DNA from: Candidatus Poribacteria bacterium
GTDB taxonomy: Bacteria > Poribacteria > WGA-4E > JAJDTR01
DNA length: 64,000 nt
Assembly: GCA_965222225.1 (NCBI GenBank)
Contig: CBDCTK010000002.1
Location: 1,824,001-1,888,000, forward strand
Direction: 5' to 3'
Part shown: in pieces, positions 1 to 64,000 of the stretch
Layout of the letters: every line of letters starts with the position of its first letter
How positions within the stretch are numbered: position 1 is the first letter of the stretch
Position numbers and translations under genes: made by a program
The notes under the pieces: model-generated
Databases searched by the model: none
Seen by the model: only the letters and a program-made list of their open reading frames with translations
Told to the model about the DNA's origin: nothing

Positions 1-1598
1 GATGGAACGCGCATTGCTACGTTTGGATATGACGCAAAGTTCGTTTACGTTTGGGATGTGGAGACGCGACACCCGTTATGGCAAAAACGAGGCGGTTTTG
101 GAACGGTTTCAGGATTGGCACTTAGTTCGGGCAGTCAACGATTGTACGTTGCGAATAAGACAGGTGTTCTACGGGCACAAGGTCCCCTGCCCGGGCCAGG
201 TGAACCCTACTAGGAAGGATGGGACGATAGGGTGCGCGTTCGGGATGTCAAATCGGACCAACTGCTCAATACGTTCGGCGCCGAATTTTATAAACTGAAT
301 GCGATAAACCTGTCTCCGGACGAGAAAACCGCAATCCTGCACTATGAGGATGCTGCCGTACTGTGGGATATCGAAGCGAAGCAACCGCTGAAGGTGTGGG
401 CTGATTTTCCGAGCGGGATTGTTGACCTGAGCCCCGACGGTCAAACTGTGGTCTCCGTATCTTCATACTTTATTAAAACCTGGGATGTCGCTTCACTGGA
501 AATGCGGCTACTCGTTTCTGCCGAAGGCGGAATATTTCGAAAATTCGCAATCTCTCTCGATGGACAAAAACTTACTGTCGGCAGAAATCCCTGGATTGAG
601 GTCCGCAATCTTCACACCGGCAAAATTGAAACTCAATTTCCATATCACCACGGGCATTCTGAGATTGCCTTCAGTTCATCCGGAAAGTGGGTCGCAGCAG
701 AGGGAGACTGCGGCAGTATCCGCATCTTCGAAACTGAAAATCCAGAAACAATTCGGACGGCTGTACCAGATAGTGATGGCGGTTCGACGTGGATGCGTGA
801 GATAATGTTCAGTGAAAACGACCAATATTTGGCGGCTGTCGACGACGACGGGCGGGGTCTGTTGTGGAAACGCGAGGGTGACACCTTCGTCTTTCAATAC
901 GCATGGCAAGTGCCAGAACCCTTTAGAAGTTACGAAGCGATTTTCGCCTTTCGTAAGGATGGTTCAGTCGTGCTAGCGGCCCCTGGACGGGAACACCTCC
1001 AAATCTGAAAACTCACGCCAAACGGTTCGCAGCTAGTAGCAACGCTGGATGCCGAGTCTCCGGCGCACTTTAGACCGGACGGTCGCTATCTCTTTGCCAA
1101 TCAAAATAACCGTTTCCAAATCTGGGACGGGCATACATACACGCCAATTGAGCACCCACTTATTCCAGAATACTTTGCCATCAGTCAAACGGGACCGTTC
1201 TCCTCTCCTACAACAGTAGTGCGGCGCAAATCCAGATTTGGGATGGAAGAGCGCTTCTCCCCGTTGAATCACGCGGTAATCAGATCGTCACATGGGGTCA
1301 GGGGAAGCAGAACCTACTTCTACAAAACTATCCCAACCCCTTCACGCCTGAATCGTGGACTCCGTTCCAGCTTGCGAACGAAAGCACCGTTACGATTCGT
1401 ATCTATGCCTCAACAGGTCAGGTGGTTCGTGTTCTACCGTTGGGGACAATGCCTGCAGGCGACTATTCCTCTCAATCGCAAGCGGCCTATTGGAATGGAA
1501 AAAATGAGATGCGGGAGACAGCGGGGAGCGGTATCTACCTCTACTCGATATACGCGGGCAACTTTTCGGCAACGCGCAAAATGCTTATCCGGAAATGA
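1..1598 (+). pseudogene. WD40-repeat protein with C-terminal T9SS-type/FlgD-Ig sorting domain; 5' end outside window; disrupted by a nonsense codon and a frameshift
   Basis: Frame 1 is open from base 1 (DGTRIATFGYDAKFVYVWDVET..., many WD repeats). In-frame TGA at 1006-1008 sits where W is expected (LQI*KL). A 1-nt deletion near 1186-1190 shifts to frame 3: GTVLLSYNSSAAQIQIWDG...PVESRGNQIVTWGQGKQNLLLQNYPNPFTPESW...GSGIYLYSIYAGNFSATRKMLIRK, stop 1596-1598. Confidence 0.85.
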
Positions 1599-1778
1599 AC
1601 TGTTGCAGATGAAAGAGATACTTGGTACAATGCATGAGATTCTACTTGGTATATGTGGGCTTGATGGCGCGAGTTCTGTTGATGAAACGAAAATTAGTTT
1701 AATCGGCGTTGCTGTTAGTAGGTTGTCTGTTCAACGATTGTAGAAACCCATTTGGCATCGGTCAATTCGGAGACATGC

Positions 1779-2918
1779 ATGAACAAGTACCGTATTGCGA
1801 TTATTGGCTTAGGCGGCATGGGAAGGAGTCATGCCGAGGCGGTGGAGTTGGAGGCGAACTGCGAACTTGTTTCCGGGGCGGATATTGATCCGGGGCGCGC
1901 AGCATCTTGGGGGGAGCGTTTTGGCGTTAAAGCCATTTACGACGACTACGAAAGGATGCTTGATGAACAACGACAGGACATCGTCATCATCCCAACTCAG
2001 GCTCCGATACACCACGCCCCCACGGTTGCTGCGGCAAAGCGCGGCATCCACGTCTTCTGTGAAAAGCCGGCTGCCCTTAACCTCCTTGAAGCTGACGAGA
2101 TGGTAGAAACTTGTGACAAGCACAATGTCAAGTTTGCCATCAATCACATTAAACGCGCTAGCCCCTACAATCGGCACGTCCTATCGCTGATTGAAAACGG
2201 CGAAATCGGAGAAGTGGTTCTACTACAGGCAACGGACAAGGGTGGACGCAAGGCGGGCAACTCGCTGATGGAGATGGGCACGCATCTTTACGATTGGGTG
2301 CGGCTTTTCGGCGGCGATGTGGAGTGGACGCACGCGCACCTCGTTCAGATGGATGGTCGCGAATCAACTGTGGATGACATCAAGCATACTCAAGAGGTCC
2401 ACCCGCATGACCGTGATGCCGGAATTGTGCTTGGCGAGCGAGGCCACGCCTCGTTTCGCTTTAAGAATGGCATCCACGCAGATGCGCAATTTATCGGCCA
2501 ATCCCAGACAAACGATGACGGCTACGGTATTGACATCATCGGTACTGAAGGTCGAATCGCTGTTCGAGAAAGTGTTGGCACAACCATGTTTATCCATAGA
2601 GGGCAACACAAGACGCCGGCGGAGGCATGGGAACCGGTGCATCTTCCTGCCGAGGACCTTGACGAGGTAGGAAATCCCCGAGATCAAGGCACCATACGGT
2701 TATTATTGCAACGCCTTATGCTTCGCGATCTGATTGAAGCCATTGAGGAAGACCGCGACCCGTTCGCAAGCGGCAGGGATGGTCGCGATTGCCTCGAAAT
2801 GATTCACGCAACTTGGGAATCACATCGGCGGAAAACTCGGGTGTATATGCCACTAACCCCACGTGAACATCCACTTGAGCGATGGAGGCGCGAGGAACAC
2901 GACGCCTCTTTCAATTGA
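1779..2918 (+). CDS. Gfo/Idh/MocA family oxidoreductase
   Basis: IAIIGLGGMG Rossmann motif, HVFCEKP and EMGTHLYD motifs; ATG at 1779. Confidence 0.92.
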   Translation: MNKYRIAIIGLGGMGRSHAEAVELEANCELVSGADIDPGRAASWGERFGVKAIYDDYERMLDEQRQDIVIIPTQAPIHHAPTVAAAKRGIHVFCEKPAALNLLEADEMVETCDKHNVKFAINHIKRASPYNRHVLSLIENGEIGEVVLLQATDKGGRKAGNSLMEMGTHLYDWVRLFGGDVEWTHAHLVQMDGRESTVDDIKHTQEVHPHDRDAGIVLGERGHASFRFKNGIHADAQFIGQSQTNDDGYGIDIIGTEGRIAVRESVGTTMFIHRGQHKTPAEAWEPVHLPAEDLDEVGNPRDQGTIRLLLQRLMLRDLIEAIEEDRDPFASGRDGRDCLEMIHATWESHRRKTRVYMPLTPREHPLERWRREEHDASFN

Positions 2919-3157
2919 AACGCAATTCCAGTCGGTATCCCTGAATTGCCACCTTGATAAACTCGACTTTGTACATTTAAGCGGCATAACAGATGACGTC
3001 AATCAAGCGTTGAAGAAAAGCGGGGGAGGTTGTGGTTGTCTGGTCTTCTTGGTCGACCGTTGAAAAAGTCGCCTCGGATTCGGCAGACCAGAACTAGTGT
3101 CTCACCCACCCCAGTGCGCCGGAGTCGCCAGTGGTTTCTGATACTATGCGACCTGTA

Positions 3158-3263
3158 AAGATCTCTATGGGAACTCTATCGCAGTCACTATGGGATCTAC
3201 TATCGCCTCGGAATCTCTATCGCACTCGCTAATCGCTCGCTTGATCTATCCGCTCAGTTGATC
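3158..3263 (+). repeat. Nested cluster of the 38-nt micro-element (3 left fragments, 1 complete unit at 3210-3246, 1 right fragment)
   Basis: AAGATCTCTAT|GGGAACTCTATCGCAGTCACTAT|GGGATCTACTATCGCCTC|GGAATCTCTATCGCACTCGCTAATCGCTCGCTTGATC|TATCCGCTCAGTTGATC, lying inside a GCGACC...CGCTCCCTACA REP-like sequence. Confidence 0.85.
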
Positions 3264-3627
3264 GCTCCCTACAAGAAATGGTGCATGGATCCCATCTTGA
3301 TTTGATGAACGAAGATCCTTACACCTTTAGAATCAGGTGCGATGGGCCTGCCGCATATTCTCCTCTGTATTGTACTTTTGTACAAAGCCGAGATAAGAAA
3401 AGATGCAGAAACTGAGTTTTTTATGATGAATCCACACGAGTTGGCGAAAACGGGACCGATTTGCTCATGGTCCATCAAACGGACACCAAAAACTCGGTTT
3501 CTCTGGAATAAGGAGCAACTTGCGTTAAAATATTGAACGTACAGTAGATTCTTCACCGCGCACCCACTGTCGGATTAAAGAATATCTAACCAATCAACTA
3601 CGACATCAGGCCCAATTGGAGCGATTT

Positions 3628-4308
3628 ATGGAACGTTTAGACATTCTTCACCCGTTGATTGACGAATACCTACTCGATGTTATTCCCGCACGCGATGAGG
3701 TGCTAACGGAGATGGAAGCACACGCACGGGAACACCGTTTTCCAATTGTTGGTCCGCTCGTTGGTCGCGTGTTGCATCAATTGGTGTTGCTGACTAACCC
3801 GACGCGAATTTTCGAGATGGGATCAGGTTTTGGTTATTCGGCGTATTGGATGGCGAAGGCATTGCGACAACCGGGAGCAGGCATCATCTGTACCGACGGC
3901 TCGCAGGAAAACGCTGACCGTGCGGCGAATTATCTTGCGCGCGGTGGTATCACGAATCGCATTGATTATCATGTCGGAAACGCGCTCGAAATCATCGACA
4001 AAACTGAAGGTGGCTTTGACATCATCTACAACGACATCGACAAAGATGGGTACCCCGAAGCGTTTCGCAAAGCGATTCCACGGCTCAGGAGTGGCGGGCT
4101 GTTTATTACGGACAACATGCTGTGGATGGGGCGTGTCGTTACGCACGATACCGAGGTTCGCTCGCCAGGGTGTGATGAACAGGATCAATGGCTGCACAAA
4201 ACCACGGTCGGAATCAAGGAATTGACGCGGCTGCTTTACAGTTCACCTGATGTGTTCACGACGATTATTCCGCTTCGCGATGGGGTTTCGGTCGCAGTGA
4301 AACGCTAA
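3628..4308 (+). CDS. O-methyltransferase (Methyltransf_3 / CCoAOMT-like)
   Basis: IFEMGSGFGYS, FDIIYNDIDKDGY, LRSGGLFITDN and PLRDGV motifs. Confidence 0.92.
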   Translation: MERLDILHPLIDEYLLDVIPARDEVLTEMEAHAREHRFPIVGPLVGRVLHQLVLLTNPTRIFEMGSGFGYSAYWMAKALRQPGAGIICTDGSQENADRAANYLARGGITNRIDYHVGNALEIIDKTEGGFDIIYNDIDKDGYPEAFRKAIPRLRSGGLFITDNMLWMGRVVTHDTEVRSPGCDEQDQWLHKTTVGIKELTRLLYSSPDVFTTIIPLRDGVSVAVKR

Positions 4309-4420
4309 CGCACCAGTCGTGTTTAGTAGCTCTGAGATTTTGGGAAATGCAGAAACCATTGGAGAACAATTGATAAAGTCACTTATCGGTAAACATTCAA
4401 ACAAGCGAGGTAACGTGGCT

Positions 4421-4493
4421 ATGGAAGAAAAATACGAATACAAAGTCATTTCAGCGAAGTCTGGTAAGAGTCAAGAGTGGGCAACTCTGAATG
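4421..4493 (+). pseudogene. 5' stub of a small gene (MEEKYEYKV..., DUF4177-like) truncated by the ISAs1 element
   Basis: GAGG RBS, ATG at 4421, YEYKV motif; the reading frame runs into the IS inverted repeat at 4494. Confidence 0.4.
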
Positions 4494-4602
4494 CAGGGGA
4501 AACGCATCTGATTTTTCAGAATAGAGTTGCCAGAGTAGTGGTCAAGTAATTGTTATCCCATGCGGCTTTGAGCCGTTTGTTGGCGACACCAAGTTTAGTT
4601 GA

Positions 4603-5763
4603 CTATTCAGACTTGAGTAGATTGAGAGCAATGCGTCGAACAATGGCAAAGTTCTCACCGCTGTTATCTTTACGAATTCGAGACGCATCCTCGCGGAAAG
4701 CAACATCCAATACCCAATGACATGAGTTTTCAATCCGCCAGTGATGCCTGGTGGCTTCAAGCAACTTTGCCGCATCCCCGGGAAGCGAAGAAATGTAGTA
4801 GCGTGTCTCGCTGGCTACCTTTTGGTCGGCTTCTCGCTGAGCGGTGGCTTTGACGACTAAGTTGAGATTGGTGAGATTCTCAGGAATCTCTATCGCACTC
4901 GCTATGGGAACTCTATCAGGATCTTCTATCGGCTTCGCTATTTGCTCCGTTGAACCTCTGAGGGCGGAAATCACGCCGGAGTCTGCAATCGCATAAAGGA
5001 GTCTCTATCGCAGGATTTGCTATCGCGCGCGCTATTCGCTTGCTTGATCCCCTTGTTCAGTCGCTTGATCGGTGCGGGTTTCAATACGTCCATGATTGCC
5101 GTCAATTGTTTGGTTCAAGTCGACTTCAACATCTCTTAACTCGCTAGTTGAGACGCCATCAAACAGAAGTTGAACATCTTCATACAGCTGTCCTCGATTG
5201 GCTTTAAGCGCGAAAACGTAATCGGCATCTGAATCCACAACGGTTTGAGCGATGTCGGTTTGACAACCCATCGCATCAATAGTAACAATGCACCCTGACA
5301 CTTCTAAAACCTCTAACAACTCGGGAGTTGCTGGAATCTCATTGGATTTGTCGGCAACTTTAATTTGCCCAAATGCCACGCCCATGCACTAACTAGGTGA
5401 ATGGCAGCTCTGTTGTTATGAGTATCATAGGAAGGACGCAGTTGCTTTCCATCAACCGCAATCACTTGGCCTTGGGTGACTTTAATGGCGCTACGAATCC
5501 AGTTGATGAAACACTCCTCGAATTTCGTAGAATCTATCGCACCAAACACACGCCTGAATGTATCATGCGATGGGATGCCTTTTGGTAATTCCAAGAACTC
5601 AGCTAGCTACTTATACTTGGCACCTCCGAATGCTTCAACTGCCACCCAACTATCAGCGCCGCAAATAACGGCGCAGATAGCAATGACAACTCTATCAAGC
5701 AATTTATGGGGTGTGCGACAATCAACTCGTCTGGGGTCTGGCAATGAGCCAAAATGGGATTGT
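4603..5763 (-). pseudogene. ISAs1 (H-repeat) transposase, fragmented
   Basis: Motifs LPDPR, GIPSHDTF, IAVDGK, KSNEIPA, IVTIDAMGCQ, HGRIETR, HWRIEN.HWVLDVAFRED split over several frames, with a stop, a frameshift and two micro-element insertions. Confidence 0.93.
4883..5070 (+). repeat. Two nested clusters of the 38-nt micro-element (4883-4956 and 4978-5070) inside the ISAs1 transposase
   Basis: Repeated GGAATCTCTATCGCA and TCGCTTGATC(C) fragments. The 21 nt between the clusters read as transposase remnant (GVISALR) on the minus strand. Confidence 0.85.
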
Positions 5764-6126
5764 TAATCTCTAATCAACGATTAGCTTTACTCTGATATTG
5801 AGGAAATCGGGGGATTAGACATGTGTTCTGCTCCTTAGAAGATTTCATACAAGCATATCCCAAGTACCTCCCATGTCAAGCCCAAAATTTAGATGCGTTT
5901 CCCCTGGGAAGACTGGAAGGGTGGAAGTTTGGAAGAATGGGAAAGTGGGACACAGATAAATACGGATTCAAACACAGGAGTAGTAAAGAAGGAAGATTGG
6001 AAGGATAGTAGCAAAACGGTGGCTAATGGTCAATAGTTAGAAAAAAAGGCGCCATGCAAAGCTACACGAGTGTCTCCGACAGGGCGCCCTTCTGAATCCT
6101 CGGCTAAATGCTATTGTTTTCTTGGT

Positions 6127-6366
6127 TCAGACAGTTGCCTTCGGTGCCGCCTCCAACTCCGCAATGGCGCGGTTGACCTCGGCTTTAAGATCTAACGGCT
6201 GATTAGTGCTCAATTGTACCTTCAGATTCGACAGGGCAGCTTTCGCAGCTTCTAGGCGAGAAAGAGCGCTTTCACGTTGGTATCCTTTGAGCGCGTTAAT
6301 GACAATCCGCCGCCGATCCGAAGAACTGCTTGAAACTGCCTCTTGATATTTACGGAAGTGACACAT
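6127..6366 (-). CDS. Small hypothetical helical protein (79 aa)
   Basis: Strong GAGGAGG RBS upstream of the ATG; Ala/Leu-rich amphipathic sequence. Confidence 0.55.
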   Translation of the reverse strand: MCHFRKYQEAVSSSSSDRRRIVINALKGYQRESALSRLEAAKAALSNLKVQLSTNQPLDLKAEVNRAIAELEAAPKATV

Positions 6367-6641
6367 CGTTTATTTTCCTCCTCAATGTCCTGAATTTGTT
6401 GAGGAAATGGCGCATGAATTATGCCATTCTTTCTTACCGTATCTCAATCAGCCCCATTATCTTTCGTAGCGCCCTTAGAATGAAGAAAAAATTCAATTGA
6501 CCTCTCGTAGGCCCAGTATCAGTAATATTGAAGGTCCGTAAGTGTTTAGTCTATTGATTTCTAGCGCGAATGTAGGGAACCGTTTATGATCTTAGGGGGC
6601 TATGGCTCAAAAATGTTCGCATTATTATTGTAAAGGCAATC

Positions 6642-6992
6642 CTAGGTTCTGTTGACATTTATGTTAGGCGTGTGCGTAATTCGAGGGAGGCACCCAGCGG
6701 GTTGGGAGACCAAACCCTTACGGATTCCGGTGCATGTCTAACCGGGCCTAGGTCCCTTCGCCCATCCCTCCAACGGGTTAAGTTGTGTGCACAAGTCAAA
6801 AGAACGTGCAAAGCACAACGCGAACCCGTAGGGGCGGGGATCAAATGAGCGAATAGCGAATGCGATAGGGATCTTATTGCCCCGCCCTGACTTAACACTA
6901 ACTCGGTTGCTTTGCCCGATTTAATTATATGAGCGAACGTATTTATGCCTCCCTCGATCATCTGGTGACGATGAAATGTCAACAGAACCTAG
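6642..6992. mobile_element. MITE-like non-autonomous element containing REP-like hairpins
   Basis: Perfect 19-bp inverted repeats, CTAGGTTCTGTTGACATTT (6642-6660) and AAATGTCAACAGAACCTAG (6974-6992). No transposase inside. Confidence 0.75.
6838..6875 (-). repeat. Single 38-nt micro-element in the loop of a REP hairpin
   Basis: Reverse complement AAGATCCCTATCGCATTCGCTATTCGCTCATTTGATCC, between the arms GTAGGGGCGG and CCCCGCCC. Confidence 0.85.
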
Positions 6993-7252
6993 TGCTATTA
7001 GGCTCTGTCTTCAGGTTCGTAGTAGTGCAATCCTCCCCGACAAGGTTTACTATTACCCACATCGGGACAAGGGTGGATCAGGCTGATTCGGCGATAACGT
7101 AAACCTATAGTACTTAGCACCGATTTACCATTTATCGTAGATATGCGCATGCAAGATTCCATCTGGGAGAAGAGGGAAAATCGGCGATATGATGGTCGAG
7201 AATTCTACTCTGAGGCATACGTGCGTGGGAATCGGCGTTCTTACACACCTTG

Positions 7253-7331
7253 AAGATCTCTGTGGGAAGTTCTATCGAGATCGCCTTCGCTATGTGCTCA
7301 GTTGATCCCTCGCTATTAACTCGGTTGATCC
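7253..7331 (+). repeat. Nested cluster of the 38-nt micro-element
   Basis: AAGATCTCTGT|GGGAAGTTCTATCG|AGATCGCCTTCGCTATGTGCTCAGTTGATCC|CTCGCTATTAACTCGGTTGATCC. It interrupts CTTACAC(A)CCTT...TAGAATC(A/T)GGTGCGAT, which is intact at about 3318-3350. Confidence 0.8.
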
Positions 7332-7366
7332 TCTAGAATCTGGTGCGATTGCCCTGTGAAACGTGC

Positions 7367-8011
7367 TTATGCAATGCTACGAGTCTCTGATTTTTCGCGC
7401 GACTCACATCGCAAATAAGGACACAATTGGTGCTGCAGTTTCTTCCGTGCAAAGAACAGATGCGCTTTAATTGTGCCGACTTGCCGATTCAGCTTCCGCG
7501 CAATTGTTTTCAGCGCAAGTCCCTCGCGATAGTGCAGAACAAAGATCTCGTACTGCATCGGCGATAGTTGCTCTATCGCTTGATGTATTTGCTTCAACAG
7601 TTCTTCGTTTAGGACCATCTTTGACGGTGGTTCTGAGTTGGCATCGGTGAGGTTTGTTGTGATCGAGTCGTCAAACTCCCACATCTCAACGACAATCGGG
7701 CGCATCGTATTTCGGCGCTTGAAATCAATGCAAAGATTAACCGCGATCCGATAGAGCCATGTATAAAACTGAGATGCCTTCCTGAAATTGAACAGCCCTT
7801 GATAGGCCTTCAGAAACACATCTTGGGTGAGATCGAGTGCGTCTTCGTGGTTGTGGACGTTGCGATATACCAATCCATAAATGGATTTCTGGTAGCGAAT
7901 CATCAATTCGTTGAAGACTGACGTCTCCCCGCGTTGAAATCGCTTGACGAGTTGGGTATCATCCGTGGTTGCTTGAGCATATAATGGAAACACCTTTTTA
8001 TCTGAAAGCAT
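7367..8011 (-). CDS. ECF RNA polymerase sigma-70 factor
   Basis: Region 2 DALDLTQDVFLKAY...FYTWLYRIAVN; region 4 HTH IARKLNRQVGTIKAHLFFARKKL. Start at 8011 or 8032. Confidence 0.93.
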   Translation of the reverse strand: MLSDKKVFPLYAQATTDDTQLVKRFQRGETSVFNELMIRYQKSIYGLVYRNVHNHEDALDLTQDVFLKAYQGLFNFRKASQFYTWLYRIAVNLCIDFKRRNTMRPIVVEMWEFDDSITTNLTDANSEPPSKMVLNEELLKQIHQAIEQLSPMQYEIFVLHYREGLALKTIARKLNRQVGTIKAHLFFARKKLQHQLCPYLRCESREKSETRSIA

Positions 8012-8172
8012 TTCGGTTTTCCTTTCGATCATGCCGATAGCGTTAGATAATCTTCCGGTTTTCGTGTTTGACGGTACTATACCCTGAAAGTGGCTGTTGG
8101 TTGGCTCTGCTGTCCTAATTGCTTACCTATAATTGAGCTCAGCAAAGTATTATGTGCGAGTGTCAGGTGCGC

Positions 8173-8984
8173 TTACTTGTCCCTGTCTTCCACTTCCTCT
8201 TTGTCCTTCGCTTCTTCTTTGTCGGTTTCTTTCGCATTGTCCTCCCACTTTGCTTCGCCTTGCTCCTGTCTCTGGTTTCCTTGCGTTTTGCGATATTGCT
8301 TCCGCATCCGTTTGCGTTCTTCAGGAGAAGCGTCTTGAAACGGGTTCTTTATTCCCTTAAATTCCGTTGCTTGCCATCACGATTTTCTGTATTCTGATTC
8401 GATCGATTTTCACGGTTCAAAGAGCGATCCCCGCGGTCTTCCCCACCTGCCCCGCTGAGAAATGGGTTCGCCTCGGCGCGAATTGTCATTATATCCCCTG
8501 CCCTATTGAGTGTAACTTGGTTTGATTCAATGTCTTTGACGATCGCGTCTCCTATTTTTTCGCCCACACCTACATAGTAGAATTGTCTCGATCTCCGGTC
8601 CATCATGTACGCCCTTGCCTTGTTCCCTTCTGATTCGATCAGCGTTGCCATGAGTGTATACTGTAGCTCACGATCCGGTCTCTGCCAGCCAATTGGCCGG
8701 AAGAGGTTATTCTCAACAACCACACGGTAGAAATCTTCATCACCCTTCAGTTCCTTACGCTGATAGGCAGCAAGATTCTTGCTGCGTGCAGAGCCATCCT
8801 TACCTGTATTTTGCTTCTCACGATTTGCTCGTTTCGGGTCAGGCTCCTGATAGGCAAACCTCTCTCTGGAATTGTTTGTAATGTCGCCCTGAGCATTAAG
8901 GTTCTTGTATTGGCTGATTAACAACGTCAGCATCGCAACACCGCAGATCCCGATAACCGCGATGATTCTGAATCGAGTTTCCAT
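8173..8984 (-). pseudogene. Membrane-anchored GspC/PilP-like HR-domain protein with charged tail, frameshifted near 8350-8380
   Basis: N-terminal TM segment; NNLFRP...YTLMATL...VGVGEKIGDAIVKDIESNQVTL resembles the T2SS protein C HR domain. After the frameshift the sequence continues NPFQDASPEERKRMRKQY...DK, stop 8173-8175. Confidence 0.65.
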
Positions 8985-9422
8985 TTCATTTCTCCGCAAT
9001 GGTTGGTTTGGCACTAGCGGAAGGTCATGTGACTTCACACGAAATCCCCAAGCAATACACGCGGCGCATTGGCGGCAGTGTTATCGCAAAGTTTCTACCG
9101 CAAGGGTTACCGCTCAGTGTTAGTGGGATACCGCCTAAGCGCTGCCAAATAGAAGGCGTGCACAATGTCAATTGGCGATTCTCAGCCGCAAGCAGCGAAT
9201 CGATCCAAGTTGCGGATACACCGATAGGTTCATTGAATAGGAACCGCGGAACAATACGGTTTCTGGCCCATGCGCCAATCAGTGCTGGTCCGCTCTCAGG
9301 CGCCCCTTGGTGACCGCAACGCCCCAAGATGTCGAGCACGTTGCGCTGCTCGGTTCGGCCCCGTGGATGTCCGCCAGCACCTCCGGTTCAAACTCCCGTA
9401 CTAGGGCGTGCGAGTATTGCTG

Positions 9423-11333
9423 TCACTTGCGGCGTTCGTCGTCCGATCTCGAATCCGGAAACTTCCTGCGATACTGTTCACCTGCCTCTTCGCGGGTCAT
9501 CTCGCCGCTCTCGACCTTTTTTCTCAGTTCATCAATGTAGGTCTGCTGCTCCGAGGTGCGATTGCGGCGTCCGCGCATGTCTCGGCGCTCACCACGTGCT
9601 TTCGATCCGCTGTCGAGCCACTTCGACATCGTTTCATACTCGACACCCATGACATCAGCCATCGCGCCAAGGACATGCGGATCAAGGTAAAGCATGGGTT
9701 GTTGAAAGGCAAAATTGTGTATGACCTTACCACCCTTTGCGACAAGAATCATCATCGCCGCGTTGCGATTCAGGCCGTAGCTGCCAGGGCCTTCGCCACC
9801 ATCTGGCGAGATACCCAGCAAAACCTCCTTTGGAACATGCGCTTCAAATTCCTTAATCCATTTAGACAACGTCCCTGGATCGTTGTCCAAAAACACGACA
9901 CTTGTGCGAATTTCTTTCTCAGATTTGTTAGCGATGTCAAGCAGGGCACGTGAAGTGCCAATCAGCCCGCGCACGCCCACCCCGTTGTCGTCTTGCACGA
10001 ACAGGACAAGGGGTTTTCCATCTGCCTCTGCGATGACATCGAATTCCTTATCAGCGAATTTACCCCTGATGCCAGTCGCCTTCAATGGCGGAAGGTGATC
10101 GCCCGGTTGCGGGCCAGAGAACAGTGGACTTTCTTCGGACTTGTTGAAACCGGTCGGGTCTTTGACTTTGACCCGACGGCCGTTTTCGTATTCCTTTTTT
10201 GCCATCGTCTGGCCCTGCTCTGTCTGCTCGCTACGCCTCTTATCACTCATATCAACCTCTTCTTCTGATGTCTTGGCTGTTTGAGAGAACAGCGAGAGTT
10301 GGACGCTTCGGAGCGGGACCAACTGTGCCATTGCCAGCAAAGGCAGGCTAGTGAATAATAAGGTTGTCGCCAGCCATAGCAAGCGTGGATTCGGTTGCAG
10401 ATCTAGCCGTCGATTGTCTTTCAGGATGGAGCCGATTCGGGACTCCAATTGCGATGGTTGATTCAGTGCCAAAGCCAGAGATATGTCTTCGTCTTTGTGG
10501 CGAACCAGGTCCAGCAAGCACTGGGCATAGTTCTTTCGCGCACCTGTCAACCGGATGACCCAGTCGTCACAAATCTGCTCTCGTAGGTCCACCAACCGAC
10601 GGTTGAGGAGATGGTAAAATGGATGGAAGAAGAAGATGGCTCCAACCAAGTGCGAAAAGAGATTGGTCAACCAATCCAGTCTTTGAACATGGGCTAGTTC
10701 ATGGACTGCCACCAGTTCAAACTGCTCAAGACTAAGTGTCTGCGGAATTAGTATGCGAGGGGACCGCCAGCCAAAAGATATAGGTGACACGACCTGATTG
10801 GAGAAGTAGACGGTGACCGAAAAATTGATTTTCATCTGTTCAGCCGCTCGCCTGCACACCGTCTGATACGAACCATCAGCGACCGTGGCAGCTCGCCGCA
10901 TGTGACCGATGCGGTGCAAGCCAAACAATAGACGCGCCAGCATGGTCAGCACACCGATAGCCCACGCACATAGCAGCCCATCAAGTAAGCCCCAGTTAGC
11001 AGGGAAAATCCGATCTGTAAGTATGTGATTTACCGATAGTGCTTGGTTTCCGACGGCTGGAAGGTCTAACAGGTCCGCAGTCTGGAGGATTAGGGACGTG
11101 ATAGCTACTGGCTGGGCTTGCGTTAATTCTGACTGAGCGGCTTTGATGGAGATACCCGGCACAAGCTGATTTAAGCCAAACAGGATTGGCAGGCTGATTA
11201 AGGACAACAGCCAGAGCAGATGGAAAGTGGTGTTAGAGCGGCGTAAACGACTGGTCACCAACCAAGTAAGGCCACTCAGTAGCCCCCACTGCCAAGAGCA
11301 ATTGAACAATGAAATCAGGATTTGCCTACTCAT
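9423..11333 (-). CDS. BlaR1/MecR1-like M56 metallopeptidase with C-terminal thioredoxin-like extracytoplasmic domain
   Basis: HELAHVQRLD zinc motif, REQICDDWV, LESRI, TM helices; C-terminal FSGPQPGD..P...KPLVLFV domain without CxxC. Confidence 0.9.
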   Translation of the reverse strand: MSRQILISLFNCSWQWGLLSGLTWLVTSRLRRSNTTFHLLWLLSLISLPILFGLNQLVPGISIKAAQSELTQAQPVAITSLILQTADLLDLPAVGNQALSVNHILTDRIFPANWGLLDGLLCAWAIGVLTMLARLLFGLHRIGHMRRAATVADGSYQTVCRRAAEQMKINFSVTVYFSNQVVSPISFGWRSPRILIPQTLSLEQFELVAVHELAHVQRLDWLTNLFSHLVGAIFFFHPFYHLLNRRLVDLREQICDDWVIRLTGARKNYAQCLLDLVRHKDEDISLALALNQPSQLESRIGSILKDNRRLDLQPNPRLLWLATTLLFTSLPLLAMAQLVPLRSVQLSLFSQTAKTSEEEVDMSDKRRSEQTEQGQTMAKKEYENGRRVKVKDPTGFNKSEESPLFSGPQPGDHLPPLKATGIRGKFADKEFDVIAEADGKPLVLFVQDDNGVGVRGLIGTSRALLDIANKSEKEIRTSVVFLDNDPGTLSKWIKEFEAHVPKEVLLGISPDGGEGPGSYGLNRNAAMMILVAKGGKVIHNFAFQQPMLYLDPHVLGAMADVMGVEYETMSKWLDSGSKARGERRDMRGRRNRTSEQQTYIDELRKKVESGEMTREEAGEQYRRKFPDSRSDDERRK

Positions 11334-11712
11334 CAGTTTCACTCCCTTCTGGCCGGTAGTTGTTAATCAGTTGTTGTAAGCGGTCATGTTCAGCGGTACC
11401 TGTTTGTCTCACTTCAAGTAAAGCGTTAACCAATTTCTCGGCAGAATTGTCAAACAGGTGTTCCAGCAAATCACTGAGCATGGAATGGGTAATCTCCGCC
11501 TCCTTGACCAAGGGTTCGTAGAGGAAAGTCCGACCAATGACCTGATGTGCCAAAAAGCCTTTCTTTTCCAAGCTTTTCATGGTCGTGGCAATGGTGGTAT
11601 AGGCCAGCTTGCGGTCAATGTTGTCCAGCACATCGTTAACAGTCGCCTGTCGCAGTTTCCAGACAACTTTCATCACGTCAAGCTCTAAATAGTGTAATTT
11701 CTTGGCTTTCAT
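11326..11712 (-). CDS. BlaI/MecI/CopY family transcriptional repressor
   Basis: ELDVMKVVW, LAYTTIATTMKSLEKKGFL, FLYEP motifs; overlaps the start of the M56 gene. Confidence 0.95.
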   Translation of the reverse strand: MKAKKLHYLELDVMKVVWKLRQATVNDVLDNIDRKLAYTTIATTMKSLEKKGFLAHQVIGRTFLYEPLVKEAEITHSMLSDLLEHLFDNSAEKLVNALLEVRQTGTAEHDRLQQLINNYRPEGSETDE

Positions 11713-11806
11713 CTGATTCTCTCCTTATCCAAAAGGTTTAGGGTGAATGCCTCTGCTGCTGACAGGTCAGATAAGATGTTAACTCGCATGTTAAAAGTAA
11801 AAATCC

Positions 11807-11865
11807 AATTAGTACTAATTTCAAATACTATTACGATAGTATATGAGAAAGGTTTACACTGTCAA
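11807..11865 (-). promoter_or_regulatory. Sigma70 promoter with overlapping palindromic operator for the BlaI operon
   Basis: TTGACA-N16-TATACT on the minus strand. Dyad ATACTAT-N4-ATAGTAT (11825-11842) overlaps the -10 box; second palindrome AATTAGTACTAATT at 11807-11820. Confidence 0.75.
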
Positions 11866-12372
11866 AGAGAAATTTCTCTGAAGGATGGGTGTTTCCTAAA
11901 ACTCAATTCAAATAAGGGTGTGAAGGCAGCGTGTCTAAAGAGGGGGGGATAAAAGAATCTGGAGAAGGGATGACGTGTTCCTGCGTAACCGTACGGATTC
12001 CGCGTCTCGGCGCCGTTCTAATACCTCTGCTAACGCGCCTGTCGAAGGCGGCAGGGGGACTGCATCCTGTAAATGCGCAACCGCAATGCTAGAGCGAACC
12101 GCCCGATTAGCTGAGGCCGGAAGGGACGCGCCCTCTCTCCCAGTCGGAGCAACACCGAACTCGCGTGGCGGCCGCGAGGCGTTTGCTTCTATCGTAGCCT
12201 CTATGGCGTTGATTAGGTCTTCAATCTTCATCTCGTTCTTGAGATGCATCGAAGATTCAGAGAGTTAGCTGGGGTTAAAGAGAGAAACAGGAATCGAGGC
12301 TTGAAGTCCCCTAAGCTAACAATGGAAACTGTTTATAACCGAGGACCGCGAATGATTGGGGAGGGAGGATGA

Positions 12373-12445
12373 AGCCGGTGAGAGGATTTGAACCTCCGAC
12401 CTGCTGATTACGAATCAGCCGCTCTAGCCCCTGAGCTACACCGGC
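12373..12445 (-). tRNA. tRNA-Thr (anticodon CGT)
   Basis: Cloverleaf GCCGGTG...GCTGA-TT-CGT-AA-TCAGC...GGTTCAAATCC; CCA not encoded. Confidence 0.95.
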
Positions 12446-12490
12446 CTATCACGAATAGGCTCATTCCACAAGCGTCATGTCAGATAAGGA

Positions 12491-12563
12491 TGCCGAGGGG
12501 CAGAATCGAACTGCCCACACATGGATTTTCAGTCCACTGCTCTACCGACTGAGCTACCTCGGC
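12491..12563 (-). tRNA. tRNA-Phe (anticodon GAA)
   Basis: GCCGAGG acceptor stem, GTGGA-CT-GAA-AA-TCCAT anticodon arm, GTTCGATT T-loop; CCA not encoded. Confidence 0.95.
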
Positions 12564-12582
12564 ACCGGATGAAACGGCTAGA

Positions 12583-12611
12583 ATAATAACAAACAGGCGG
12601 GTAGATGTCAA
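12583..12611 (-). promoter_or_regulatory. Sigma70 promoter of the tRNA-Phe/tRNA-Thr pair
   Basis: TTGACA-N17-TATTAT about 20 nt upstream of tRNA-Phe. Confidence 0.8.
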
Positions 12612-13141
12612 GACTATTTTGCCATCAACCGAATTCCTCAATCCCGCCGAAGTCGTTCTACGGGGTTATTCGCTTACTTGGATTCCTTTGATGGGTCAAG
12701 GAAACTTGGGATCTCCAATGTGGATGACCTAAGCATTATTGCCCTTTGTTTGACTGAACAGCGATGTTTGCAATTGACGGGAGATGGATAATGTGGTATA
12801 GTTATTTGGTGTGGACTCCTTCGGCTGACGCTCGCACCAAGTTAACCATGGTTGATTTACGAAAATGAAAGCATCTAGACCGGGTTGGCACGCTTCGTGT
12901 ATTCCAGGCGTCAATATAGCGCAACCGCAATAATCCTTCAAATAGCCTTGATGAACTAAGACAACGACCGTCTTCAGAAGTTACGGAGTTCGGGGCAAGT
13001 TCATTGTAGCGTGGAAAAACGGAAACTGGGCTGATCTCAGGGGTTGACGATGCGACAGCACAAAGGGAAACTAGCCACTAGCTCGCCGGACAAGCAACCT
13101 CTCGGACGAAATAACTCTATTTCACCGCACTAAAAAAATTC

Positions 13142-13642
13142 ATGAGTAAACAAGCTGAAATCGCTAACGATCGAGCGATTGAATACTGGAAACGAGATCG
13201 GTTTGCAGAAGCAATCGTTCAATGGGAAGAAGCCCTGCGCATAGATCCCCAAGTAGCGGAAATTCACCACAATTTGGGAAACGCATACGCTCACCTAAAT
13301 CTTCCAGACAAAGCTATCGAATCCCTGAAACAAGCACTTTCTATAGACCCAACTTTGGTTGAAGCTTATAACAAATTAGGGTGTATTTTCTACGACCAAG
13401 GGAATCGGGAGTTGGCTATATCAAGTTGGAATGAGGCGCTAAAGGTGAAACCCGACTTTAGAGAAGTGTTGCACAATCTGCATCTAGCAGAAAGCACGCC
13501 GCAATTTGATGTCAACAGCGAAATTCCCGAATATGAGCGCGGAGATTCAGAGGAAGACGAGGAAAAGTCGCCATGGAGTACTCGAGTTGGACAATGGTTT
13601 GGAAGGGTCTTTGGCAGGGGCAATAAGTCGGATTTCGAATAG
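13142..13642 (+). CDS. Tetratricopeptide repeat protein
   Basis: Three TPR units (EALRIDP..AEIHHNLGNAY; QALSIDP..EAYNKLG; EALKVKP). Confidence 0.9.
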   Translation: MSKQAEIANDRAIEYWKRDRFAEAIVQWEEALRIDPQVAEIHHNLGNAYAHLNLPDKAIESLKQALSIDPTLVEAYNKLGCIFYDQGNRELAISSWNEALKVKPDFREVLHNLHLAESTPQFDVNSEIPEYERGDSEEDEEKSPWSTRVGQWFGRVFGRGNKSDFE

Positions 13643-13791
13643 CTTCCTCTTCCCTGGGGGCGTTCGCATAAACTCATGTGATGAAATCGAGTCTTCCGAA
13701 AGACCCGGTTGCCAAAATGTTTAAGTCCCAACGCTTTGGAACAAGTGTTTTATCGTCAGACAAATCCGACCTAAGAGCAAACCCCGAAAGC

Positions 13792-14949
13792 TTACCCCCG
13801 TCCCTCCAGGATTCGCTCGTAAATTGCCAAGTAGGAATTAGCGATATTTCTCCAGTCGTACTTTTGCACAAAATCAATACTAGATCTGCCCATTCGGATA
13901 CGACCTTCACCGTCGTTGATGAGTCCCACCAGACTTCTTGCCAAACCGTTGACATCATTTGGTGGAAAGAGTGCGCCATTTACCCCCGTCCTGACCAAGT
14001 CCTCAATCCCTTGGACTCTGCTTGCAACGATTGGTAATCCGGTCCCCATTGCCTCAAGCACGACAAGTGGCATTCCCTCCGCTAAGGAACACAGAACAAA
14101 CACATCGGCATCGCGGTATATATGAGGAAGTTCAGAATAGGAGACTGAACCGCCGAAACGGATTTTATGATCGACCTTCAGTTCTTTCGCTAACGCCACG
14201 AGAGTATCGCGGTAGGGCCCGTCCCCAACAATCTCAATCTCAAAATCAACCGTCGCTTCGGCAATCACTCGGGGTAATGCCTGAATAAGGAATTGGAAAC
14301 CCTTTCTTGGAATTAACCTGCCAATCGTCAGGATTCGGACACAAGTCGGGAAGGTGGCTCGAGGTACCGGCGAGAAACGATTCAAGTCTAGTCCGTCGGG
14401 AACAACCTTAAATGGGAGTTCCGGGGCGGTTTTCGAAGCCAATTCACGCAATCCGTTGCTGCACGCGACTACTGCCTCGGCGTTTTTCCAAATTCCCCCT
14501 ATTACCGGATTGATTAGGGCGTAGATCCAACGGTAATAGGGCGGATCCGGATTCGGGCTTGGTACATCGCGTCCACTGAGAAAGACCACATACGGCAAAC
14601 CGTGAATCTTCTTCAACAGGTATCCGCCGCCACCGGATGGAATGCCTGAGAAAATCTGGACAATATTCGGCTTGAGTCGCGAAACGCTACGTAATCCGTG
14701 CAAACCTGAGCTAATCGCGTAGGTGAGCATTTCGTGTACGGCGCAGACATCTTTGTTACTTCGCAATGTAGGCACACGGTGAACATGAATTCCCTCAACT
14801 TCCTCCTCCTCAGGGAGACTCTGGAATTGGGAGGTAATTAAATATACATCGTGTCCCGCCTCTACAAAGTGTTTCCCAAAAAAGTAACTCACCCAGCCGC
14901 TTCCACCGCCTATAGGCGGAAACTCGTGGTTAAACATCAGAATTCGCAT
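13792..14949 (-). CDS. Glycosyltransferase family 4
   Basis: EFPPIGGG, GRLIPRKG and SLAEGMPLVVLEAM (EX7E) motifs. Confidence 0.95.
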   Translation of the reverse strand: MRILMFNHEFPPIGGGSGWVSYFFGKHFVEAGHDVYLITSQFQSLPEEEEVEGIHVHRVPTLRSNKDVCAVHEMLTYAISSGLHGLRSVSRLKPNIVQIFSGIPSGGGGYLLKKIHGLPYVVFLSGRDVPSPNPDPPYYRWIYALINPVIGGIWKNAEAVVACSNGLRELASKTAPELPFKVVPDGLDLNRFSPVPRATFPTCVRILTIGRLIPRKGFQFLIQALPRVIAEATVDFEIEIVGDGPYRDTLVALAKELKVDHKIRFGGSVSYSELPHIYRDADVFVLCSLAEGMPLVVLEAMGTGLPIVASRVQGIEDLVRTGVNGALFPPNDVNGLARSLVGLINDGEGRIRMGRSSIDFVQKYDWRNIANSYLAIYERILEGRG

Positions 14950-14967
14950 ATCTAGGTGTCCACAAAT

Positions 14968-15864
14968 CTACGGCGTCCGTGGCAGGGAATTCTTAGAATA
15001 CTCGACCGCGAACGTGATGATTGCCTCAGCAATCCGGATTCCGGTTACCGTTTCAATCTCTTCGAATCCGGGCGAAGGATTGACTTCAAGTATTAAAGGC
15101 CTATCGGCTGTGTGCAACATATCTACGCCGGCTACCTCTAAATCCATGGCTGCTGTCGCAGCAATTGCTGTTTCAACGCACGGTGTTGGTAATTCCACAA
15201 TAGTTCCGTATCCGCCACGGTGGATGTTTGATCTGAACTCGCCAGCCTGAGCAACCCGTTTCATAGCAGCAATCACTTTTCCTCCGACTACAATTACCCT
15301 AAGGTCAAGTACACCCGAATCTTTTATGAAGGGCTGAATGACGTAATCCTGATGCAAATCACACATTGCGCCGACCGCGGATGCGAGCGAAGTCCGCGTG
15401 TCTAGCAGAAGAAACGCATCGCCATGGGTACCATGAAACGGCTTCATCAGGAATGGATAATCTCCCGTTTCACTAACCGCGCGGTCTAGAAAATCGGCGG
15501 AACCGGCAGTGAAACTCGGTGGAACTGGCAGGCCTTGTGCGGCTAGGATGCGGAGCGTGCGAAACTTGTTGCGGGCGTTAGCTATCGGCGTTGCACGGTT
15601 AATGACCGGGATACCGACCCATTCAAAATGACTAACAACCTCGCCGCCGTACACCGCTGTTGCGGCGCTCAAACGCGGAACAACCACATCGTAGTCCTCA
15701 GTCGGAACCCTCTCGTAATAAATCCGTTTCCCTGTGCCTCCAATCTGTAAATTGAAACCAAACGGGCTAAGTACATGGGCGACATGCCCTGCCGAATGCG
15801 CTGCCTCGGTCAATCTTCGCGTGGAATGATTTTGGGCAGCACGTGATAAAATAGCAATCTTCAT
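14968..15864 (-). CDS. RimK-family ATP-grasp alpha-L-glutamate ligase
   Basis: MKIAILSR, DLRVIVVGG, EFRSNIHRGG, LEVNPSPGF motifs. Confidence 0.9.
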   Translation of the reverse strand: MKIAILSRAAQNHSTRRLTEAAHSAGHVAHVLSPFGFNLQIGGTGKRIYYERVPTEDYDVVVPRLSAATAVYGGEVVSHFEWVGIPVINRATPIANARNKFRTLRILAAQGLPVPPSFTAGSADFLDRAVSETGDYPFLMKPFHGTHGDAFLLLDTRTSLASAVGAMCDLHQDYVIQPFIKDSGVLDLRVIVVGGKVIAAMKRVAQAGEFRSNIHRGGYGTIVELPTPCVETAIAATAAMDLEVAGVDMLHTADRPLILEVNPSPGFEEIETVTGIRIAEAIITFAVEYSKNSLPRTP

Positions 15865-15925
15865 ACTGGAATTCTACAAGAGGGAAGGTGCTTTTTTAGG
15901 CACATGGGTGGGCGATATGGCGATA

Positions 15926-16969
15926 CTATTTGTTGTGCCGTCTACTCGCTAGGAATGAATCAAGTTGCTCAACGGTGTCAAAGATTCTTTCGCACAAGTT
16001 CTCAAAGAATGGACTGCGGGCATGGGAGTATACGGCGTAGACCGGCTTGTTGTAACGAGACGCATAGTTCATCTCGCTTAACACGCCCGGAGAGAGTTTA
16101 TCGGTTGGATAAAGCACAACGACGAAATCGCTCTGATGAATGAATTGAAAATCCCTTGAGATGGTGCGTGTCTTTATCTGCTCGCTAAAACTCGCGTCAA
16201 GATTGCTAATGGTGGTGATTCTGTCTGAAGTTACTAGCTCCGGTTTCACGCTCAGTTCGGCTTCTGCGTCGTGAATTAACTCCATATCTTTTATATCTAG
16301 CGGATCGAACACGATAAAATGCTTGCGCATCTTCGATCCAAACGCATGAATCTTTTTGAGGTGGTCGGTGCTCTCCCGTAGCAGAGTGATTGGATAACTG
16401 AGATACAATTTCTGTTTGTCGGAAAATAAGAGATCGTAAAAGTTCTCAAGATCGTGCCGTCGTGCCACTGTATAGTGAGGTTTGCTGTTGAGGATCGCCA
16501 TCTGCTTAGTTAGGAACTCCTCCTCATCTAGCCAGACGTTAATCTCTTCGCGACGCATACCCGTCCACTGAGGATTCGGCGTCATACGATCTGTGATATC
16601 TGCAAGGTCATCAACCACATTCACAAACACATCTGCCGGAAACTCCCGAATGTCCCGAAAAGATATCCCCTCAATCAATCTACCACGCCAGCGAAAGCAC
16701 GAATGAAGTCCGATAAACGCATGCTCGTATTCGGAGGCGCGATTGGCAATTTCGTGGAACGCAGACCGACGCGCTAAGGAGAGCACGGCAGGATCGGAAT
16801 CGAGTACTTTTTCCGTGAAGCGCACTCCGGATTCGGCAGCGGCACGGTGCATGAAATCACCTACGTTAAAAAACCCGATCCGCACTTTTTTTTCGCGACA
16901 GAGCGCTTCAAAATCCGCCATCAACTCCTTTCTGCCGGAGCAACTGATTCCTGTGCAGATGATATTCAT
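15926..16969 (-). CDS. Archaeal-adenylate-kinase-like P-loop domain fused to a nucleoside 2-deoxyribosyltransferase-like domain
   Basis: N-terminal TGISCSGRK (degenerate Walker A), NVGDFM, H..FRW; C-terminal LYLSYPIT, RDFQFIHQSD, SPGVLSEMNYA...KPVY. Confidence 0.7.
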   Translation of the reverse strand: MNIICTGISCSGRKELMADFEALCREKKVRIGFFNVGDFMHRAAAESGVRFTEKVLDSDPAVLSLARRSAFHEIANRASEYEHAFIGLHSCFRWRGRLIEGISFRDIREFPADVFVNVVDDLADITDRMTPNPQWTGMRREEINVWLDEEEFLTKQMAILNSKPHYTVARRHDLENFYDLLFSDKQKLYLSYPITLLRESTDHLKKIHAFGSKMRKHFIVFDPLDIKDMELIHDAEAELSVKPELVTSDRITTISNLDASFSEQIKTRTISRDFQFIHQSDFVVVLYPTDKLSPGVLSEMNYASRYNKPVYAVYSHARSPFFENLCERIFDTVEQLDSFLASRRHNK

Positions 16970-17131
16970 GCCGCGCTCCTATTCACACTCGAAGGAATAT
17001 CTAATCGGCTCCGAGTTACCAAACTCGCCTCTCCACGCCTCAATTGTCGATTTTTGGCCGGAGACAAATACTCAATCGCCAGTTGTTCGACTCGTAGGGT
17101 AGGCACTGCTTACTATTGCGGACCGGGCGCA

Positions 17132-17160
17132 ATTATGCCACGCTGTCAAATCAGTGTCAA
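17132..17160 (-). promoter_or_regulatory. Sigma70 promoter for the kinase-like/RimK/GT4 operon
   Basis: TTGACA-N17-CATAAT, followed by a leader of about 160 nt. Confidence 0.65.
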
Positions 17161-17232
17161 CTTGAAAATCCTGTGACTCAGGTTCGGGTGAGAATGATAT
17201 GAGATGGATCCGGCGGTGAGATTGGTAGTAAA

Positions 17233-18363
17233 TCACGCCCCATTGGCTTCGCTGGCTTGAGGCCTGAGCAGAATTAGCGCGACTAATGCGGCAACCGAAG
17301 AGATGGATCCTGCGACGACAAATGCCCCTGAAAGCCCAAAGATATCCGCAACGGCGCCGGATGTCATGGGGCCAAGAAACATCCCGATGGCATACGTGGC
17401 TTGAAAGGCCCCCATCGCCGTTGCACGGTCCTGATCGGGTATCTGCCGAATGCTCAAGCCCATCAGCAAAGGGTACGTCATGCCGCGTCCAAACCCACTG
17501 ATACCTTGGGTGATTGCTAGGAGTGGCAGGTTTGTGACAATGGGAACGACAAACGCCATCCCCGCCATAATGAGAATGCCCACGAAAAGCGCACGATTTT
17601 CGCCTAAACGATCGGCAACGCGATGATTGACCAGTGACGCTAGAGTGTAGGGCAGCAGGGCAACCACACCAATGACGCCGAGTGCCGATTTACTCGCACC
17701 CAATCCATCTGCATACAACGGGACAAAGCCAAATGTCGTTGCCCAGATGACATATTGATTCAGAGCGGAGATTAGCGCTGTAGTGATTACTGTCCGGTGA
17801 ATCATTACCGAGCGAATCTGTCGCACGGTAAGAGATTTTCTAATTGCTCGCGGTTCCCTAATCGGCGCGGTTGAAATAATACCGAAAACCGCCAAAATAG
17901 CACCGACATAGAATGTAGATTCCATTCACCAGATTTCGGCAATCTGTCCTCCTAGACCGATAAAGACCGTTAACGATATGCCGTTGATTGCGCTGACGAC
18001 ACCCATTGCCTTGGGCGTTTCATCCGGCGGAAAGTAACTTGCATACAATACCGTGAATCCAACCCAAGTCGACGCACTGATACCGAACACACCGCGGGCC
18101 AGGACTAGATATGCCGGGTTAGGCGCAAGAGCAAGCCCCAGGCACCCAAGCAAGTTGAAGAAGTGACCTGCGTAAAGGAAAGGCAGGCGCCTCCCCAGAC
18201 GATCCGACCAAATGCCGACCGGAATTCGCAGGAGCATTTGAACGAAACCGTACGCCCCAACAATGACACCCACGGTCGTGAATGAAGCGCCTAGCGATGC
18301 GGCGTAAACAGACAATATAGGTGAGTAGACGTATAGCGCAGCCCAATACAGAAACATCGCCAC
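17233..18363 (-). pseudogene. MFS transporter split by an in-frame stop
   Basis: Two same-frame ORFs separated only by TGA at 17926-17928 (EIW*MES, Gly expected). MFS motif GIWSDRLGRR; true start codon unclear. Confidence 0.85.
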
Positions 18364-18485
18364 ATAGAACGCCCAAATTGACAGCTTCCCAGGCTGGTGT
18401 GAAAGCGATCCGTTACCGGTTTGGGGTGTCTCCTTGATTGAAAATCACCTCGGGTTCCAGGAAAAATTATGAAATGGCCTGTGTC

Positions 18486-18514
18486 ATTCTAACCGAAGGC
18501 GACCAGGCTGTCAA
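18486..18514 (-). promoter_or_regulatory. Sigma70 promoter upstream of the MFS gene
   Basis: TTGACA-N17-TAGAAT. Confidence 0.6.
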
Positions 18515-18653
18515 CGTTTCAATACGACACGAACCGCGCAACCCCGGCATTTCCCAAACCTGCCCGTTTTTTCTGACCACAATGTAATGATCGCATATTG
18601 AGGTCTCTGTAGTTTCTGTAGAGTGGGCACTGTCCACCTCTGAAACAAATTAT

Positions 18654-21600
18654 CTACGATTTGTCAACTTCATGTGTGCATACATCCTCGTGGCTATCAA
18701 TCGCTGGCAAACCGACGAACATGCGGCTATCAATATCTGCAAGTGGTTCCACTGACCCCGTTACCGCCGCACGCGCAAAGACAATCCCGGGGCGATTGGC
18801 TTGCATTGCCCGACCGAGCACCGAAGCCTGATCGCCGATAGGGTTATTGCGTTTCACGCTGCGTCCAAGTTCTGCAATTTCACGTTGAACTCTGACTAGG
18901 GCTTCCCAGTGGCGGTGTGCAACTGCACGAAGATCTTCCGGTCTCAGTCCCTCCCGATAACTGCGCCGGACATTGGGCGGAGTCGGAAGACCGTATTTCG
19001 TACTGTTCCATCGCACAACCATCTGGGAGAATGATTCGAGTCTGCCCTGTGCAAGGCTTTTCACTGCGAGCAATTGTGGACCCACGTCATTGTCGCTGAA
19101 GTCCTTTCGAGTTGCGAGTTGCTCGTTCATTTCCTCGGTGTATGCCTCCCACGCCACTTCATCGTGATCCGGAGGCAAAGGCTCTCTTTCCAAGCTTTCA
19201 CCAATGAATGGACTAATTGACGCGCCTGATTCCTTCGCTAGGTCAAAACCGCGCTTCATCAATTCCTGAATGGTACAGAGCGTTTTCGTGGCGCCGTCAC
19301 GTTCCAAGACAATCTGCAGTGCCCATCCGAGCGTATTTCGCGTAATAAATCCTTCAGGTGCGTCCACGTCAACGCCCGTTAGCCTTGAGATTTCCGCGCG
19401 TCCATCTGCGGTCAGGCTCAGATTTGCAAGCCCCCACATCGGATCCAGTGCCGGTATAAGGGCTTCAAGCAATCCAGGATCGCGATTAAGTCTTGGACGG
19501 AGTCCGCGTGTAGTCGAAAATATCGGAAGCACGGAGTCTAGCGCTCCCGGGTCGCGTTCAAGATGCGAAACGAGGGTAAGTTTTTCTCGCGCCTCGGTTT
19601 GTGCAGCCTCGGTAATTGGCAGAATTACTGCGGCTTGATCTCCGTCAAAATCCACATTCATAGGCCTACAGACAACGGGTGGGATATGGATGGCATTGTC
19701 CTGGCGCCGTACCGGTCGAAATGCGAGAAACTGGGTTGGTGTTATAGCGGGAGCGCGATACAGAATCACCCACGAGCGGTTCATGATGGTATCAAGTGCT
19801 TGTGATGCATCTTTGGTTCGTTTACTGACTTCCACAGAGTTTTGAATCTCTCGTGTCACTATTGGTCCGAAAAGCTTCCATGCCATCTCTTCAGGAATTC
19901 CAATTTGATCGTGCTGTAGGCGAATATCCGGGACAATCACCCCCCGTCCGCTAAAAACTGACCGCGTGTTGAAGGCGAGATGACGGTGGGTAACGAGCAC
20001 GTCAAAATATTCTCGAACGCAAGATTCTAGCTGATAAAGCGTCTGACGAATGAGACTCTCGGGCGCATTGTTAGCAAGCATTCGATTTGCTCGATCGTTG
20101 ACCGTAACAAGGTTCTCGTAAGCAGTGGAAATGTTGGTATTTACGATTCTCGTCTCGTCAATCCACCATGCATTGTTGTATTCGCGCGGACTTGATGCGG
20201 TTCCGAAAAAGTCGCCATCTTCAGGGACGCCCACCTCGTCGATTGTATGCTGGCGCAGCCAAGGATGAGGAATTGGACGAGCTAGTTTGAGCGATTCGCC
20301 ATCAGGCGGCTTGAGACGGAATTTCATCGTCGGATAGCTCCTAGTCCCATCTCCCGATCCTAATGGGTGCGAGCCCTCAAGTTCGGTGCGAATGCCAGCG
20401 AAGGCAAGACGCTTCATCAGATTGACAAACCGCGGGGCAAAGCCAGCATGTTGTTCAACTTCTCCACGGGCGACACGATCCGCGAGTGTATTTATATCTA
20501 CCCAGTCTGTAGAGCAAGTATGGTAACGTTCATAAAGATTGTTGAAAACAGCAAGATTGCGCAAGACACTATACTCGATGTTACCTAACCCCTGGCCGTA
20601 AGTCAGTCCCTCACGAGCGGGCCTAATTTTCTCCCGCGCAATGTGGCGTACACGCCCCCAATACACCCAACCAACCGTGCTAGGGCGCTCGAGTCTTTTC
20701 CCATTCTTACCGAGTGTGAGGTATTCCATGCCATTCTCGGGCAGTCTCGCACGTTTCAGACGCTTGCTTAACTCTTCAATGCTTGGGGCACCAAAGGAGG
20801 GTACGATTATTGGTTCTCCTTCAACTTTCGCGACGCGGCTCATGATTGCTTCCCTTAATTGTCCAACGTTCATCCGTGTCTGCACGCCAAACGAGTTGTA
20901 AACAATTTCAACCGGAGTTCCCTCAGTGAGATGTGGCATTTCATCGTCCGGCACAATGCGGGAAATGCAGCCTTTCGAGCCGTGACGGTTCGCAAATGCA
21001 TCGCCGGGTTCAACAGGATAGGGGTAACTGAAACGATTCGCACACGACTCGCTAATGACGATTGCATCCTCGAAAGTATCAACTCCCCACGGTACAAAAG
21101 CCGTCAGTACATTTCGTCCGCACCAAAATCTGTCGGCATCAAAACTATTCTCGGTCTGAACAAGTGCGGGTTCGGGGTCAGGCGGAACGTAGAATTGACG
21201 CTGCATGCCCAGCCCCATTTGCTGATGGTTTGGGTCGTTGTGCTCGATAAACGGCACAAGCGAAGCACTGAGTCCGAGTCCGGCTTCCGGCCGATTATCG
21301 ACGACGATTAGCTTGCCATCGCGAATCTCTGCTCCAACTGCGATGCTCAAAATCTTACCAACACTTGGTCCCTCAGGTGTTTCATATGGACACACGCGAC
21401 TAAAATAACTCGGATTCATGACACGATTTTGCCATTCAACACGGATGCGGCGAAGATTGGTTTGTCGATCAAGCCAGTTGAAACTCTGAAGGCGCCGGAT
21501 GGATGGTTGACTCGCGAAGAATTCGAGAACCCATGTGTGGAGCGAAAACCAAGATTTAACGAGCGAGGCATCCCATGAAAAATCGGGAGGAGTGCTTCCT

Positions 21601-21935
21601 AGGCGCTCCGCGATGAAATCGCACAGTTGCTCGCCGACACATTTTATCTCGGCGGCGGCGAGATCTTCATTTTGAGCGATTGGCAGGACGATTCGCTCCT
21701 TACCATCAATATTGAATACCCCGTCATCATCTGGCTGTGGAATGTCGGTATACGATTCGTCTAGGTTGCCCGAACCGAATCCAAATGCAATCTCAATGCG
21801 ACAAGTATACGTACTTGTTGATTCAACGTGATAGCCAGCCAGCGGCATACGCACCGCGAGAAGTTCTGGTAGCCGATTGTTGGTGAATCGGTTAAACGAT
21901 TCTTTGTGCCAAAAAGCGGTAATATTGCGGGACAT
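18654..21935 (-). CDS. Miniaturised single-chain RNA polymerase beta-beta' (RpoB-RpoC) fusion paralogue
   Basis: Collinear RpoB motifs (CPYETPEGP, SLVPFIEHND, MQRQ, FEDAIVIS, NRHGSKG, TRMNVGQ) followed by RpoC motifs (FSGRGVI, YRAP, NVDFDGDQ, SYREGL) in 1093 aa; AGGAG RBS. Confidence 0.9.
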   Translation of the reverse strand: MSRNITAFWHKESFNRFTNNRLPELLAVRMPLAGYHVESTSTYTCRIEIAFGFGSGNLDESYTDIPQPDDDGVFNIDGKERIVLPIAQNEDLAAAEIKCVGEQLCDFIAERLGSTPPDFSWDASLVKSWFSLHTWVLEFFASQPSIRRLQSFNWLDRQTNLRRIRVEWQNRVMNPSYFSRVCPYETPEGPSVGKILSIAVGAEIRDGKLIVVDNRPEAGLGLSASLVPFIEHNDPNHQQMGLGMQRQFYVPPDPEPALVQTENSFDADRFWCGRNVLTAFVPWGVDTFEDAIVISESCANRFSYPYPVEPGDAFANRHGSKGCISRIVPDDEMPHLTEGTPVEIVYNSFGVQTRMNVGQLREAIMSRVAKVEGEPIIVPSFGAPSIEELSKRLKRARLPENGMEYLTLGKNGKRLERPSTVGWVYWGRVRHIAREKIRPAREGLTYGQGLGNIEYSVLRNLAVFNNLYERYHTCSTDWVDINTLADRVARGEVEQHAGFAPRFVNLMKRLAFAGIRTELEGSHPLGSGDGTRSYPTMKFRLKPPDGESLKLARPIPHPWLRQHTIDEVGVPEDGDFFGTASSPREYNNAWWIDETRIVNTNISTAYENLVTVNDRANRMLANNAPESLIRQTLYQLESCVREYFDVLVTHRHLAFNTRSVFSGRGVIVPDIRLQHDQIGIPEEMAWKLFGPIVTREIQNSVEVSKRTKDASQALDTIMNRSWVILYRAPAITPTQFLAFRPVRRQDNAIHIPPVVCRPMNVDFDGDQAAVILPITEAAQTEAREKLTLVSHLERDPGALDSVLPIFSTTRGLRPRLNRDPGLLEALIPALDPMWGLANLSLTADGRAEISRLTGVDVDAPEGFITRNTLGWALQIVLERDGATKTLCTIQELMKRGFDLAKESGASISPFIGESLEREPLPPDHDEVAWEAYTEEMNEQLATRKDFSDNDVGPQLLAVKSLAQGRLESFSQMVVRWNSTKYGLPTPPNVRRSYREGLRPEDLRAVAHRHWEALVRVQREIAELGRSVKRNNPIGDQASVLGRAMQANRPGIVFARAAVTGSVEPLADIDSRMFVGLPAIDSHEDVCTHEVDKS

Positions 21936-22019
21936 TCTTTTCTCCTATCAAGAATTCAGGATCCGACATGTAGAGATTCGTTTTAGGTTCTTAATACCAT
22001 AGCCGGTCCTGATTTGTCC

Positions 22020-22625
22020 TCACCATTCATGCCATTCAATGCCAAGTTCCTTCCATTCGCGTGCGAGACGTTTCAGTGTATAGTGCAAACGCGATTTGAC
22101 TGTGCCTATTGGGACACCGAGTTCATCAGCGACCTGCCGAATGTCCATTTCTGCACCGTAGACGAGGTGAAGAACCTCTCGCTTCTCATCGGGCAAGTCG
22201 TCTACAAGTTCCCATAGGAATTCGGACTGTTCGGCTTGTTCAAGCATCACTTGAGGGTCTGGCGATGCGCTGTCGATTAACCAGGTTGGCATCTGTGTAA
22301 GAGCGCCATCTTCGTCATCATAGGGCTCTTCGGGAACTTCAAGTGGCTGCTGTCTGCGTCGATGCACCGTTCGAAGGTGATTAAGGGCGAGATTGGTCGC
22401 AATGCGGTAAAGCCATGACTTCAATTCGCCGCGTCCATCCCACTGTGCCGCACATGTCCATACCCGAAGGAAAACCTCTTGGACCAAATCTTCAGTGGCA
22501 CCTTCGTCTCGGACAGTACGCAGGATGTGCTTGTAGAGGACGTGCCTGTAGCGCTCAAAAAGGATTTCAAACGCAATGGTATTTCGCCCGCGAATCTGCT
22601 CAATGAGTTCCCGATCAGATTGCAT
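22020..22625 (-). CDS. ECF RNA polymerase sigma-70 factor directly upstream of the mini-RNAP gene
   Basis: EDLVQEVFLRVW, KSWLYRIATN, VADELGVPIGTVKSRLHY motifs; AAAGGA RBS. Confidence 0.94.
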   Translation of the reverse strand: MQSDRELIEQIRGRNTIAFEILFERYRHVLYKHILRTVRDEGATEDLVQEVFLRVWTCAAQWDGRGELKSWLYRIATNLALNHLRTVHRRRQQPLEVPEEPYDDEDGALTQMPTWLIDSASPDPQVMLEQAEQSEFLWELVDDLPDEKREVLHLVYGAEMDIRQVADELGVPIGTVKSRLHYTLKRLAREWKELGIEWHEW

Positions 22626-22656
22626 CGACAGAATCCTTTCGTCGGGTTTCCACTGT

Positions 22657-22686
22657 GGATGACACCGCAGGATGGACGACGGTTCA
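22657..22686 (-). promoter_or_regulatory. Putative ECF-type (autoregulatory) promoter
   Basis: TGAACC-N17-GTCATC about 30 nt upstream of the sigma start codon; matches the generic ECF GAAC...GTC pattern. Confidence 0.5.
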
Positions 22687-22771
22687 CTAGGGAATCAAAA
22701 ATCGGTTTTTCAGATGGGGAAAAAGGAAGGCTGGAACGAGAGGGGTTCAAATGCTAGTGGCAAGTTGTGCA

Positions 22772-23503
22772 TCAGGTTTTCCCACAGATCATCGCCGTAA
22801 TCCAGCAGAGACGGTTTAGCAGTGGACACAACTTAAGAAGACCGCCATCAATCGCTCTAAGGCTCTTTAATTTCAGTCGATAGATTGGTGCAACGGGGAG
22901 AAGATGCTTCCAGAATAGTGCACCCACTGACAGAAGGTGAAACTCACGATGTTGCAGACAATCGAAATGTCCACCTAATTTCGCGACATCCGCCATCGAA
23001 AAATAGTGCACATTCGCGGAATATTCGAGGAAAAACTTGCGGTACAACCAGATTACGGGATGGCTGCGCATGTTTTCGATAAAAATGGCTTTGCCTCCCG
23101 GTTTAAGTACGCGATAACATTCTTCCGCGGTGCGTTCATGATCCGTAAAAATAAGCACAGATTTCGATATGACGAAGTCAAACGCGTTGTCCCAGAAGGC
23201 GAGTTGCATCGCATCCATCAGCACAAACTCCACCGAACCAATTACGCCATGCTTTATCGCACGTTCTTCTGCCTCAACCAAGCGGAATGGGAGAAGATCG
23301 ATTCCTGTAACAGTAGCGCCATGCTTGGCTAGCATAACAGCAGTGCCGCCCGTTCCTGCGCCGAGTTCGAGAATCCGTTTGCCACGTAAATCCCCCATCT
23401 GCCGAAACATGTACTCAAAAGCAGGGAGATAGAAATCATGCCGCCATAACAGGAGATCCCGATCTGGACGAATTGCTACACCGCCTTTGTTCGCTAGTTC
23501 CAT
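22772..23503 (-). CDS. Class I SAM-dependent methyltransferase
   Basis: ILELGAGTG, FDFVIS and RVLKPGG motifs. Confidence 0.92.
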   Translation of the reverse strand: MELANKGGVAIRPDRDLLLWRHDFYLPAFEYMFRQMGDLRGKRILELGAGTGGTAVMLAKHGATVTGIDLLPFRLVEAEERAIKHGVIGSVEFVLMDAMQLAFWDNAFDFVISKSVLIFTDHERTAEECYRVLKPGGKAIFIENMRSHPVIWLYRKFFLEYSANVHYFSMADVAKLGGHFDCLQHREFHLLSVGALFWKHLLPVAPIYRLKLKSLRAIDGGLLKLCPLLNRLCWITAMICGKT

Positions 23504-23747
23504 TAGCTACCTTTGGTTGATTGATCAATTCCGGAAAAATTATTATCTACGCCAGCTCGTACGCGAGTTTGTCTACACAAGTCTATTTCTTGAAGTGATT
23601 AAGACGATTGGATGAACTGGATTGAAAGGATGGAAATATGCAAGATTCTTGATTTCCTTCCAACCTTCCCTTCCTGTCTTCTACTCCTCCACGTCACCCT
23701 CACAATGCAAAATTCAATCTCTAAACTTGCATACGCTAGTGAAAAAC

Positions 23748-24038
23748 TTAAATGACATCGTTTTTCTTTCGCACCTTAGTCACAATCACGAGAATGATGA
23801 TGACCACAATACTGACAATCCACCAATTGTGCACGAAGAAACTCCAAAAAAGATTGAAACCGATCCAGACCAGAATTTCAATAGCCAAGATTATGCACGC
23901 TTTCGACCACGGGAACTCGGCGTAACGCCGTCGATATTTCGCCGAAAGCCACCACGAAAGTGCGACTGTTCCGAGAACAACAACAAGAAAGAGTAAATTT
24001 ACTAATGTTTGGATACCGCCTAAAATGGACGCAATCAT
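23748..24038 (-). CDS. Small membrane protein (about 3 TM)
   Basis: AAGGAG RBS, three hydrophobic stretches, basic C-terminus. Confidence 0.75.
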   Translation of the reverse strand: MIASILGGIQTLVNLLFLVVVLGTVALSWWLSAKYRRRYAEFPWSKACIILAIEILVWIGFNLFWSFFVHNWWIVSIVVIIILVIVTKVRKKNDVI

Positions 24039-24077
24039 TCAATCTGTCTCCTTTTCGATTATCCAGTTGCTAACACT

Positions 24078-24932
24078 TCACAGTACAAGATTGTTGCCAT
24101 TCTCGGATATAGGTTGTTGAATTCGTTCGGGACAACTGTATACGGTCATGCGATTTCCGCGCATAAAACCGATGAGTGCCATGCCGCTTTCTTGAGCCAA
24201 ATCGACTGCAAGGGTCGATCCGGCGGAAACCGCTACGACCACCGGTATGCGCGCAAATAGTGCCTTCTGCACAATCTCAAAGCTGGCACGACCACTTACC
24301 ATCAGGATATGATTATCAAGCGGGAACATCTCGACGAGCAATGCCTGTCCAATTACTTTATCCACCGCATTGTGCCTCCCGATATCTTCTCGAATGATTA
24401 GCAGCTCCCCGTCCGCAGTGAATAGTCCCGCGGCATGTAGCCCGCCTGTCGCCTCAAAGACAGATTGCGCAGACCGCAGCAGATTATTCAGCGTGTAGAC
24501 AATCTCTGGATCAATTCGAAGTTGAGATTCAATCGGTGGAACCGCCTGCCGTACAGATTCAATCGTCATCTTGCCGCACAACCCGCAACTTGCATTTGCA
24601 TGAAAGTTACGCTGCCAACCATCTTCCGATTCGGCATCCCAACCATTCGTGAGATTCACATTAATGATGTTCTGTAGGTCTACTTGTTCTACATCTTCAC
24701 AGTAAGCGATTGTTCCAATATCGTCAACAGACTTGATAATGCCCTCGGTATAAAGCAACCCCGCGGCAAGTTCAAAGTCCTGTCCAGGCGTCCGCATCAC
24801 AACAATCAAACTCTGGCCGCCAACACGAATTTCAATCGGCTCTTCGACAACCAGTTGGTCTTCAACGAATGACGAACGGCAATCGTGCCAACGTGCGACC
24901 TTCCGTTTGAGTGTAGGTTGTTGCGATGTCAT
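24078..24932 (-). CDS. fdhD: Formate dehydrogenase accessory sulfurtransferase FdhD
   Basis: VEEP, MRTPG, SCGLCG, TGGLHAA, EDIGRHNAVDK, SGRASFE motifs. Confidence 0.95.
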   Translation of the reverse strand: MTSQQPTLKRKVARWHDCRSSFVEDQLVVEEPIEIRVGGQSLIVVMRTPGQDFELAAGLLYTEGIIKSVDDIGTIAYCEDVEQVDLQNIINVNLTNGWDAESEDGWQRNFHANASCGLCGKMTIESVRQAVPPIESQLRIDPEIVYTLNNLLRSAQSVFEATGGLHAAGLFTADGELLIIREDIGRHNAVDKVIGQALLVEMFPLDNHILMVSGRASFEIVQKALFARIPVVVAVSAGSTLAVDLAQESGMALIGFMRGNRMTVYSCPERIQQPISENGNNLVL

Positions 24933-24981
24933 AGATCTGTCGCATTCCTTATTCTAACGAGAAGTTAATGAATAAGCTAGA

Positions 24982-25359
24982 CTATCCCCAACTCCCATCT
25001 TTTCGCTTGTGGATGAAGATTGGATTTCCTCCCGGGGCAGTCATCATCTCTACGTGACAGGTAGAGAGTTCATTCGGCCCCCACTCGACATCCACACCAT
25101 TCTTACTCAATTCCTTAACCGTGCCGTCGAAATCGTCTACAGCCAAGGCGAGCCCTGCGCCGCCTCTGCCGTTTTCTAGCGGTGCACCCAGATAGGTGCC
25201 GAACAGCACCAATGCTATTGGAGACAGCGAGAACTCCGCCCAATTCCAGTCAGGATTGTGCAACTCCAACTTTAGACCAAGGGTATCTCGATAGAATGAA
25301 ACCGCTTCCTCAAGGTTGGGAACATAATGTACGACGAAGTCCACGCCATGAATCGCCAC
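24982..25359 (-). CDS. VOC/glyoxalase family protein
   Basis: AVSFYRDTLGL, LAVDD and PGGN motifs; GTG start with AAGGAG RBS. Confidence 0.85.
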   Translation of the reverse strand: MAIHGVDFVVHYVPNLEEAVSFYRDTLGLKLELHNPDWNWAEFSLSPIALVLFGTYLGAPLENGRGGAGLALAVDDFDGTVKELSKNGVDVEWGPNELSTCHVEMMTAPGGNPIFIHKRKDGSWG

Positions 25360-25788
25360 ACTGTTGAACTCCTTCGATCAAACTTCAGAAATTGATTACC
25401 GAAACAAAGGTGCAATGATTGGGTTGGCCTAATGCCCTAAGTGATAGGATTTACGGTTTTCGGACTTTTGTATCTCGACTTATCGGGGGTGCGAATCTTT
25501 CCTATGGCAATCAATAGCCAGACTTCGAGTCTCTCCGTCTTTGACTGCGCCAGACTTGAATATTGGTAAAGGCTAGCAAGAATTGTCAATCGAACAGCAA
25601 CACCGAAGTAAGGATTTTTCGACGCCTGCAGAACAAATGAAAGGGGCACAACTGGCGATCGATTTGCAGCAACTGACGCTACATCTGATAGATTTCACCC
25701 TCCGCGGGCAAATACTACAACACCAGTACGTGTTATCAGATTCCCAGAAGTAGATAGGATTATGGGTGCGCGTGTTTATGGGTAAGCC

Positions 25789-27093
25789 TTACTCTCGGTC
25801 GTCCTCGAAACGAACTTCCATCGCTGCCGCATGGCCATCCAGGCCCTCAATCTGTGCCAGTTTTACGACCGATGGTGTAACTCTTTTCAAGGCTGTCCTA
25901 GTATAAGAGATTACGCTTGTCTTCTTTAGAAAATCGTCTACACTCAGCGGAGATGCGAATCTCGCCGAGCCTCCGGTCGGCAGAATGTGGTTTGGGCCAG
26001 CAATATAATCGCCAACAGACTCTGGCGTGTAAGGTCCAACCATAATTGCGCCAGCATTACGAATGGCACCAATCCACTCGAACGGTTCTTCTATCTCCAG
26101 TTCCACGTGCTCCGGCGCGATTTCGTTAGCAAGCGCTACAGCTTCATTCAAATCATCAACGACGAATGCCACGCCGTAGTTGCCGAAGGCGCCGACGACT
26201 TCAATCTGACGCGCCAATTTTGCCGCTTGCAACTCAATCTCTGACCTCACCTGCTCGGCAACTCCTCTTGACGTAGTGACGAGGATTGCAGAGCAATCTT
26301 CACTATGCTCGGCTTGTGAAATGAGATCCGCGGCAACGTAGGCAGGATTGGCTGAATCATCGGCGATTACCAGCACCTCACTCGGCCCTGCCAATTTGTC
26401 TATGCCCACCGTGCCGTAGACCGCTTTCTTAGCTAGCTGGACGTATAGGTTGCCGGGTCCCACAATCTTGTCGACTTTGCGAATCGAATCCGTCCCGTAT
26501 GCCATCGCCCCGACCGCTTGTGCACCGCCGCATTTGTATATCTCGTGAATATCACACTCCGCCGCGGTGACAAGCATATGCGGATCAATCTTCCGATTTG
26601 GTGCAGGGGCAATGAAAGCTGCAATTTCCTCTACTCCCGCAACTTTAGGAGGCACCACATTCATGATTAGCGAAGAAACCAATAATTGGCTTGCAGCCGG
26701 CACGCAGACGCCAACACGCCGTAACGGACGGATGACATGTCCTAGAAGAACACCATCATCTTCGGTTGTTATCCACGAATTCCGCAACTGTTTCTGATGA
26801 AACCGTTCAATATTGGTACGCGCATGTTTGATTGCATCAAGGAATTCCGAGTCAACCAGGGAATATGCCTTGTTGATTTCCCGCTCGCTTACCCGCAATT
26901 CCTTGACAGAGATGCGGGGCGCATCCAACTTTCGGGTATATTTGATTACTGCTTTGTCCCCATTTTTCCGCACGTCCTCCAGAATACGATTCACAGTTCG
27001 CAAGACATTTTCGTCCTGGAGTTGTCCGCGATGCCGCAACCTTTCAAGGAACTCTTTTGCTTCTTGGGAACTGGACTCAAGAATCCTAATCAT
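25789..27093 (-). CDS. hisD: Histidinol dehydrogenase
   Basis: GGAQA, KIVGPGN, AGPSE, SQAEH, APEH, GDYIAGPNHILPT motifs. Confidence 0.97.
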   Translation of the reverse strand: MIRILESSSQEAKEFLERLRHRGQLQDENVLRTVNRILEDVRKNGDKAVIKYTRKLDAPRISVKELRVSEREINKAYSLVDSEFLDAIKHARTNIERFHQKQLRNSWITTEDDGVLLGHVIRPLRRVGVCVPAASQLLVSSLIMNVVPPKVAGVEEIAAFIAPAPNRKIDPHMLVTAAECDIHEIYKCGGAQAVGAMAYGTDSIRKVDKIVGPGNLYVQLAKKAVYGTVGIDKLAGPSEVLVIADDSANPAYVAADLISQAEHSEDCSAILVTTSRGVAEQVRSEIELQAAKLARQIEVVGAFGNYGVAFVVDDLNEAVALANEIAPEHVELEIEEPFEWIGAIRNAGAIMVGPYTPESVGDYIAGPNHILPTGGSARFASPLSVDDFLKKTSVISYTRTALKRVTPSVVKLAQIEGLDGHAAAMEVRFEDDRE

Positions 27094-27185
27094 CTGAACC
27101 TCGAAATATCCACGTCATGTACATCTATTTGGTTTACGCCGCGACAGGAGGTCGCAATGCCAAGGTCACTCCTACTTGATTCAGC

Positions 27186-28451
27186 CTATTCATCTATCCT
27201 GACAATATCTGCACCGATACCGGTTAGTTTCTCTTCAATCCGTTCATATCCGCGGTCAATATGATACACGCGAGAAACAACGGTCTCACCTTCTGCCGCC
27301 ATGCCTACAAGCACCAAGACGGCACCTGCCCGCAGGTCTGACGCCATGATGGGTGCACCGCTGAGTTTGGGCACCCCACGTACCGTCGCACGATTTCCGC
27401 GCACTCGAATGTCGGCTCCCATACGATTCAGTTCCGCAACATGCATAAACCGGTCGGTATGGATTGCTTCGGTAATAACGCTTGTACCTGCCACAACGCT
27501 CAGAAGACCCGTCATTTGAGCCTGCATATCGGTTGGAAACCCCGGAAACGGTTCAGTATTCAATTCAATAGCGCTGAGTTGGCGCGGGGTTGTCACGCGA
27601 ACACCATTTTCTTTCCAATCAAGCTGAACTCCTGTTTCGGACAGCGTTGCCGAGACGGCTTCAAGGTTTTTCTGCACGGCATCTTTCACAAACACATCTC
27701 CCCCGGTGATAGCGCCCGCTACCATGAAAGTGCCAGCTTCAATGTCATCCGGGACAATGCTGTATTCCGTTCCGCGCAACTGTTTCACGCCGTGTATTTT
27801 GAGAACTGACGTACCGATTCCCTCTATTTCTGCGCCCATCGCATTCAAAAAATTGGCGAGATCGGAAATGTGCGGTTCGCGTGCTGCATTCCGAATAACC
27901 GTTGTTCCCTCTGCCAAGGTTGCCGCCATCATAACATTCGCAGTCGCACCGACGCTCGGACCGTGGACGCCACCAAGATCCATGTCCGTCGCCACCAATC
28001 GGTCTGTTCGGGCGTGAATGTAGCCTCCCTTTATTTCAATCTGTGCTCCGAGTTGCTCTAAACCCTTTATATGAAGATCAATCGGCCGAGGACCAATAGC
28101 GCAGCCTCCCGGGAAGGAGACTTTAGCTCGACCAAGCCGCGCAAGGAGAGGCCCTAGCACATAGATTGAGGCGCGCATCTTCCGCACCAAATCGTAAGGT
28201 GCCTCATAAACAATATCGTTTCTAGGGGCAATATGGAGAGTTGAATCTCTGAACTTCGTGGCTGCGCCTAACACTTCCAGGACCGAACGCAGGGTTTCTA
28301 CATCTCTGAGATCCGGAACGTTGTTAATTACGCTTGCCCCATCTCCCAAAATTGATGCTGCAACCGCAATTGGTAGTGTTGCGTTTTTAGAGCCACTGAC
28401 CGACACCGTGCCTTCAAGCCGCTTGCCGCCTTTGATAACTAATTTATTCAT
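27186..28451 (-). CDS. murA: UDP-N-acetylglucosamine 1-carboxyvinyltransferase
   Basis: GSKNA, MRAS, PGGCAIGPRP, FPGFPTDMQAQ, HIDRGYE motifs. Confidence 0.97.
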   Translation of the reverse strand: MNKLVIKGGKRLEGTVSVSGSKNATLPIAVAASILGDGASVINNVPDLRDVETLRSVLEVLGAATKFRDSTLHIAPRNDIVYEAPYDLVRKMRASIYVLGPLLARLGRAKVSFPGGCAIGPRPIDLHIKGLEQLGAQIEIKGGYIHARTDRLVATDMDLGGVHGPSVGATANVMMAATLAEGTTVIRNAAREPHISDLANFLNAMGAEIEGIGTSVLKIHGVKQLRGTEYSIVPDDIEAGTFMVAGAITGGDVFVKDAVQKNLEAVSATLSETGVQLDWKENGVRVTTPRQLSAIELNTEPFPGFPTDMQAQMTGLLSVVAGTSVITEAIHTDRFMHVAELNRMGADIRVRGNRATVRGVPKLSGAPIMASDLRAGAVLVLVGMAAEGETVVSRVYHIDRGYERIEEKLTGIGADIVRIDE

Positions 28452-28884
28452 CGGTAATTCTCCTTAGAAACTCAATTGGTTCAATGCGTTCCTGACCGGA
28501 GTTCTTGCTGTATAGCGCATCAACGATGCCAACAGATCTCCGTTTCATTCGTGCGTACTACAGCGGGCAATGCGCTCAAAAATGTGTCGAAAACACCCCA
28601 TGTCACGGATTGCCGACGTTGGTGTCGGACGACAACCTGTTTCAAATGACTTGGCGGACAATTGCGGAGTGAAGTATATCCCAGATGACATGAGTAATCA
28701 AGATTATTCCCGTCGGGACACATATCAATTTCATCCGGTCATAGCAGATATGGGAATCAACGATTGTTAACCCTTTTCCGGCAGGAGTACTCCTTGTGCG
28801 CACACGTGCCGTGCGATTCTGTGAATCTAAGGATAATCGTAAGCCATCTGCGGAATAAGGGGGTATTCACACAACTAGGGGCAG

Positions 28885-30129
28885 CTATTCATGTCGCAAC
28901 GCCTCCGTGGGTGTCAATCTCGCCGCCTTGTATGCCGGATAAACTCCAAAGATGAGCCCGATAGCGACAGCAACACTAAACGCTAGGACAACTGCCTGCA
29001 CAGATACCGACGCGGGCCACGCTGTCTCTTTGATTAAGAACGTAGTGATTGCCCAGGCTGAACCGAACCCGATGCCTCCGCCGATGAATATGCCTATTAG
29101 CCCGCCAGAAACGCTTAAAACAATCGCTTCAATTAAGAACTGCTGCAAAATATCAATTTGTCGTGCACCGACCGCTTTCCGCAACCCAATCTCGCTTGTG
29201 CGCTCTGTTACCGAGACCAGCATAATGTTCATAATTCCGATGCCCCCTACAAACAACGCGATACTTGCCACTCCCCCAAGTAGGGCTTGAAGGATGCGGC
29301 TCACGTTTCCAACTTGCTTCAATATCTCCTTCGCGGTAAAGAATTCAAAAAACTCCTCCGAGCCATGTAGACGCCGTAAGGCAATCTTGACCTCTGCCAG
29401 CGCTTGATTCACCTTGTTAAAACTCACCGCTTGAATAAAGAGTTCAATGCCCCGCTTATTATTACCGAGAAAGTATGTCTCCATCGTGGTGAACGGGATG
29501 ATAATCCGCTCATCCCAGCCCTCGGTTGCCATCCTGTTCCCTTTTTCCTCCATCACTCCTATAACGGTAAATCGTCGGGTGCCTAGTTTCAATTCTTGAC
29601 CAATGGGATCAATGTTGCCAAACAAATCTTTTTGCACCTGCGAACCAATCACACTAACTGTATCCTTCCGGTCAAGATCGTCCTGACGAAGGAATCGCCC
29701 GGATTCTACGTACCAATTGTGTACCTGCTGATATAGTGGCGTTACCCCCTCAAATCGGAGTTCCTTACTTCTGTTGCCGTGTGAAGCACGCTTTCCCATA
29801 GCGTCAATGTCCGCCGAGACAGCCCTCACTGAAGGACAGGTGGCTAGGATGGATTCCACATCTTCGTATTCAATACGCTCGGGGCGCTTGTTTTCTTCCC
29901 ATGTCCCATCTGCTTGTTCCACCCATCTTGGGCGAATACAGACAATCGTGGTCGCGCCACCGATTCGTTCAAACTCCGCCAATACTAGCGATTCTGCACC
30001 ACCGCCAACTGAGACCATACCAACGACCGAGGAAATACCGATGATAATTCCTAGCATTGTCAGCAACGATCTTAGCTTATTTCGCCTTAGAGCAGATAAC
30101 CCAATGCCAAAACCCTGTATGATCTGCAT
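28885..30129 (-). CDS. MacB/FtsX-like ABC transporter permease
   Basis: RSLLTMLGIIIG, GGIGIMNIMLVSVTERTSEIGLRKAVGA, GVYPAYKAA motifs; likely start 30129. Confidence 0.93.
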   Translation of the reverse strand: MQIIQGFGIGLSALRRNKLRSLLTMLGIIIGISSVVGMVSVGGGAESLVLAEFERIGGATTIVCIRPRWVEQADGTWEENKRPERIEYEDVESILATCPSVRAVSADIDAMGKRASHGNRSKELRFEGVTPLYQQVHNWYVESGRFLRQDDLDRKDTVSVIGSQVQKDLFGNIDPIGQELKLGTRRFTVIGVMEEKGNRMATEGWDERIIIPFTTMETYFLGNNKRGIELFIQAVSFNKVNQALAEVKIALRRLHGSEEFFEFFTAKEILKQVGNVSRILQALLGGVASIALFVGGIGIMNIMLVSVTERTSEIGLRKAVGARQIDILQQFLIEAIVLSVSGGLIGIFIGGGIGFGSAWAITTFLIKETAWPASVSVQAVVLAFSVAVAIGLIFGVYPAYKAARLTPTEALRHE

Positions 30130-30429
30130 CTTCTTCCGGTTAAACCCTTGAGCGTATGAACGAATCGCGGAATTACTGGAAATACACACGCTAAATCCGG
30201 ATAGCCAAATCAGGAGATTGAGACCGAGAATGCGTGAATGTATGCATGTGAAGCACATCACGCATCACGTATCGCGTTTGGAATTAGCGCAAACTTCCAA
30301 CTTCTATCCCTGAATCTTAGCATTGGGCAAGCGAACATGTCAAAGCATTCCTCCTGTTTCACGCTTGACAAACCTTAGAAATAGCATGTATCCTATTAAC
30401 ATATTGAGTGCCAATGATAATGCCGCAAC

Positions 30430-31266
30430 ATGACGAATAGCCATGATATGGAGACTCAAACAACGCCGACTGACGAAACCCTTAACGGTTTTCGAGCAAT
30501 TCAGGTTGATGTGCCCGACAATTTGAAGGAAATTCGAGTTATTCTCATTGAACCTCGTGAGCCGGGAAATATCGGATCCGTTGCACGGGCGATGAAAGGG
30601 ATGGGGTTGTCGCAACTTTATTTGGTCAATCCGGTACCGTTTCGCGAAGCCAAGGCTACATGGTATATGGCACACGGCGCAACAGACGTTATTGAGAATT
30701 GCCAAGTCGTGGACGTGCTGGAAGAAGCCTTGGAGGGGATTCAGTATCTCGTTGGTACAACCCACCGAAAACGAGGCGAGAGGTTAGCCCCTTGTGTTCC
30801 AGTGAGGAAAGTAGCACAACAAATCGCCGCCATATCGCAAAACCAAAAAGTCGCCGTGCTCTTTGGTCGGGAGGATTTCGGGTTGTCGAGCCATCAGATT
30901 AGCCTGTGCCAACTGACGGCGAGCATTCCAATGGCGACAAAAAATCCTTCACTTAACTTGGCACAGGCGGTGCAAATCTTTGCCTATGAAATCTTTCTCG
31001 CAAGCATAACAGAGATGCCGACTGAGGAGTATGAGTACGCCGAAGTAAACCAGATTGAAGCGTTTTATGGTCGAGTCACCAATCTGTTGAAAACGGTCGG
31101 TGTAACACCGTACAATCATGACTGGGAAACGTATCTGCGATCGCTTAGGCGCGTGTTTTCGCGAACACGTCTGGAAACGCGTGACATTGCCACGCTGGAT
31201 ATGATTTTTTCGACGACAAATCGATACATTGATAGATTGGAGAAGAAACTCGAAGAACGGGACTGA
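30430..31266 (+). CDS. trmJ: TrmJ/LasT family SPOUT tRNA methyltransferase
   Basis: GNIGSVARAMK, FGREDFGL, SLNLAQAV motifs. Confidence 0.88.
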   Translation: MTNSHDMETQTTPTDETLNGFRAIQVDVPDNLKEIRVILIEPREPGNIGSVARAMKGMGLSQLYLVNPVPFREAKATWYMAHGATDVIENCQVVDVLEEALEGIQYLVGTTHRKRGERLAPCVPVRKVAQQIAAISQNQKVAVLFGREDFGLSSHQISLCQLTASIPMATKNPSLNLAQAVQIFAYEIFLASITEMPTEEYEYAEVNQIEAFYGRVTNLLKTVGVTPYNHDWETYLRSLRRVFSRTRLETRDIATLDMIFSTTNRYIDRLEKKLEERD

Positions 31267-31522
31267 ATTGTAACCGACTCCTAGGCGTAAACCTCGGCAC
31301 AATCATTACTCCGGTATCCGAATGTTGAAATCCGAAGACTCTTCAATCGATCGTATTGCCATTTTCAGCACATAACCGCTGAAGGCACCCCTACCCTCAG
31401 ACGCAGTGTTCGCATAAACTCGCTTACGGCAAGCATTCTGTGGATAGACATTGTTTCAGTTCTCTTGCTTATGTCCGAGCCTTTTCCATTGTCGTTTACA
31501 TCGTAGAACCAAACCCAACCGA

Positions 31523-33889
31523 ATGGACGATAAAGCCAACCCTACTCCACAACTACCTCCTAATCAATCGCTAACCAGTAGCGCAATCATCGCGATTATC
31601 TCTATTGTGTTTGCGGCGGGTTGGATTGCGTTTGCATACTACAAGGGCACAGATTCGGTGACTGCGGACGGAAAGAGCATTTTGTTGCTGCATCCGGTGG
31701 TCGCGGTTATACTCGTTGCCCTTCTTCTCCGAATAAGGCCGCTCATTGATGTCAAGAGTGTGGTCGATCTACACATTCTGATGATAGCCATCTGGGTATT
31801 CAAGAATCTCTTGGGTGTCTTGATGCCCTTCCTGCTTGGGTTCGGGATTGCCTATTATATGCGATTCCTGCTTGATGCCATACAAGATATTCCGCTGCCC
31901 AAAGGCAGACGTTTGCAACTCCCGCGCCCCCTCGCGCGCGGTATATTGACCATATGCATACTTGGTATTTTCACGCTACTCTTCTTTTATATCGTCCCGC
32001 AGATTGGGAAGCAAGCCCAAGAAATAAGCAAAGGGTTGGTTAGATTCTATCACCAATCCATAGTCCCTTTTGCGGTAGGAAACGAGTTCAATGCAGTTGC
32101 GAATCAGCCAGTTACGGTCAGAAGGTCACTTTCAACAACTGATACAACCCTTGAAGGCCAGCTAGACGAAGGCAAGTTCCCGTCCGAATTGCGAGAAGCT
32201 TTCCAAGAAAACGAGATTGGTTTTTACGGTGACATCCAAGTGTCAGTAAAGGAAAAACACGGCAAATGGCTTATAACCGACACCGGGGATGGGCAGGCGT
32301 ATGAAATTCAGATGACGCAAGATCAGTTGTACATTTATTCGGAAACTCTTTATCTTGGGACAGAACACGGTCTGTATCGCTTTGACGGGAACCGAAACAG
32401 GATGGTCGATATTACGGATGGAGCCCTAATTGGTCAATCAATTCAAGCAATCTCTACAGCCCCCTTCGCCGAACACCAACTCTTGGTAGGAACACCGGCA
32501 GGTTTATTCGGGTACATAGCGCCGTCCATACGAGACGACGCTCTTCATGGGTGGCAACCCGTCGGGGAAGATGTGTTCGCAGGAAAACTTGTTCTGGCAG
32601 TGGCAACTCCCATTCCGATGGCGCCTCGCGCTTATGTAGGAACGGACGAAGGAATTTACGCAAGTACAGATAACGGTAGAACATGGAAACATGTCGGTCT
32701 TTCCGGATACGCAGTCCGAAGCATTGCGTATGTACCTAATGAAAATCCAAGAATCTACGTCGCTACAGACAAGGGTGTTTACTATGCGGGCGACTCCGAA
32801 CCCTGGCGATGGCTCAGACTAGAGTCACGGACTGACGATGCTCCAGCCGCAATCCATACTCTTGTTTTTGCCACCGATGACAGCCAACTCTACGCCGGAA
32901 CATCTAATGGAATATATCGCTGGGATGCCCGAAAGAAACGATGGAGCAAGGATAACAGAGAATCGCTCAGACTGCATCAGCCAATTTCGCTGCTGTTTTC
33001 GGATTCGCGAGGAGGACTTTACGCCGGCAATCGAGAAATAATCCATTATCGGAAAACCGCCAAAGCGAAATGGGATTTGATAGCATCCGCCAAAGAAGGA
33101 ATCCTCACTAGACTCGAAGACCTTCCAATGGTAAGCGAAACAGGCATCGTTTCCAATGTAGTCGCCGAGTCAAAGCAATATCTTAAAACGAAACTTCCGA
33201 CATTGGCTCAAACGAGTAGTGAATATCTGGGTAAAGTCGTCTTGATTTTCCCATCCTTTGCTCTTGGATTTGGAGGCTTTTTGGCGACGCTATTCCTGAC
33301 GCTTATGGTTTTCGTCTATGCGGGCCAGTCACTTGTAAACTATATCCGGAATTTTATCAAACTCTTCCCGGAACACAATCGCCCTACTGCCAGACGCTAC
33401 ATGGCCGAGATTGACCGAAATCTGCAGTCATTCCTTAAGGGTCAAGTCACTGTAATTGTTATCATCAGCGTTATCTCGATTGTTGTTTATTCAATCGTCG
33501 GTGTGCCGTTCGCTTTAGTTGTCGGGATACTTGCGGGAGTATGCAACGCGATTCCCACCTTTGGCCCCTATATTGGTGGCGCGTTTGCCCTGCTTTCGAT
33601 GTTAATGGGACTGGCTGCGGGCAACTTTGAGTTGGTCGAGTTCTTGGTTCGCATCGCTGTTGTGCTGGGAGCGATTGCCGGAATTCAGGCAGTGGATAAT
33701 TCTTTGATTTCGCCGAAGGTCATGGGAAGTGCTGTTGACGTAGATCCGTTGCTCATTATGTTTGGCGTGATTGTGGGCGCCGTTGTGCTCGGTTTCTGGG
33801 GGGTCATCTTGGCAATACCAATTATTGTCGTTATAAAGTCGGTGTTCACTGTTTCAAATGAACTTCGATCGCCTAACTCAGAACTGTAG
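31523..33889 (+). CDS. AI-2E family transporter with a large inserted beta-propeller domain
   Basis: AI-2E motifs (PFLLGFGIAY, FLKGQ, NAIPTFGP, ISPKVMG, GVILAIP) interrupted by about 350 aa of LYLGTEHGLY / YVGTDEGIYASTDNGRTW blades. Confidence 0.85.
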   Translation: MDDKANPTPQLPPNQSLTSSAIIAIISIVFAAGWIAFAYYKGTDSVTADGKSILLLHPVVAVILVALLLRIRPLIDVKSVVDLHILMIAIWVFKNLLGVLMPFLLGFGIAYYMRFLLDAIQDIPLPKGRRLQLPRPLARGILTICILGIFTLLFFYIVPQIGKQAQEISKGLVRFYHQSIVPFAVGNEFNAVANQPVTVRRSLSTTDTTLEGQLDEGKFPSELREAFQENEIGFYGDIQVSVKEKHGKWLITDTGDGQAYEIQMTQDQLYIYSETLYLGTEHGLYRFDGNRNRMVDITDGALIGQSIQAISTAPFAEHQLLVGTPAGLFGYIAPSIRDDALHGWQPVGEDVFAGKLVLAVATPIPMAPRAYVGTDEGIYASTDNGRTWKHVGLSGYAVRSIAYVPNENPRIYVATDKGVYYAGDSEPWRWLRLESRTDDAPAAIHTLVFATDDSQLYAGTSNGIYRWDARKKRWSKDNRESLRLHQPISLLFSDSRGGLYAGNREIIHYRKTAKAKWDLIASAKEGILTRLEDLPMVSETGIVSNVVAESKQYLKTKLPTLAQTSSEYLGKVVLIFPSFALGFGGFLATLFLTLMVFVYAGQSLVNYIRNFIKLFPEHNRPTARRYMAEIDRNLQSFLKGQVTVIVIISVISIVVYSIVGVPFALVVGILAGVCNAIPTFGPYIGGAFALLSMLMGLAAGNFELVEFLVRIAVVLGAIAGIQAVDNSLISPKVMGSAVDVDPLLIMFGVIVGAVVLGFWGVILAIPIIVVIKSVFTVSNELRSPNSEL

Positions 33890-33914
33890 AGAACGCAAAG
33901 CTGCGTTCTCTACA
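33885..33914. terminator. 13-bp stem hairpin (REP-like or terminator) at the end of the AI-2E gene
   Basis: TGTAGAGAACGCA-AAGC-TGCGTTCTCTACA. Confidence 0.6.
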
Positions 33915-34044
33915 AAACTCCAATTGATCGCAGTTTTGCCTTGTCTCCTTACACATCACGAGTTACGCATTAATTCTCGTATAGCAGAAACATTTCCGAT
34001 AGATCTCGGTGCGGCTTGATATTGCGCAAAGTTGAGAACGAAAA

Positions 34045-35379
34045 ATGATACGACTCGTTGTTGCCATCGTTGGAAGACCAAACGTGGGCAAATCATCGCT
34101 TTTCAATTGCATTACCAAAAAACGAATCGCCGTTGTCCATGATCACCCCGGTGTGACGCGAGATCGCAACTATGCCGATGTGGATTGGGGCGACTCTCGT
34201 TTCACTATCGTGGATACAGGCGGGCTGGATCTCGACCCAGACGATACATTGATTGACTCGGTGCAGTTTCAAGTCGAAACCGCCATTGACGAAGCGACGG
34301 TAATTCTCTTTGTTGTTGATGCACAAACGGGAATTCTGGCACAGGACCTTGTTGTTGCCGATAAGCTGAGAGAAACGGACAAGCCTATTTTTGTGGTCGT
34401 AAATAAATCGGATAATGAGCGACTTCGAGCTGAGGGGAGCGAGTTCTATGAACTTGGACTAACCGAGCCATTCTTCATTTCCTGTGCCCACAATCATGGA
34501 ATTGGTGAACTTCTGGATGAGGTGGCGTTTAATCTCCCAGCCTCAGAAACGGAAGTATCCGCGCCGTCTCAAGGCATCAAAATTGCCATTGTCGGGCGCC
34601 CAAACGTGGGGAAATCCTCAATTATTAACACCATCCTTGGCGAAGAACGCATGATTGTTGACGACCGTCCCGGCACTACTCGCGATGCGGTCAATATTCG
34701 CTTTGTCTATGATAACATCCCGTTTGAGCTAATTGACACGGCAGGCATGCGCCGCAGGTCGGTAATTGACGACGAACTTGAGGAAGTGACTGTGCAGCGG
34801 GCGATTCGCAGCATTCGTCAGAGCGACATTGCTTGGCTAATCCTTGACGCCACTCAAGAAGTGGCGCGCCAGGATAAGGTGATAGCCAGCTTTATCGCTC
34901 GGGAAGGAGTAGCAAGCATATTGGGGGTCAATAAATGGGATCTCATTCAGAAGGACAACCTAACCCATAACAAGTTCCTCGAGGAGATTTACCGCCAACT
35001 TCCACAACTCACCTATGTGCCCGCCGTGTTTACATCCGCAGAGACGGGGCAACGCGTGAAGAAATTATTGAGTCTTAGTTTGACGGTCCACCGAGAATAC
35101 TGCACGCGTGTGCCTACACATGCCCTTAATGAACTCCTACTGCAATTGAAAAGTGGCCATCAGCATCCGCGAGCAGGTAAGGTGCGCCCGACACTGAAAT
35201 ATATGACCCAAATCAAGACCGAACCACCAACCTTTCTAATATTTGCCCGTCATCCGAATAAGATTTCCCAGCCCTACGAATCCTACCTAATCAACGGAAT
35301 TCGGGATGCCTTCGGCTTTCACGGAACGCCGATACGAATCTACTATCGCTCCTCCGATGCAAAGCAGTCGAAGCATTGA
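34045..35379 (+). CDS. der: Ribosome biogenesis GTPase Der (EngA)
   Basis: Two GRPNVGKS G-domains, DTGG/DTAG, NKxD, KH-like C-terminus. Confidence 0.97.
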
Positions 35380-35610
35380 ACCGTACACCAGCCTCTTCAC
35401 ATGGACAGCCTAACGAAAACGTGTTATCCTGATACCTAGGTGAGTAAAGGATCGAACGACTGCAGTTTCATCCTAGCGTCATAGCATTGTACGACTCCCA
35501 CGCTGCCGCCCCACACCCGGAATCTGTAAACTGCCTCTCCTGTTTTCTCGTTTACCACGTTGTCGGCGCACCTGCCCGGAGCTGACCGAGTCGAATTAAG
35601 GAGATAGGCG

Positions 35611-38600
35611 TTGTATTCGATTATAACGAGAGGCTACTTATATCATACCCCTCTAGTCATTTTACTCATCTTAGTCCTCCCTTGTTTCAGCACTCACGCA
35701 AAACCCGTTACCAAGGATCCGAAGTTAACCCAACATTACTCGGAACTTCGAGAAGATTCTGCGGAATCGCCCGAAACCGAGGGTGAATTCGTGAAAGATC
35801 CGAGTTGGGAAACTGAATCCGCCGATCAGCACGATGAAGATGATTGGTGGAGGAGTGCTTCCGAACCGGAACCCCCGACCCCACCTCCCCTAGACCCTTT
35901 TACGCCAGATGCGGAAGACACTTCCATACCCTCCAGGATATTGGCTCCATATTATGAATCGTTACAAAGATGGAAAGATGCACCACTCATGATTGAACCT
36001 CGGATGCTATACGATCTCAAGGAGGATGGTTCCGGGATTGATGAGGAAAAAGGCCTCGCCCTGCCGCTCCAATCTAATCTTCAGATTACCGGACACAAGT
36101 CCGTTACGATTGAAGGCAATGTAACACACTATTTTGGTGAGAGTGATGCCAACCGTTACGCTGGATACAGCACCTATGGGGGTAATAGGCCAGGTCTCGA
36201 CCTCGGCTTAACATCCTCCTACGGATATGACGATTTTGGAAGTTTCGGAGGAGGTTACGGCGGCGGATATGGCTCTGAATATGGGAGCGGGTATGGGGGC
36301 GGCTACGGGAGTGGGTACGGCGGAAGTTTCAGTACATTCGGCAGAGGTGGTGTGGCGCGTGCCACAGGATTCAACCTTCGGCAAACACTCCGAGTTGGGT
36401 TGCATGGCCGCGTTGGTGAGCGTACCCACGTTGCCGTCGATTATAGCGATTCGGACGATTCCTTCGGAGGTGGCTATGGCGGATACGGGGGATATGGTGG
36501 CGGTCTGGGCGGCGCAAAACAACAAAAGATTAAAGTGTGGTATGAGGGCAAGCCGGATAGTATTCTCAAAACAATATCTTTTGGCGACATCACACTGAAT
36601 TTGCCGAATACTCGGTTTCTGAACATCAATCGAAATCTCTTCGGACTCGAAGCGGTTGCACAATTAGGGGGACTCAAGATGACAACCTTCGGTTCTCGAA
36701 GCAAAGGGATATCGGACACGCGGCGTTTCAGAGGGGAATCAACGAGAGCGGGGTACGGTCGAGGCGTCCAGATTGCTGATGCCAACTATGTCAAAGATCG
36801 ATTCTACTCTATCCATCGTGGTGAAGACGATGTTGTACACGAGTCCTATCTGCCGATAAAAAGTGGTAGCGAAGAAATCTATATTGACGACAACGTCGCA
36901 GGCAATAATCAGGGAGGGCAACGCACCGTACGGGGGTACTTCAACCTCCAATTCCCGGGGCAGGATTACAACATCAATTATGAGACCGGAGAGATTGAGT
37001 TTTTAACACCAATCTCCCCCGGCTATACAATCGCCGTTGCTTACGAGTATCTCGGCGATGGCGGAGGGCAGGTTGGGAATCCCGGTAACGTTTTCGTGGA
37101 TGAAAATGATGACGGCTCGATTGATGAGGAGGGAGAGGAAATCGGATACGTTATACTCAAGGACAAAGGATACCGTGGAACAGAAGCGCGTCGGGTCTAC
37201 AACTTGGGCAATCGAAATATTAACCCGCGAGACTATCAAATCACAATTTGGCGGCAAGGCGTTGGAGAGGCATTTGAAACTGATGATGGACCCGTATTAT
37301 ACATTGAAATCTTTGGGCTAGATCAGAATGGCGATGGCAGCATCGATCCGGAGTTTATCGATTTTGACCGTGGTTTGCTGACCTTTCCTGCCACGCGTCC
37401 ACGTCCATTTGTGATTGACAATCCAGAGAGCCCATACTATAAGTACCGAGATCAGCTGAATAACGAGGCCATCTATCTTGAAAACCCGCGCACGGCAGAT
37501 CAAATTTACACCATCGTCGCCGACTACGCCTATCAGTCAGGCACCTACAATGTTGGACTATTTGTGATTCCTGGAAGCGAAACTGTTCGATTGAATAGCA
37601 GAAGGCTACAGCGGGATGTCGATTACATGATGGTGTACGAGGTTGGGAGCCTTACGTTCTTTACCCAACTTGATGAGTTCGATGTCATCGAGGTTGAGTT
37701 CGAGAGAACGCCGTTCGGCGGTTCTTTGCAGCAAACTGTCGCGGGCGTATGGCTTGAATACTCCTACGTGCCGAAGCAAAAACCGCCGGAAGAGCAGAAG
37801 CAAGAAGATCGATTTGGAAGGCTGGGAAGGGGGCAGGATTCTTTTGGTGAGAGAAACCGAATCGGAGGTGGAAGTTCCTTCGGCGGAGGCAGCGGAGGCT
37901 ACGGTAGTGGGTTTGGTGGAGGATATGGCGGTGGGTTCGGCGGAAGCAGCTCTTACTCAAGCCTTGGTGGACGTTCCAGATACGGACTCACTTCAGGGAG
38001 AAGTAGCTATTTTAATCCTGTATACAAGAAAGGGTTTAGCCTATCGACGGGTTATATTCTAAATACGGGGAGCAAACCGAGCACCATTCCGGATGTGAAC
38101 AATGCCCCCAGTCGCCTACAAGCGTTTAACATCAACACAAGCGCTGGACGGAATTTCAACCTAGCTTGGTTCGTCAATCCGTTACCATTCGTGTCGGTGG
38201 AGTATTTCCCGTTGTCAATTGACTTTAGCGGCGAATCAGCGTTTTCTCATAACAACCCCAACAGTGTTTCCGTTGCGCTAATCGATAGCATGGAGGGAGC
38301 GCGCGATTCATCAAACATCCCCACATTCAAATACAACTGGCGCGTGGCAAGTCCGCCAGCGGTGGATGGATTAACGCCCGATAACCGCGCCCTCTTTCAT
38401 GTGCTGCTAAAAGATAAAGATGAGTCTAAAGCGGTCGGCAATTATATGCGCAACCGCGAAGTACCCGCCTCCGCCATCAACTCGCTATTGCAATCCACGG
38501 AACAGCGCCTTGTTATGGAGGTCGGTTATGATTTCACGGATGTTGTTGAAGAATGGGGCGGTTTTTCTTACGGCATCTCTGCGTCGGGGACCGATTTCTC

Positions 38601-41600
38601 TGAACGTGAATTTCTAGAAATTTGGCTACGAGTCCAAGGTGACGACGACGTGACGCTGTTACTCGATCTTGGGATTCTCAATGAAGACACAGACTATGAT
38701 GGTAGACTTGATAGCGAAGACCTACCTCTAGATCTTGAGGACCTCAATGGAGACGATAAGATTGACACATTGGATCTTGATTTGGAGAACCTGCCAGGAT
38801 CCCAAAAATACAGCGCTAACGGTTCCCTCGATACGGGCGAAGACGAAGGTTGGATTTATGACGGGGCTCTCCAACCCACGCCATTTGGAAGCGACAACCA
38901 AGTTTTGGATACCGAGGATCTCAACGGCGACGGTGTGCTAGACACTGTTGATGCATACCTTGAAATCCCCATTTCATTGAATGATTTACCGGAAGAATGG
39001 GTTAAGAAGCGCAATGACAACGGGTGGGTTTTTCTAAGCATTCCCCTCCGTGCGGCGAATGTTTATGGCAGCCGCCTGCCGAATCTCGGGTTCGTTCAAC
39101 ACTTCCGTTTTTGGCTATTAAAGAACAAACCCGGCAAACTGCGGGGAAAACTGGAATGGGCGTCAATCGAAATCGTTGGGAACCGATGGGAACGAGGGGT
39201 GGTTACACAAAACGGCACTATCGTCACGAATACTAATGAAAAATTCTCTGTCGGCACGAAGGACAATTTCAACTTCAACGACTACCAGAAAGCCTACGAG
39301 GAAATTAAAGATGACAATGCCTTCAAAAAGTTGCATCCGTATACGGATGTCACGTTTGGATTCGGCACCCGCCAACAGCGAGAACAGGCACTCGTGTTAG
39401 ACTACAACCTTCTACCCAACTCGTTCGCCGTGACATCGCAACGGCTACGCGGCGTTCAGCAAGGGGAAGGGCAAGACTTTTCCAAACACAACAAGCTAAA
39501 ATTTTGGGTCTACGGCGATAAAAATCGCGAAACGCTTGTATTGCGATTGGCGCCGAGTGTCCGAACCAGTTATCGCTCGTTTTACGGCTCGTCCGACCCG
39601 TTTTCCGACCCGCGCTCGCAGCAGGAGGATGACGTGGACATCTTCGAGAATTTGACGAACTACTACGAGTTCACGCAGGAGATTGACTTTGATGGTTGGA
39701 AACTCATTGAAATCGATCTGGAGGATGTTCAACGGAACGAATATCCGGACATTGTAACCCCAACTGAGGTCCTTGAGGAACCATCAGATTCAAGTCAACC
39801 CGCCACGCCTCAACCTGACGGTCACCCCGACGGATTTGTCGTCCGGGGAACAAATAGTGCCCAACTCTCCATTAAAAATATCGGCGGTATCCTACTCGGC
39901 ATCCGCAACGACCGTGGCGAAGAAATCAGCGGTGAAGTATGGGTGAACGAAATCCATTTGAGCGATCCGCTAGTGCGCTCCGGTTGGGCACGACGTGGAA
40001 ATGTGTCCGTGTCACTTGGAAACCTGTTGAGCGTGCGGGGGGGATATGCCAGTCAAGATAAGGACTTTGAGAACTCAGCCGGCGAAACCGGACGTCAACG
40101 CCAACAACAGCGGGGCTTCAGCACCACGAACAACGATTTGAATATAGACACCGATCTTAATCTCTTTCGGTGGCTTCCTATTAGCTACAACTTCCGAGAG
40201 AATGAGTCCGAAACCGAAAGCAGAAGCGGTTCATTCAGTTCGTTCCAGAGCGGCAAGAGTAAAACCAAAAACCAAGATCTTTCCGTTCGATTCCACCTCC
40301 CTCCGTACCCGTCAATTGGGCTTGCCTACAATCATCAAGACTTTTGGAATGAACGTCAAGGTACGAAAGTTAGCGACCTGTATACCGGAACTTTCCAATA
40401 TAATCTTGGATCAAAGCTAGGCTTGAATCTTCAATACCGGCATGAGGATGTCGACGCCGATACCGGGACGGCAGCCGGTGTTTCGTCGAGTAGCGGCTAC
40501 TCCGGCTTCGGCTCTAGCTACGGTTCTGGTTACGGTTACGGATATAGCAGAAATCAAGATGAAAAAGTTGATGACGGCTCCATTTCACTCAATATTAGTC
40601 CATTTTCTAGTTTTAGCCTAAATCCAACCTACGATGTTCGCCGGATTCTGGAGAAGCGCGAAAGCTCTCCGGAAGCGCCCACTTCCGAACCGGAGTTTAC
40701 TATTGCGAGCCGTGAGCATCGTTTCTCAATGACGCCACGTCTCAATCGCGACCTTTTGGGAATGCGCCCAACCATTAACAACCGGGTTAGCTTGCGCGAG
40801 AACTGGTTTAGCAAGCAGAAAGATATCTCAATCAATGCGAACATTGGGCTTGGAGTAAATATACGACCCCACGTCTGGTTTGGATGGTTGCTACGTAAAC
40901 CAGAAGAAGAGCCAGAAGCGAAGCCAGAAAAACTGGAATCTGTGGATAAGCCTGAGGACGAGTTGCAGACAGAATCGCCGCGAAATCCTTCAGAAGCCGA
41001 TGCTTTCGACGATGAGGTAGAAATGGAAGAACGGCGGCGACAACGGCTTGATAGGATGGAGCGAATGGGGGTAGACACGGAGAGGATACAAGACTTGGAA
41101 GATGAAAGAGGCGACTGGATTAGCCGAGACAAGGCTGAACTTGAACGAAAGTTGAGAGAGCGACGCGGAAGAAAGAAGGACGTGGGTATGGGAGTTTGGA
41201 GAAAAAGTCTCCAAAGTTTTGCCGTAAATACAAACGTAAGCTTCGACATTCAAGATTCTTTTCGGAGGTTAGACGCGGGGCAGTCGGTACTTGGTGTTCT
41301 GGATTTTCCGGATGAAGATGAACGGCGAACTCAGTCACGCCAAGGGCAACGTTACACTGTCCGCGGCTCTGTAGACCCATGGTCATGGGTGTCGTTGGGC
41401 ACAAATGTATCGCTCACAAACAATTTCGCGAAAACATCAAGCACCACTTCCCGGAATAAGTCCAAAAACTATGAAGGTGATGTAAAGTTTTTCAATGCCA
41501 AGAATTCTTCAAGTTTTCAGGTGCGCTATGGCTTCACACGCCGAGATCGGCGTAACCTTGCGACATTGATTAGCGAAAGCTCCGCCCACAATCCCTCAAT

Positions 41601-42030
41601 AAGTTGGAGGCAATCGTGGAGGCAGGAAACTAGCAGTTCACTAGGAATCCGTGTAACGCTTCGCGAGCAGCAAAGAAGTGGTGGCTCCATCAGGAGTACT
41701 TCTCTGATAGTTACGCCTAACATTAATTTTGACTATAGTCTTAATGTAGAAAGAGGCGTTTGGATGCCGTTCTTTGGTAAGATTAAACTCAAACACGACC
41801 TTAAAATGAGCAACACGTTCTCGACCGTTGTTCGACGCGAACGCTTTGGCGCGAATCAAGAGGAAAAATCTGAGCGGTACGAGACAACTGTACGCGCAAA
41901 TTACGAGCTGAGCACCCGGTTGAGTGCGCAACTCAATCTTGGTTTGAGCTACAACAACGATCGTGTCGAGGAGGGCAAGGATTTCTTCTCGGTAGCAAGC
42001 TCCCTCTCGGTACGAGGCGAGTTTCAGTGA
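35611..42030 (+). CDS. SprA-like type IX secretion translocon (giant outer-membrane beta-barrel)
   Basis: Signal peptide; SprA-like motifs KIKVWYEG...ISFGDITLNLP...LFG...QLG, IPGSETVRLN..RL.RDVDY, IDSMEG, GEVWVNEI.L...GWA; amphipathic beta strands with near-terminal Phe. Confidence 0.8.
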   Translation: MYSIITRGYLYHTPLVILLILVLPCFSTHAKPVTKDPKLTQHYSELREDSAESPETEGEFVKDPSWETESADQHDEDDWWRSASEPEPPTPPPLDPFTPDAEDTSIPSRILAPYYESLQRWKDAPLMIEPRMLYDLKEDGSGIDEEKGLALPLQSNLQITGHKSVTIEGNVTHYFGESDANRYAGYSTYGGNRPGLDLGLTSSYGYDDFGSFGGGYGGGYGSEYGSGYGGGYGSGYGGSFSTFGRGGVARATGFNLRQTLRVGLHGRVGERTHVAVDYSDSDDSFGGGYGGYGGYGGGLGGAKQQKIKVWYEGKPDSILKTISFGDITLNLPNTRFLNINRNLFGLEAVAQLGGLKMTTFGSRSKGISDTRRFRGESTRAGYGRGVQIADANYVKDRFYSIHRGEDDVVHESYLPIKSGSEEIYIDDNVAGNNQGGQRTVRGYFNLQFPGQDYNINYETGEIEFLTPISPGYTIAVAYEYLGDGGGQVGNPGNVFVDENDDGSIDEEGEEIGYVILKDKGYRGTEARRVYNLGNRNINPRDYQITIWRQGVGEAFETDDGPVLYIEIFGLDQNGDGSIDPEFIDFDRGLLTFPATRPRPFVIDNPESPYYKYRDQLNNEAIYLENPRTADQIYTIVADYAYQSGTYNVGLFVIPGSETVRLNSRRLQRDVDYMMVYEVGSLTFFTQLDEFDVIEVEFERTPFGGSLQQTVAGVWLEYSYVPKQKPPEEQKQEDRFGRLGRGQDSFGERNRIGGGSSFGGGSGGYGSGFGGGYGGGFGGSSSYSSLGGRSRYGLTSGRSSYFNPVYKKGFSLSTGYILNTGSKPSTIPDVNNAPSRLQAFNINTSAGRNFNLAWFVNPLPFVSVEYFPLSIDFSGESAFSHNNPNSVSVALIDSMEGARDSSNIPTFKYNWRVASPPAVDGLTPDNRALFHVLLKDKDESKAVGNYMRNREVPASAINSLLQSTEQRLVMEVGYDFTDVVEEWGGFSYGISASGTDFSEREFLEIWLRVQGDDDVTLLLDLGILNEDTDYDGRLDSEDLPLDLEDLNGDDKIDTLDLDLENLPGSQKYSANGSLDTGEDEGWIYDGALQPTPFGSDNQVLDTEDLNGDGVLDTVDAYLEIPISLNDLPEEWVKKRNDNGWVFLSIPLRAANVYGSRLPNLGFVQHFRFWLLKNKPGKLRGKLEWASIEIVGNRWERGVVTQNGTIVTNTNEKFSVGTKDNFNFNDYQKAYEEIKDDNAFKKLHPYTDVTFGFGTRQQREQALVLDYNLLPNSFAVTSQRLRGVQQGEGQDFSKHNKLKFWVYGDKNRETLVLRLAPSVRTSYRSFYGSSDPFSDPRSQQEDDVDIFENLTNYYEFTQEIDFDGWKLIEIDLEDVQRNEYPDIVTPTEVLEEPSDSSQPATPQPDGHPDGFVVRGTNSAQLSIKNIGGILLGIRNDRGEEISGEVWVNEIHLSDPLVRSGWARRGNVSVSLGNLLSVRGGYASQDKDFENSAGETGRQRQQQRGFSTTNNDLNIDTDLNLFRWLPISYNFRENESETESRSGSFSSFQSGKSKTKNQDLSVRFHLPPYPSIGLAYNHQDFWNERQGTKVSDLYTGTFQYNLGSKLGLNLQYRHEDVDADTGTAAGVSSSSGYSGFGSSYGSGYGYGYSRNQDEKVDDGSISLNISPFSSFSLNPTYDVRRILEKRESSPEAPTSEPEFTIASREHRFSMTPRLNRDLLGMRPTINNRVSLRENWFSKQKDISINANIGLGVNIRPHVWFGWLLRKPEEEPEAKPEKLESVDKPEDELQTESPRNPSEADAFDDEVEMEERRRQRLDRMERMGVDTERIQDLEDERGDWISRDKAELERKLRERRGRKKDVGMGVWRKSLQSFAVNTNVSFDIQDSFRRLDAGQSVLGVLDFPDEDERRTQSRQGQRYTVRGSVDPWSWVSLGTNVSLTNNFAKTSSTTSRNKSKNYEGDVKFFNAKNSSSFQVRYGFTRRDRRNLATLISESSAHNPSISWRQSWRQETSSSLGIRVTLREQQRSGGSIRSTSLIVTPNINFDYSLNVERGVWMPFFGKIKLKHDLKMSNTFSTVVRRERFGANQEEKSERYETTVRANYELSTRLSAQLNLGLSYNNDRVEEGKDFFSVASSLSVRGEFQ

Positions 42031-42147
42031 AAGATTGGGGAAAACACATACAGACGCCGGGATATTCCGGCGGTTGGCATTTCGCAAATCATAACGGAAC
42101 ACAGATGCGTGTTCCATACCGATTGTATTTGCCGAAATCCCGGATGT

Positions 42148-43053
42148 TCAGGCGTAGCCCATATCCCTCAATTTTCGAACATCACGCCGCCAGTCTTCCT
42201 TTACATAGACTTGCAATTCCAGAAACACGGAAGCGTTGAGAAACTGTTCTATCTCCTCCCGAGCAAGTCTGCCTATCTGCTTAATCATATTTCCGCGATC
42301 GCCAATCAAGATTCGCTTTTGAGACAACCGTTCAGTGTAGATTATGGCGCGAATATAGATTTTACCATTCGAGCGATGCTTGAATTCCTCAACCATGACG
42401 CCCGACGCATAAGGAATCTCCTGTTGAGTCCTCAGGAAAACCTTCTCCCGCACCGTTTCGGCAACAAAAAAACGATCGGGCAAATCACTAATCTGATCAT
42501 CCGGAAAATAGAGCGGTCCAGTCGGCAAATGTGTAACAATCAGATCGCGAAGTCGTAAAACATCGCCTGAATTCTGGGCTGAAATTGGGACAATCTCAAC
42601 AAAGGGGAACTTGCCTCTGTATTGGGCAATAAGTGGCAGCAGCGCTGGCGCCTCAATCAGGTCTATCTTGTTGATGACCAAGAATACTTTTCTTGACTCG
42701 GATTCGCGTATGCGATTAAGGATCCGTGCTTCAAGAACCGGCGGTAGCTGGATGCCATCGACCATATATATAATCAAGTCCGCATCTTTAATCGCGCGGT
42801 AGGCAGCCTTAACCATCTCGTCGTGAAGCAGGTATTTCGGTGCAACTATGCCGGGAGTATCCAAAAAAATAAGCTGGTAGCCTTCAGTCGTGACGATTCC
42901 CATTATCCGATTGCGGGTCGTCTGCGGCTTAGGGGTTACAATTGCCAACTTCTCGCCCATCATCCCGTTCAGCAGGGTCGATTTGCCGACGTTCGGTTCA
43001 CCGATGATACTAACATAACCAGATTTGAAAGACTGCTGATTGGGTGCGTTCAT
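42148..43053 (-). CDS. era: GTPase Era
   Basis: GEPNVGKSTL, KPQTTR, DTPG, NKID, KH domain SQKRILIG. Confidence 0.97.
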   Translation of the reverse strand: MNAPNQQSFKSGYVSIIGEPNVGKSTLLNGMMGEKLAIVTPKPQTTRNRIMGIVTTEGYQLIFLDTPGIVAPKYLLHDEMVKAAYRAIKDADLIIYMVDGIQLPPVLEARILNRIRESESRKVFLVINKIDLIEAPALLPLIAQYRGKFPFVEIVPISAQNSGDVLRLRDLIVTHLPTGPLYFPDDQISDLPDRFFVAETVREKVFLRTQQEIPYASGVMVEEFKHRSNGKIYIRAIIYTERLSQKRILIGDRGNMIKQIGRLAREEIEQFLNASVFLELQVYVKEDWRRDVRKLRDMGYA

Positions 43054-44132
43054 TTTCCGGTACCATCCACTGTTGACGAGAATTCGCGATGTGAAGTAAG
43101 CGGGTTAAGACGCGAACCGCTCCATCCACCCGGCGCGGACGGGCTTACGAGTCCAGGGCGCCGTAAACCCGACAAGGCTTGCACGTCATAAATTTCCTGA
43201 CAGACACTCTCATATCTCAGATTGCCAATCGTAGTCCCGCTTGACAGATTGATTACGACGATGCCACAAAACGGTGACTCCCTTGCGATTGGTATATCAC
43301 TAAAAGTCGGGCTCTTGCGGCGCAATTGCGACAGCCCAACAAACAGATAGTCGCCATAGCGCGCCATACCGCGCACAAAACCGGGCAAGCGCGTCACCAC
43401 CTCATAACCGCCTCGCCCCGTGTCCACGTGAGCGAGTTCCCCCTTTGCCGACAGCAACACATAGAGTTCATCATCGTACACCCTAGGAGCGTGCGGCATC
43501 GGTAATCCTCCAAGTACAACTTCGTTGCTTGGGACGTGTATGACAACCCCGTCGGAAGTTTTGCCAGGCCGCCACCCTTCAAAATTATTCGTTTCACCAA
43601 GTGCCGTGACATACTCGGGGTGACCCTCAACCATTGCGACGCCGTTGAGGTGACACCGATCCTCTGGTGCAAGTTCGCTGATGAATTGTGGTCGCCACTG
43701 GGGATTGAAGTTGTTCCGGTCGTCCTTCAGGGAAAGGCATGAAAACAGTGTGTTGACTTGCCATAGCCCCGCCAGCCCCCACACTAGGTCATGGATTTTT
43801 AGTTCGCCACAGTAATACGCCGCTTGTGGTACGTATTGCCCATCGGAGGTGTTCGAACGACGTGGATAACTGCTAGCCAATGCGCGGACGTAGGAGAGCA
43901 TAACCACTTCGTCTTTCGTTGCGACAGCAAGATAATCATCCTTGGCAGCCAGCCCCATAGGCGAGTCAAAATCTTGTGACACCTGAACGAGATTTTCGGA
44001 GTCTCCTGCGCTAATGTAGATAATCTTGTTCGCTTGGTAGATACTAATTACAAGCGTACACTGGAGTTTCCAGAGTAGCTCGGAGAATTCCGTGGAATGA
44101 GTGCATAAAACAGGGGTTAGTGGTTGACTCAT
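43050..44132 (-). CDS. TIGR03032 (DUF4915) family beta-propeller protein
   Basis: WRPQFISELAPEDRCHLNG, MPHAPR, PGFVRG, EIYDV motifs; stop overlaps the era start. Confidence 0.85.
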   Translation of the reverse strand: MSQPLTPVLCTHSTEFSELLWKLQCTLVISIYQANKIIYISAGDSENLVQVSQDFDSPMGLAAKDDYLAVATKDEVVMLSYVRALASSYPRRSNTSDGQYVPQAAYYCGELKIHDLVWGLAGLWQVNTLFSCLSLKDDRNNFNPQWRPQFISELAPEDRCHLNGVAMVEGHPEYVTALGETNNFEGWRPGKTSDGVVIHVPSNEVVLGGLPMPHAPRVYDDELYVLLSAKGELAHVDTGRGGYEVVTRLPGFVRGMARYGDYLFVGLSQLRRKSPTFSDIPIARESPFCGIVVINLSSGTTIGNLRYESVCQEIYDVQALSGLRRPGLVSPSAPGGWSGSRLNPLTSHREFSSTVDGTGK

Positions 44133-44350
44133 ATCTGATTTTGATGGGCCGAGACGATAGATATTATGTCGTATACGCTTCGGAACACAGATTCGCGTTC
44201 CTTACAGAGTGCTTCTCCGGTCTCTTCTTCCAGTAACACAGATCCCAAACTCAAGAAAGAACCGAGTTTCACCGTATCAAACACAACTATTCCGCGCTTT
44301 CGCCAATCCTCCAACTTTCCAATCTTCCTGTCTTCCATTTCCGATTTACG

Positions 44351-45308
44351 TTAAAATCCTAGCTGTTTATCAACCTGATTCCGCAGTGGCAGATCGCCTC
44401 GACAGAATCGATCGAGGTTCTCGCTAAAAATCTCAAGAACATACTGTCCCTCGTGCTGTGTGCCGCCGGAGATATGCGAGGTAATCAGCAAATTCTCAAA
44501 TCCCAGAGTTCGCTATCCTCTGGCAACGGCTCGGGATCGAACACATCAAGAGCCGCCGATGCCAGTTGTCCACTTAGCAGCGCATCAGCCAATGCGCCTT
44601 GGTCGATGATACCGCCCCGAGACATTCCAACGAGCATCGCAGTACGCTTAATCAAGGCGATCTGTTCGGCGCCAATCATGCCGGTTGTCTGTGGAGTGCG
44701 CGGCACGGTCACTATAACGTAGTCTGACTCCCGCAACAGGTCGCTAAGTTTATCGAATCCGTGCAATTCGTGGACAAAATCGGGTTTGTTTGACGGATAA
44801 AGATCCGCCGCTATAATCCGTGCATCAAAGCCCTGCGCGCGCTTCGCCATCTGGCGCCCCAGAATTCCAAGCCCGATGATTCCCACTGTGCTTCGGGCAA
44901 GTTCAACCGCTTTGGATCGAAGACTTTGATCCACTGTCTCCGCTGTTGCTTGAAAATCGAGTCACGAATACAACGCGTAAAAGCCAGTATCATACCGATG
45001 GCGCTATCGGCGACAGCGCCCGCATGAGTGCCACTCGCGCTTGTTAACAACACATCACTGTCTACCAATTCCGGTATAGCGACGAAATAGTCCACCCCAG
45101 AGCTTGTTGACTGAATCCATTTTAGCTTCTTTGCCCGCAAATATAGATTGCGATTCAAACCACCGACGAAAACGTCGGCATCCACAATTGAATCCGGTAT
45201 CTCTTCTCGACTGTTACAATAGTCGAAGTCAAACTCCGGATATTTATTCTTGAGGCAGGGGATTCCATCTCTCACTGCTAGGTGAGTCGGGGCAAACACA
45301 ATTTTCAT
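44351..45308 (-). pseudogene. D-2-hydroxyacid dehydrogenase with two frameshifts
   Basis: LKWIQSTSSGVD; shift near 44935; GIIGLGILG, SRGG, LDVFDPEPL; shift near 44495; LITSHISG...NQVDKQLGF, stop 44351-44353. Confidence 0.88.
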
Positions 45309-45403
45309 CAAATACTCTCCTCGAATTGGTCTTCGCTTGATCACTACGATTCTATAACCTACATTGATTGTCTTTATTCTGAAACAACCGCCGTACCGCT
45401 ATC

Positions 45404-46237
45404 TCACCCCTTTTTCGCCTCCAATTCCAGGCGCCCTTTCAGGTTGTCAATGAACTGGCGGGCAACGCGGCCCGAACGTCCGCTGGATGACGCCTCCCAC
45501 TCCAGCGCTGCACGACGCAACTCCTCTGCCGGGATCGATATGTCATATTTCTGGGCGTAGTGTGAGACCATCTGTAAATATGTGGCTTGGGGAATCCGAT
45601 AAAACGCGAGACGCAGTCCGAATCGATCGCTTAGGGAAACCTTCTCTTCCGTGGCTTCACGAGGGTACAATTCGTCTTCATCAGCGTCGGGAAACTGGTT
45701 TTCCTTAACCTGACGCGGCATGAGGTGCCGCCGATTTGATGTGGCGTAAATGAGGACGTTCTCCGGACGCGCCGCAATGCCGCCTTCCAACATGGCTTTC
45801 AACTCTCGATACTCGGGTTCCCCTTCGCTGAAGGCGAGGTCGTCGCAAAAAAGAATGTACCGTTCCGGGCGCGACCATAGCAGGTCCGCAATTTCTTGAA
45901 GGTGTAGCAAACCGTCTCTGTTTACCTCAACCAACCGTAGTCCTTGACTTTCGTATTGTCGAAGCATGCCTTTGATGAGCGAGGATTTGCCGGTTCCGCG
46001 GTCACCCCAAAGCAGAACGTGGTTGGCAGGCAAACCGCGTAGAAACTGGAGGGTATTTCGATTGACCTCCTCAATTTGACGTGTAATGCCGATAAGATCG
46101 CCAATCTCTACGAGATCAGGATGCTTAATCGGAAGCAAATCTCCCGAACCGTTCTGACTACGCCATCGAAAGGCATTGTACTCGTCAAGCAGATCGTCTG
46201 CCGACGCAATTGGCAGACGTGATGTCGTCGCGTTCAA
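45404..46237 (-). CDS. DUF815 AAA+ ATP-binding protein
   Basis: WGDRGTGKSS, FCDDLAF, YATSNRRHL, EEKVSLSDRFG motifs. The frame stays open about 30 codons upstream, so the start is uncertain. Confidence 0.9.
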   Translation of the reverse strand: MNATTSRLPIASADDLLDEYNAFRWRSQNGSGDLLPIKHPDLVEIGDLIGITRQIEEVNRNTLQFLRGLPANHVLLWGDRGTGKSSLIKGMLRQYESQGLRLVEVNRDGLLHLQEIADLLWSRPERYILFCDDLAFSEGEPEYRELKAMLEGGIAARPENVLIYATSNRRHLMPRQVKENQFPDADEDELYPREATEEKVSLSDRFGLRLAFYRIPQATYLQMVSHYAQKYDISIPAEELRRAALEWEASSSGRSGRVARQFIDNLKGRLELEAKKG

Positions 46238-46453
46238 TAACGCCTCGGCTTTGTCGAGAAGCCGCTCAAGGCGGCAAATAATTACTCTCCAATCGGAGGT
46301 TGTCTCGTCGATTTCTCCATCTCCTTTGTGAATTACGCCCTTTGATTGAATTGCAAACGTCCTCTAACCCAATCGAAAACCCGTCGGATAGGGACTGGAT
46401 TTGCCACGACAATCCGAGAATTTACCACTAACCACTACTATATAATTACCATC

Positions 46454-47203
46454 TCAAGGAAATAGAATCCGTCCGCCGCTTGCGATTACGGTGGATCCCG
46501 TCATAAAACTAGATTCCTCGCTCAATAGAAATGCGATTATGTTCGCTATCTCATCCGGTTCGCCCACGCGGCCAAGGGGCGTGGTTGATTGCATATGTTC
46601 CAGCATCTCCCTTGAAAGCTCGCCCAGCATATCTGTGCTAGTCGCGCCGGGGGCAACGCAGTTGATGCGGATATTATGTTCGGCAAAAGGCTCACAGCAC
46701 GATTTCGTTAGCGAGATGACCCCCGCCTTTGAGGCACCGTAAGCCAGTTGATGCGGGCGGACCGCTAACCCAGCGATTGAAGCCAAATTGACGATGCGCC
46801 CGAACCGCCGTTCCATCATGTGATCTTTCACCGCCCAAATTACGTTGAATGAGCCCGTTAGGTTGACGGCAATGATGCGGTCCCACTGTTCGGGAGTCAA
46901 CTCGTCAAACCCTTGATTGCCCACAATTCCCGCATTATTGACCAACAAATCAATGCGGCCAAGTTCATCTATCGCCTTCGCGGCCATCGCATTGACTGCT
47001 TCTCGATCGGTCACCTCAGCCGCCACGGTGATACATCGCCGCCCCATGGCACGAATCTGCTCACACACCTCCTCTGCTTTACCCGCAGATTGAACGTAAT
47101 GAACGGCTAAATCCGCGCCTTCATTTGCGAGTTTGATTGCTGTCGCTTTACCAATTCCTCGACTAGCCCCCGTTACCAACGCCGCCTTGCCCTCAAATCT
47201 CAT
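46454..47203 (-). CDS. SDR family oxidoreductase (FabG-like)
   Basis: TGASRGIG, NNAG, YGASK motifs. Confidence 0.95.
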   Translation of the reverse strand: MRFEGKAALVTGASRGIGKATAIKLANEGADLAVHYVQSAGKAEEVCEQIRAMGRRCITVAAEVTDREAVNAMAAKAIDELGRIDLLVNNAGIVGNQGFDELTPEQWDRIIAVNLTGSFNVIWAVKDHMMERRFGRIVNLASIAGLAVRPHQLAYGASKAGVISLTKSCCEPFAEHNIRINCVAPGATSTDMLGELSREMLEHMQSTTPLGRVGEPDEIANIIAFLLSEESSFMTGSTVIASGGRILFP

Positions 47204-47433
47204 TGATTCGCCCCCGTTCTTAACATGAAAAGTCAGGTGAAGCGCCTCTCACGTTTGGAATGTGTTTTGATTCTTCGGTTATTCCCGTCAATCCGTGAAA
47301 CGACATTCTAACACATTCGCGAAAATCATTCAAAGCCTGAAATCTCACATTCACGTATTTCTTTTGATTCACGCTCTCAACCTGTGATACAATGCCATTG
47401 ATTCAAACCGAGAAAGGAGTGAAAAATTTTAAC

Positions 47434-48276
47434 ATGCTTCTTGGAGCCCATGTATCTACCGCTGGTGGTTTATATAAATCAATTGAAAACGGAGAAAAAT
47501 TGGAATGTGAGGCAATACAAATTTTCGTGAAGAACCCCAACCGCTGGGTCGGCAAAGAGCCAACCGAAGACGACACCAATCGGTTCAAAGCGTCCTGGCA
47601 AGCGTCCGCAATCCAATCCGTCCTCATCCACGACATCCATCTCACCAACCTCACTTCTCCCAAACCTGATGTGCTTGAGAGTTCTCGAGAACAGGTTCGC
47701 TCACAGTTGCAACTGGCAGATGTCCTTGGAATTCCCTATTTCGTAACCCACATGGGCGCGCATCTTAACGCCGGTGAAGATGAAGGCTTGAGGTTGTTGA
47801 GCGAGAGTCTCAACCTACTCTTCGAGCAGACAGCGGACGGCGAGGTGATGGTGCTGCTAGAGACTACTGCCGGACAAGGATCGAATCTGGGTTACACCTT
47901 TGAGCATCTACGCCAGACTATCGACAGTTCGAAATGTCCGGAAAGGCTCGGCGTCTGCCTTGATACCTGCCATGTCTTCGTCGCAGGCTACGATATCCGA
48001 ACCGAGGAAATGTATCACGAGACCTTCGATGAATTCGATCGGGTAATTGGTCTTGACCGGCTACGTGCGTTTCACCTCAACGATGCAAAAGCGAAATATT
48101 GCAGTCGTGTTGACCGCCATGAACACATCGGCGAAGGGAATCTCGGCGAGCTTCCTTTCAAACTGCTTCTGAACGATGCACGGTTTGCGGATGTCCCGAT
48201 GGTCATTGAGACGCCAAAGATGGAAGAGATGCACGCGACGAACCTCGCCGTGTTGAGGAACCTAATCGCGACGTGA
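47434..48276 (+). CDS. nfo: Endonuclease IV
   Basis: GAHVSTAGG, LETTAGQG, CLDTCH, HLND, DRHEHIG, IETP motifs. Confidence 0.95.
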   Translation: MLLGAHVSTAGGLYKSIENGEKLECEAIQIFVKNPNRWVGKEPTEDDTNRFKASWQASAIQSVLIHDIHLTNLTSPKPDVLESSREQVRSQLQLADVLGIPYFVTHMGAHLNAGEDEGLRLLSESLNLLFEQTADGEVMVLLETTAGQGSNLGYTFEHLRQTIDSSKCPERLGVCLDTCHVFVAGYDIRTEEMYHETFDEFDRVIGLDRLRAFHLNDAKAKYCSRVDRHEHIGEGNLGELPFKLLLNDARFADVPMVIETPKMEEMHATNLAVLRNLIAT

Positions 48277-48582
48277 GATTGTGCGGGGTGGTAGATTCTT
48301 AGGATGGTCGTAGGCGGGGAGGATTTTTCGCACCAACCGGGTGAGTTTTGAACACAACTCAAAGACTACATTGACATCCGGTAATCCGCTGATGAATGTC
48401 TAGCAGCGGCTTCCTTTTCTTCGGTATTAGGACTTCCGCAGTTCGGTTTGTGCTAACGATTCTCGTTTTGAAGTTTGCAGATCTTAATACGAACCCGTAG
48501 GTGTTGAACTGCGTAAGTCCTAATTTTGGTTTAGATAAGGGGCACGGCTCTAGGTTTATTGTCCAAGCTTTCAGGCTATCCA

Positions 48583-50091
48583 ATGTTTCTGATACTATTC
48601 CGCCGAGAATTGCTCGCAAATCTGATGACACTTCGATTTTTTGTCGCTGTCGTCACCTGCCTGATACTAGTCATTGCCAGTACCATCGCACTTCTTCAAG
48701 ATTACAAACACCGCCTAGCTGTCTACAACACCGCCGTGAAAACACATCGCGAGGATGTGACCGATGCCAAGACCTATTCGCAACTGCGGCTGTATGTGGA
48801 TCGCCCCCCGAACCCGCTCAGCATCTTTAACCAAGGGCTTGACAAACGACTTGGCAATACCGTCCATGTTCATCACCAATTTGTGCCTACTCTACTGGAC
48901 GCTCAACAACATGGTGTGGACAACCCCTTCCTCAATCTCTTCTCCGGCATGGATTTGGTTTTTATCTTCCAAGTTGTCCTGAGCCTAATGGCATTACTGT
49001 TCGCTTACGATGCGATCGCTGGCGAACGCGAAGCGCATACGCTTCGTTTAATGGCGACCAATCCGGTGCCTCGAAGTCTCATTCTTCTGGCGAAGTATGC
49101 GAGTGCGATGGTATGTCTCGTCTTATCGTTGACAATCAGTATCCTCATGGCGCTGTTTCTGTTAACGACTTCGGGATCAGTTGCCTTCTCAGGCGAGGAC
49201 TTTCTTCGGATACTTGGAATTCTGCTGACATCCATGATTTACCTCTCCACGTTTTATCTGATTGGACTGCTCATTTCGACTGTTTCGCGCCGTACCGCGA
49301 CAGCTTTGGTGTTCGTCATGTTTGTGTGGGTTATGCTAGTGCTGGTTTATCCAAGTCTATCTGTTGCAACCCTCGATCGATTAATAAGCACCGAGGAAAA
49401 GCTAAAAACAGCTCTGTCCGAGATAGAACAGTTCTGGGATCGGTATGATGCTGATGAGAGAGCTTCGGTCAAAAAGAACTCCGTACGTGCTTATAGCTAT
49501 CCTGCGCGCATTGGTCACGGCGACCATCTCAAATATTCCGGGGGTTACAACAATCAAACCCTGCTTCATCATAGATTTTGGTGGACATATGATTATGAAA
49601 AAATTGACGAAGATAAAGAAGAGTTGGTCCCGAATGTGAAATCCCATTGTCAGTTCATGGAATCATCCCGAATTCGCGCCGCGGAAAAGACATGGCTGGT
49701 TCGAAGAAAAGCGCTCGATCAGACCTACGGCCGCAAAGCGAATGCTGTGCAAATGGCGATCCGTTTTTCGCCGGCGGCAACTTATGATTTGGCAACAGAG
49801 GCTTTAGCAGGCACAAATCTCCAAGGGATTGAGCGTTTCGCGGAGTCGAGCCGGCAGTATCGGCGCACTCTGATTGAATATCTGCGGGAAAAGAAAGCCT
49901 TTTCCTCCAGGCAATGGTTTTCTCATGACAAAGGCAGCGTACGTTGGGACGACTTACCGCAGTTTTCCTATCAGCGGGCAGATTTGGGGAGTGATATTAT
50001 TGATGTTGTTCCAGATCTGATTCTGTTGCTGTTGATTAACTTGGTGATATTTTTGGCAGTCTTTTTGTCCTTCCGCAGACAGGACTTATAG
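48583..50091 (+). CDS. ABC-2 type transporter permease subunit
   Basis: AYDAIAGERE..TLRL...PVPR...LAKY motif; six TM pattern. Confidence 0.88.
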   Translation: MFLILFRRELLANLMTLRFFVAVVTCLILVIASTIALLQDYKHRLAVYNTAVKTHREDVTDAKTYSQLRLYVDRPPNPLSIFNQGLDKRLGNTVHVHHQFVPTLLDAQQHGVDNPFLNLFSGMDLVFIFQVVLSLMALLFAYDAIAGEREAHTLRLMATNPVPRSLILLAKYASAMVCLVLSLTISILMALFLLTTSGSVAFSGEDFLRILGILLTSMIYLSTFYLIGLLISTVSRRTATALVFVMFVWVMLVLVYPSLSVATLDRLISTEEKLKTALSEIEQFWDRYDADERASVKKNSVRAYSYPARIGHGDHLKYSGGYNNQTLLHHRFWWTYDYEKIDEDKEELVPNVKSHCQFMESSRIRAAEKTWLVRRKALDQTYGRKANAVQMAIRFSPAATYDLATEALAGTNLQGIERFAESSRQYRRTLIEYLREKKAFSSRQWFSHDKGSVRWDDLPQFSYQRADLGSDIIDVVPDLILLLLINLVIFLAVFLSFRRQDL

Positions 50092-50185
50092 GATCAAGCG
50101 AGTGAATAGCGAGCGAACAACCGACCGGATAGGGAGGACGATAGACAATCCCGTGCGATAGAGTTCCTACTGCGATAAAGATTCC
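50091..50185 (-). repeat. Nested cluster of the 38-nt micro-element between the two permease genes
   Basis: Reverse complement GGAATCTTTATCGCAGTA|GGAACTCTATCGCAC|GGGATTGTCTATCGTCCTCCCTATCCGGTCGGTTGTTC|GCTCGCTATTCACTCGCTTGATCC. Confidence 0.85.
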
Positions 50186-50238
50186 ATTACGCAAGAGGAC
50201 ATGCAATCTCCAACGAATCCCACATTGGTGAGTATTCT

Positions 50239-51678
50239 ATGATTTTTGGCATAGCGAAACGCGAACTTTACGACAACATGATGAGCCTCCGATTCGCGCT
50301 GATTGTGCTGATGATGCTCACAGTAATGGTTGCCAATGCCGTTGTCTCCCTCGGCAAATACAGTGAGCAAATCGGCGATTACCATAGAAATATAGCCGAT
50401 GAACTCAAGGAGATGGAGCTCCACGCAGAGAGTCTTCCCGATTTGGTCTTGTATGGGCCCGGTGAACTCCATAAGCAGCCTTCCGCACTTTCGTTTTGTG
50501 CGAATGGCGGAGAAGCCTTTCTTTCCAATAATGCCGATGGCAGGCCATTGGAACGGTGGTGGGGAAGCTACCCAGTCCGATTCAACGGCATCTGGCGGAT
50601 GACTTATCCTCAAAGCAATCCAAGCCTGTGGGATCTCCTGCCGGATTCTACTCAGATGGATTGGGCATTTCTGATTGGAGTTGTGTTGAGTTTCGCCGCG
50701 ATTCTGTTTACTTTCGACGCCATCTCCGGAGAACGCGCGCGCGGGACGCTACGCTTAATGCTCGCCAATAGTGTTCCACGCCACGTGGTGTTGGGCGGCA
50801 AATTTCTTGGGGCGCTGATAAGCATTGGTCTTCCATTTCTCATGGCAGTGTTGGTCAACCTCTTTCTACTTTATACCTCTGTCAGCATCCAGTTAGGAAC
50901 AAGCGACTGGGCGCGGTTGGGAGTAATCGTTCTGATTGGTTTCGTCTACATAGCCATCTTTATCACACTGGGGCTGCTGATTTCCTCCCGCGCCCGGCAA
51001 TCGTCATCAAGTTTGATGGTTCTCACTTTAATCTGGGTTGTCTGGGTGATTTTGATACCAAACACCGTCGGGTTGGTTGTCAGAAGTCTTAAGCCGGCAA
51101 TGACTAGTGACGAATTTCGCCAACGACGGGAGGAACTGTATCAGCAGGTGACACAAAAATATCTGGATCGGGGGCTGCTTGATGCTGATTTTACCCCGCG
51201 TGAGATTCCGCCTGCAAAGGTCACCTTGTTGTGGGGCGAGTATCACCTAGAAGAATCCCTCGGTGACGAAAGATTGCTTGAGGCACATTTGAGAGCGCAA
51301 ATAGATCAGGTTGTGTTTGCGAGATCGTTGGCACGCGTATCACCCGCAGCTGTCGTCCAGTATGCCATCGAATCCTTGGCGGGAACGGGCTTCTCACGAC
51401 ACCTACAGTTTCTTTCCCAGGTCAAGATTTATGTGTCCGAGTTTCGAGACTTCCTCGTCGAAGTCGACAAAGCGGACGCGGAAAGTCCCCATGCGCTCTT
51501 TTTTCCATATGCGATTTCGTGGAAGCCTGTGCCTATTGACGCCATCCCGAAATTCAAGGACCGCTACAGCTTCGGCGAATCGCTAAATGATGCTACTGTG
51601 GATACGTTGCTGTTGGTACTGGTCTTTGTGGTGTTATCCGTCGCATTATTTCTTTCTTTCCTTCGGGTTGATGTTTAG
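50239..51678 (+). CDS. ABC-2 type transporter permease subunit (paralogue)
   Basis: FTFDAISGERARGTLRLMLANSVPR...GKF motif. Confidence 0.88.
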   Translation: MIFGIAKRELYDNMMSLRFALIVLMMLTVMVANAVVSLGKYSEQIGDYHRNIADELKEMELHAESLPDLVLYGPGELHKQPSALSFCANGGEAFLSNNADGRPLERWWGSYPVRFNGIWRMTYPQSNPSLWDLLPDSTQMDWAFLIGVVLSFAAILFTFDAISGERARGTLRLMLANSVPRHVVLGGKFLGALISIGLPFLMAVLVNLFLLYTSVSIQLGTSDWARLGVIVLIGFVYIAIFITLGLLISSRARQSSSSLMVLTLIWVVWVILIPNTVGLVVRSLKPAMTSDEFRQRREELYQQVTQKYLDRGLLDADFTPREIPPAKVTLLWGEYHLEESLGDERLLEAHLRAQIDQVVFARSLARVSPAAVVQYAIESLAGTGFSRHLQFLSQVKIYVSEFRDFLVEVDKADAESPHALFFPYAISWKPVPIDAIPKFKDRYSFGESLNDATVDTLLLVLVFVVLSVALFLSFLRVDV

Positions 51679-51925
51679 AGCTTGTTTGAGAACGTTGTTT
51701 GCCAACCTTGGGAACTTTCATACTTTTCATACCTTTCATACCCCAATGGAAGTTTTCAATAGAGACAAAAAAAGGGTTATAACCCTTGCTATGACTGGGT
51801 TCTTCGAAGTTTCGACATTAAAACCATCCAAGAGGAGGTATGAAACTGTAGTTGTCACTCGGAACAGATTGAAATCTCAGATTGACACGATTTTCATAGG
51901 AGAAGATGGCTTTTCAAGCAGGCTC
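51678..51925. mobile_element. IS5-like MITE (about 248 bp) flanked by TA
   Basis: Imperfect inverted repeats GAGCTTGTTTGAGAA and TTTTCAAGCAGGCTC, with TA on both sides; inserted at the permease stop codon. Confidence 0.6.
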
Positions 51926-52149
51926 TAAACTTGACCGGATTGGTCAGGTTTTCCACCTTAAATCTCCTTCATTTCTGTCAAAGGATGGGAGTACGTTCAG
52001 ACTAATTTTCTGGTATTCTTGGGTAGGTCAATTTATAATAGATAGCATAGGCTTGTATCCAATATATTATTGACGAGTTTATCCATTTAGATTTTGCTTG
52101 CGCAGTCGTAACTCCAGCTTATTCCAATTTCTGTTACTTAAGGAAGATA

Positions 52150-52776
52150 ATGCAGAACGATTTACGCTACCGAACGATACTACTTTTTGGCCCTCCGGGA
52201 GCTGGAAAAGGCACACAGGGAAAAATTCTCGGATCGATACCCGGTTTCCTTCACGTTGCCTCCGGCGATGTTTTTCGATCGCTCGATCCTACCTCTGAAT
52301 TGGGAAAAATCTTTGCTGACTATTCGTCACGCGGTGCGCTCGTACCCGACGACCTGACGGTTAAGATGTGGGAGGAGCATATGCAAAATCTGACCGAAGA
52401 AGGGACATACAGGCCGGATAGTGCATTATTGATTCTTGATGGCATTCCGCGGAATCTAAACCAAGCACGGCTAATGGATGAACACATTCAGGTTCTCAGC
52501 CTTATCCATTTGGGATGTGAAGACGAGGATGCGATGGTTGACAGGCTAAGTCGGCGGGCGCTTAAAGAGAATCGCGCCGATGATGCCCGCGAAAAGGTCA
52601 TACGACATCGCTTGAAGGTGTATGAACAGGAGACGCAACCTGTAATCGACTACTATTCCGCATCGCTCGTAAACGTGGTTGATGCGCTTGGCACGCCTGC
52701 CGAAGTCCTTCAACACGTTCTCAAGCTGGTTGCTCCGATGCAGCGCTGCTGCTTTCCTGACGGCGTTGAGACGTAG
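52150..52776 (+). CDS. adk: Adenylate kinase family (short, LID-less type)
   Basis: GPPGAGKGTQ, GALVPD, ILDGIPRNLNQA, RADD motifs. Confidence 0.85.
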   Translation: MQNDLRYRTILLFGPPGAGKGTQGKILGSIPGFLHVASGDVFRSLDPTSELGKIFADYSSRGALVPDDLTVKMWEEHMQNLTEEGTYRPDSALLILDGIPRNLNQARLMDEHIQVLSLIHLGCEDEDAMVDRLSRRALKENRADDAREKVIRHRLKVYEQETQPVIDYYSASLVNVVDALGTPAEVLQHVLKLVAPMQRCCFPDGVET

Positions 52777-53010
52777 GCTATGAACCGGACGCTGTGGGGA
52801 ATAACGAAGGATTTCTACAAGAAATCGCGACCGGGAGATCGCTCCTACGAGGACCTACACCCGTGGAGATCACACACAGGTGCTAAGATAATTAGGGGTG
52901 ATGGCGATGCTACACTCCTGTCGCGCCGCGGTTATGAAATCGGCTGGCGGTAGTTTATTGGTTGTCATTGATTAAATTCAGAGGCAGAATAGGTATTCAT
53001 GAGGTGTAGA

Positions 53011-53769
53011 ATGGGTTTGGAAGATAAGGTTTGTATCGTTACGGGAGGTGGAAGCGGCATCGGCCGTGGCGCGGCTCTGCTGATGGCGCATAACGGGGCC
53101 AAAATTGCGCTCGCAGGGCGGACCGTCTCAAAGGTTGAAGTGGTAAGAGACGAGATTGAAGCCGCTGGCGGCTCGGCGCTGGCATTTGGGTTGGATGTCG
53201 CAGATTACGAGGCTGCTCAACAGATGGCAAAAGACGTATTCGCAGCCTTTGGCAGAATTGACGTGCTGGTGAACAACGCCGGACACAGCTCTAAAAACCG
53301 CCGTCTCCTGAACATGACGCCGGAAGAGATTCGTCAAGTCGTTGATTCCAATCTGATTGGTACAATCTTCTGTACTCAAGCGGTAGTACCCTTTATGTTG
53401 GAAGCTAAGAGCGGAACAATTATCAACGTGTCGTCAGTTGCCGCGATACAGCCGGGACCTTTTAGCGGACCGGCGTACGGCGCAGCGAAGGCAGGGGTGA
53501 ATAATTTCACACAGTTTCTCAATGCCGATTTGGTGAATACGGGAGTAAGAGCGAGCGTGATCATGCCGGGAGAGATTGATACACCCATTCTCGATCTGCG
53601 TCCAGTCCCTCCAACGGCTGAAGCCCGTGCAACAATGGCGGATATTGAGGATACTTCGGAACTCATTAACCTCATTGCGAGCCTTCCACAAAGAGCCAAC
53701 ATACCAGAAGTAATAATCAGACCGACAATGCAACGAGACGTTTCGAAGGAAATTCAGTCTGGACCATAA
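53011..53769 (+). CDS. SDR family oxidoreductase
   Basis: TGGGSGIG, NNAG, YGAAK motifs. Confidence 0.93.
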   Translation: MGLEDKVCIVTGGGSGIGRGAALLMAHNGAKIALAGRTVSKVEVVRDEIEAAGGSALAFGLDVADYEAAQQMAKDVFAAFGRIDVLVNNAGHSSKNRRLLNMTPEEIRQVVDSNLIGTIFCTQAVVPFMLEAKSGTIINVSSVAAIQPGPFSGPAYGAAKAGVNNFTQFLNADLVNTGVRASVIMPGEIDTPILDLRPVPPTAEARATMADIEDTSELINLIASLPQRANIPEVIIRPTMQRDVSKEIQSGP

Positions 53770-53907
53770 ATTGGCAATCCGTCCTCTCAGGGTGTGCCGA
53801 ACCAAAGATTCACCTAAGCGTATATGTAGAAGCGATGGGCGGTCGGAGTGAATCCCAAAATTGTGACATTTGAATGTACTTCATTATACCTATTTTAGGG
53901 GACTGAC

Positions 53908-55140
53908 ATGCATGCAGAAATAGTTATGATCGGCAGCGAGCTTCTGCTAGGAGAGCTTGTTGACACGAACGCCAACAAATTGGCAATAGCCCTTCGAAAC
54001 ATCGGGCTAGACTTATACTACAAAACCACCGTTGGTGACAACGAGGGGCGCATTACCGATGTCTTAAACCTTGCTCTGGACCGCTCGGATGTGGTTATCA
54101 CCTCCGGCGGAATTGGACCGACCGTCGACGATGTAACACGCCAAGCTGCGGCAAATGCCACAGGGCGCCGGTTGGTCTACAGCAATGCACTGGAAGTGGA
54201 GATTGCGGAGCGTTTTCGTGGGTTTGGACGAAAAATGGCGGAAAACAACCGACGTCAAGCCTATTTGCCGGAAGGCGCGTTGCCGCTCACGAATCCTGTC
54301 GGTACCGCTCCCTGTTTCTTGAGCGAGGATGTGGGCGGAAGAGGTTGCGTCATCTCGCTGCCCGGTGTGCCGCGGGAACTTTTGCACATGCTGGAAAATA
54401 CGGTAATCCCCCTGTTAGTGGAACGGATTGGTGGAATCAAGGTGACTAGAATCCGAGTTTTGCGCACCTGTGCAGTGGGTGAAAGCAACATTGATCGGGG
54501 AATCGGCGATCTCATGACTGGAGGCAATCCTACCGTCGGGTTGGCGGCACATTCGGGCCAGACCGATGTGCGAATCGCAGCCAAAGCAGACACTGAGGAA
54601 GAGGCGGACGCGCTGATCGATGGGATGGAAACTGAACTTCGGAAACGTTTGGGTATCGCTATTTACGGCGTGGGCAAAGAAACGGTGGCCGACGTAGTAG
54701 GCAGTCTATTAGCCAAATGCTCCCTAAAACTCGGCATAGCAGATACGCTTACAGATGGCCAGGTTGCCAGGGATTTGACTGAGGCAGGTTACGGGGAATT
54801 GATTGCCACGGATTCTTGGTCAAGGGATTTGACCGAAGTATTAAAGTCCGCCGGTCTGCCTGCCAATCCGGCGAAAACGGACAAGCGATCATTAGCAGAC
54901 TCCCTTGCTAAAAGCGTGAGACCATCTGATGCTGATGGAGTCGGTCTGGTGATGCTGGGTCCCTTTGAAGACAACTCGACCTGTGTCTTCCTGCATGGTC
55001 CAGGCGATATGTGTTTATTCAAAAATGGCCGCCATTATCAAGCCACAGCCCATGTTAACCGATGGTTGGTCATCCAAGGGTTGGACTGGATTCGCCGTGC
55101 AGTGCTGGGGACGTTGGAATCGCCGGTGGACTGGAATTAA
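53908..55140 (+). CDS. cinA: CinA family protein with degenerate PncC domain
   Basis: IGSELLLG..VDTN, GGIGPTVDDVT, NPVGTAP, LPGVPRE motifs. Confidence 0.9.
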   Translation: MHAEIVMIGSELLLGELVDTNANKLAIALRNIGLDLYYKTTVGDNEGRITDVLNLALDRSDVVITSGGIGPTVDDVTRQAAANATGRRLVYSNALEVEIAERFRGFGRKMAENNRRQAYLPEGALPLTNPVGTAPCFLSEDVGGRGCVISLPGVPRELLHMLENTVIPLLVERIGGIKVTRIRVLRTCAVGESNIDRGIGDLMTGGNPTVGLAAHSGQTDVRIAAKADTEEEADALIDGMETELRKRLGIAIYGVGKETVADVVGSLLAKCSLKLGIADTLTDGQVARDLTEAGYGELIATDSWSRDLTEVLKSAGLPANPAKTDKRSLADSLAKSVRPSDADGVGLVMLGPFEDNSTCVFLHGPGDMCLFKNGRHYQATAHVNRWLVIQGLDWIRRAVLGTLESPVDWN

Positions 55141-55358
55141 CCACCCTTGCGTATCAGGACGGACAAATCCATCGGTAGCAGGTGAGCACTAACGTTACGA
55201 CTTCTAGTCGGTCGAGCCAGAGGCAAACCGGAAGCTTGTCCTGACCAGAGTTTAAGGAAACCGAAGACCAAGATAAAGAAATTCGTGCTGTCTCGCCCTC
55301 ACTTCTACTTTTATTCTGTTTGGACTTACACAGCAACAGGAGGTCGCTACGGTAAGCA

Positions 55359-55396
55359 GGATCAACCGAGCGGATAGTGAGGGCGATAGAGATCTT
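55359..55396 (-). repeat. Single 38-nt micro-element in a REP hairpin loop
   Basis: Reverse complement AAGATCTCTATCGCCCTCACTATCCGCTCGGTTGATCC, between GGTAAGCA and TGCCCTACC. Confidence 0.85.
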
Positions 55397-55433
55397 CTTG
55401 CCCTACCGCGCATCGGCGGTCGCGACCGGAGGC

Positions 55434-55536
55434 GATCTCTATGGGAACTCTATCGCAGCAGGCTCTCTATCGCACTCCTTATTCAGTCGCTTGATCTATT
55501 CGTTCCCTCGATCACTCGCTATCCACTCGTTTGTTC
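55434..55536 (+). repeat. Triple-nested cluster of the 38-nt micro-element
   Basis: GATCTCTAT|GGGAACTCTATCGCAGCA|GGCTCTCTATCGCACTCCTTATTCAGTCGCTTGATC|TATTCGTTCCCTCGATC|ACTCGCTATCCACTCGTTTGTTC, inside CGCGACCGGAGG...GCTCCTACA. Confidence 0.85.
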
Positions 55537-55662
55537 GCTCCTACAGGATTGTGGCCTCGAAACACGAAATAAACTCCGCGAATTTTTAGATGTTCAATTG
55601 CGAAAGTCCTATCTGTTTTTCTCCCCACTCATGTACCTTCCCTTGTCCAAGTCAATAAGAAC

Positions 55663-56945
55663 CTGAGGTTTCCAAAAGAATGAGAAAAGCTTGACACCTC
55701 TGGGATAAAGCGTTACCCTTGGATGAAAATGCTCCCGGAGGATGGCTACGATGCTAGAAAGGTTGAACGAATCGCTTCGATTTTAACGGTGGCTTCTGTA
55801 TAGCAAGTTCCGCGACAATCGGGAGGAAGCAATAGAAATTCTGTTGGTGTTGGTGGTAGGACATGTTTTCGGCTACTATACGCCCCACCAATTGGCCCAG
55901 AGATTGGATATACCCAAGAGTCAACTGTACGAAGAATTGAAGTTTTGGAGTATCTATCAATGGAGACGTCAGTTGATGGTGATGGGGAGTGAATTGGCTG
56001 TTGAGCTTTTGCAGGAACTTGAAGGCAAGAGTGCCTCGACGCACTCTCGTATGCGTGTGACTATTGGCGTCGACGACACAGTGATAGACCGTTTGGGTCG
56101 AGTCTTGTCGATGACATATTCGTGGTGGAGTGGTCGTGCCAAGAAGGTGGTTCGTGGTCAGAATATTCTTGGTATCACCATCAAGATTGGGTGCATGGTC
56201 GTTCCCTTGGTAGTACGCCCTGTCGGCAAACAAGGACGCGCTAACACTTCCAAGCCAGAAGTTTTTGAGACCATTGTGGCTCAAGTCATCGCCTTTTTCA
56301 AAACATAAGGGATTGACTTGACCGAGTATCCTATCAGTTTCGACACGTGGTATGGCTCCGAAGAATTGGTGACTTTGCTGACCGACAAAGGTTTCGACCA
56401 GATTGCCATTCATGCCAAGAGCCGCTATGTATTCACCATTGGGCAAAGTCATCTGCCATTGAGTGAACATAAGCGTCAAATCGAATTGATAGAAGGTCAA
56501 TGGGGGTGTGGAAACACACCGGTCGCACGTTGCCAAGCCCAGAGTCCAACCTTCGGGAAACTGATATTGTTGCTGTTTCGACAAGGAGGGCAGCTCAAGG
56601 CCGTTATGATGTTTGGTCGGAAGTTGCGAGCATGTGAGATACTGGCCATCTGGCAGCAACATCATGGCATCGAGCAGTTCTGGCGTGCTCTCAAGACCGT
56701 CTTGCAGATTCGTCAAATGAGATTGCGTGGCAGACAGGGCGTCTATGCCACTTTGGCAATCAAGGTCATCGCCTATCTGCTGATGCTGAGAATCGGGTAC
56801 TACTCTCATTTTACACGCCAGCAAATCCAAATGGAAGTCAGTAAACAACTGGACATTCAACACTTCTTCAATGAGCATTTTCATCCCAACGATGCGGCTA
56901 TACCAGCATGAACACTATAAGAAACAAGTCTCATGGAAACGTCAG
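55663..56945 (+). mobile_element. IS701/IS4-like DDE insertion sequence with inactivated transposase (about 55751-56911)
   Basis: Inverted repeats CTGAGGTTTCCA and TGGAAACGTCAG. DDE motifs GVDDT, FDTWY, HGIEQFWR; in-frame TAA at 55784 and 56306. Confidence 0.8.
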
Positions 56946-56986
56946 TTAGTAATTCGATGGAAGCACTTGCGGGGCACTGGATATAT

Positions 56987-57984
56987 TAACCAATGGTGCT
57001 AGTTTGAAATTTGGAGGTTAATAAGCATAACATTCCCTTTTGGCTTTGCTTTAACGCGAAAGGTATCAGGGCATGAGACGATTTCCTCGATTCTTCCGTT
57101 AATTTGAGTATCGGTAGCTATCAAATAACGGGAGGAAATCTAGACTCATGACCATAGTAGATTTTATCACAGAACTGTTTTGTCGTGTTGATGATAAACT
57201 CTCACAGCACGGTAAAAACCATAAGCATAGCCAAGCCAAACTTTATCCGTCTGAAGTGGTTACCATTGCCATGCTCTTTGCGCTCAAGGGTGTGGGTAAT
57301 CGAGCCTCCTATCGCTGGATAGCGAACAATTTCAAATCCTTATTTCCGATGTTACCCGAGCGTACCCGATTGTTCCGCTTATTCGACGGGCATCAACATC
57401 TCATTGACGTTTTTATGGCGAATCCTTCGCTTATCGGTGGAATTGACACGTACGGTATTGAATTGATTCACCCGCGCCGAGAAGGGCGCTCTAAACGTCA
57501 AATCGGACGCAAAGGCATTTCCAACCAACGATGGATTGTAGGTGGAAAACTTTGCTTGCTACACAATCATCTCGGACTGATTGTCAACTGGGACTGCGAC
57601 ACTGCCAATGTACATGATGGGAGTGCCTTCCAACATCTCGTTGATGGGGTCAGTGACCAGATGGTTGTTTTTGCCGATGTAAATTTCGCCAAAGCGGATT
57701 GGTTCCCTTCCAACTTGCGTCTGTGCCGACGTGGCGAGTGGAATTCTCGGATGCTGTGAGTGGAATTCTCGGATGCTGGTAGAAACGATTTTGTCCATGT
57801 TGACGCTAGTGTGCCATTTTAAGAAAGTCATGCACCGTCGTTGGAGTTACTTCAAAACGCGAGTCGGCTTTACAATGGCTTTGGTCAATCTCTTGGTACA
57901 GTGGAATGGATTGTCGATTGACGACGATGGCTTTGTGCCTCTGTCAATAGCTCAATTCAGTCTCTAAACTAGCACCAAAGGTTA
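56987..57984 (+). mobile_element. IS982-family insertion sequence; transposase 57148-57967 frameshifted by a tandem duplication
   Basis: 17/19 inverted repeats TAACCAATGGTGCTAGTTT and AAACTAGCACCAAAGGTTA. KLYPSEVVT, ERTRLFR, GGKL, TANVHD, RMLVET motifs; 21-nt repeat at 57736 and 57758. Confidence 0.88.
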
Positions 57985-58009
57985 TTACTGCCCCAAGACA
58001 TAGACCGGT

Positions 58010-58609
58010 ATGGTACGTCAGGGGCTTGAACAGTTTGGACACATTGACATCCTGGTGAACAGCGTGGGGTCACGCCCAGAACGTGACCGTGTGCCCATGG
58101 TTGAGTTGGAAGAAGATGCATGGGATAAAGAATTCAACATCAACACCAAGGGGAATTTCCTCTGCTGCAGAACGGTTGCCAGGCACATGATAGACCGTGG
58201 CGGCGGGGGAAAAATCATCAACATTGCCTCTACGTCAGGTAGACATGCTAGACCCCGTTTTGCTGCCTACTGCGTCTCTAAGGCCGCGCTGCTTATTTTT
58301 ACGCAGTGTCTCGCATGCGAGTTAGGGGCTTACCACATCAACGTCAACGCTATCTCCCCAACCGCCGTGGATTCAGAACGGACAGGCGATATAGCAGCCG
58401 CGATGCCGTCGGAGCTTGTGTCACCAGAAACCTGGAGGACGAGCAAGAGGCGTGAGGAATTTATCAACAACCGGGTTGCGATGACTCCCTTAGGACGAGT
58501 TGCGGACGGATCTGATGTTGCCAGGACAGCGGCATTTCTCGCTTCGTCCGAGTCGGATTACCTCACAGGCATCGCCATTAGTGTCACCGGCGGTTCTGAA
58601 TTGGACTGA
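58010..58609 (+). pseudogene. SDR oxidoreductase lacking its N-terminal TGxxxGIG region (truncated by the adjacent IS)
   Basis: Starts at FGHIDILVN with YCVSK motif; upstream DNA is the IS982 end. Confidence 0.8.
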
Positions 58610-58953
58610 TGCCGATGAACGGTGCGGAGCTGCTCGAACGGCTGGGTAATACCATGGGTAATACCAATTGAAGTTTGAAATGAGACTTTTATCACCCCCA
58701 TCCCAACCTTCCCCCATCAAGGAGGAAGGCGCACCAATTCCCGTCTCCCCTGGTGGTTTAGAAGCGGATGAATCGGTTGTTGAGGAATGCCTACACGATC
58801 AACAGGAACGGAATCTACGCAAACAAGCTAAATGAAAAAGCAGGATAGCAAATCACCTAGGCGTGAAAGCCCATTGAGTAACTTGCCCCCTGCTTTTCTA
58901 AACTGCAGAAGTCCCCACACAGTATGCAGGAACGAAGATTAAGTTGTGTGATA

Positions 58954-58993
58954 TGTGAAACACAGGCACAAATACCTGGCTTGTGTTTCATGC
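58954..58993 (-). terminator. Stem-loop downstream of the secreted protein gene
   Basis: TGAAACACAGGC...GCTTGTGTTTCA inverted repeat about 10 nt after the stop. Confidence 0.5.
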
Positions 58994-59002
58994 ATTGTAG
59001 AA

Positions 59003-60136
59003 TTACTTGGAACTTTTGATAGCCCCCCATTGAGTGGTCAATTTGCCCCTGGCGTCAACAGCAGTAGCCACAGGCAAGCCATCCGCATCGGTAACGGTAA
59101 TGTTGTCAAGTAGACCTTCTTTCATACTCTCCAGATAGATTCCAACATTACCAGACCCATACTTAGTATCCTTGACGTCAAGAATTGGTTCTACGAGCCC
59201 CGCCGCGACTGTCTCGCGATTGACTGGGGTAGTACCATTAACATTCGGAGCGTTGTCTGGTTGTAGAGGAAAAAGGTGGGCCTGCGACGCAACTATTTCT
59301 TCAGCGTCTTCGGCATACTTGGGCCCAAACCAGACCTTAATGCTATCGCCGAAGGCTTCAACCCGCAAGTACATTACAATGGTGTGATCCATCGGAAGCT
59401 GTCCGCGCTGCCCGGGAGGGTCCCCGAAAGCGGGATCGATCGCAGTATAGCCGTGCCACGATCCGGCAATGCGCTTGCTCTGCCCGCCCCCGTCAATATC
59501 TACATAATCCCAGTCACACTCCCACGACGTCTCGGGATCGGCGATACCATCCGGACCGCCGTCTGGACCATGAACATCCGGCCCTCGTCGATAATTTAGG
59601 CACCCGCCAGGGACGCCGCAACCGTCTGCCAGATCAAGTAACTGGACAGACTGCGATTCATTCCATCCGAACGTCACCATATATCCCGTGGCCCAAGCGT
59701 CCGTGTTAACAAGGGGAAGAACCTCAGCGATGTCGAAATAAGTTAGCGCGGCAGGGGTACGTCGGAAAGTAACGCCCCAAGTGTCATCGTCGGCCCAAGA
59801 CGCCTCCAAATCGATAACACCATCGGTGAATTCTGGAGAAAACGGTAGCTCGGTATGCCCGGATACAGCACAACCTTCCGTAAGCTGTATGAGTGCCTTC
59901 TCGCCCGCTCTTCCAGCATCTGGATACTCTGCTCCGACATCCGATATGTCAAAGAATATATCTGGCATTTCGACGTTGGCATTCCAATTGTCGGGGTTAT
60001 TTACCTCTGGGCCAGGAATAGCTTTCGTCGTGGCGTCTGGTTCAAAATCCGCATACCAAATGACCTCAGCATTTGCCTGACCAATCACCGTGAACACTAG
60101 CAGCGCAGTTATGGTGAGTAGTGTTGCAGTTTTCAT
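59003..60136 (-). CDS. Secreted protein (LamG/DUF1080-like beta-sandwich) with Poribacteria-type C-terminal motif
   Basis: Signal peptide ending ANA; YGSGNVGIY...LDNITV; C-terminus AVDARGKLTTQWGAIKSSK; AAGGAG RBS. Confidence 0.8.
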   Translation of the reverse strand: MKTATLLTITALLVFTVIGQANAEVIWYADFEPDATTKAIPGPEVNNPDNWNANVEMPDIFFDISDVGAEYPDAGRAGEKALIQLTEGCAVSGHTELPFSPEFTDGVIDLEASWADDDTWGVTFRRTPAALTYFDIAEVLPLVNTDAWATGYMVTFGWNESQSVQLLDLADGCGVPGGCLNYRRGPDVHGPDGGPDGIADPETSWECDWDYVDIDGGGQSKRIAGSWHGYTAIDPAFGDPPGQRGQLPMDHTIVMYLRVEAFGDSIKVWFGPKYAEDAEEIVASQAHLFPLQPDNAPNVNGTTPVNRETVAAGLVEPILDVKDTKYGSGNVGIYLESMKEGLLDNITVTDADGLPVATAVDARGKLTTQWGAIKSSK

Positions 60137-60398
60137 GTATAGGATCTCCTTAGTTTATAGATTTATCTAATTTTCCACAATAAACGGTGCACTTTAGTTT
60201 GCGGCTCCGCAATTGTAATCTTCCCGCTTAACAGTACCTAGAAACTAAGCGAGCGGCAACGGATTACCAAACCACAAAGTACTCCATAAACACAGAAAAT
60301 TGGGTCGTTGACGCAGCACGAGACATATCGCGCTTCGGGTTGTAGGGGCATAACACGTTACCCCTATTGGCGCGGGGAAGTCCCCACAATAATCACGT

Positions 60399-60428
60399 AT
60401 TATACATATAGATCCACATAGATGTCAA
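60399..60428 (-). promoter_or_regulatory. Consensus sigma70 promoter for the secreted protein
   Basis: TTGACA-N18-TATAAT; the leader of about 260 nt contains a GTAGGGG...CCCCTAT REP hairpin. Confidence 0.7.
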
Positions 60429-60908
60429 GTCCAAAATGCAGCCTGATTCACCCCCAGTTTTTAGGATTGGAGATTTTATAACCTCTACATCTACTGCCTC
60501 ACCGAACCCTTGTATGTTGGACGCAGAGCGTCGAGTGAGGCGTTCCGACGCGGAGCATCGGAACGAGCCAGTGAGTGTGTTTTCTCGTTCCCACGCTCTG
60601 CGTCCGTCATAAAATATGAATACCGCAGCAAGCTGTAAATCTGCATCAATGGAGAGAACGTTGGGCGGGCCGGTGTTTGGTCTGTTGGGCAAGGCGACGC
60701 ACTTAAATTACGGATAGGCGGATGTTAGAGGAAATGCGTTGCGGAGATTTGGTATTGAGTCGGGAATTTATTAGTCGGTGTATGCCCCGGAGGGATTAGA
60801 CTATGTGTGGTATATAAGTATCTGTAAGCCCAAGGTTTAGCATTGCATCAACATATGTGGAATTGGACATATTGAGGTATGTGCTGTTCAATGATGGCTG
60901 AACGTAAT

Positions 60909-61742
60909 TTAGCGTAAGTGCTCCAATAGCGCAAGCGGCGTAGCTGCCAACGTGCCAGCATCAACTGGCAACACTACTCCGGAAATCCAACGAGCCTCGT
61001 CACTTGCCAGAAATACTCCAGCCCACGCCACATCCCACGCAGTGCCCTCGGTGCCTAGGGACGTCCCACGCCTACGGAGGTCGCGCGATTCTTCCGCAAT
61101 CATGCCTACAAACGACCCCCAAACATGTCCGGGGGCAATGGAATTGACCCTAATGTTGTCCCGTCCGTGATGTACCGCCATGTTCCTGGTCATAGCAATG
61201 ACACCACCCTTGGCTGCGGCATAGGGAATATTTGGTCCCCACCCCGCGCGCATACCGTCAATAGAAGAAATATTGATAATCGACCCGCTGCCACTCGCGA
61301 TCATCTGCGGGATGGCGTGTTTACAAGCCAGCATTGTACCCTTGAGATTGACCTCTACGACACGGTCCCAGGCATCTTCTTCTACATCAACAACGGTCTT
61401 TGCGCCAGCGAGACCCGCATTGTTGAATAGGATGTGCAATCCGCCGTAACGTGACACAGCAGCTTCACCCATCGCCTGACAATCCGCGTTCTTCGTTACA
61501 TCGGCGACAAATATGGACGCCTCGCCGCCTACATCCTTAATCGTGTCGAGGGTTTTCGCGGCATTGCTCTCGTCCAAATCCGCTAGCAGAACCTTGGCGC
61601 CTTGCCTAGCGAAGAGAATTGCTGTAGCTTGGCCCGTGCCAGTCACCTCGCAACGCGCTCCCGCCCCTGTCACAATCGCGACTTTTCCGGCTAACCGCGT
61701 TCCGTTCTGTTGCATTGTTCCCTTTCCCACTTCAGTAGACAT
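60909..61742 (-). CDS. SDR family oxidoreductase
   Basis: VAIVTGAG, NNAG, YAAAK motifs; GGAGG RBS before 61742 (alternative start 61715). Confidence 0.92.
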   Translation of the reverse strand: MSTEVGKGTMQQNGTRLAGKVAIVTGAGARCEVTGTGQATAILFARQGAKVLLADLDESNAAKTLDTIKDVGGEASIFVADVTKNADCQAMGEAAVSRYGGLHILFNNAGLAGAKTVVDVEEDAWDRVVEVNLKGTMLACKHAIPQMIASGSGSIINISSIDGMRAGWGPNIPYAAAKGGVIAMTRNMAVHHGRDNIRVNSIAPGHVWGSFVGMIAEESRDLRRRGTSLGTEGTAWDVAWAGVFLASDEARWISGVVLPVDAGTLAATPLALLEHLR

Positions 61743-61910
61743 CTTTCCTCCGTAGAGTATGTTTAAATATAGCAAGTCGGCGCGGCCGGTAAAAGATGCT
61801 TTCATCTGGCCCGACGCCCTGGGTTCGGACCATTGCCCAGTGGGCGTGGATATCGACCTGTAATACACGACAAAGCCCCAAACTTGCGGTTGGTAGGCCG
61901 CCTCCAACAA

Positions 61911-62645
61911 TCAGGGAATGCCGATCGTCTCAGTATGGGCGCGCAGCGCCAGGGTCTCGGTGTCACTGACCCAGCGCTCCATGCCATCGGGTTCTATCGT
62001 CTCGCGGTAGCGCTGCCAGCCTGACGCATCAGGAAAATATAATTCCGCCATGCCCGCGTAGGGCTCCTGTTCCGGGTTCAGGCTGTGGCTGACGACGTAG
62101 CGAAAACCGCCGACTTGGTGCATGACTGAGGTAACGTTCGGAACGTGGACATCGAGCCAGTGCGCAAACAGCGCATCGAAGTCGGTATTCGTCTTCGCTG
62201 CCACGAGAAACGCGATCTTGAAAAACCCTGTACGCGTTGTGGGAAAGGGCTCGTTTAATGTCAAAGCCACGACAGGTAGACGCTCGGATCCGTCCATAAC
62301 GACGTACTCCGTGGTAGCCCAGGGAATATAGGGCTCCGCCTTTTCTTGAAACGTATCCGTCGGCTCGGTGCCGTGGGACGTGGCCGGAACGGGTAAGGGC
62401 TTCTCCCACCAAAGCTGCGCAACGCCATCCCAAGGGTGCTCGCCGGCCTTGTCCGGGTCGAACAATGTCGCAATGTAGCGCGTGGCGTGCAATTTTCCGC
62501 GTGCGGCCTGCTCAGCCTGGCCGGCAATAACGATGGGCATGTGATTGGCAAACCAGTGAGCAACGAGTTCTTCTCGCGATGTCTCCGGGCGCCGTTTGAT
62601 CAAATACATCATTTTCGCACCGGGGCTCTTGAGCGGCTGCGTCAT
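61911..62645 (-). CDS. Tandem EthD-domain protein
   Basis: Two EthD-like halves (REELVAHWFANH...WDGVAQLWW; FAHWLDVH...YAGMAELYF); GGAGGGAG RBS. Confidence 0.8.
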   Translation of the reverse strand: MTQPLKSPGAKMMYLIKRRPETSREELVAHWFANHMPIVIAGQAEQAARGKLHATRYIATLFDPDKAGEHPWDGVAQLWWEKPLPVPATSHGTEPTDTFQEKAEPYIPWATTEYVVMDGSERLPVVALTLNEPFPTTRTGFFKIAFLVAAKTNTDFDALFAHWLDVHVPNVTSVMHQVGGFRYVVSHSLNPEQEPYAGMAELYFPDASGWQRYRETIEPDGMERWVSDTETLALRAHTETIGIP

Positions 62646-62666
62646 CTCTCCCTCCGTTGACTAAAG

Positions 62667-62917
62667 TCAGGCATCACGATCAAAACTCACGGACTTCACC
62701 AATGCATAAATATCACTATCCGTAGTCAAACCCAAGTCTGCGACAGCGGCTCGGGTCACGCGTGCATGCAGCACCTGTTCGCCGACCCGAATGGTCAATT
62801 CGGCGAATGGCGTGCCGGCATTGGCCTGCACGCTCGCCAGTGTTCCGGTCAGAACATTGCGGATACTCATTCTGGCCGGTCTTGCAGTCGCCACGCTGAC
62901 ATCCCTGGCGTGAGCAG
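62667..62917 (-). pseudogene. 3' fragment of a ModC-like molybdate ABC ATPase (TOBE domain)
   Basis: HARDVSVA...SIRNVL...ARVTR.A..DLGL...YALVKSV; no ATPase part upstream. Confidence 0.8.
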
Positions 62918-63140
62918 TCCGTCTGAAAGTCCTTTCGGCTGCGGGGCAGTGGGCTCAGAGCCAGGTCGGAGAAAGCGTCTTCGAAATTGTCGGGCATTTC
63001 GTTCATCAGGAGTTTGGAGACGTAGGCGGCTTTCGATGAAATGGCGGTTATCACTTTGGACCAATCGGTTTTGGGAATGGGTGTAATGCCAACCGTAGTT
63101 TGATAGAGGGGTTCTTCATACACCTCAAAGTATGGATTGA
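62912..63140 (-). pseudogene. Internal fragment of a SWIM zinc-finger protein, ending at the first Cys
   Basis: NPYF..Y.EPLY...W......LLMNEMPDNFEDAF..L.L..LP....DF.TDCS, then joins the modC fragment. Confidence 0.65.
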
Positions 63141-63217
63141 ACATTTGGTCGAGTGTTTGCAGCCATTGATTCGGCGCAATTCGAGGGTTGTTTCACTGTC
63201 CTCCCTCGGAGCCGTCC

Positions 63218-64000
63218 TCAAAGAGATAGGTCCCGCAAGGCGTAGTTTGCTAGGATGCTTTCCCTCATCTCCTCGCTCCACCGATTGGCATTCTCTTGTC
63301 CAACCAAGGGCTGGTATGCGTAGCGTGGCTCATTGAGGAAGCGTTGTTGCCGAGCATCGATGGCCAAGGCGATCAAACGGGACCTTTCAAAGATGCGCTC
63401 CTCGTCGTAGACGACCTCTTGGTTATCGTACTGCTTTCGGCGAACACCCAGTACGGAAGAGCGGCGGTGGAATCCAAAGTTGAAACTCACCCGCTTGTAC
63501 GGAGAGGAGTTTGGAAAAGAGGCGTGCAAGACTTGGCGATTGGTCATGACCACATCGCCAGGCTTGCACACCATCGGTACTGCCTCGGGCAAACGATCGG
63601 AGCCGCCGTTGGCTGCGATCATCCCCTTGATGTCCAGTTTGCCCTGTTTGTGAGATCCGGGAATCACCCAAACCCCGTTGGTCGCAGTGCTACCGTAATA
63701 CTGGAACATAAAATTAAACCCGTGTGTGTCCTCGTCCCAGTCAGGCTTGTCCCAGTGTGTGGTCCCATCCTGGTGCCAGGCGACAGATGGCCCCAACGCC
63801 TGTGGCTTGACAACTATGAACTCTTGGAACGGGGTGAAATCGGGTCCGTTGATCTGTTCTGCGATGGACAACAACTGCGGATGACCGTAGAGCCTTAAGC
63901 AGGAATCCATGATCTCTAGCGGGCGAGCGATCCCGCTAATCACAAATTCCGGGGCGTCGGTGGGAGGCTCTAGTTCAGTCATCTTGGCCGGGTGGCGACC
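63218..64000 (-). CDS. Phytanoyl-CoA dioxygenase family protein (5' end outside window)
   Basis: AWHQD, NGVWVIPGSHK, PGDV...VLHASFPN.S..R motifs. Confidence 0.9.
   Translation of the reverse strand, partial: GRHPAKMTELEPPTDAPEFVISGIARPLEIMDSCLRLYGHPQLLSIAEQINGPDFTPFQEFIVVKPQALGPSVAWHQDGTTHWDKPDWDEDTHGFNFMFQYYGSTATNGVWVIPGSHKQGKLDIKGMIAANGGSDRLPEAVPMVCKPGDVVMTNRQVLHASFPNSSPYKRVSFNFGFHRRSSVLGVRRKQYDNQEVVYDEERIFERSRLIALAIDARQQRFLNEPRYAYQPLVGQENANRWSEEMRESILANYALRDLSL

Follow-up and report, generated by a model that had tools for sequence, protein, structure and literature searches.

The window analysed here, a 64-kb stretch of the genome of a Poribacteria sponge symbiont, carries a short, variable element at eight loci, which raises the question of what this element is and how it comes to lie where it does. 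Units were present at all eight loci named in the first-pass annotation, with slightly revised boundaries. On these boundaries the unit is non-coding and 37 nt long, with the consensus RRRAWYT-CTATCGC-[VBTCVB]-TATYC-[VBTCVB]-TTGATC; the solitary copies, previously given as 38 nt, reach that length only with one flanking base, and the window's three strict full copies are each distinct, as had been claimed for complete copies. A scan of the 5.7-Mb genome with a strict 30-nt pattern returned 561 matches, well beyond random expectation, while the reversed control pattern returned 0. The counts below refer to these 561 strict copies, to 664 (or 665) copies for placement and flanks, to 627 copies with both arms left free, or to 259 distinct copies.

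Variation in the unit is limited to 8 positions, forming four stem pairs that change in compensation, and the other 29 positions are nearly invariant. What had been described as an internal doublet, CTAT(C/T)GC(A)CTCG, in fact consists of both arms of a hairpin, which covary as an inverted and not a direct repeat. The hairpin, one per unit and spanning 23 nt, consists of two 2-bp helices with a fixed tandem mismatch between them and is capped by a 5-nt loop, GRAYA; on either side lie fixed flanks, in which ATC and GAT are also able to pair. The mismatch is G.A/A.G on the strand reading GATCAA...GCGATAG and T.C/C.T on its complement, where, among the 627 copies, 577 have T.C and 611 have C.T at the middle stem positions. 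In this set, Watson-Crick pairing holds at the four variable pairs in 460, 585, 590 and 535 copies, respectively, with three Watson-Crick types used at each pair except the loop-closing one, which uses two. Averaged over the 259 distinct copies, 3.19 of the 4 pairs are Watson-Crick, compared to 1.54 ± 0.06 in 1000 shuffles (maximum 1.71) and 0.26–0.72 in a slid-register control. These compensatory pairs indicate that uncorrelated copying errors are not the source of the variation, contrary to the earlier proposal that a single fixed template is copied with errors. Unrelated sites can also share an identical 37-mer (as in 9 of 10 pairs within one group of five copies), indicating that copying can be faithful. 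At every stem pair A.C outnumbers G.T (140 versus 5, 17 versus 6, 19 versus 6 and 77 versus 7), indicating that the GATCAA strand alone tolerates wobble and is the folded strand.

Within the window, the copies range from solitary units to arrays. From a reading of its sequence, the array at 3160–3271 (+ strand) holds about four nested units, with an innermost complete unit at 3210–3246, three 5′ half-units stacked to the left and 3′ half-units to the right; CT in the third 5′ half is complementary to AG in the first 3′ half, and the surrounding host is REP-like, reading ..GCGACCTGTAAA on the left and GCTCCCTAC on the right. Two further arrays on the + strand, one of three partial or degenerate units (4883–4955) and one of a 5′ half, a full unit and an extra 3′ half (4998–5070), split a DDE transposase gene of an IS whose fragments (DDE_Tnp_1/DDE_Tnp_1_assoc, 4603–5594, − strand) comprise the ORFs 5313–5594, 5032–5385 and 4603–4974. 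The Pfam DDE_Tnp_1 match is divided exactly at the arrays, profile positions 54–138 falling in ORF 5032–5385 and 139–200 in ORF 4603–4974, indicating that one mobile-element gene has been interrupted. A paralogous IS copy near C2:970,500 shares the array at the break point, 4998–5070, and lacks the other as a 114-nt block. A solitary complete unit at 6839–6875 (− strand) lies in a GTAG-type REP hairpin at about 6828–6892, arranged as GTAGGGGCGGG, unit, CTTATTGCCCCGCCC; its exact 37-mer is present 3 times in the genome, and contigs from two runs pass directly from 6839 to 6877 and so leave out 37 nt, a weak hint given that the shorter side is only 30–33 nt. The array at 7252–7331 (+ strand) is degenerate, a diverged full unit being accompanied by two 5′ parts and an additional 3′ half, and contigs of 2 of the 4 runs carry a 7-nt indel variant at 7279.

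At the far end of the window, an array at 50091–50187 (− strand) lies in the spacer between two ABC-2 genes, directly behind the stop codon of the first, a permease gene. The orthologous spacer has no array in same-genus genome G004 and differently composed arrays in G005, G001 and G002. A solitary complete unit at 55360–55396 (− strand), downstream of a cinA-like gene, is kept with the same stem letters in G005, the closest relative. The neighbouring array at 55434–55540 (+ strand) combines a full unit (55460–55496) with two 5′ parts and two or three 3′ halves in a GTAG REP host, GGTCGCGACCGGAGGC on one side and GCTCCTAC on the other; it falls within a 266-nt segment (55397–55662) that is missing from G005 between flanks 98–99% identical. 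Short-read contigs from four runs of four studies cover the window, and one of 857 nt (4660–5516) bridges both arrays at 4883–5070. The orthologous and paralogous empty sites and the presence of the unit in 14 of 40 other genomes show that the copies are real insertions and not adapter or assembly artefacts, as the first-pass annotation had argued. Its further statement that no intact gene is interrupted fails at the IS transposase gene. Across the genome, 560 of 664 copies lie outside called ORFs although 82% of the contig is called coding, by crude gene calls (ORFs of at least 100 aa, chosen greedily).

The arrays are nested self-insertions, in which units have entered the stem and loop of their own kind. 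Of 52 arrays of the form 5′-5′-3′-3′, 47 have fully paired inner halves and 38 fully paired outer halves, whereas the crossed pairings are full in only 9 and 8; shuffled partners gave 31%. The self-insertion classes are marked by loss of CGC, TC or YC from the target unit. An inverted copy follows directly (right flank GATAG) in 34 of 665 copies, most copies being single or in nested direct arrays.

Other targets of the unit are likewise hairpins, namely GTAG REPs, the REP of an IS200-like Y1 gene, CRISPR repeats and a MITE. Empty GTAG REPs of four families (17, 70, 86 and 6 copies) have filled versions in which ATGC, TGC, TGC and GC, respectively, are replaced, and in all four the ends of the unit are base-precise, starting 7 nt before CTATCGC and always finishing with TTGATC. 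The first site of a 46-copy MITE is empty in 3 copies, and an orthologous pair offers an empty (L007) and a filled (L008) site. Target duplication, expected of a DDE-type MITE together with terminal inverted repeats, was found neither at the REPs of the four families nor at the MITE sites or the orthologous pair, which argues against such an element, and the 2–4 replaced bases end in C; both the missing duplication and the replacement of a few bases had been correctly noted before. No fixed target tetranucleotide was found, the left flanks ending in many different letters. The orientation of the unit within host hairpins is fixed: of 664 copies, 155 have CTAC no more than 13 nt downstream and 8 show the mirror arrangement. 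CTAC lies 5 nt away in 73 copies and 4 nt away in 31, on host arms of 7–9 nt. Units have also invaded the CRISPR repeats adjoining a cas1 gene; off-target spacer integration by Cas1-Cas2 is not supported, since typical unit sites show replacement and not repeat duplication, although one composite insert in the CRISPR array is bracketed by the 12-nt sequence CCCGAYGAAAAG.

On the scale of the genome, unit orientation tracks the replication strand and not transcription. Tabulated by the sign of GC skew within ± 50 kb, the two orientations number 195/111 versus 101/257 (odds ratio 4.5, p = 4e-20), a bias that persists whichever way the flanking genes point and that resembles that of empty REPs (38/16 versus 16/56). 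Between co-directional genes, the two orientations number 89 versus 119 and 72 versus 90, unrelated to gene direction.

The unit family is probably a REP/SDR-like, single-strand mobile hairpin that inserts into hairpins by means of a putative mobiliser acting in trans. The unit would move as, or be recognised in, single-stranded DNA at the replication fork; it has been inserted in one fixed orientation into pre-existing hairpins at the expense of 2–4 bases ending in C, with nested arrays built up by self-insertion into its own stem and loop. Mobilisation may rely on a structure-specific nuclease/ligase, most plausibly a resident Y1 HUH (RAYT-type) enzyme that serves the host REPs. A possible but unlikely alternative is that no dedicated enzyme is involved and that units spread by template switching or short-patch gene conversion at hairpin-stalled forks, a nascent end jumping to another copy and back through 1–2 nt of microhomology. 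In keeping with junctions formed by microhomology, the replaced bases invariably finish with C or TC, which also terminate the unit (..GATC); the target hairpins are unrelated in sequence, orientation follows the replication strand, and the distribution of the unit is matched by no mobiliser gene tested. Template switching accounts poorly for the base-precise ends in four REP families, for the fixed orientation to the host tag (155 versus 8 of 664) and for a site fixed 5 nt from CTAC despite arms of 7–9 nt. The strict pattern also has 0 copies in 26 of the 40 other genomes, relatives that possess REPs and hairpins, a result that fits a missing seed and, equally, a missing enzyme.

For the mobile hairpin with a trans mobiliser, candidate genes were compared with the distribution of the unit. 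Sixteen genes are flanked by inverted unit copies, and the only nuclease among them is a 157-aa Y1 protein whose closest solved structure is ISDra2 TnpA (E about 1e-5). This gene was rejected as cognate to the unit, which is merely nested there inside a different repeat, CTATACACCTNTCGCCCCGCTGGGGCTT, that flanks orthologues in other Poribacteria, Acidobacteriota and Bacteroidota; nor does it track the unit, being present in 7/7 g6 and 5/10 g3 genomes, all without the unit, and absent (at E ≤ 1e-20) from 2/4 unit-bearing g4 genomes. A second Y1 type has true orthologues in only 2 genomes, and a third carries its own GTAG REP at its flanks in relatives, while unit-free g6 contains homologues that are just as close. 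Thus, none of the three Y1 types tested for distribution is a cognate Y1/RAYT gene co-occurring with the unit, and the L003 and L004 types, judged from their flanks alone, are not flanked by the unit in its own right. No TnpB was found. The known cut-and-paste outcome of Y1 enzymes does not include the replacement of 2–4 target bases, and IS608 and ISDra2 use the lagging-strand template. The unit departs from Y1 chemistry in having no GT[AG]G tag, in replacing target bases and in having no fixed target tetranucleotide, and the strand that appears to fold lies mostly on the C-rich strand, which on the usual reading of GC skew would not be the lagging-strand template.

The folding of one strand also bears on the suggestion that units are kept as structured RNA in transcripts, as terminators, stabilisers or small RNAs, with mobility secondary. 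Consistent with this, only one strand tolerates G.U-type wobble, contigs from metatranscriptome libraries of two studies cover the arrays, although contigs by themselves do not show transcription, and with RNA parameters the GATCAA strand gives exactly the covarying hairpin in 2/3 window copies and is more stable than its complement in 3/3. The fold energies, however, are no better than those of shuffles: z-scores are −0.42 to −0.08 for the GATCAA strand with RNA parameters (0.17 to 1.96 for the worse-folding complement), and DNA parameters give a weak −0.2 to −1.6 kcal/mol, worse than most shuffles. No Rfam family matches the unit, its orientation follows GC skew independently of flanking genes, and copies reside within CRISPR repeats, IS genes, MITEs and each other, making a primary role as RNA improbable.

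Strict copies number 329–859 in 9/9 same-genus genomes, 114–137 in 4/4 genomes of genus g4, which belongs to another family, and 2 in g2. Such a range, from 0 to 859 among related genomes, is difficult to reconcile with units being domesticated protein-binding sites (for nucleoid proteins, gyrase or polymerase, as for some BIMEs) or replication signals selected by the host. The strong conservation of 29 positions, the replication-strand bias and the intergenic location of most copies would suit such sites, but units turn over at orthologous positions (arrays differ or are missing at both 50091–50187 and 55434–55540 among same-genus genomes), have destroyed an IS gene and CRISPR repeats, and nest in themselves, so that host selection of this kind is highly improbable. 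The first-pass proposal of RT/RNA-templated or primase-polymerase filler, copied with errors from one fixed template into breaks, is scarcely credible: the small size, the few replaced bases without target duplication and the one RT gene in the genome would fit it, but variation is limited to compensating positions, the sites are specific hairpins entered in fixed orientation, no Prim-Pol (PF09250) match was found, and the sole RT is of the AbiA defence type (254.8 bits), lies beside a type I restriction gene and, like the three Y1 types, does not track the unit (5/9 same-genus and 1/4 g4 carriers; also 1/7 unit-free g6).

At 37 nt, the unit is among the smallest mobile DNAs known, and it shares features with several known systems. 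With IS200/IS605 elements (IS608, ISDra2) it has in common hairpins recognised by structure, the lack of target duplication and a coupling to the replication strand, and its end TTGAT-C contains TTGAT, the ISDra2 target; it differs in having a single 23-nt hairpin in place of distinct left and right ends, no fixed 5′ target tetra- or pentanucleotide, loss of target bases and no TnpB. Specific insertion into palindromic units also recalls IS1397, an IS that targets REP hairpins (cited in PMC3116915), although such IS are full-length, with a transposase and target duplications. In the literature on REPs, BIMEs and REPINs and their RAYT (TnpA-REP, Y1 HUH) nucleases (PMC3116915, PMC3479197, PMC6006769, PMC3733652), these appear, as does the unit, as short, mostly intergenic hairpins in hundreds of copies, with a conserved short motif at the hairpin foot, clusters and inverted pairs, and stem changes that preserve pairing, G.T pairs being noted. 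The replication-strand bias of the unit is also that of the genome's own GTAG REPs. Unlike a REP, the unit has the invariant flank CTATCGC/GCGATAG and no GT[AG]G, with GTAG only in the host REPs; it flanks no single-copy cognate gene in its own right, and it inserts into REPs and into itself, replacing target bases, without being a REP.

The small dispersed repeats SDR4-6 of Nostoc punctiforme and relatives, reportedly described by Elhai et al. in 2008, are said to be 21–27 nt long, to keep a hairpin by compensating changes and to insert into other repeats and each other. SDRs are not known to encode a protein or to have a mobiliser. Compared by features, both they and the unit are dispersed hairpins of less than 40 nt with compensating changes that insert into other repeats and their own copies and encode no protein. 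In PMC5861425, PMC3116915 and PMC2884548, SDRs are mentioned briefly, and the first of these reports the short palindrome HIP1 as an insertion site of SDR5. The Poribacteria unit differs in its length of 37 nt (against 21–27 nt), in its host (Poribacteria versus Nostocaceae), in its fixed tandem stem mismatch and in its targets, which include GTAG REPs and CRISPR repeats.

All of the loci at which the first-pass annotation had reported the unit, a dispersed hairpin repeat of 37 nt, do carry it. The genome (5.70 Mb, two contigs, 50% G+C) is placed in Candidatus Poribacteria by the nearest relatives of one protein that it encodes. A scan of the whole genome with the strict 30-nt pattern CTATCGC NN TC NN TRTYC NN TC NN TTGATC returned 561 matches, whereas the reversed pattern, used as a control, returned 0 in this genome and in 40 related genomes. 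Positions 2900-7500 of the window are covered by contigs from four sequencing runs of four studies, and a single 857-nt contig spans both arrays at 4883-5070; these contigs include some from RNA libraries, whose cover there does not show transcription. The 561 versus 0 matches and the independent contigs over the arrays therefore exclude adapter or assembly artefacts, in agreement with the earlier view that the units are real. Among relatives, strict copies number 329-859 per genome in 9/9 same-genus genomes and 114-137 in 4/4 genomes of g4, a genus of a different family; another genus of this genome's own family has 2, and the remaining 26 related genomes, including seven from the sister genus of g4, have 0. 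This distribution, with many copies in two genera and none in 26 other genomes, suggests transfer between lineages. The 665 copies comprise 544 distinct 37-mers, 476 of them unique, and identical 37-mers are also found at unrelated sites. No Rfam family reached the gathering threshold in the window, and only chance-level matches appeared at E<=5 over 3000-7500.

Alignment of 630 full copies gave the 37-nt consensus RRRAWYT-CTATCGC-N2-TC-N2-TATYC-N2-TC-N2-TTGATC. With both 6-nt arms left free, 627 copies with 259 distinct arm/loop combinations were available for covariation analysis. Arm position 3 is T in 612-622 of these copies and position 4 is C in 586-616, while positions 1, 2, 5, and 6 vary yet pair as an inverted repeat, the four variable pairs being Watson-Crick in 460, 585, 590, and 535 of the 627 copies, with three Watson-Crick types used per variable pair and two at the loop-closing pair. 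Over the distinct copies, a mean of 3.19 of the 4 pairs was Watson-Crick, compared to 1.54 +/- 0.06 for 1000 shuffles, none of which exceeded 1.71, and 0.26-0.72 when the register was slid. The variation among units thus preserves structure, and the first-pass description of a hypervariable element produced by error-prone copying was right about the variable positions, which are real, but not about their origin, as the eight stem positions compensate one another and are not copying errors. Mismatches are one-sided (A.C 140, 17, 19, and 77; G.T 5, 6, 6, and 7), and therefore pairing, wobble included, is preserved on the complement, whose sequence is 5'-GATCAA-VB-GA-VY-GRAYA-RB-GA-VB-GCGATAG. 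The invariant TC/TC corresponds to a tandem G.A/A.G on this GATCAA strand, and A never stands before GA and T never after it, which removes the A-T closing pair, ranked by thermodynamic work as the worst neighbour for tandem G.A. With RNA parameters, the GATCAA strand folded into the exact covarying hairpin, extended by an outer ATC/GAT helix, in 2/3 window copies and was more stable than its complement in 3/3; its z-scores (-0.42 to -0.08, versus 0.17 to 1.96 for the complement) were no better than shuffles, DNA parameters gave weak folds, and nearest-neighbour folding revealed no exceptional stability.

Single copies occupy several repeat families, among them REPs, which are short hairpin repeats bearing here a GTAG tag (CTAC on the opposite strand). 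Four families of GTAG-type REP have many empty members, which read GGGGCAAG-ATGC-CCCGC-CTAC (17 copies), GGTGCGCAG-TGC-GCACC-CTAC (70 copies), GGTGGGCAG-TGC-CCACC-CTAC (86 copies), and GGTCGGGCTAGAA-GC-CCGAC-CTAC (6 copies). In filled REPs, the unit takes the exact place of the middle letters (ATGC, TGC, TGC, and GC) and always leaves 5 nt before CTAC, despite REP arms of 7-9 nt. Genome-wide, TTGATC and CTAC are separated by 5 nt in 73 copies and by 4 nt in 31, and the orientation is fixed, with CTAC lying <=13 nt downstream in 155/664 copies and the mirror image occurring in 8. Target duplication was not found at any site. The arrays follow a regular layout in which 5' halves are piled at the left and 3' halves at the right. 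Among 52 arrays with the layout 5'-5'-3'-3', full pairing was seen between the inner halves in 47 and between the outer halves in 38, compared to only 9 and 8 for the crossed pairings and 31% for shuffled partners. Since inner pairs with inner and outer with outer, a younger unit landed within an older one, and the arrays are nested insertions. Where both flanks were readable, self-insertion removed CGC in 24 cases (CTAT|..|N1), TC, alone or with two further letters, after N1N2 in 23 cases, and YC in 9 cases, after the TAT of the loop. Other hairpins and the unit itself serve as targets, entered in a single orientation and with 2-4 bases replaced, and the empty and filled REPs bear out the first-pass impression of an element that shows no consistent target duplication and often displaces a few target bases.

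Larger elements are invaded as well. A MITE-like repeat of about 250-400 nt with ends TAAGAGCCTGTTTGAA / TTCAAACAGGCTCTTA, present in 46 copies in the genome contig C2 (e.g. 137,780-138,000), contains three REPs, two of Y1 type and one with a GTAG tag, all of them hot spots for the unit; it carries 0-4 units at three sites, the first of which is empty in three copies. In the CRISPR array at C2:2,705,400-2,708,000 (4500-6960 of the extracted locus L086), several of the 37-nt repeats, GTAGCAACCATTGCCSCGAYGAAAAGSGGACTGAAAG, are invaded by the unit, and a cas1 gene lies 1.4 kb away (L086 1926-3113). The same array holds at least four occurrences of a 240-nt composite, in which two inverted units surround a 110-nt core, each bracketed by CCCGAYGAAAAG, a stretch of the CRISPR repeat.

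Comparison of orthologous loci, proposed in the first-pass annotation, did yield empty sites. The site downstream of an orthologous Y1 gene (Y1 being a type of HUH transposase) is bare in one species (L007) and bears a unit in its near-twin (L008), and the spacer between two ABC-2 genes (window 50091-50187) has no array in the same-genus genome G004 and differing arrays in the window, G005, G001, and G002. A 266-nt segment holding the array at 55434-55540 is absent from G005, where the flanks are 98-99% identical, and the solitary copy beside this array is common to G005, with identical stem letters.

Unit orientation showed no relation to the direction of neighbouring genes. It did follow the sign of the local GC skew (+/-50 kb), with counts of 195/111 versus 101/257 (odds ratio 4.5, p = 4e-20), and the bias persisted within either gene direction. 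Units outside REPs share it, as do the empty REPs of two families (odds ratio 8.3). Because orientation tracks GC skew and not gene direction, these results point towards replication and single-stranded DNA as the setting of the process, and away from an RNA function. On the usual reading of skew, the best-folding strand of the unit lies mostly on the C-rich strand, the opposite of what has been described for IS608/ISDra2. In C2, a 5.6-Mb contig, the skew changes sign many times and repeat orientation tracks these local switches; possible causes of the switches are rearrangements, joins made in assembly, and an unusual mode of replication.

The unit would, in our reading, move through single-stranded DNA, with a structure-specific nuclease/ligase acting on it in trans. 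The most plausible helpers are the RAYTs, Y1 nucleases that serve REPs, because the 5-nt offset from the REP tag is fixed, the strand bias is common to units and REPs, and a TCTAT motif precedes the hairpin in the unit as it does in the REP that belongs to the Y1 gene. The junctions speak against them, as they fit neither the C|T rule of E. coli TnpA-REP nor any known Y1 outcome. Read along the GTAG strand, one junction coincides with the CT of the loop in three REP families but not in F4, F5, or the Y1 REP; the other junction never fits the C|T rule, and a fixed target tetranucleotide failed likewise. Replacement of 2-4 bases without duplication is also unlike Y1 HUH cut-and-paste, DDE transposition, and Cas1 integration. 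We tentatively propose, as a possibility we rate below even, that the unit is a new minimal mobile DNA, a single 37-nt hairpin that homes to single-stranded hairpin stems and loops (REPs 5 nt from GTAG, CRISPR repeats, and itself) and replaces 2-4 bases without duplication, either by co-opting REP-bound RAYTs for a non-canonical half-reaction or through an enzyme class so far unconnected with transposition. Spread by template switching without a dedicated enzyme is a possible alternative, supported mainly by the replaced bases always ending in C or TC, the last letters of the unit.

Specific mobilisers for such a hairpin were sought among the genes of this genome, in which Pfam Y1_Tnp matched at five places. 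A 157-aa Y1 gene is flanked by inverted units, and it was the sole nuclease-like gene (judged on the first 60 residues) among 16 genes that have inverted copies on both sides at a distance of up to 250 nt. It scored 65.8 against NCBIfam IS200 (cut-off 55) and 30.6, below the cut-off of 80, against RayT; the best solved relatives of its protein are ISDra2 TnpA, and its motif, Y---Q--HH, is that of subclass 1.2 of Quentin et al. 2018 (PMC6006769). In 30/38 orthologue loci listed, from Poribacteria, Acidobacteriota, and Bacteroidota, the flanks are, by eye, a different hairpin repeat, CTATACACCTNTCGCCCCGCTGGGGCTT and variants, and here (e.g. C2:3,294,690) the unit is nested inside this flanking repeat. 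The gene type is present in 7/7 genomes of the genus g6 and 5/10 of g3 that are without the unit, and was not found in 2/4 g4 genomes that bear it; its flanks and phyletic pattern thus led us to reject it. In the listed loci of the three phyla (L006-L060), a small hairpin repeat (..TCTATACACCTNTCGCCCCGCTGGGGCTT) borders the subclass 1.2 gene in 1-3 inverted copies, a REPtron-like layout, while such IS200-like genes are generally without terminal structures according to PMC6006769.

The other candidates fared no better. A truncated RAYT at C2:3.56 Mb also has inverted units on either side; in its full-length relatives a GTAG REP is found both within the gene and in the flanks, and homologues just as close exist in g6. 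In full-length RAYT genes from G006 and G003 (L096 and L097), the GTAG REP lies within the reading frame, as reported for subclass 2.4 in PMC6006769. A 247-aa RAYT-like gene has no unit within 2.5 kb, and its true orthologues are confined to G005 and, in part, G009; two further Y1 remnants have GTAG REPs of their own. The first-pass annotation suggested looking for neighbouring RT, primpol, or HUH genes; inverted units do flank a Y1 gene, but three Y1 types fail the tests of flanks or distribution. Its favoured mechanism, copying of one fixed template into breaks by an RT or a primase-polymerase, is supported on neither count, as the sole RT is AbiA-like and patchily distributed, and no match to Prim-Pol, or to TnpB, was present in the genome (94.9% complete). 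No mobiliser was identified among the Y1 types, RT, Prim-Pol, and TnpB examined. The RT, a 670-aa defence protein (C2:4,499,563-4,501,572; L118 5561-7573), adjoins a type I restriction R subunit, and 4/7 full-length relatives, from seven other genomes, have in-frame stop codons.

The closest described things are REP/RAYT systems, which are defined by a GTAG tag and a cognate gene, neither of which the unit has, and the small dispersed repeats (SDRs) of Nostoc, which are smaller and belong to another phylum. Among the papers listed for Poribacteria, repeats, and transposases, none treats such DNA repeat families to judge by title and opening lines of the abstract. The present analysis adds the covariation statistics, folded-strand assignment, tandem G.A core, nesting test, 5-nt offset from the tag, GC-skew bias, phyletic map, and CRISPR invasion, together with the negative tests of the RT and three Y1 types as mobiliser. 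Ever since the description of the cyanobacterial SDRs it has been an open question by what means DNA can move when it is too short to code for a classical transposase pair or even to bind one, and the unit offers unusually good material for it, with hundreds of copies per genome in 14 genomes of two genera, many empty/filled site pairs, a hairpin with a fixed tandem mismatch, and a clear strand bias. Its insertion point is defined relative to the REP GTAG tag, and these features can be converted to oligonucleotide substrates for Y1 nucleases. The units are also a case of selfish hairpins that erode IS genes and a CRISPR array, and they account for the breaks at such places in short-read assemblies of these sponge symbionts.

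Within the window, a DDE transposase gene is broken up by the arrays at 4883-5070. Nearby, contig depth is in the thousands at 6596-6749 and 6904-7057 in all four runs, and a perfect 19-nt inverted repeat (6642-6660 / 6974-6992) surrounds an ORF at 6659-6982; this looks like another high-copy repeat.

What the first reader, a model, noticed from the sequence alone, without database searches (positions are those of the whole stretch)
18654..21935. Miniaturised single-chain RpoB-RpoC RNA polymerase paralogue
SEEN: one intact 1093-aa ORF. Residues about 1-520 follow RpoB in order (DIP...GVFNIDGKER, VGEQL, EFF, CPYETPEGP, SLVPFIEHND..MQRQ, GRNVLTAFVPW..FEDAIVIS, GDAFANRHGSKG, TRMNVGQ, TVGWVY...H, PRFVNLMKRL..GI). 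Residues about 540-1075 follow RpoC (LARPIPHPW, clamp helices AYENLVTVNDRANRMLANNAPESLIR, FSGRGVI, YRAP, catalytic NVDFDGD at 19638-19658, KESGASI, bridge-helix entry SYREGL, C-terminal AAVTG.VEPL...FVG). KNOWN: E. coli beta plus beta' total about 2750 aa, and the natural fusions in Helicobacter and Wolbachia are full length. INFERRED from by-eye alignment: only about 20 aa separate FED from GDxxxRHG (about 250 in E. coli), so the beta flap is deleted. The beta' zinc finger, rudder, jaw and whole trigger-loop region are also missing, and the beta K1065 equivalent is Ala. The Mg-binding Asp triad, beta Glu-Asp, K1073 equivalent and sigma2-binding clamp helices remain. Clean domain-level deletions in an open frame suggest a selected function: a minimal specialised polymerase or primase, or an RNAP mimic that sequesters sigma or alpha. 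I know of no characterised enzyme with this architecture; YonO and crAss gp66 are not collinear RpoBC miniatures.
Basis: partly seen in the sequence, partly recalled or inferred. Interest (0 to 1): 0.93.

Follow-up and report, generated by a model that had tools for sequence, protein, structure and literature searches.

The report
Mini RNA polymerase with own sigma
This gene encodes a shrunken, single-chain relative of the bacterial RNA polymerase beta and beta-prime subunits that is always paired with its own sigma factor and promoter, so it may be an undescribed self-contained transcription module found in several bacterial phyla.

Summary
Window 18654-21935 (-) is an intact 1093-aa ORF. Its N-terminal half is collinear with RpoB and its C-terminal half with RpoC. 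The flap, the beta' N-terminus and everything after the bridge helix (trigger loop, jaw) are deleted. The genome also has canonical rpoB and rpoC. It is not a decaying duplicate: 119 of the 120 best homologues are 1002-1106 aa with the same domains, 249 species genomes encode relatives, dN/dS is 0.13-0.21, and the Mg-binding Asp residues are invariant or nearly so.

New here:
- A dedicated ECF-type sigma gene lies directly upstream in 76 of 80 loci, often overlapping the polymerase start.
- Sigma and polymerase co-occur exactly in a 151-genome phylum sample (29 genomes with both; in one genome the sigma is a pseudogene and the polymerase is gone).
- A promoter, TGAAC-N15-GGTGTC, precedes the sigma gene in 64 of 76 regions. 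In this genome it occurs convincingly only there.

Best reading (about 0.5): an active minimal polymerase that works with its own sigma in a self-activating operon. Its other templates are unknown. I found no description in print, but two key papers and all supplements could not be read.

The parts
18654..21935 (-). Mini RNA polymerase gene: 1093 aa, a single chain with a beta-like half followed by a beta'-like half
   Evidence: ORF. Pfam Rpb2_3, Rpb2_6 and Rpb1_2. Collinear profile matches to this genome's own RpoB and RpoC. AlphaFold2 model with mean pLDDT 70 and pTM 0.60. The 50 listed Foldseek PDB hits are all RNA-polymerase complex entries, mostly chain D or J, which I read as bacterial beta'.
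21666..21935 (-). Family-specific N-terminal domain, residues 1-90 (invariant W9, H10, S13, L22, P23)
   Evidence: Confidently modelled, with pLDDT block means of about 66-91 over residues 11-100. Conserved in alignments A1 and A3. Only a weak match to RpoB 130-154.
20331..21665 (-). Beta-like half, residues 91-535, including the CPYETPEGP and MQRQ motifs and the beta double-psi barrel
   Evidence: hhalign against own RpoB 555-1418, probability 100, E 7.6e-42. P183, E185, P187, E188, G189, R246 and Q247 are each present in 30 of 30 members.
21012..21041 (-). Site of the flap deletion, residues 299-308, which replace about 233 positions of the rpoB model
   Evidence: TIGR02013 positions 749-777 and 1010-1143 match flanking stretches only about 9 residues apart. 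The gap is visible.
20970..21005 (-). GDAFANRHGSKG active-site loop of the beta barrel, residues 311-322; A313 is the E. coli K1065 equivalent and K321 the K1073 equivalent
   Evidence: Offset taken from the alignment to E. coli beta 1060-1129. D312, R317 and H318 are in 30 of 30 members, K321 in 29 of 30. Position 313 is K in 26, A in 3 and M in 1 of 30.
18861..20279 (-). Beta'-like half, residues 553-1025
   Evidence: hhalign against own RpoC 257-804, probability 99.7, E 1.7e-26.
19995..20156 (-). Clamp-helix coiled coil, residues about 594-647, the canonical docking site of sigma region 2
   Evidence: Aligned to the RpoC clamp-helix segment. Two long helices, H594-621 and H626-647, in the model. 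N613, P625, L628 and L636 are invariant.
19638..19658 (-). NVDFDGD, the Mg-binding motif of the beta' barrel, residues 760-766
   Evidence: D764 and D766 in 30 of 30 members; D762 in 28 of 30 (N in 2); N760 in 30 of 30.
18846..18968 (-). Bridge-helix region, residues about 990-1030; only about 60 residues follow it, so there is no trigger loop
   Evidence: Aligned to the RpoC bridge helix up to residue 804. Helix H999-1030 in the model.
22020..22625 (-). Dedicated ECF-type sigma factor gene, 201 aa, with a conserved sigma2-sigma4 linker motif P-x-W-[ML]-I-D...G-P
   Evidence: Pfam Sigma70_r2, r4 and ECF. An orthologue lies upstream on the same strand in 76 of 80 loci. Exact co-occurrence with the polymerase. 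Linker positions P113, W115, D118 and P124 are each at least 90% conserved.
22661..22686 (-). ECF-type promoter of the operon: TGAAC (22686-22682), a 15-nt spacer, GGTGTC (22666-22661), ending 35 nt before the sigma ATG at 22625
   Evidence: Sequence. The motif is present in 64 of 76 upstream regions, with a 15-nt spacer in 61 of those 64. One-mismatch variants occur in most of the rest. PWM score is 44.1 bits against 12.9 for the next best site in the 5.7-Mb genome.

Best explanation
The ORF encodes a catalytically active, minimal two-barrel RNA polymerase. It arose from bacterial beta and beta' by fusion and loss of peripheral domains: the beta lobes and flap, the beta' N-terminus, part of the rudder, the trigger loop and the jaw. 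It works with the dedicated ECF-type sigma encoded just upstream. The sigma docks by its region 2 on the retained clamp helices and directs initiation at TGAAC-N15-GGTGTC promoters. In this genome the only convincing promoter of that kind drives the sigma-polymerase operon itself, so the pair would form a self-activating two-gene transcription module.

SHOWN: the homology and the deletion map, conservation of the active site, purifying selection, the operon layout, strict co-occurrence and co-loss, and the conserved promoter.

INFERRED: that the protein polymerises RNA, that this sigma binds it, that this sigma reads this promoter, and that the mini polymerase rather than the host core initiates there. 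The physiological output beyond self-expression is unknown.
For: (1) Active site kept under selection. D764, D766, N760, D312, R317, H318, R246, Q247 and the PxExPEG fork motif are each present in 30 of 30 members drawn from several phyla; D762 is in 28 of 30 and K321 in 29 of 30. (2) dN/dS is 0.13-0.21 with dS 0.33-0.67 in 21 of 21 pairs among the window gene and its six closest orthologues. (3) The architecture is conserved: 119 of the 120 best database hits are 1002-1106 aa, and 249 of 273 candidate stretches in species genomes were confirmed. (4) The clamp helices, which are the sigma2 docking site of the canonical enzyme, are retained and conserved. (5) A sigma orthologue lies upstream on the same strand in 76 of 80 loci; three of the other four have no upstream DNA. 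Only these two genes are conserved across the loci. The sigma stop overlaps the polymerase start in 25 of 75 loci, and the gap is 0-30 nt in 17 more. (6) In a 151-genome phylum sample, all 29 genomes with the polymerase have the sigma. The one extra sigma (G050) has two in-frame stops and no mini polymerase. (7) The conserved ECF-type promoter has a fixed spacer and is unique in this genome. (8) The sigma linker is conserved, which is unusual for ECF sigmas (from my own knowledge of the family) and would fit a specific channel in a partner. (9) Single-chain two-barrel enzymes can work as RNA polymerases: YonO is reported as a characterised single-peptide RNAP (PMC5467207, abstract as listed). 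That YonO lacks a trigger loop is recalled. The yeast VLE RNAP is described as lacking lid and rudder (PMC6211774, passages).
Against: (1) No biochemical data exist for any member. (2) The beta flap, the canonical anchor of sigma region 4, is deleted, so it is unclear how a -35/-10 promoter of ordinary ECF geometry would be read. That geometry fits the host core just as well. (3) Only one convincing promoter exists in this genome, so the module has no visible output other than itself. (4) This lineage has Ala at the K1065-equivalent position, which might lower activity. (5) The fork region (residues about 155-241) is modelled with low confidence. (6) No natural sigma-polymerase fusion was found (the tool calls this weak evidence). 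(7) The RNA-library contigs that cover the operon do not prove transcription.
Confidence: 0.5

Rival explanations
1. The sigma is a conventional ECF sigma that uses the host's canonical core to switch on the operon. The mini polymerase is simply its only regulon member. It acts without sigma on some special template, for example making primers or short RNAs, or copying RNA or single-stranded DNA as other reduced two-barrel enzymes do.
For: The promoter has ordinary ECF layout and spacing. Another normal ECF sigma/anti-sigma operon in the same genome has a similar core motif about 50 nt upstream. The flap that positions sigma region 4 is missing from the mini polymerase. The active site is conserved. 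The same group's review proposes a primase-like role for RdRP-like single-subunit enzymes of selfish elements (PMC3417536, passage).
Against: It does not explain why the sigma's sigma2-sigma4 linker is so conserved. It does not explain why the clamp helices are kept, or why the genes are so often translationally coupled. Coupling is typical of proteins that bind each other. No primase- or replication-related neighbour is conserved. No phage or plasmid record holds a full-length member: 0 of 36 phage records and 0 of 68 plasmid records with a match cover 80% of the query.
Confidence: 0.22
2. The mini polymerase is a core mimic that takes the place of an anti-sigma factor. It binds the sigma through its clamp helices and so buffers or gates the sigma's self-activating loop on the host core. 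Catalysis is not the point.
For: The gene sits exactly where ordinary ECF operons carry the anti-sigma; the control operon has sigma followed by a zf-HC2 anti-sigma. No other anti-sigma is conserved nearby. The clamp helices are retained. Sigma/anti-sigma pairs are also typically co-transcribed and coupled (from my own knowledge). Co-occurrence is strict.
Against: A decoy would not need about 1000 residues with an invariant Mg-binding motif, basic active-site loop, fork motif and bridge helix across several phyla, held under purifying selection along the whole gene.
Confidence: 0.12
3. It is a decaying duplicate, a chimeric misassembly, or a gene-call artefact.
For: None found. The Lys-to-Ala change at position 313 and two low-confidence lineage-specific insertions at residues 577-600 and 795-818 are the only oddities.
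Against: The ORF is intact. The same continuous architecture appears in independent assemblies from several phyla. dN/dS is 0.13-0.21. A contig spans the beta/beta' junction, with no joints or loose ends in four runs.
Confidence: 0.02

Closest known systems
Yeast cytoplasmic killer-plasmid (virus-like element) RNA polymerase, pGKL2 K2ORF6p (982 aa) with K2ORF7p
   Same: It is a single chain of about 1000 aa with the beta-like part first and the beta'-like part second. About half of each parent is deleted. Both barrels and the bridge helix are kept, and lid, rudder and trigger elements are reduced or absent in the large subunit (PMC2919709 and PMC6211774, passages read).
   Different: It is eukaryotic or poxvirus-like in origin (PMC6211774, abstract) and uses no sigma. 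It has a separate small subunit carrying the beta' C-terminal regions, and it works with a capping enzyme and a helicase on a linear plasmid. The family here is bacterial in origin: its best matches are bacterial beta and beta'. It is chromosomal, has no conserved third gene, and is paired with an ECF-type sigma. I made no direct sequence comparison with K2ORF6p, because no copy was fetched.
YonO of the Bacillus subtilis SPbeta prophage (single-peptide two-barrel RNA polymerase)
   Same: It is a roughly 100-kDa single chain that is homologous to multisubunit polymerases and is reported as a characterised RNA polymerase (PMC5467207, abstract as listed). That it lacks a trigger loop is recalled.
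   Different: YonO shares only very distant homology with the multisubunit enzymes (same abstract). It belongs with the RdRP-like branch that lacks the flap-type insert in the beta barrel (PMC7824862, passage). It is prophage-borne, and I recall that it needs no sigma. The family here is plainly collinear with RpoB and RpoC and was not found on the phages searched. No direct comparison was made.
Natural full-length beta::beta' fusions (Helicobacter, Wolbachia; NCBIfam NF007172, NF011417)
   Same: The gene order is beta then beta' in one polypeptide.
   Different: Those are the cell's only, full-size polymerase of about 2840-2890 model positions. This protein scores 147.8 bits against a cut-off of 5372, and 157 against 4632. 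It is 1093 aa long and coexists with canonical rpoB and rpoC.
Ordinary ECF sigma / anti-sigma operons
   Same: The sigma has regions 2 and 4 only. It lies first in a two-gene operon behind a self-type promoter with an AAC-containing -35 and a GTC-containing -10. An example from the same genome is L089.
   Different: The second gene is a polymerase-like protein of about 1000 aa in place of an anti-sigma. The sigma linker is conserved. No further target promoter was found in this genome.

Membership tests
Two-barrel (double-psi beta-barrel) RNA polymerase superfamily | A beta-type barrel with the conserved basic loop, plus a beta'-type barrel with the (N)ADFDGD metal-binding motif | tested here: met
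   Pfam Rpb2_6 (E 6.5e-37) and Rpb1_2 (E 3.2e-17). GD..NRHG.KG and N.DFDGD are conserved.
Canonical bacterial RpoB (TIGR02013 equivalog) | Score above the curated cut-off, with the full set of beta domains including lobes and flap | tested here: not met
   162.5 bits against a cut-off of 801.15. Model positions about 1-490 are compressed to 160 residues, and 777-1010 to about 9 residues.
Canonical bacterial RpoC (TIGR02386 equivalog) | Score above the curated cut-off; N-terminal zinc-binding region, trigger loop and jaw present | tested here: not met
   82.1 bits against a cut-off of 963.5. Only RpoC 257-804 of 1412 is represented.
Full-length beta::beta' fusion polymerases (NF007172, NF011417) | Full-size fusion that serves as the cell's sole polymerase | tested here: not met
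   147.8 bits against 5372 and 157 against 4632. Separate canonical rpoB and rpoC are present.
Yeast VLE-type Rpb2::Rpb1 polymerase (K2ORF6p/K2ORF7p) | Beta-then-beta' fusion of about 1000 aa | tested here: met
   for this protein. The architecture of K2ORF6p is taken from PMC2919709 (passages).
Yeast VLE-type Rpb2::Rpb1 polymerase (K2ORF6p/K2ORF7p) | A separate small subunit with the beta' C-terminal regions, and eukaryote- or poxvirus-type affinity | tested here: not met
   No third conserved gene in 80 loci. The nearest relatives are bacterial beta and beta'. The partner is a bacterial sigma.
YonO-like single-chain polymerases | RdRP-like barrels without collinearity to beta and beta' outside the barrels; prophage or phage context | not tested
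   No YonO sequence was fetched. Indirectly: the protein is collinear with RpoB and RpoC, and 0 of 36 phage records with a match cover 80% of the query.
ECF (group 4) sigma factors, for the partner gene at 22020-22625 | Sigma regions 2 and 4 only; a match to the ECF superfamily model above its cut-off | tested here: met
   Sigma70_r2, r4 and ECF in Pfam. TIGR02937 scores 108.3 bits against a cut-off of 42.9. None of the 25 best NCBIfam models listed, other than the TIGR02937 superfamily model, reaches its cut-off.
Known anti-phage defence systems (PADLOC-DB) | A match to any defence-system protein model | tested here: not met
   0 families for either protein.

The most novel reading that the evidence does not exclude
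Several bacterial phyla carry a second, autonomous, two-protein transcription machine: one ECF-like sigma plus one single-chain beta-beta' polymerase of about 1000 aa. It would lack alpha, omega, flap and trigger loop, and would recognise its own promoter class. That would make it the smallest sigma-dependent cellular-type RNA polymerase known and a natural orthogonal transcription system. Its self-activating loop might act as a switch or as a back-up when the main polymerase is blocked.
Probability: 0.4. Interest if true: 0.95.

Novelty: new variant of a known kind. Interest (0 to 1): 0.85.

Why it matters
Cellular-type RNA polymerases are regarded as invariant five-subunit machines of about 400 kDa (PMC5467207, abstract as listed). 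A conserved 120-kDa single-chain derivative that keeps the active centre and the sigma docking helices, and that travels with its own sigma and promoter, would do several things.

- It would define experimentally the minimal parts needed for sigma-dependent initiation.
- It would show that alpha, omega, flap and trigger loop are dispensable in a natural enzyme.
- It would offer a compact orthogonal transcription pair for synthetic biology.
- It would raise a new physiological question: what does a self-activating second polymerase do in Chloroflexota, Planctomycetota, Poribacteria and related phyla?

If the sigma instead works with the host core, or the protein is a core mimic, it is still a new kind of ECF-controlled effector or regulator.

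Tried and rejected
Complex prediction of the sigma (alignment A2) with residues 540-1093 of the polymerase (alignment A1) gave no verdict. The score was 0.20 against a mark of 0.32, and the controls were not run. It counts neither for nor against binding.

Search for a wider regulon. The bare core TGAAC-N15-GGTGTC occurs 6 times in the genome, and other spacer lengths give 0-10, so that is chance level. The only other intergenic, correctly oriented copy belongs to a different ordinary ECF sigma/anti-sigma operon. Of the nine next-best PWM hits, eight lie inside ORFs and one has no downstream gene. In five other complete genomes the core occurs 3-10 times, against 0-3 for the reversed control. 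By my reading, only the sigma-upstream copy in each shows the extended consensus. I did not examine the other hits further.

The defence-system idea was rejected: 0 PADLOC hits.

The phage or plasmid origin idea was rejected for the collections searched: 0 of 36 phage records and 0 of 68 plasmid records with a match cover 80% of the query. PHROGs gave only generic polymerase and sigma families.

Sigma-polymerase fusion: none of 1994 candidates of 353-2000 aa scored E <= 1e-20. The tool calls this weak evidence.

C-terminal homology to the beta' C-terminus was not detected.

Mobile-element idea. The tree of 78 rows groups largely by phylum, with 11 label changes against about 36 for shuffled labels. 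Five rows (L016, L036, L046, L057, L069) had branch lengths above 3. My longest-ORF rule probably picked the wrong gene in those loci. They stayed in the tree, but I disregard them.

RNA-library contigs cover the operon, but DNA carry-over cannot be excluded, so expression is not shown.

Literature. Searches found no description of this family. PMC3769190 (Iyer and Aravind 2012), PMC151600 and PMC3497475 are not held. Supplements are closed, including the per-group tables of the ECF classification paper PMC7826278. Any of these may mention the family.

Full report
WHAT IS THERE. Window 18654-21935 (minus strand) is one uninterrupted ORF of 1093 codons. Pfam places RNA_pol_Rpb2_3 (residues 159-204), RNA_pol_Rpb2_6 (308-440, E 6.5e-37) and RNA_pol_Rpb1_2 (711-784, E 3.2e-17) in this single chain. 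NCBIfam's rpoB, rpoC and fused rpoBC equivalogs all match, but far below their cut-offs: 162.5 bits against 801, 82.1 against 963.5, and 147.8 against 5372. The same genome (5.7 Mb, 2 contigs, 94.9% complete) has a canonical rpoB (1786 bits) and rpoC (1356 bits for the main piece) about 660 kb away, so this gene is an extra paralogue.

DELETION MAP. I aligned 30 family members (A1) and compared the profile with the genome's own canonical subunits. Residues about 91-535 are collinear with RpoB 555-1418 of 1438 (probability 100, E 7.6e-42). Residues 553-1025 are collinear with RpoC 257-804 of 1412 (probability 99.7, E 1.7e-26).

- rpoB model positions 777-1010, the flap region, correspond to about 9 residues. 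Positions 1-490 correspond to 160 residues.
- On the beta' side the first 256 residues are missing and the rudder segment is shortened.
- The clamp-helix coiled coil, the FSGR switch-2 remnant, the NADFDGD barrel and the bridge helix are kept.
- Only about 60 residues follow the bridge helix, so there is no trigger loop or jaw.

The AlphaFold2 model (mean pLDDT 70, pTM 0.60) has confident barrels and a long two-helix coiled coil at residues 594-647. Its low-confidence stretches include the fork region (residues about 155-241), inter-domain linkers and two insertions. The 50 listed Foldseek hits in the PDB are all RNA-polymerase complex entries, mostly chain D or J, which I read as bacterial beta'. 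They have about 560-625 aligned columns and 15-20% identity. No solved structure belongs to this family.

The N-terminal match (62-86 against RpoB 130-154) reaches only 21% probability. The C-terminal match to the beta' end was not detected, although a similar pattern is visible by eye.

IT IS A SELECTED FAMILY. Of the 120 best hits among 5.8 billion proteins, 119 are 1002-1106 aa and one is a 727-aa fragment. They carry the same Pfam domains (a few lack PF04565), identities fall to 43%, and those that carry a source name are mostly called 'hypothetical protein'. A scan of one genome per species confirmed 249 of 273 candidate stretches. The 80 loci kept come from Candidatus Poribacteria (the nearest relatives of the window, 83-88% identical), Latescibacterota, Chloroflexota, Planctomycetota, Armatimonadota, Gemmatimonas and Hydrogenedentota.

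Catalytic positions are almost frozen:

- D764, D766, N760, D312, R317, H318, R246 and Q247 are each in 30 of 30 members.
- D762 is in 28 of 30, and K321 in 29 of 30.
- The E. coli K1065 equivalent (position 313) is K in 26 of 30 members, A in 3 including the window, and M in 1, so the Ala is a local change.

Nei-Gojobori dN/dS is 0.13-0.21, with dS 0.33-0.67, in all 21 pairs among the window gene and its six closest orthologues.

Contigs of three RNA libraries (two studies) and one DNA run from another study cover the region without joints or loose ends. One contig spans the beta/beta' junction, 19537-20455.

A DEDICATED SIGMA. The gene just upstream (22020-22625) is an ECF-type sigma with regions 2 and 4 only.

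- A close orthologue (94-390 bits) lies upstream on the same strand in 76 of 80 loci. Three of the other four start at a contig edge, and in L050 none was found.
- Clustering all ORFs of at least 70 aa in the 80 loci shows that only the polymerase (80 loci) and the sigma (77 loci) are conserved. The next real cluster covers 12 closely related loci. There is therefore no conserved alpha-, omega- or anti-sigma-like gene.
- In 75 loci the gap between the sigma stop and the polymerase start is negative (-1, -4, -7 or -8) in 25, 0-30 nt in 17, 31-120 nt in 22, and longer in 11.
- In a 151-genome sample of the phylum, the polymerase is found in 29 genomes (families f1 8 of 9, f2 20 of 26, f3 0 of 100) and the sigma in 30. 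All 29 polymerase carriers have the sigma.
- The one extra genome, G050, has a sigma with two in-frame stops and only canonical rpoB and rpoC matches. The two genes are therefore lost together. Related genomes are not independent samples, so this is a pattern and not a statistic.
- The sigma family (A2, 49% mean column identity) has a conserved sigma2-sigma4 linker: P113, W115, D118 and P124 are each at least 90% conserved.

A DEDICATED PROMOTER. In 330-nt regions upstream of the sigma start, GGTGTC occurs in 67 of 76. The bipartite TGAAC-N(10-24)-GGTGTC occurs in 64 of 76, with a spacer of 15 nt in 61, 14 in 2 and 17 in 1. It mostly ends 20-40 nt before the start codon. Most of the remaining 12 carry one-mismatch variants at the same place. 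The flanks are conserved too: T-rich after TGAAC, C-rich then GC before GGTGTC, and an AGT(G/A)GA(A/G)G block downstream that includes the ribosome-binding site.

In the window the motif is at 22686-22661, 35 nt before the ATG at 22625. A 42-nt weight matrix built without the window scores this site at 44.1 bits. The next best site in the whole genome scores 12.9, below the weakest training site at 13.3. The nine next-best sites are inside ORFs or lack a gene. The only other intergenic copy of the bare core belongs to an ordinary ECF sigma/zf-HC2 anti-sigma operon. That confirms the ECF character of the motif. It also shows that the mini polymerase sits where an anti-sigma normally would.

No terminator-like site separates the sigma and polymerase genes. 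A sigma-70-like promoter-like site (11 of 12 matches) follows the polymerase stop, before the next gene. The unit is therefore two genes with a self-type promoter.

WHAT IT IS NOT.

- It matches no PADLOC defence model.
- No phage record (0 of 36 with a match) and no plasmid record (0 of 68) covers 80% of the query.
- The family tree follows phyla fairly well. Poribacteria form one clade with 99% support, and the labels need 11 changes against about 36 when shuffled. Five wrongly picked rows are disregarded. The module is therefore mainly inherited vertically, with some transfer and patchy loss.

HOW IT MOST LIKELY WORKS. The conserved active centre, the bridge helix and the whole-gene constraint argue for nucleotide polymerisation. 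Reduced single-chain or two-subunit two-barrel enzymes are known to function as RNA polymerases: YonO (PMC5467207, abstract as listed; its lack of a trigger loop is recalled) and the yeast VLE enzyme (PMC6211774, passages).

The retained clamp helices, the coupled and co-inherited sigma with its conserved linker, and a promoter found only at this operon lead me to favour a two-protein holoenzyme that activates its own operon (confidence 0.5).

The weak points are the missing flap (the usual anchor of sigma region 4), the ordinary ECF promoter geometry that would suit the host core equally well, and the absence of any visible output beyond self-expression.

Two rivals therefore stay open. In the first, the sigma uses the host core and the polymerase acts elsewhere without sigma (0.22). 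In the second, the polymerase is a core mimic in the anti-sigma slot (0.12). The second is hard to reconcile with the invariant catalytic residues. The complex prediction gave no verdict and is not used as evidence.

COMPARISON AND NOVELTY. The closest architectural analogue is the yeast killer-plasmid Rpb2::Rpb1 fusion. It is poxvirus-like in origin, has a separate small subunit and uses no sigma, so the likeness is convergent. YonO is a far more divergent prophage enzyme (PMC5467207, abstract as listed). The Helicobacter/Wolbachia fusions are full-size. The family therefore belongs to the two-barrel superfamily but to none of its described branches.

Nine full-text searches found no description. 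Neither Pfam, NCBIfam nor the ESM Atlas gives it a specific name. Three possibly relevant papers and all supplements could not be read, so prior mention cannot be excluded. I rate it a new variant of a known kind, of high interest.

Noticed in passing
window 17233-18363 (-), stop codon at 17926-17928: The gene downstream of the polymerase reads as one membrane-transporter-like protein of about 375 aa, judged by eye from the translation, interrupted by a single in-frame TGA (...AEIW*MESTF...). It may be a pseudogene, a sequencing error or a split gene.
   Followed up: partly
G000:C2:529991-531494 (locus L089): A second, ordinary ECF sigma (201 aa) with a zf-HC2 anti-sigma downstream. About 50 nt upstream it has a promoter-like TGAAC-N15-GGTGTC core that lacks the extended consensus.
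   Followed up: yes
genome G050, C1:5436388-5436933: A sigma orthologue with one TGA and one TAG inside, in a genome where the mini polymerase was not found. This looks like a decaying module.
   Followed up: partly
ESM Atlas clusters: Other uncharacterised clusters carry both Rpb2_6 and Rpb1_2 in one protein, with representative lengths of about 1330-1787 aa. One is named with an inorganic pyrophosphatase domain. A 1221-aa cluster carries Rpb2_6 on 66% of its members. Taxa are not recorded. Single-chain beta-beta' proteins seem more varied than the literature I could read suggests.
   Followed up: no
locus L083, 4898-6130 and 6158-7990: In one Armatimonadetes MAG the polymerase is split into ORFs of 410 and 610 aa at about query residue 404-415. 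That is inside the beta-like half and not at the beta/beta' boundary. It could be a frameshift or a real split.
   Followed up: no
genome G151 (holds L016), C1:244168-244193 and C1:1476025-1476050: Two identical extra copies of a promoter-like sequence (TGAACCTC...GGCGGTGTC) in a Latescibacterota genome. They could be a repeated element or additional targets.
   Followed up: no
window residues 577-600 and 795-818 of the ORF (about 20136-20207 and 19482-19553): Two insertions that hhalign shows as insert columns relative to the family profile, both modelled with pLDDT below 50. Together with the Lys-to-Ala change at residue 313, this shows that the window's genus has a somewhat derived copy.
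   Followed up: partly
window 15926-16969 (-): A 347-aa ORF with weak matches, below the Pfam cut-offs, to an AAA_17 kinase-like domain at the N-terminus and to nucleoside 2-deoxyribosyltransferase at the C-terminus. It is not conserved next to the module.
   Followed up: no
locus L010, sigma at 2426-3034 and polymerase at 6001: In one close Poribacteria relative about 3 kb separates the sigma from the polymerase, which suggests an insertion into the operon.
   Followed up: no

Follow-up and report, generated by a model that had tools for sequence, protein, structure and literature searches.

A dedicated ECF sigma factor gene stands before a pruned, single-chain RNA polymerase gene in five bacterial phyla: a candidate two-gene transcription system

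In a stretch of 64,000 nucleotides from a Candidatus Poribacteria bacterium (GenBank assembly GCA_965222225.1, contig CBDCTK010000002.1, positions 1,824,001 to 1,888,000; hereafter the window, meaning the whole of the DNA that was analysed), a gene for an ECF sigma factor lies directly in front of a gene that encodes a shortened RNA polymerase with beta and beta' joined in one chain (mini-RNAP). The question that this arrangement raises is what the two proteins do together. A first, sequence-only reading of the locus had offered two answers, namely that the pair is an orthogonal two-gene transcription system or that the fused protein is an anti-sigma factor built as a decoy of the RNAP core. 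The sigma gene (22625..22020) encodes 201 aa and the mini-RNAP gene (21935..18654) a single chain of 1093 aa; these genes, their promoter and all features described below are on the minus strand of the window. The intergenic gap (22019..21936) is exactly 84 bp long and contains the GGAG ribosome site of the mini-RNAP gene (21945..21942). That reading had also placed the sigma gene 84 bp 5' of the polymerase gene, on the same strand, with neither a terminator nor an anti-sigma gene between them; the ORF coordinates and a pattern scan, which called no terminator-like site in the gap, confirm the former, and the latter is borne out by a gap too short to hold any ORF. A scan of the gap and the UTRs against Rfam returned no known RNA, and its two matches (E 0.4-0.66), both inside the polymerase ORF, fall far under the gathering scores.

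The sigma factor is matched by the Pfam models Sigma70_r2 (7.7e-18), Sigma70_r4 (4.9e-12), and Sigma70_ECF (1.5e-5). Region 2 spans residues 22-88 and region 4 residues 142-187, and Pfam finds no other sigma region in the protein. Against the NCBIfam sigma70-ECF superfamily model it scores 108.3 bits, with a cut-off of 42.9; on these profile scores, the protein is a member of the ECF group (group 4) of the sigma-70 family. The linker between the two regions carries a conserved pattern, P113-x-W115-x-x-D118...P124, that is specific to this family of sigma factors in an alignment of 20 orthologues (A4). As to an ECF group with an RNAP beta/beta'-like protein as its conserved neighbour, the main text and one supplement of Casas-Pastor et al. 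2021 (PMC7826278) contain no mention of Rpb2, RpoB, 'RNAP subunit', or the corresponding Pfam accessions.

Whether the two genes belong together was judged from related loci, which were gathered by a whole-protein search (10 loci), by a search with aligned N-terminal domains (15 loci; a 7-row alignment subset, A3), and by a survey of one phylum (2 new loci). A total of 80 further loci returned by a pattern search with the full-length alignment were discarded as ordinary rpoB-rpoC regions picked up through generic beta motifs. A homologue of the sigma gene lies directly upstream of the mini-RNAP gene and on the same strand in 26 of the 27 loci (10/10 in the first search, 24/25 cumulatively with the second, and 2/2 of the further loci), and for the sole locus without one (L100) no more than 7 nt of DNA is present on that side. 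The pairs come from five phyla, namely Poribacteria, Latescibacterota, Armatimonadota, Chloroflexota, and Planctomycetota, so the conservation of gene neighbourhood that had been named as a check on the pairing has been run and is found. The two genes are often no more than 15 nt apart or overlap, as is the case in most of the loci outside Poribacteria. Two loci carry inserted DNA between them, a gene for an S9 peptidase (an insertion of ~3 kb) in L003 and an insert of ~165 bp in L006. When 18 loci were compared, the sigma and mini-RNAP genes were the only genes common to them, and the 900 nt to each side of the pair, compared in 14 diverse loci, held no conserved small ORF; the unit thus has no anti-sigma gene and no third subunit. 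A co-transcribed cognate anti-sigma factor, which is typical of the ECF family if not universal in it, is accordingly lacking from the sigma/mini-RNAP unit.

The earlier suggestion that the sigma factor is dedicated to the mini-RNAP also gains support, since in addition to the adjacency its orthologues across the loci are 42-87% identical to the window's sigma, whereas the best paralogue among the ~19 other ECF-like genes of the same genome is only 30% identical. Comparison of the sequences thus supports a sigma lineage that is dedicated to the mini-RNAP and found only beside it. Pairwise identities of sigma and polymerase correlate with r = 0.56 over 104 pairs that are not independent of one another, in keeping with co-inheritance. 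With five Poribacterial orthologues as the reference, dN/dS is 0.15-0.21 for both genes, and both are under purifying selection.

The module is single-copy and patchy in its distribution. Within its own phylum, Poribacteria, 31 of the 176 genomes carry it, and there it is restricted to two families (8/10 and 22/29 genomes, the window's own genome left out); in the phylum to which genome G005 belongs, it occurs in 3 of the 301 genomes that were sampled. A search of 1.84 billion representative proteins recovered ~75 full-length relatives of the mini-RNAP, each of ~1000 aa and 34-49% identical to it. Public records annotate this family only as 'hypothetical protein', and no NCBIfam model fits it. 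A canonical rpoC gene is encoded elsewhere in the genome, in a 1434-aa open frame, and the fused protein is thus an extra polymerase. A mobile origin of the module was considered and rejected, as no member of the mini-RNAP family was present in phage records, in IMG/VR viral contigs searched with the A3 pattern, or in plasmids searched with the N-terminal domain. The phage records gave 36 matches, all less than 60% identical and none covering 80% of the query; the ten phage matches listed cover at most 38% of it, and those among them that are annotated are ordinary rpoB or rpoC.

The mini-RNAP is composed of a pruned beta (~aa 1-510) fused to a pruned beta' (~aa 560-1078). Its Pfam matches occur in the order Rpb2_3, Rpb2_6 (the beta barrel; 6.5e-37), and Rpb1_2 (the beta' barrel; 3.2e-17), and the AF2 model is a confident two-barrel structure (pLDDT 90.5, pTM 0.91). 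With this model as query, Foldseek returned bacterial and plastid beta and beta' chains at E values of 1e-23 to 1e-18; in structural superposition (VIA), residues 1 to ~506 of the model lie on residues 19-1254 of beta (Z ~30, rmsd ~2.5-2.7 A over ~490-500 residues), and the structural matches include PDB 6jcx and 6kon. At the level of sequence, the protein matches a solved beta chain at E 1e-38 (phmmer) and the genome's own RpoC at E 2e-33 (hhalign), the latter alignment taking in the clamp helices, the barrel, the funnel, the F-loop, and the bridge helix. Among the features of a two-barrel RNAP core, the protein has two double-psi beta-barrels, the Asp triad of the catalytic loop (NVDFDGD here), and the Lys/Arg nucleotide site of beta. 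The beta active-site motif NRHGSKG is encoded at 20990..20970 (aa 316-322), and the beta' catalytic loop NVDFDGD, with its Mg-binding Asp triad, at 19658..19638 (aa 760-766). In an alignment of 64 family members (A1), the triad is kept almost throughout (D762 in 62/64, D764 in 62/64, and D766 in 61/64), as are the beta residues R317 (64/64), H318 (62/64), and K321 (60/64) and the Glu-Asp pair E289 (55/64) and D290 (60/64).

The clamp helices of beta' are the canonical dock of sigma region 2, and the beta flap is the dock of region 4. The mini-RNAP retains the first and lacks the second. The clamp helices form a coiled coil encoded at 20156..19995 (aa 594-647; model helices 594-621 and 626-647), with hhalign pairing mini-RNAP residues 603-647 with the clamp-helix segment, residues 281-326, of the RpoC encoded by the same genome; conservation of P625 and L628 in these helices is at least 90% among family members. 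The flap is lost at a deletion junction encoded at 21038..21015 (aa 300-307). There, query residues 264-299 correspond to residues 793-828 of the solved beta chain and query residues 308-376 to its residues 1077-1145 (phmmer), such that beta residues 829-1076, ~250 residues in all, are replaced by 8. The earlier proposal that the protein keeps the dock of region 2 and loses that of region 4 therefore holds for both the sequence and the model. It should be noted that the clamp helices also bind NusG-type factors, and their retention need not mean that sigma is bound. In addition, the E. coli clamp-helix positions that we take to be important for sigma binding (R275, E295, and A302) are occupied by other residues in the mini-RNAP. 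The bridge helix, recognized from a helix in the model and from the hhalign alignment to RpoC, is encoded at 18941..18846 (aa 999-1030) and leads directly into the conserved C-terminal region of beta'; in the ~60 residues that follow it, no segment could be aligned to the trigger loop of RpoC, although a divergent substitute may be present. Also missing are ~34 residues of the rudder region, as judged with hhalign, and the beta' N-terminus is pruned, while a switch-2-like segment and the F-loop are retained.

Upstream of the sigma gene lies an ECF-type promoter sequence (22686..22661), with a -35 element TGAACC at 22686-22681, a spacer of 14 nt, and a -10 element GGTGTC at 22666-22661, the end of which is 35 nt before the sigma ATG. 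The spaced elements first noticed here, TGAACC (22686-22681)-N17-GTC (22663-22661), are present and prove to be part of a longer motif, TGAACY-N14-GGTGTC. Of the 27 regions upstream of sigma genes (those of the 26 paired loci and the window), which cover all five phyla, 22 carry this motif without any change; the other five regions, with variants of one or two changes (a spacer shorter by 1 nt, CGAAC, TGTGTC in two cases, and CCGGTC), complete the conservation that bears out an ECF-type promoter in front of the sigma gene. The distance from the end of the motif to the sigma start is 12-37 nt in every case, and the upstream sequences, the motif excepted, are unrelated among loci. On this pattern of conservation, the motif is the phylogenetic footprint of an ECF-type promoter. 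Autoregulated promoters of the ECF family combine an AAC-type -35 with a GTC/CGT-type -10 in front of the factor's own gene, as is seen here, and we infer that this sigma factor itself reads the conserved promoter. With one mismatch allowed, the full motif occurs at two sites in the window, with 0.34 expected. The second of these (43652-43677) was rejected as a further promoter, as it lies inside a 360-aa ORF. A search for a regulon with the strict pattern, in this genome and in five others, detected no promoter beyond the operon's own. The 5.70-Mb genome holds three strict sites, with ~2.7 expected by chance on an arithmetic estimate, and the five other genomes hold seven sites as compared to five for a reversed control, five of the seven being the sigma genes' own promoters.

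Parts of the region are present in four metatranscriptome runs from two studies. Contigs from three of these runs, representing both studies, bridge the junction between the sigma and polymerase genes (X1, 21838-22330; X2, 21665-22135; X5, 21910-22239), a result to which DNA carry-over may have contributed. The data are contigs, from which a start site is not readable, and one of them extends from the upstream gene across the promoter.

Taken together, the close or overlapping arrangement of the genes, a sigma lineage dedicated to the polymerase, and clamp helices that were retained suggest a holoenzyme of two proteins, one that drives at least its own operon. The explanation that we consider probable, if only slightly so, is that the sigma factor and a catalytically competent single-chain mini-RNAP constitute a self-contained operon that is programmed by sigma and activates itself. 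Transcription would start at TGAACC-N14-GGTGTC, ~35 nt upstream of sigma, and would continue across the 84-bp gap to include the polymerase gene, thereby placing the operon under autoregulation by sigma. Region 2 of sigma would dock on the retained beta' clamp helices to give a two-protein holoenzyme of ~145 kDa, and this holoenzyme would act at promoters of that kind, its own at the least, creating positive feedback. Because the beta flap is gone, region 4 would have to be held in some other way, for which the conserved sigma linker and a beta'-proximal surface are candidates. In this scheme we infer the start site, the binding of sigma to polymerase, the activity of the polymerase, and which polymerase reads the promoter. 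The fuller form of the proposal is put forward tentatively, as a matter slightly short of evenly balanced: that the two genes make up a naturally occurring orthogonal transcription system with the smallest sigma-dependent RNAP of cellular type, which would recognize a -35/-10 promoter without alpha, omega, flap, or trigger loop and would have spread as a self-amplifying two-gene cassette among at least five phyla.

Several observations speak against a holoenzyme of the two proteins. Despite the deletion of the flap, a -35 element persists in the promoter at a constant spacing, and the host RNAP with this sigma factor would be the simplest reader of it; the strict motif is not enriched elsewhere, whether in this genome or in the five others; and the RNA evidence consists of contigs, including the one that reaches into the promoter from the gene before it. 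The strongest competing explanation is an expression switch only, in which sigma with the host core RNAP turns the operon on and the mini-RNAP, once made, has a sigma-independent task; it might work on special templates, make primers or small RNAs, or serve as a back-up polymerase that is insensitive to inhibitors. This explanation owes its standing to the missing flap in the face of a -35 element, to the different residues at the presumed sigma contacts, and to the lack of motif enrichment. The canonical -35/-10 geometry of the promoter fits a holoenzyme that bears a flap, which the mini-RNAP does not have; the strict pattern detected no further promoters of the type; and the single-chain polymerase YonO is a precedent for activity with no known sigma, by its published description (PMC5467207). 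On the other hand, coupling in 26 of 27 loci, often with near-abutting or overlapping genes, fits stoichiometric partners better than it fits regulator and target. Pruning removed the flap, the rudder region, and the beta' N-terminus but spared the clamp helices, and the sigma linker carries its family-specific conserved motif. On balance, a switch without a joint holoenzyme is considered unlikely, albeit worth serious attention.

A second ECF promoter inside the 84-bp gap, from which the polymerase gene would also be transcribed alone, is a highly improbable addition. A GAACC-N18-GTC match does lie in the gap of the window (GAACC at 21990-21986, GTC at 21967-21965), as first described, and the part of that description that finds no support is its status as a similar second promoter. 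The class GAACC-N16-18-GTC occurs five times in the window, with 6.37 expected from shuffled sequences, which is chance level. As first defined, the spaced elements upstream of sigma and in the gap are thus of low information content, and it is conservation that tells the two sites apart. The GTC is lost in all five uninterrupted Poribacterial gaps (L001, L002, L004, L005, and L007), GAAC-N15-19-GTC occurs in none of seven orthologous Poribacterial gaps and none of three other long gaps, and the only match to it among the gaps is inside the gene inserted in L003. Moreover, the gap site is without the GGTGTC of the conserved motif, and most of the other phyla have no room for such a promoter. 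In favour of an internal promoter, the Poribacterial gaps have other conserved sequence in common, and in L003 and L006 the polymerase gene behind the inserts may need a promoter of its own. The gap motif was rejected as a promoter because of its chance frequency, its absence from orthologous gaps, and the lack of room in most other phyla, and GAACC-N18-GTC in the gap is most likely a chance match.

The least probable reading is that the mini-RNAP is a decoy anti-sigma factor, an inactive core mimic that would sequester sigma through the clamp helices and so close a negative feedback loop: its gene does take the usual anti-sigma position in a unit with no anti-sigma gene, and it keeps the dock of region 2 but not that of region 4, yet 55-64 of 64 members, at identities of 31-49%, still have each residue of the Asp triad, the beta Arg, Lys, and His residues, and the Glu-Asp pair, neither the bridge helix nor the switch-2-like segment nor the F-loop has been lost, and a decoy of 1093 aa would be costly to maintain under a dN/dS of ~0.15-0.2 along its whole length. 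A pure decoy is thus unlikely, given the conservation of the active site and the purifying selection on the gene; the former argues against it while being compatible with a dual role as polymerase and anti-sigma factor, and an active polymerase fits the sequence data better. Of the two functions first proposed, the orthogonal system, with its conjectural binding and activity, is still the best account, and the decoy is disfavoured.

If the sigma factor programmes the mini-RNAP, as in the self-activating operon favoured here, then sigma-directed initiation would be possible without flap, trigger loop, alpha, or omega, which bears on the evolution of multisubunit polymerases and of sigma docking. 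If true, it would also provide a compact and portable orthogonal transcription module of two genes and a 26-bp promoter. A further question concerns the template that this second polymerase serves in the sponge symbionts, in Chloroflexota, and in Planctomycetota.

A full-text search of the literature found no description of a sigma-linked, fused mini-RNAP. Full-length beta::beta' fusions are represented in NCBIfam by PRK09603 and PRK14844, which we take to be the Helicobacter- and Wolbachia-type fusions. They likewise have beta followed by beta' in one chain; however, they are complete housekeeping enzymes of ~2,840-2,890 aa, whereas the mini-RNAP is encoded by an extra gene besides the canonical rpoC, and it scores 147.8 and 157 bits against these models, far below their respective cut-offs of 5372 and 4632. 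The ordinary bacterial core with an ECF sigma factor, of which the M. tuberculosis ECF holoenzymes are solved examples (PMC6372665; PDB 6jcx, 6kon), has in common with the present pair two double-psi beta-barrels with a catalytic loop of the NADFDGD type and the Lys/Arg site of beta, a bridge helix, clamp helices, a two-domain sigma factor (regions 2 and 4), and promoters with a GAAC-type -35 and a GTC-type -10. Its beta and beta' amount to ~2,400 aa or more, in contrast to the one chain of 1093 aa here, which has no flap, rudder region, or beta' N-terminus and no recognizable trigger loop. The unit described here also differs in having no alpha, omega, or anti-sigma gene and in a sigma lineage that occurs only beside the mini-RNAP.

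Among polymerases of one chain, YonO of the B. subtilis SPbeta prophage is reported to be efficient without homology to the trigger loop (PMC5467207). According to the same description, YonO resembles the mini-RNAP in being a single chain (~100 kDa) that is homologous to multisubunit RNAP and lacks trigger-loop homology, and differs from it in being phage-borne, in having few active-site residues in common with cellular RNAP, and in having no known sigma (PMC5467207). The mini-RNAP, compared with YonO through this published description, is derived from bacterial beta and beta', chromosomal, and paired with a sigma gene (26/27 loci). Orf6 of the yeast killer plasmid pGKL2, described as an Rpb2::Rpb1 fusion of 982 aa (PMC2919709), has the same order of second-largest and then largest subunit, a similar size, and a deletion of about half of the coding sequence; it belongs to a eukaryotic cytoplasmic plasmid, has no sigma-type partner, and is of independent origin. 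A pruned, one-chain core of bacterial type together with a dedicated sigma factor is thus a combination seen in none of the closest known systems compared, and the pair looks like an undescribed miniature transcription machine.

The genes that surround the pair vary among loci and, at the locus of the window, are of housekeeping appearance. The next gene 3' of the mini-RNAP gene, 290 bp away, encodes a split MFS transporter and has a sigma-70-like promoter of its own.

The F-loop of the mini-RNAP (aa 960-964; window 19050-19064, minus strand) reads SLAQG in place of the family motif SGARG. The same SLAQG sequence is present in all seven of the close Poribacterial orthologues (L001-L007), and among the 64 aligned sequences of the family, L961 and Q963 are each found in a single sequence, that of the window's own protein. 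Two lineage-specific insertions, both predicted with pLDDT below 50 and gapped in most family members, were also identified in this protein: the first, aa 578-593 (window 20157-20204, minus strand), lies immediately N-terminal to the clamp helices, and the second, aa 800-817 (window 19485-19538, minus strand), lies C-terminal to the beta' barrel.

The spacing between the sigma and mini-RNAP genes differs in two other Poribacterial genomes. In one (L003:2233-4638), a gene encoding an 801-aa protein of the S9 prolyl-oligopeptidase family is located between the two on the same strand; the mini-RNAP of that locus retains NSDFDGD and the beta NRHG motif. In the other (L006:4752-5000), the gap between the two genes holds an insert of approximately 165 bp that interrupts sequence conserved in the other gaps and that may be a small mobile element. 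In a Phycisphaerae MAG (L096:4395-8238), the sigma and mini-RNAP genes each match as several pieces in different frames, reflecting either indel errors in the assembly or a decaying copy.

Downstream of the mini-RNAP gene, an MFS transporter is encoded on the minus strand as two ORFs of 145 and 230 aa in the same frame (window 17233-18363), with the break formed by an in-frame TGA (17928-17926) that is followed directly by an ATG (17925-17923). The transporter gene could be split or have become a pseudogene, the stop codon could be read through, or the assembly could be wrong at this point. The 290-bp spacer 3' of the polymerase gene contains a near-consensus sigma-70-type promoter, TTGACA-17-TAGAAT (window 18486-18514, minus strand), which suggests that the transporter is a transcription unit of its own.

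Further matches to the promoter motif conserved upstream of the sigma gene, TGAACY-N14-GGTGTC, were also detected. A copy with one mismatch, CGAACT-N14-GGTGTC (window 43652-43677, minus strand), falls within a 360-aa ORF (43050-44132) and is probably a chance match. In the Armatimonadota genome that carries locus L109, a second site for the strict motif, with a spacer of 15 nt (G004:C5:1899351-1899377), is positioned approximately 5 kb past the end of the mini-RNAP gene and on that gene's strand; the distance is estimated from coordinates. This site may be due to chance, since the reversed control of the strict motif also gives one match in that genome.

Further clusters of fused beta-beta' proteins, 1221-1787 aa in length, are present in metagenomes according to a protein atlas.
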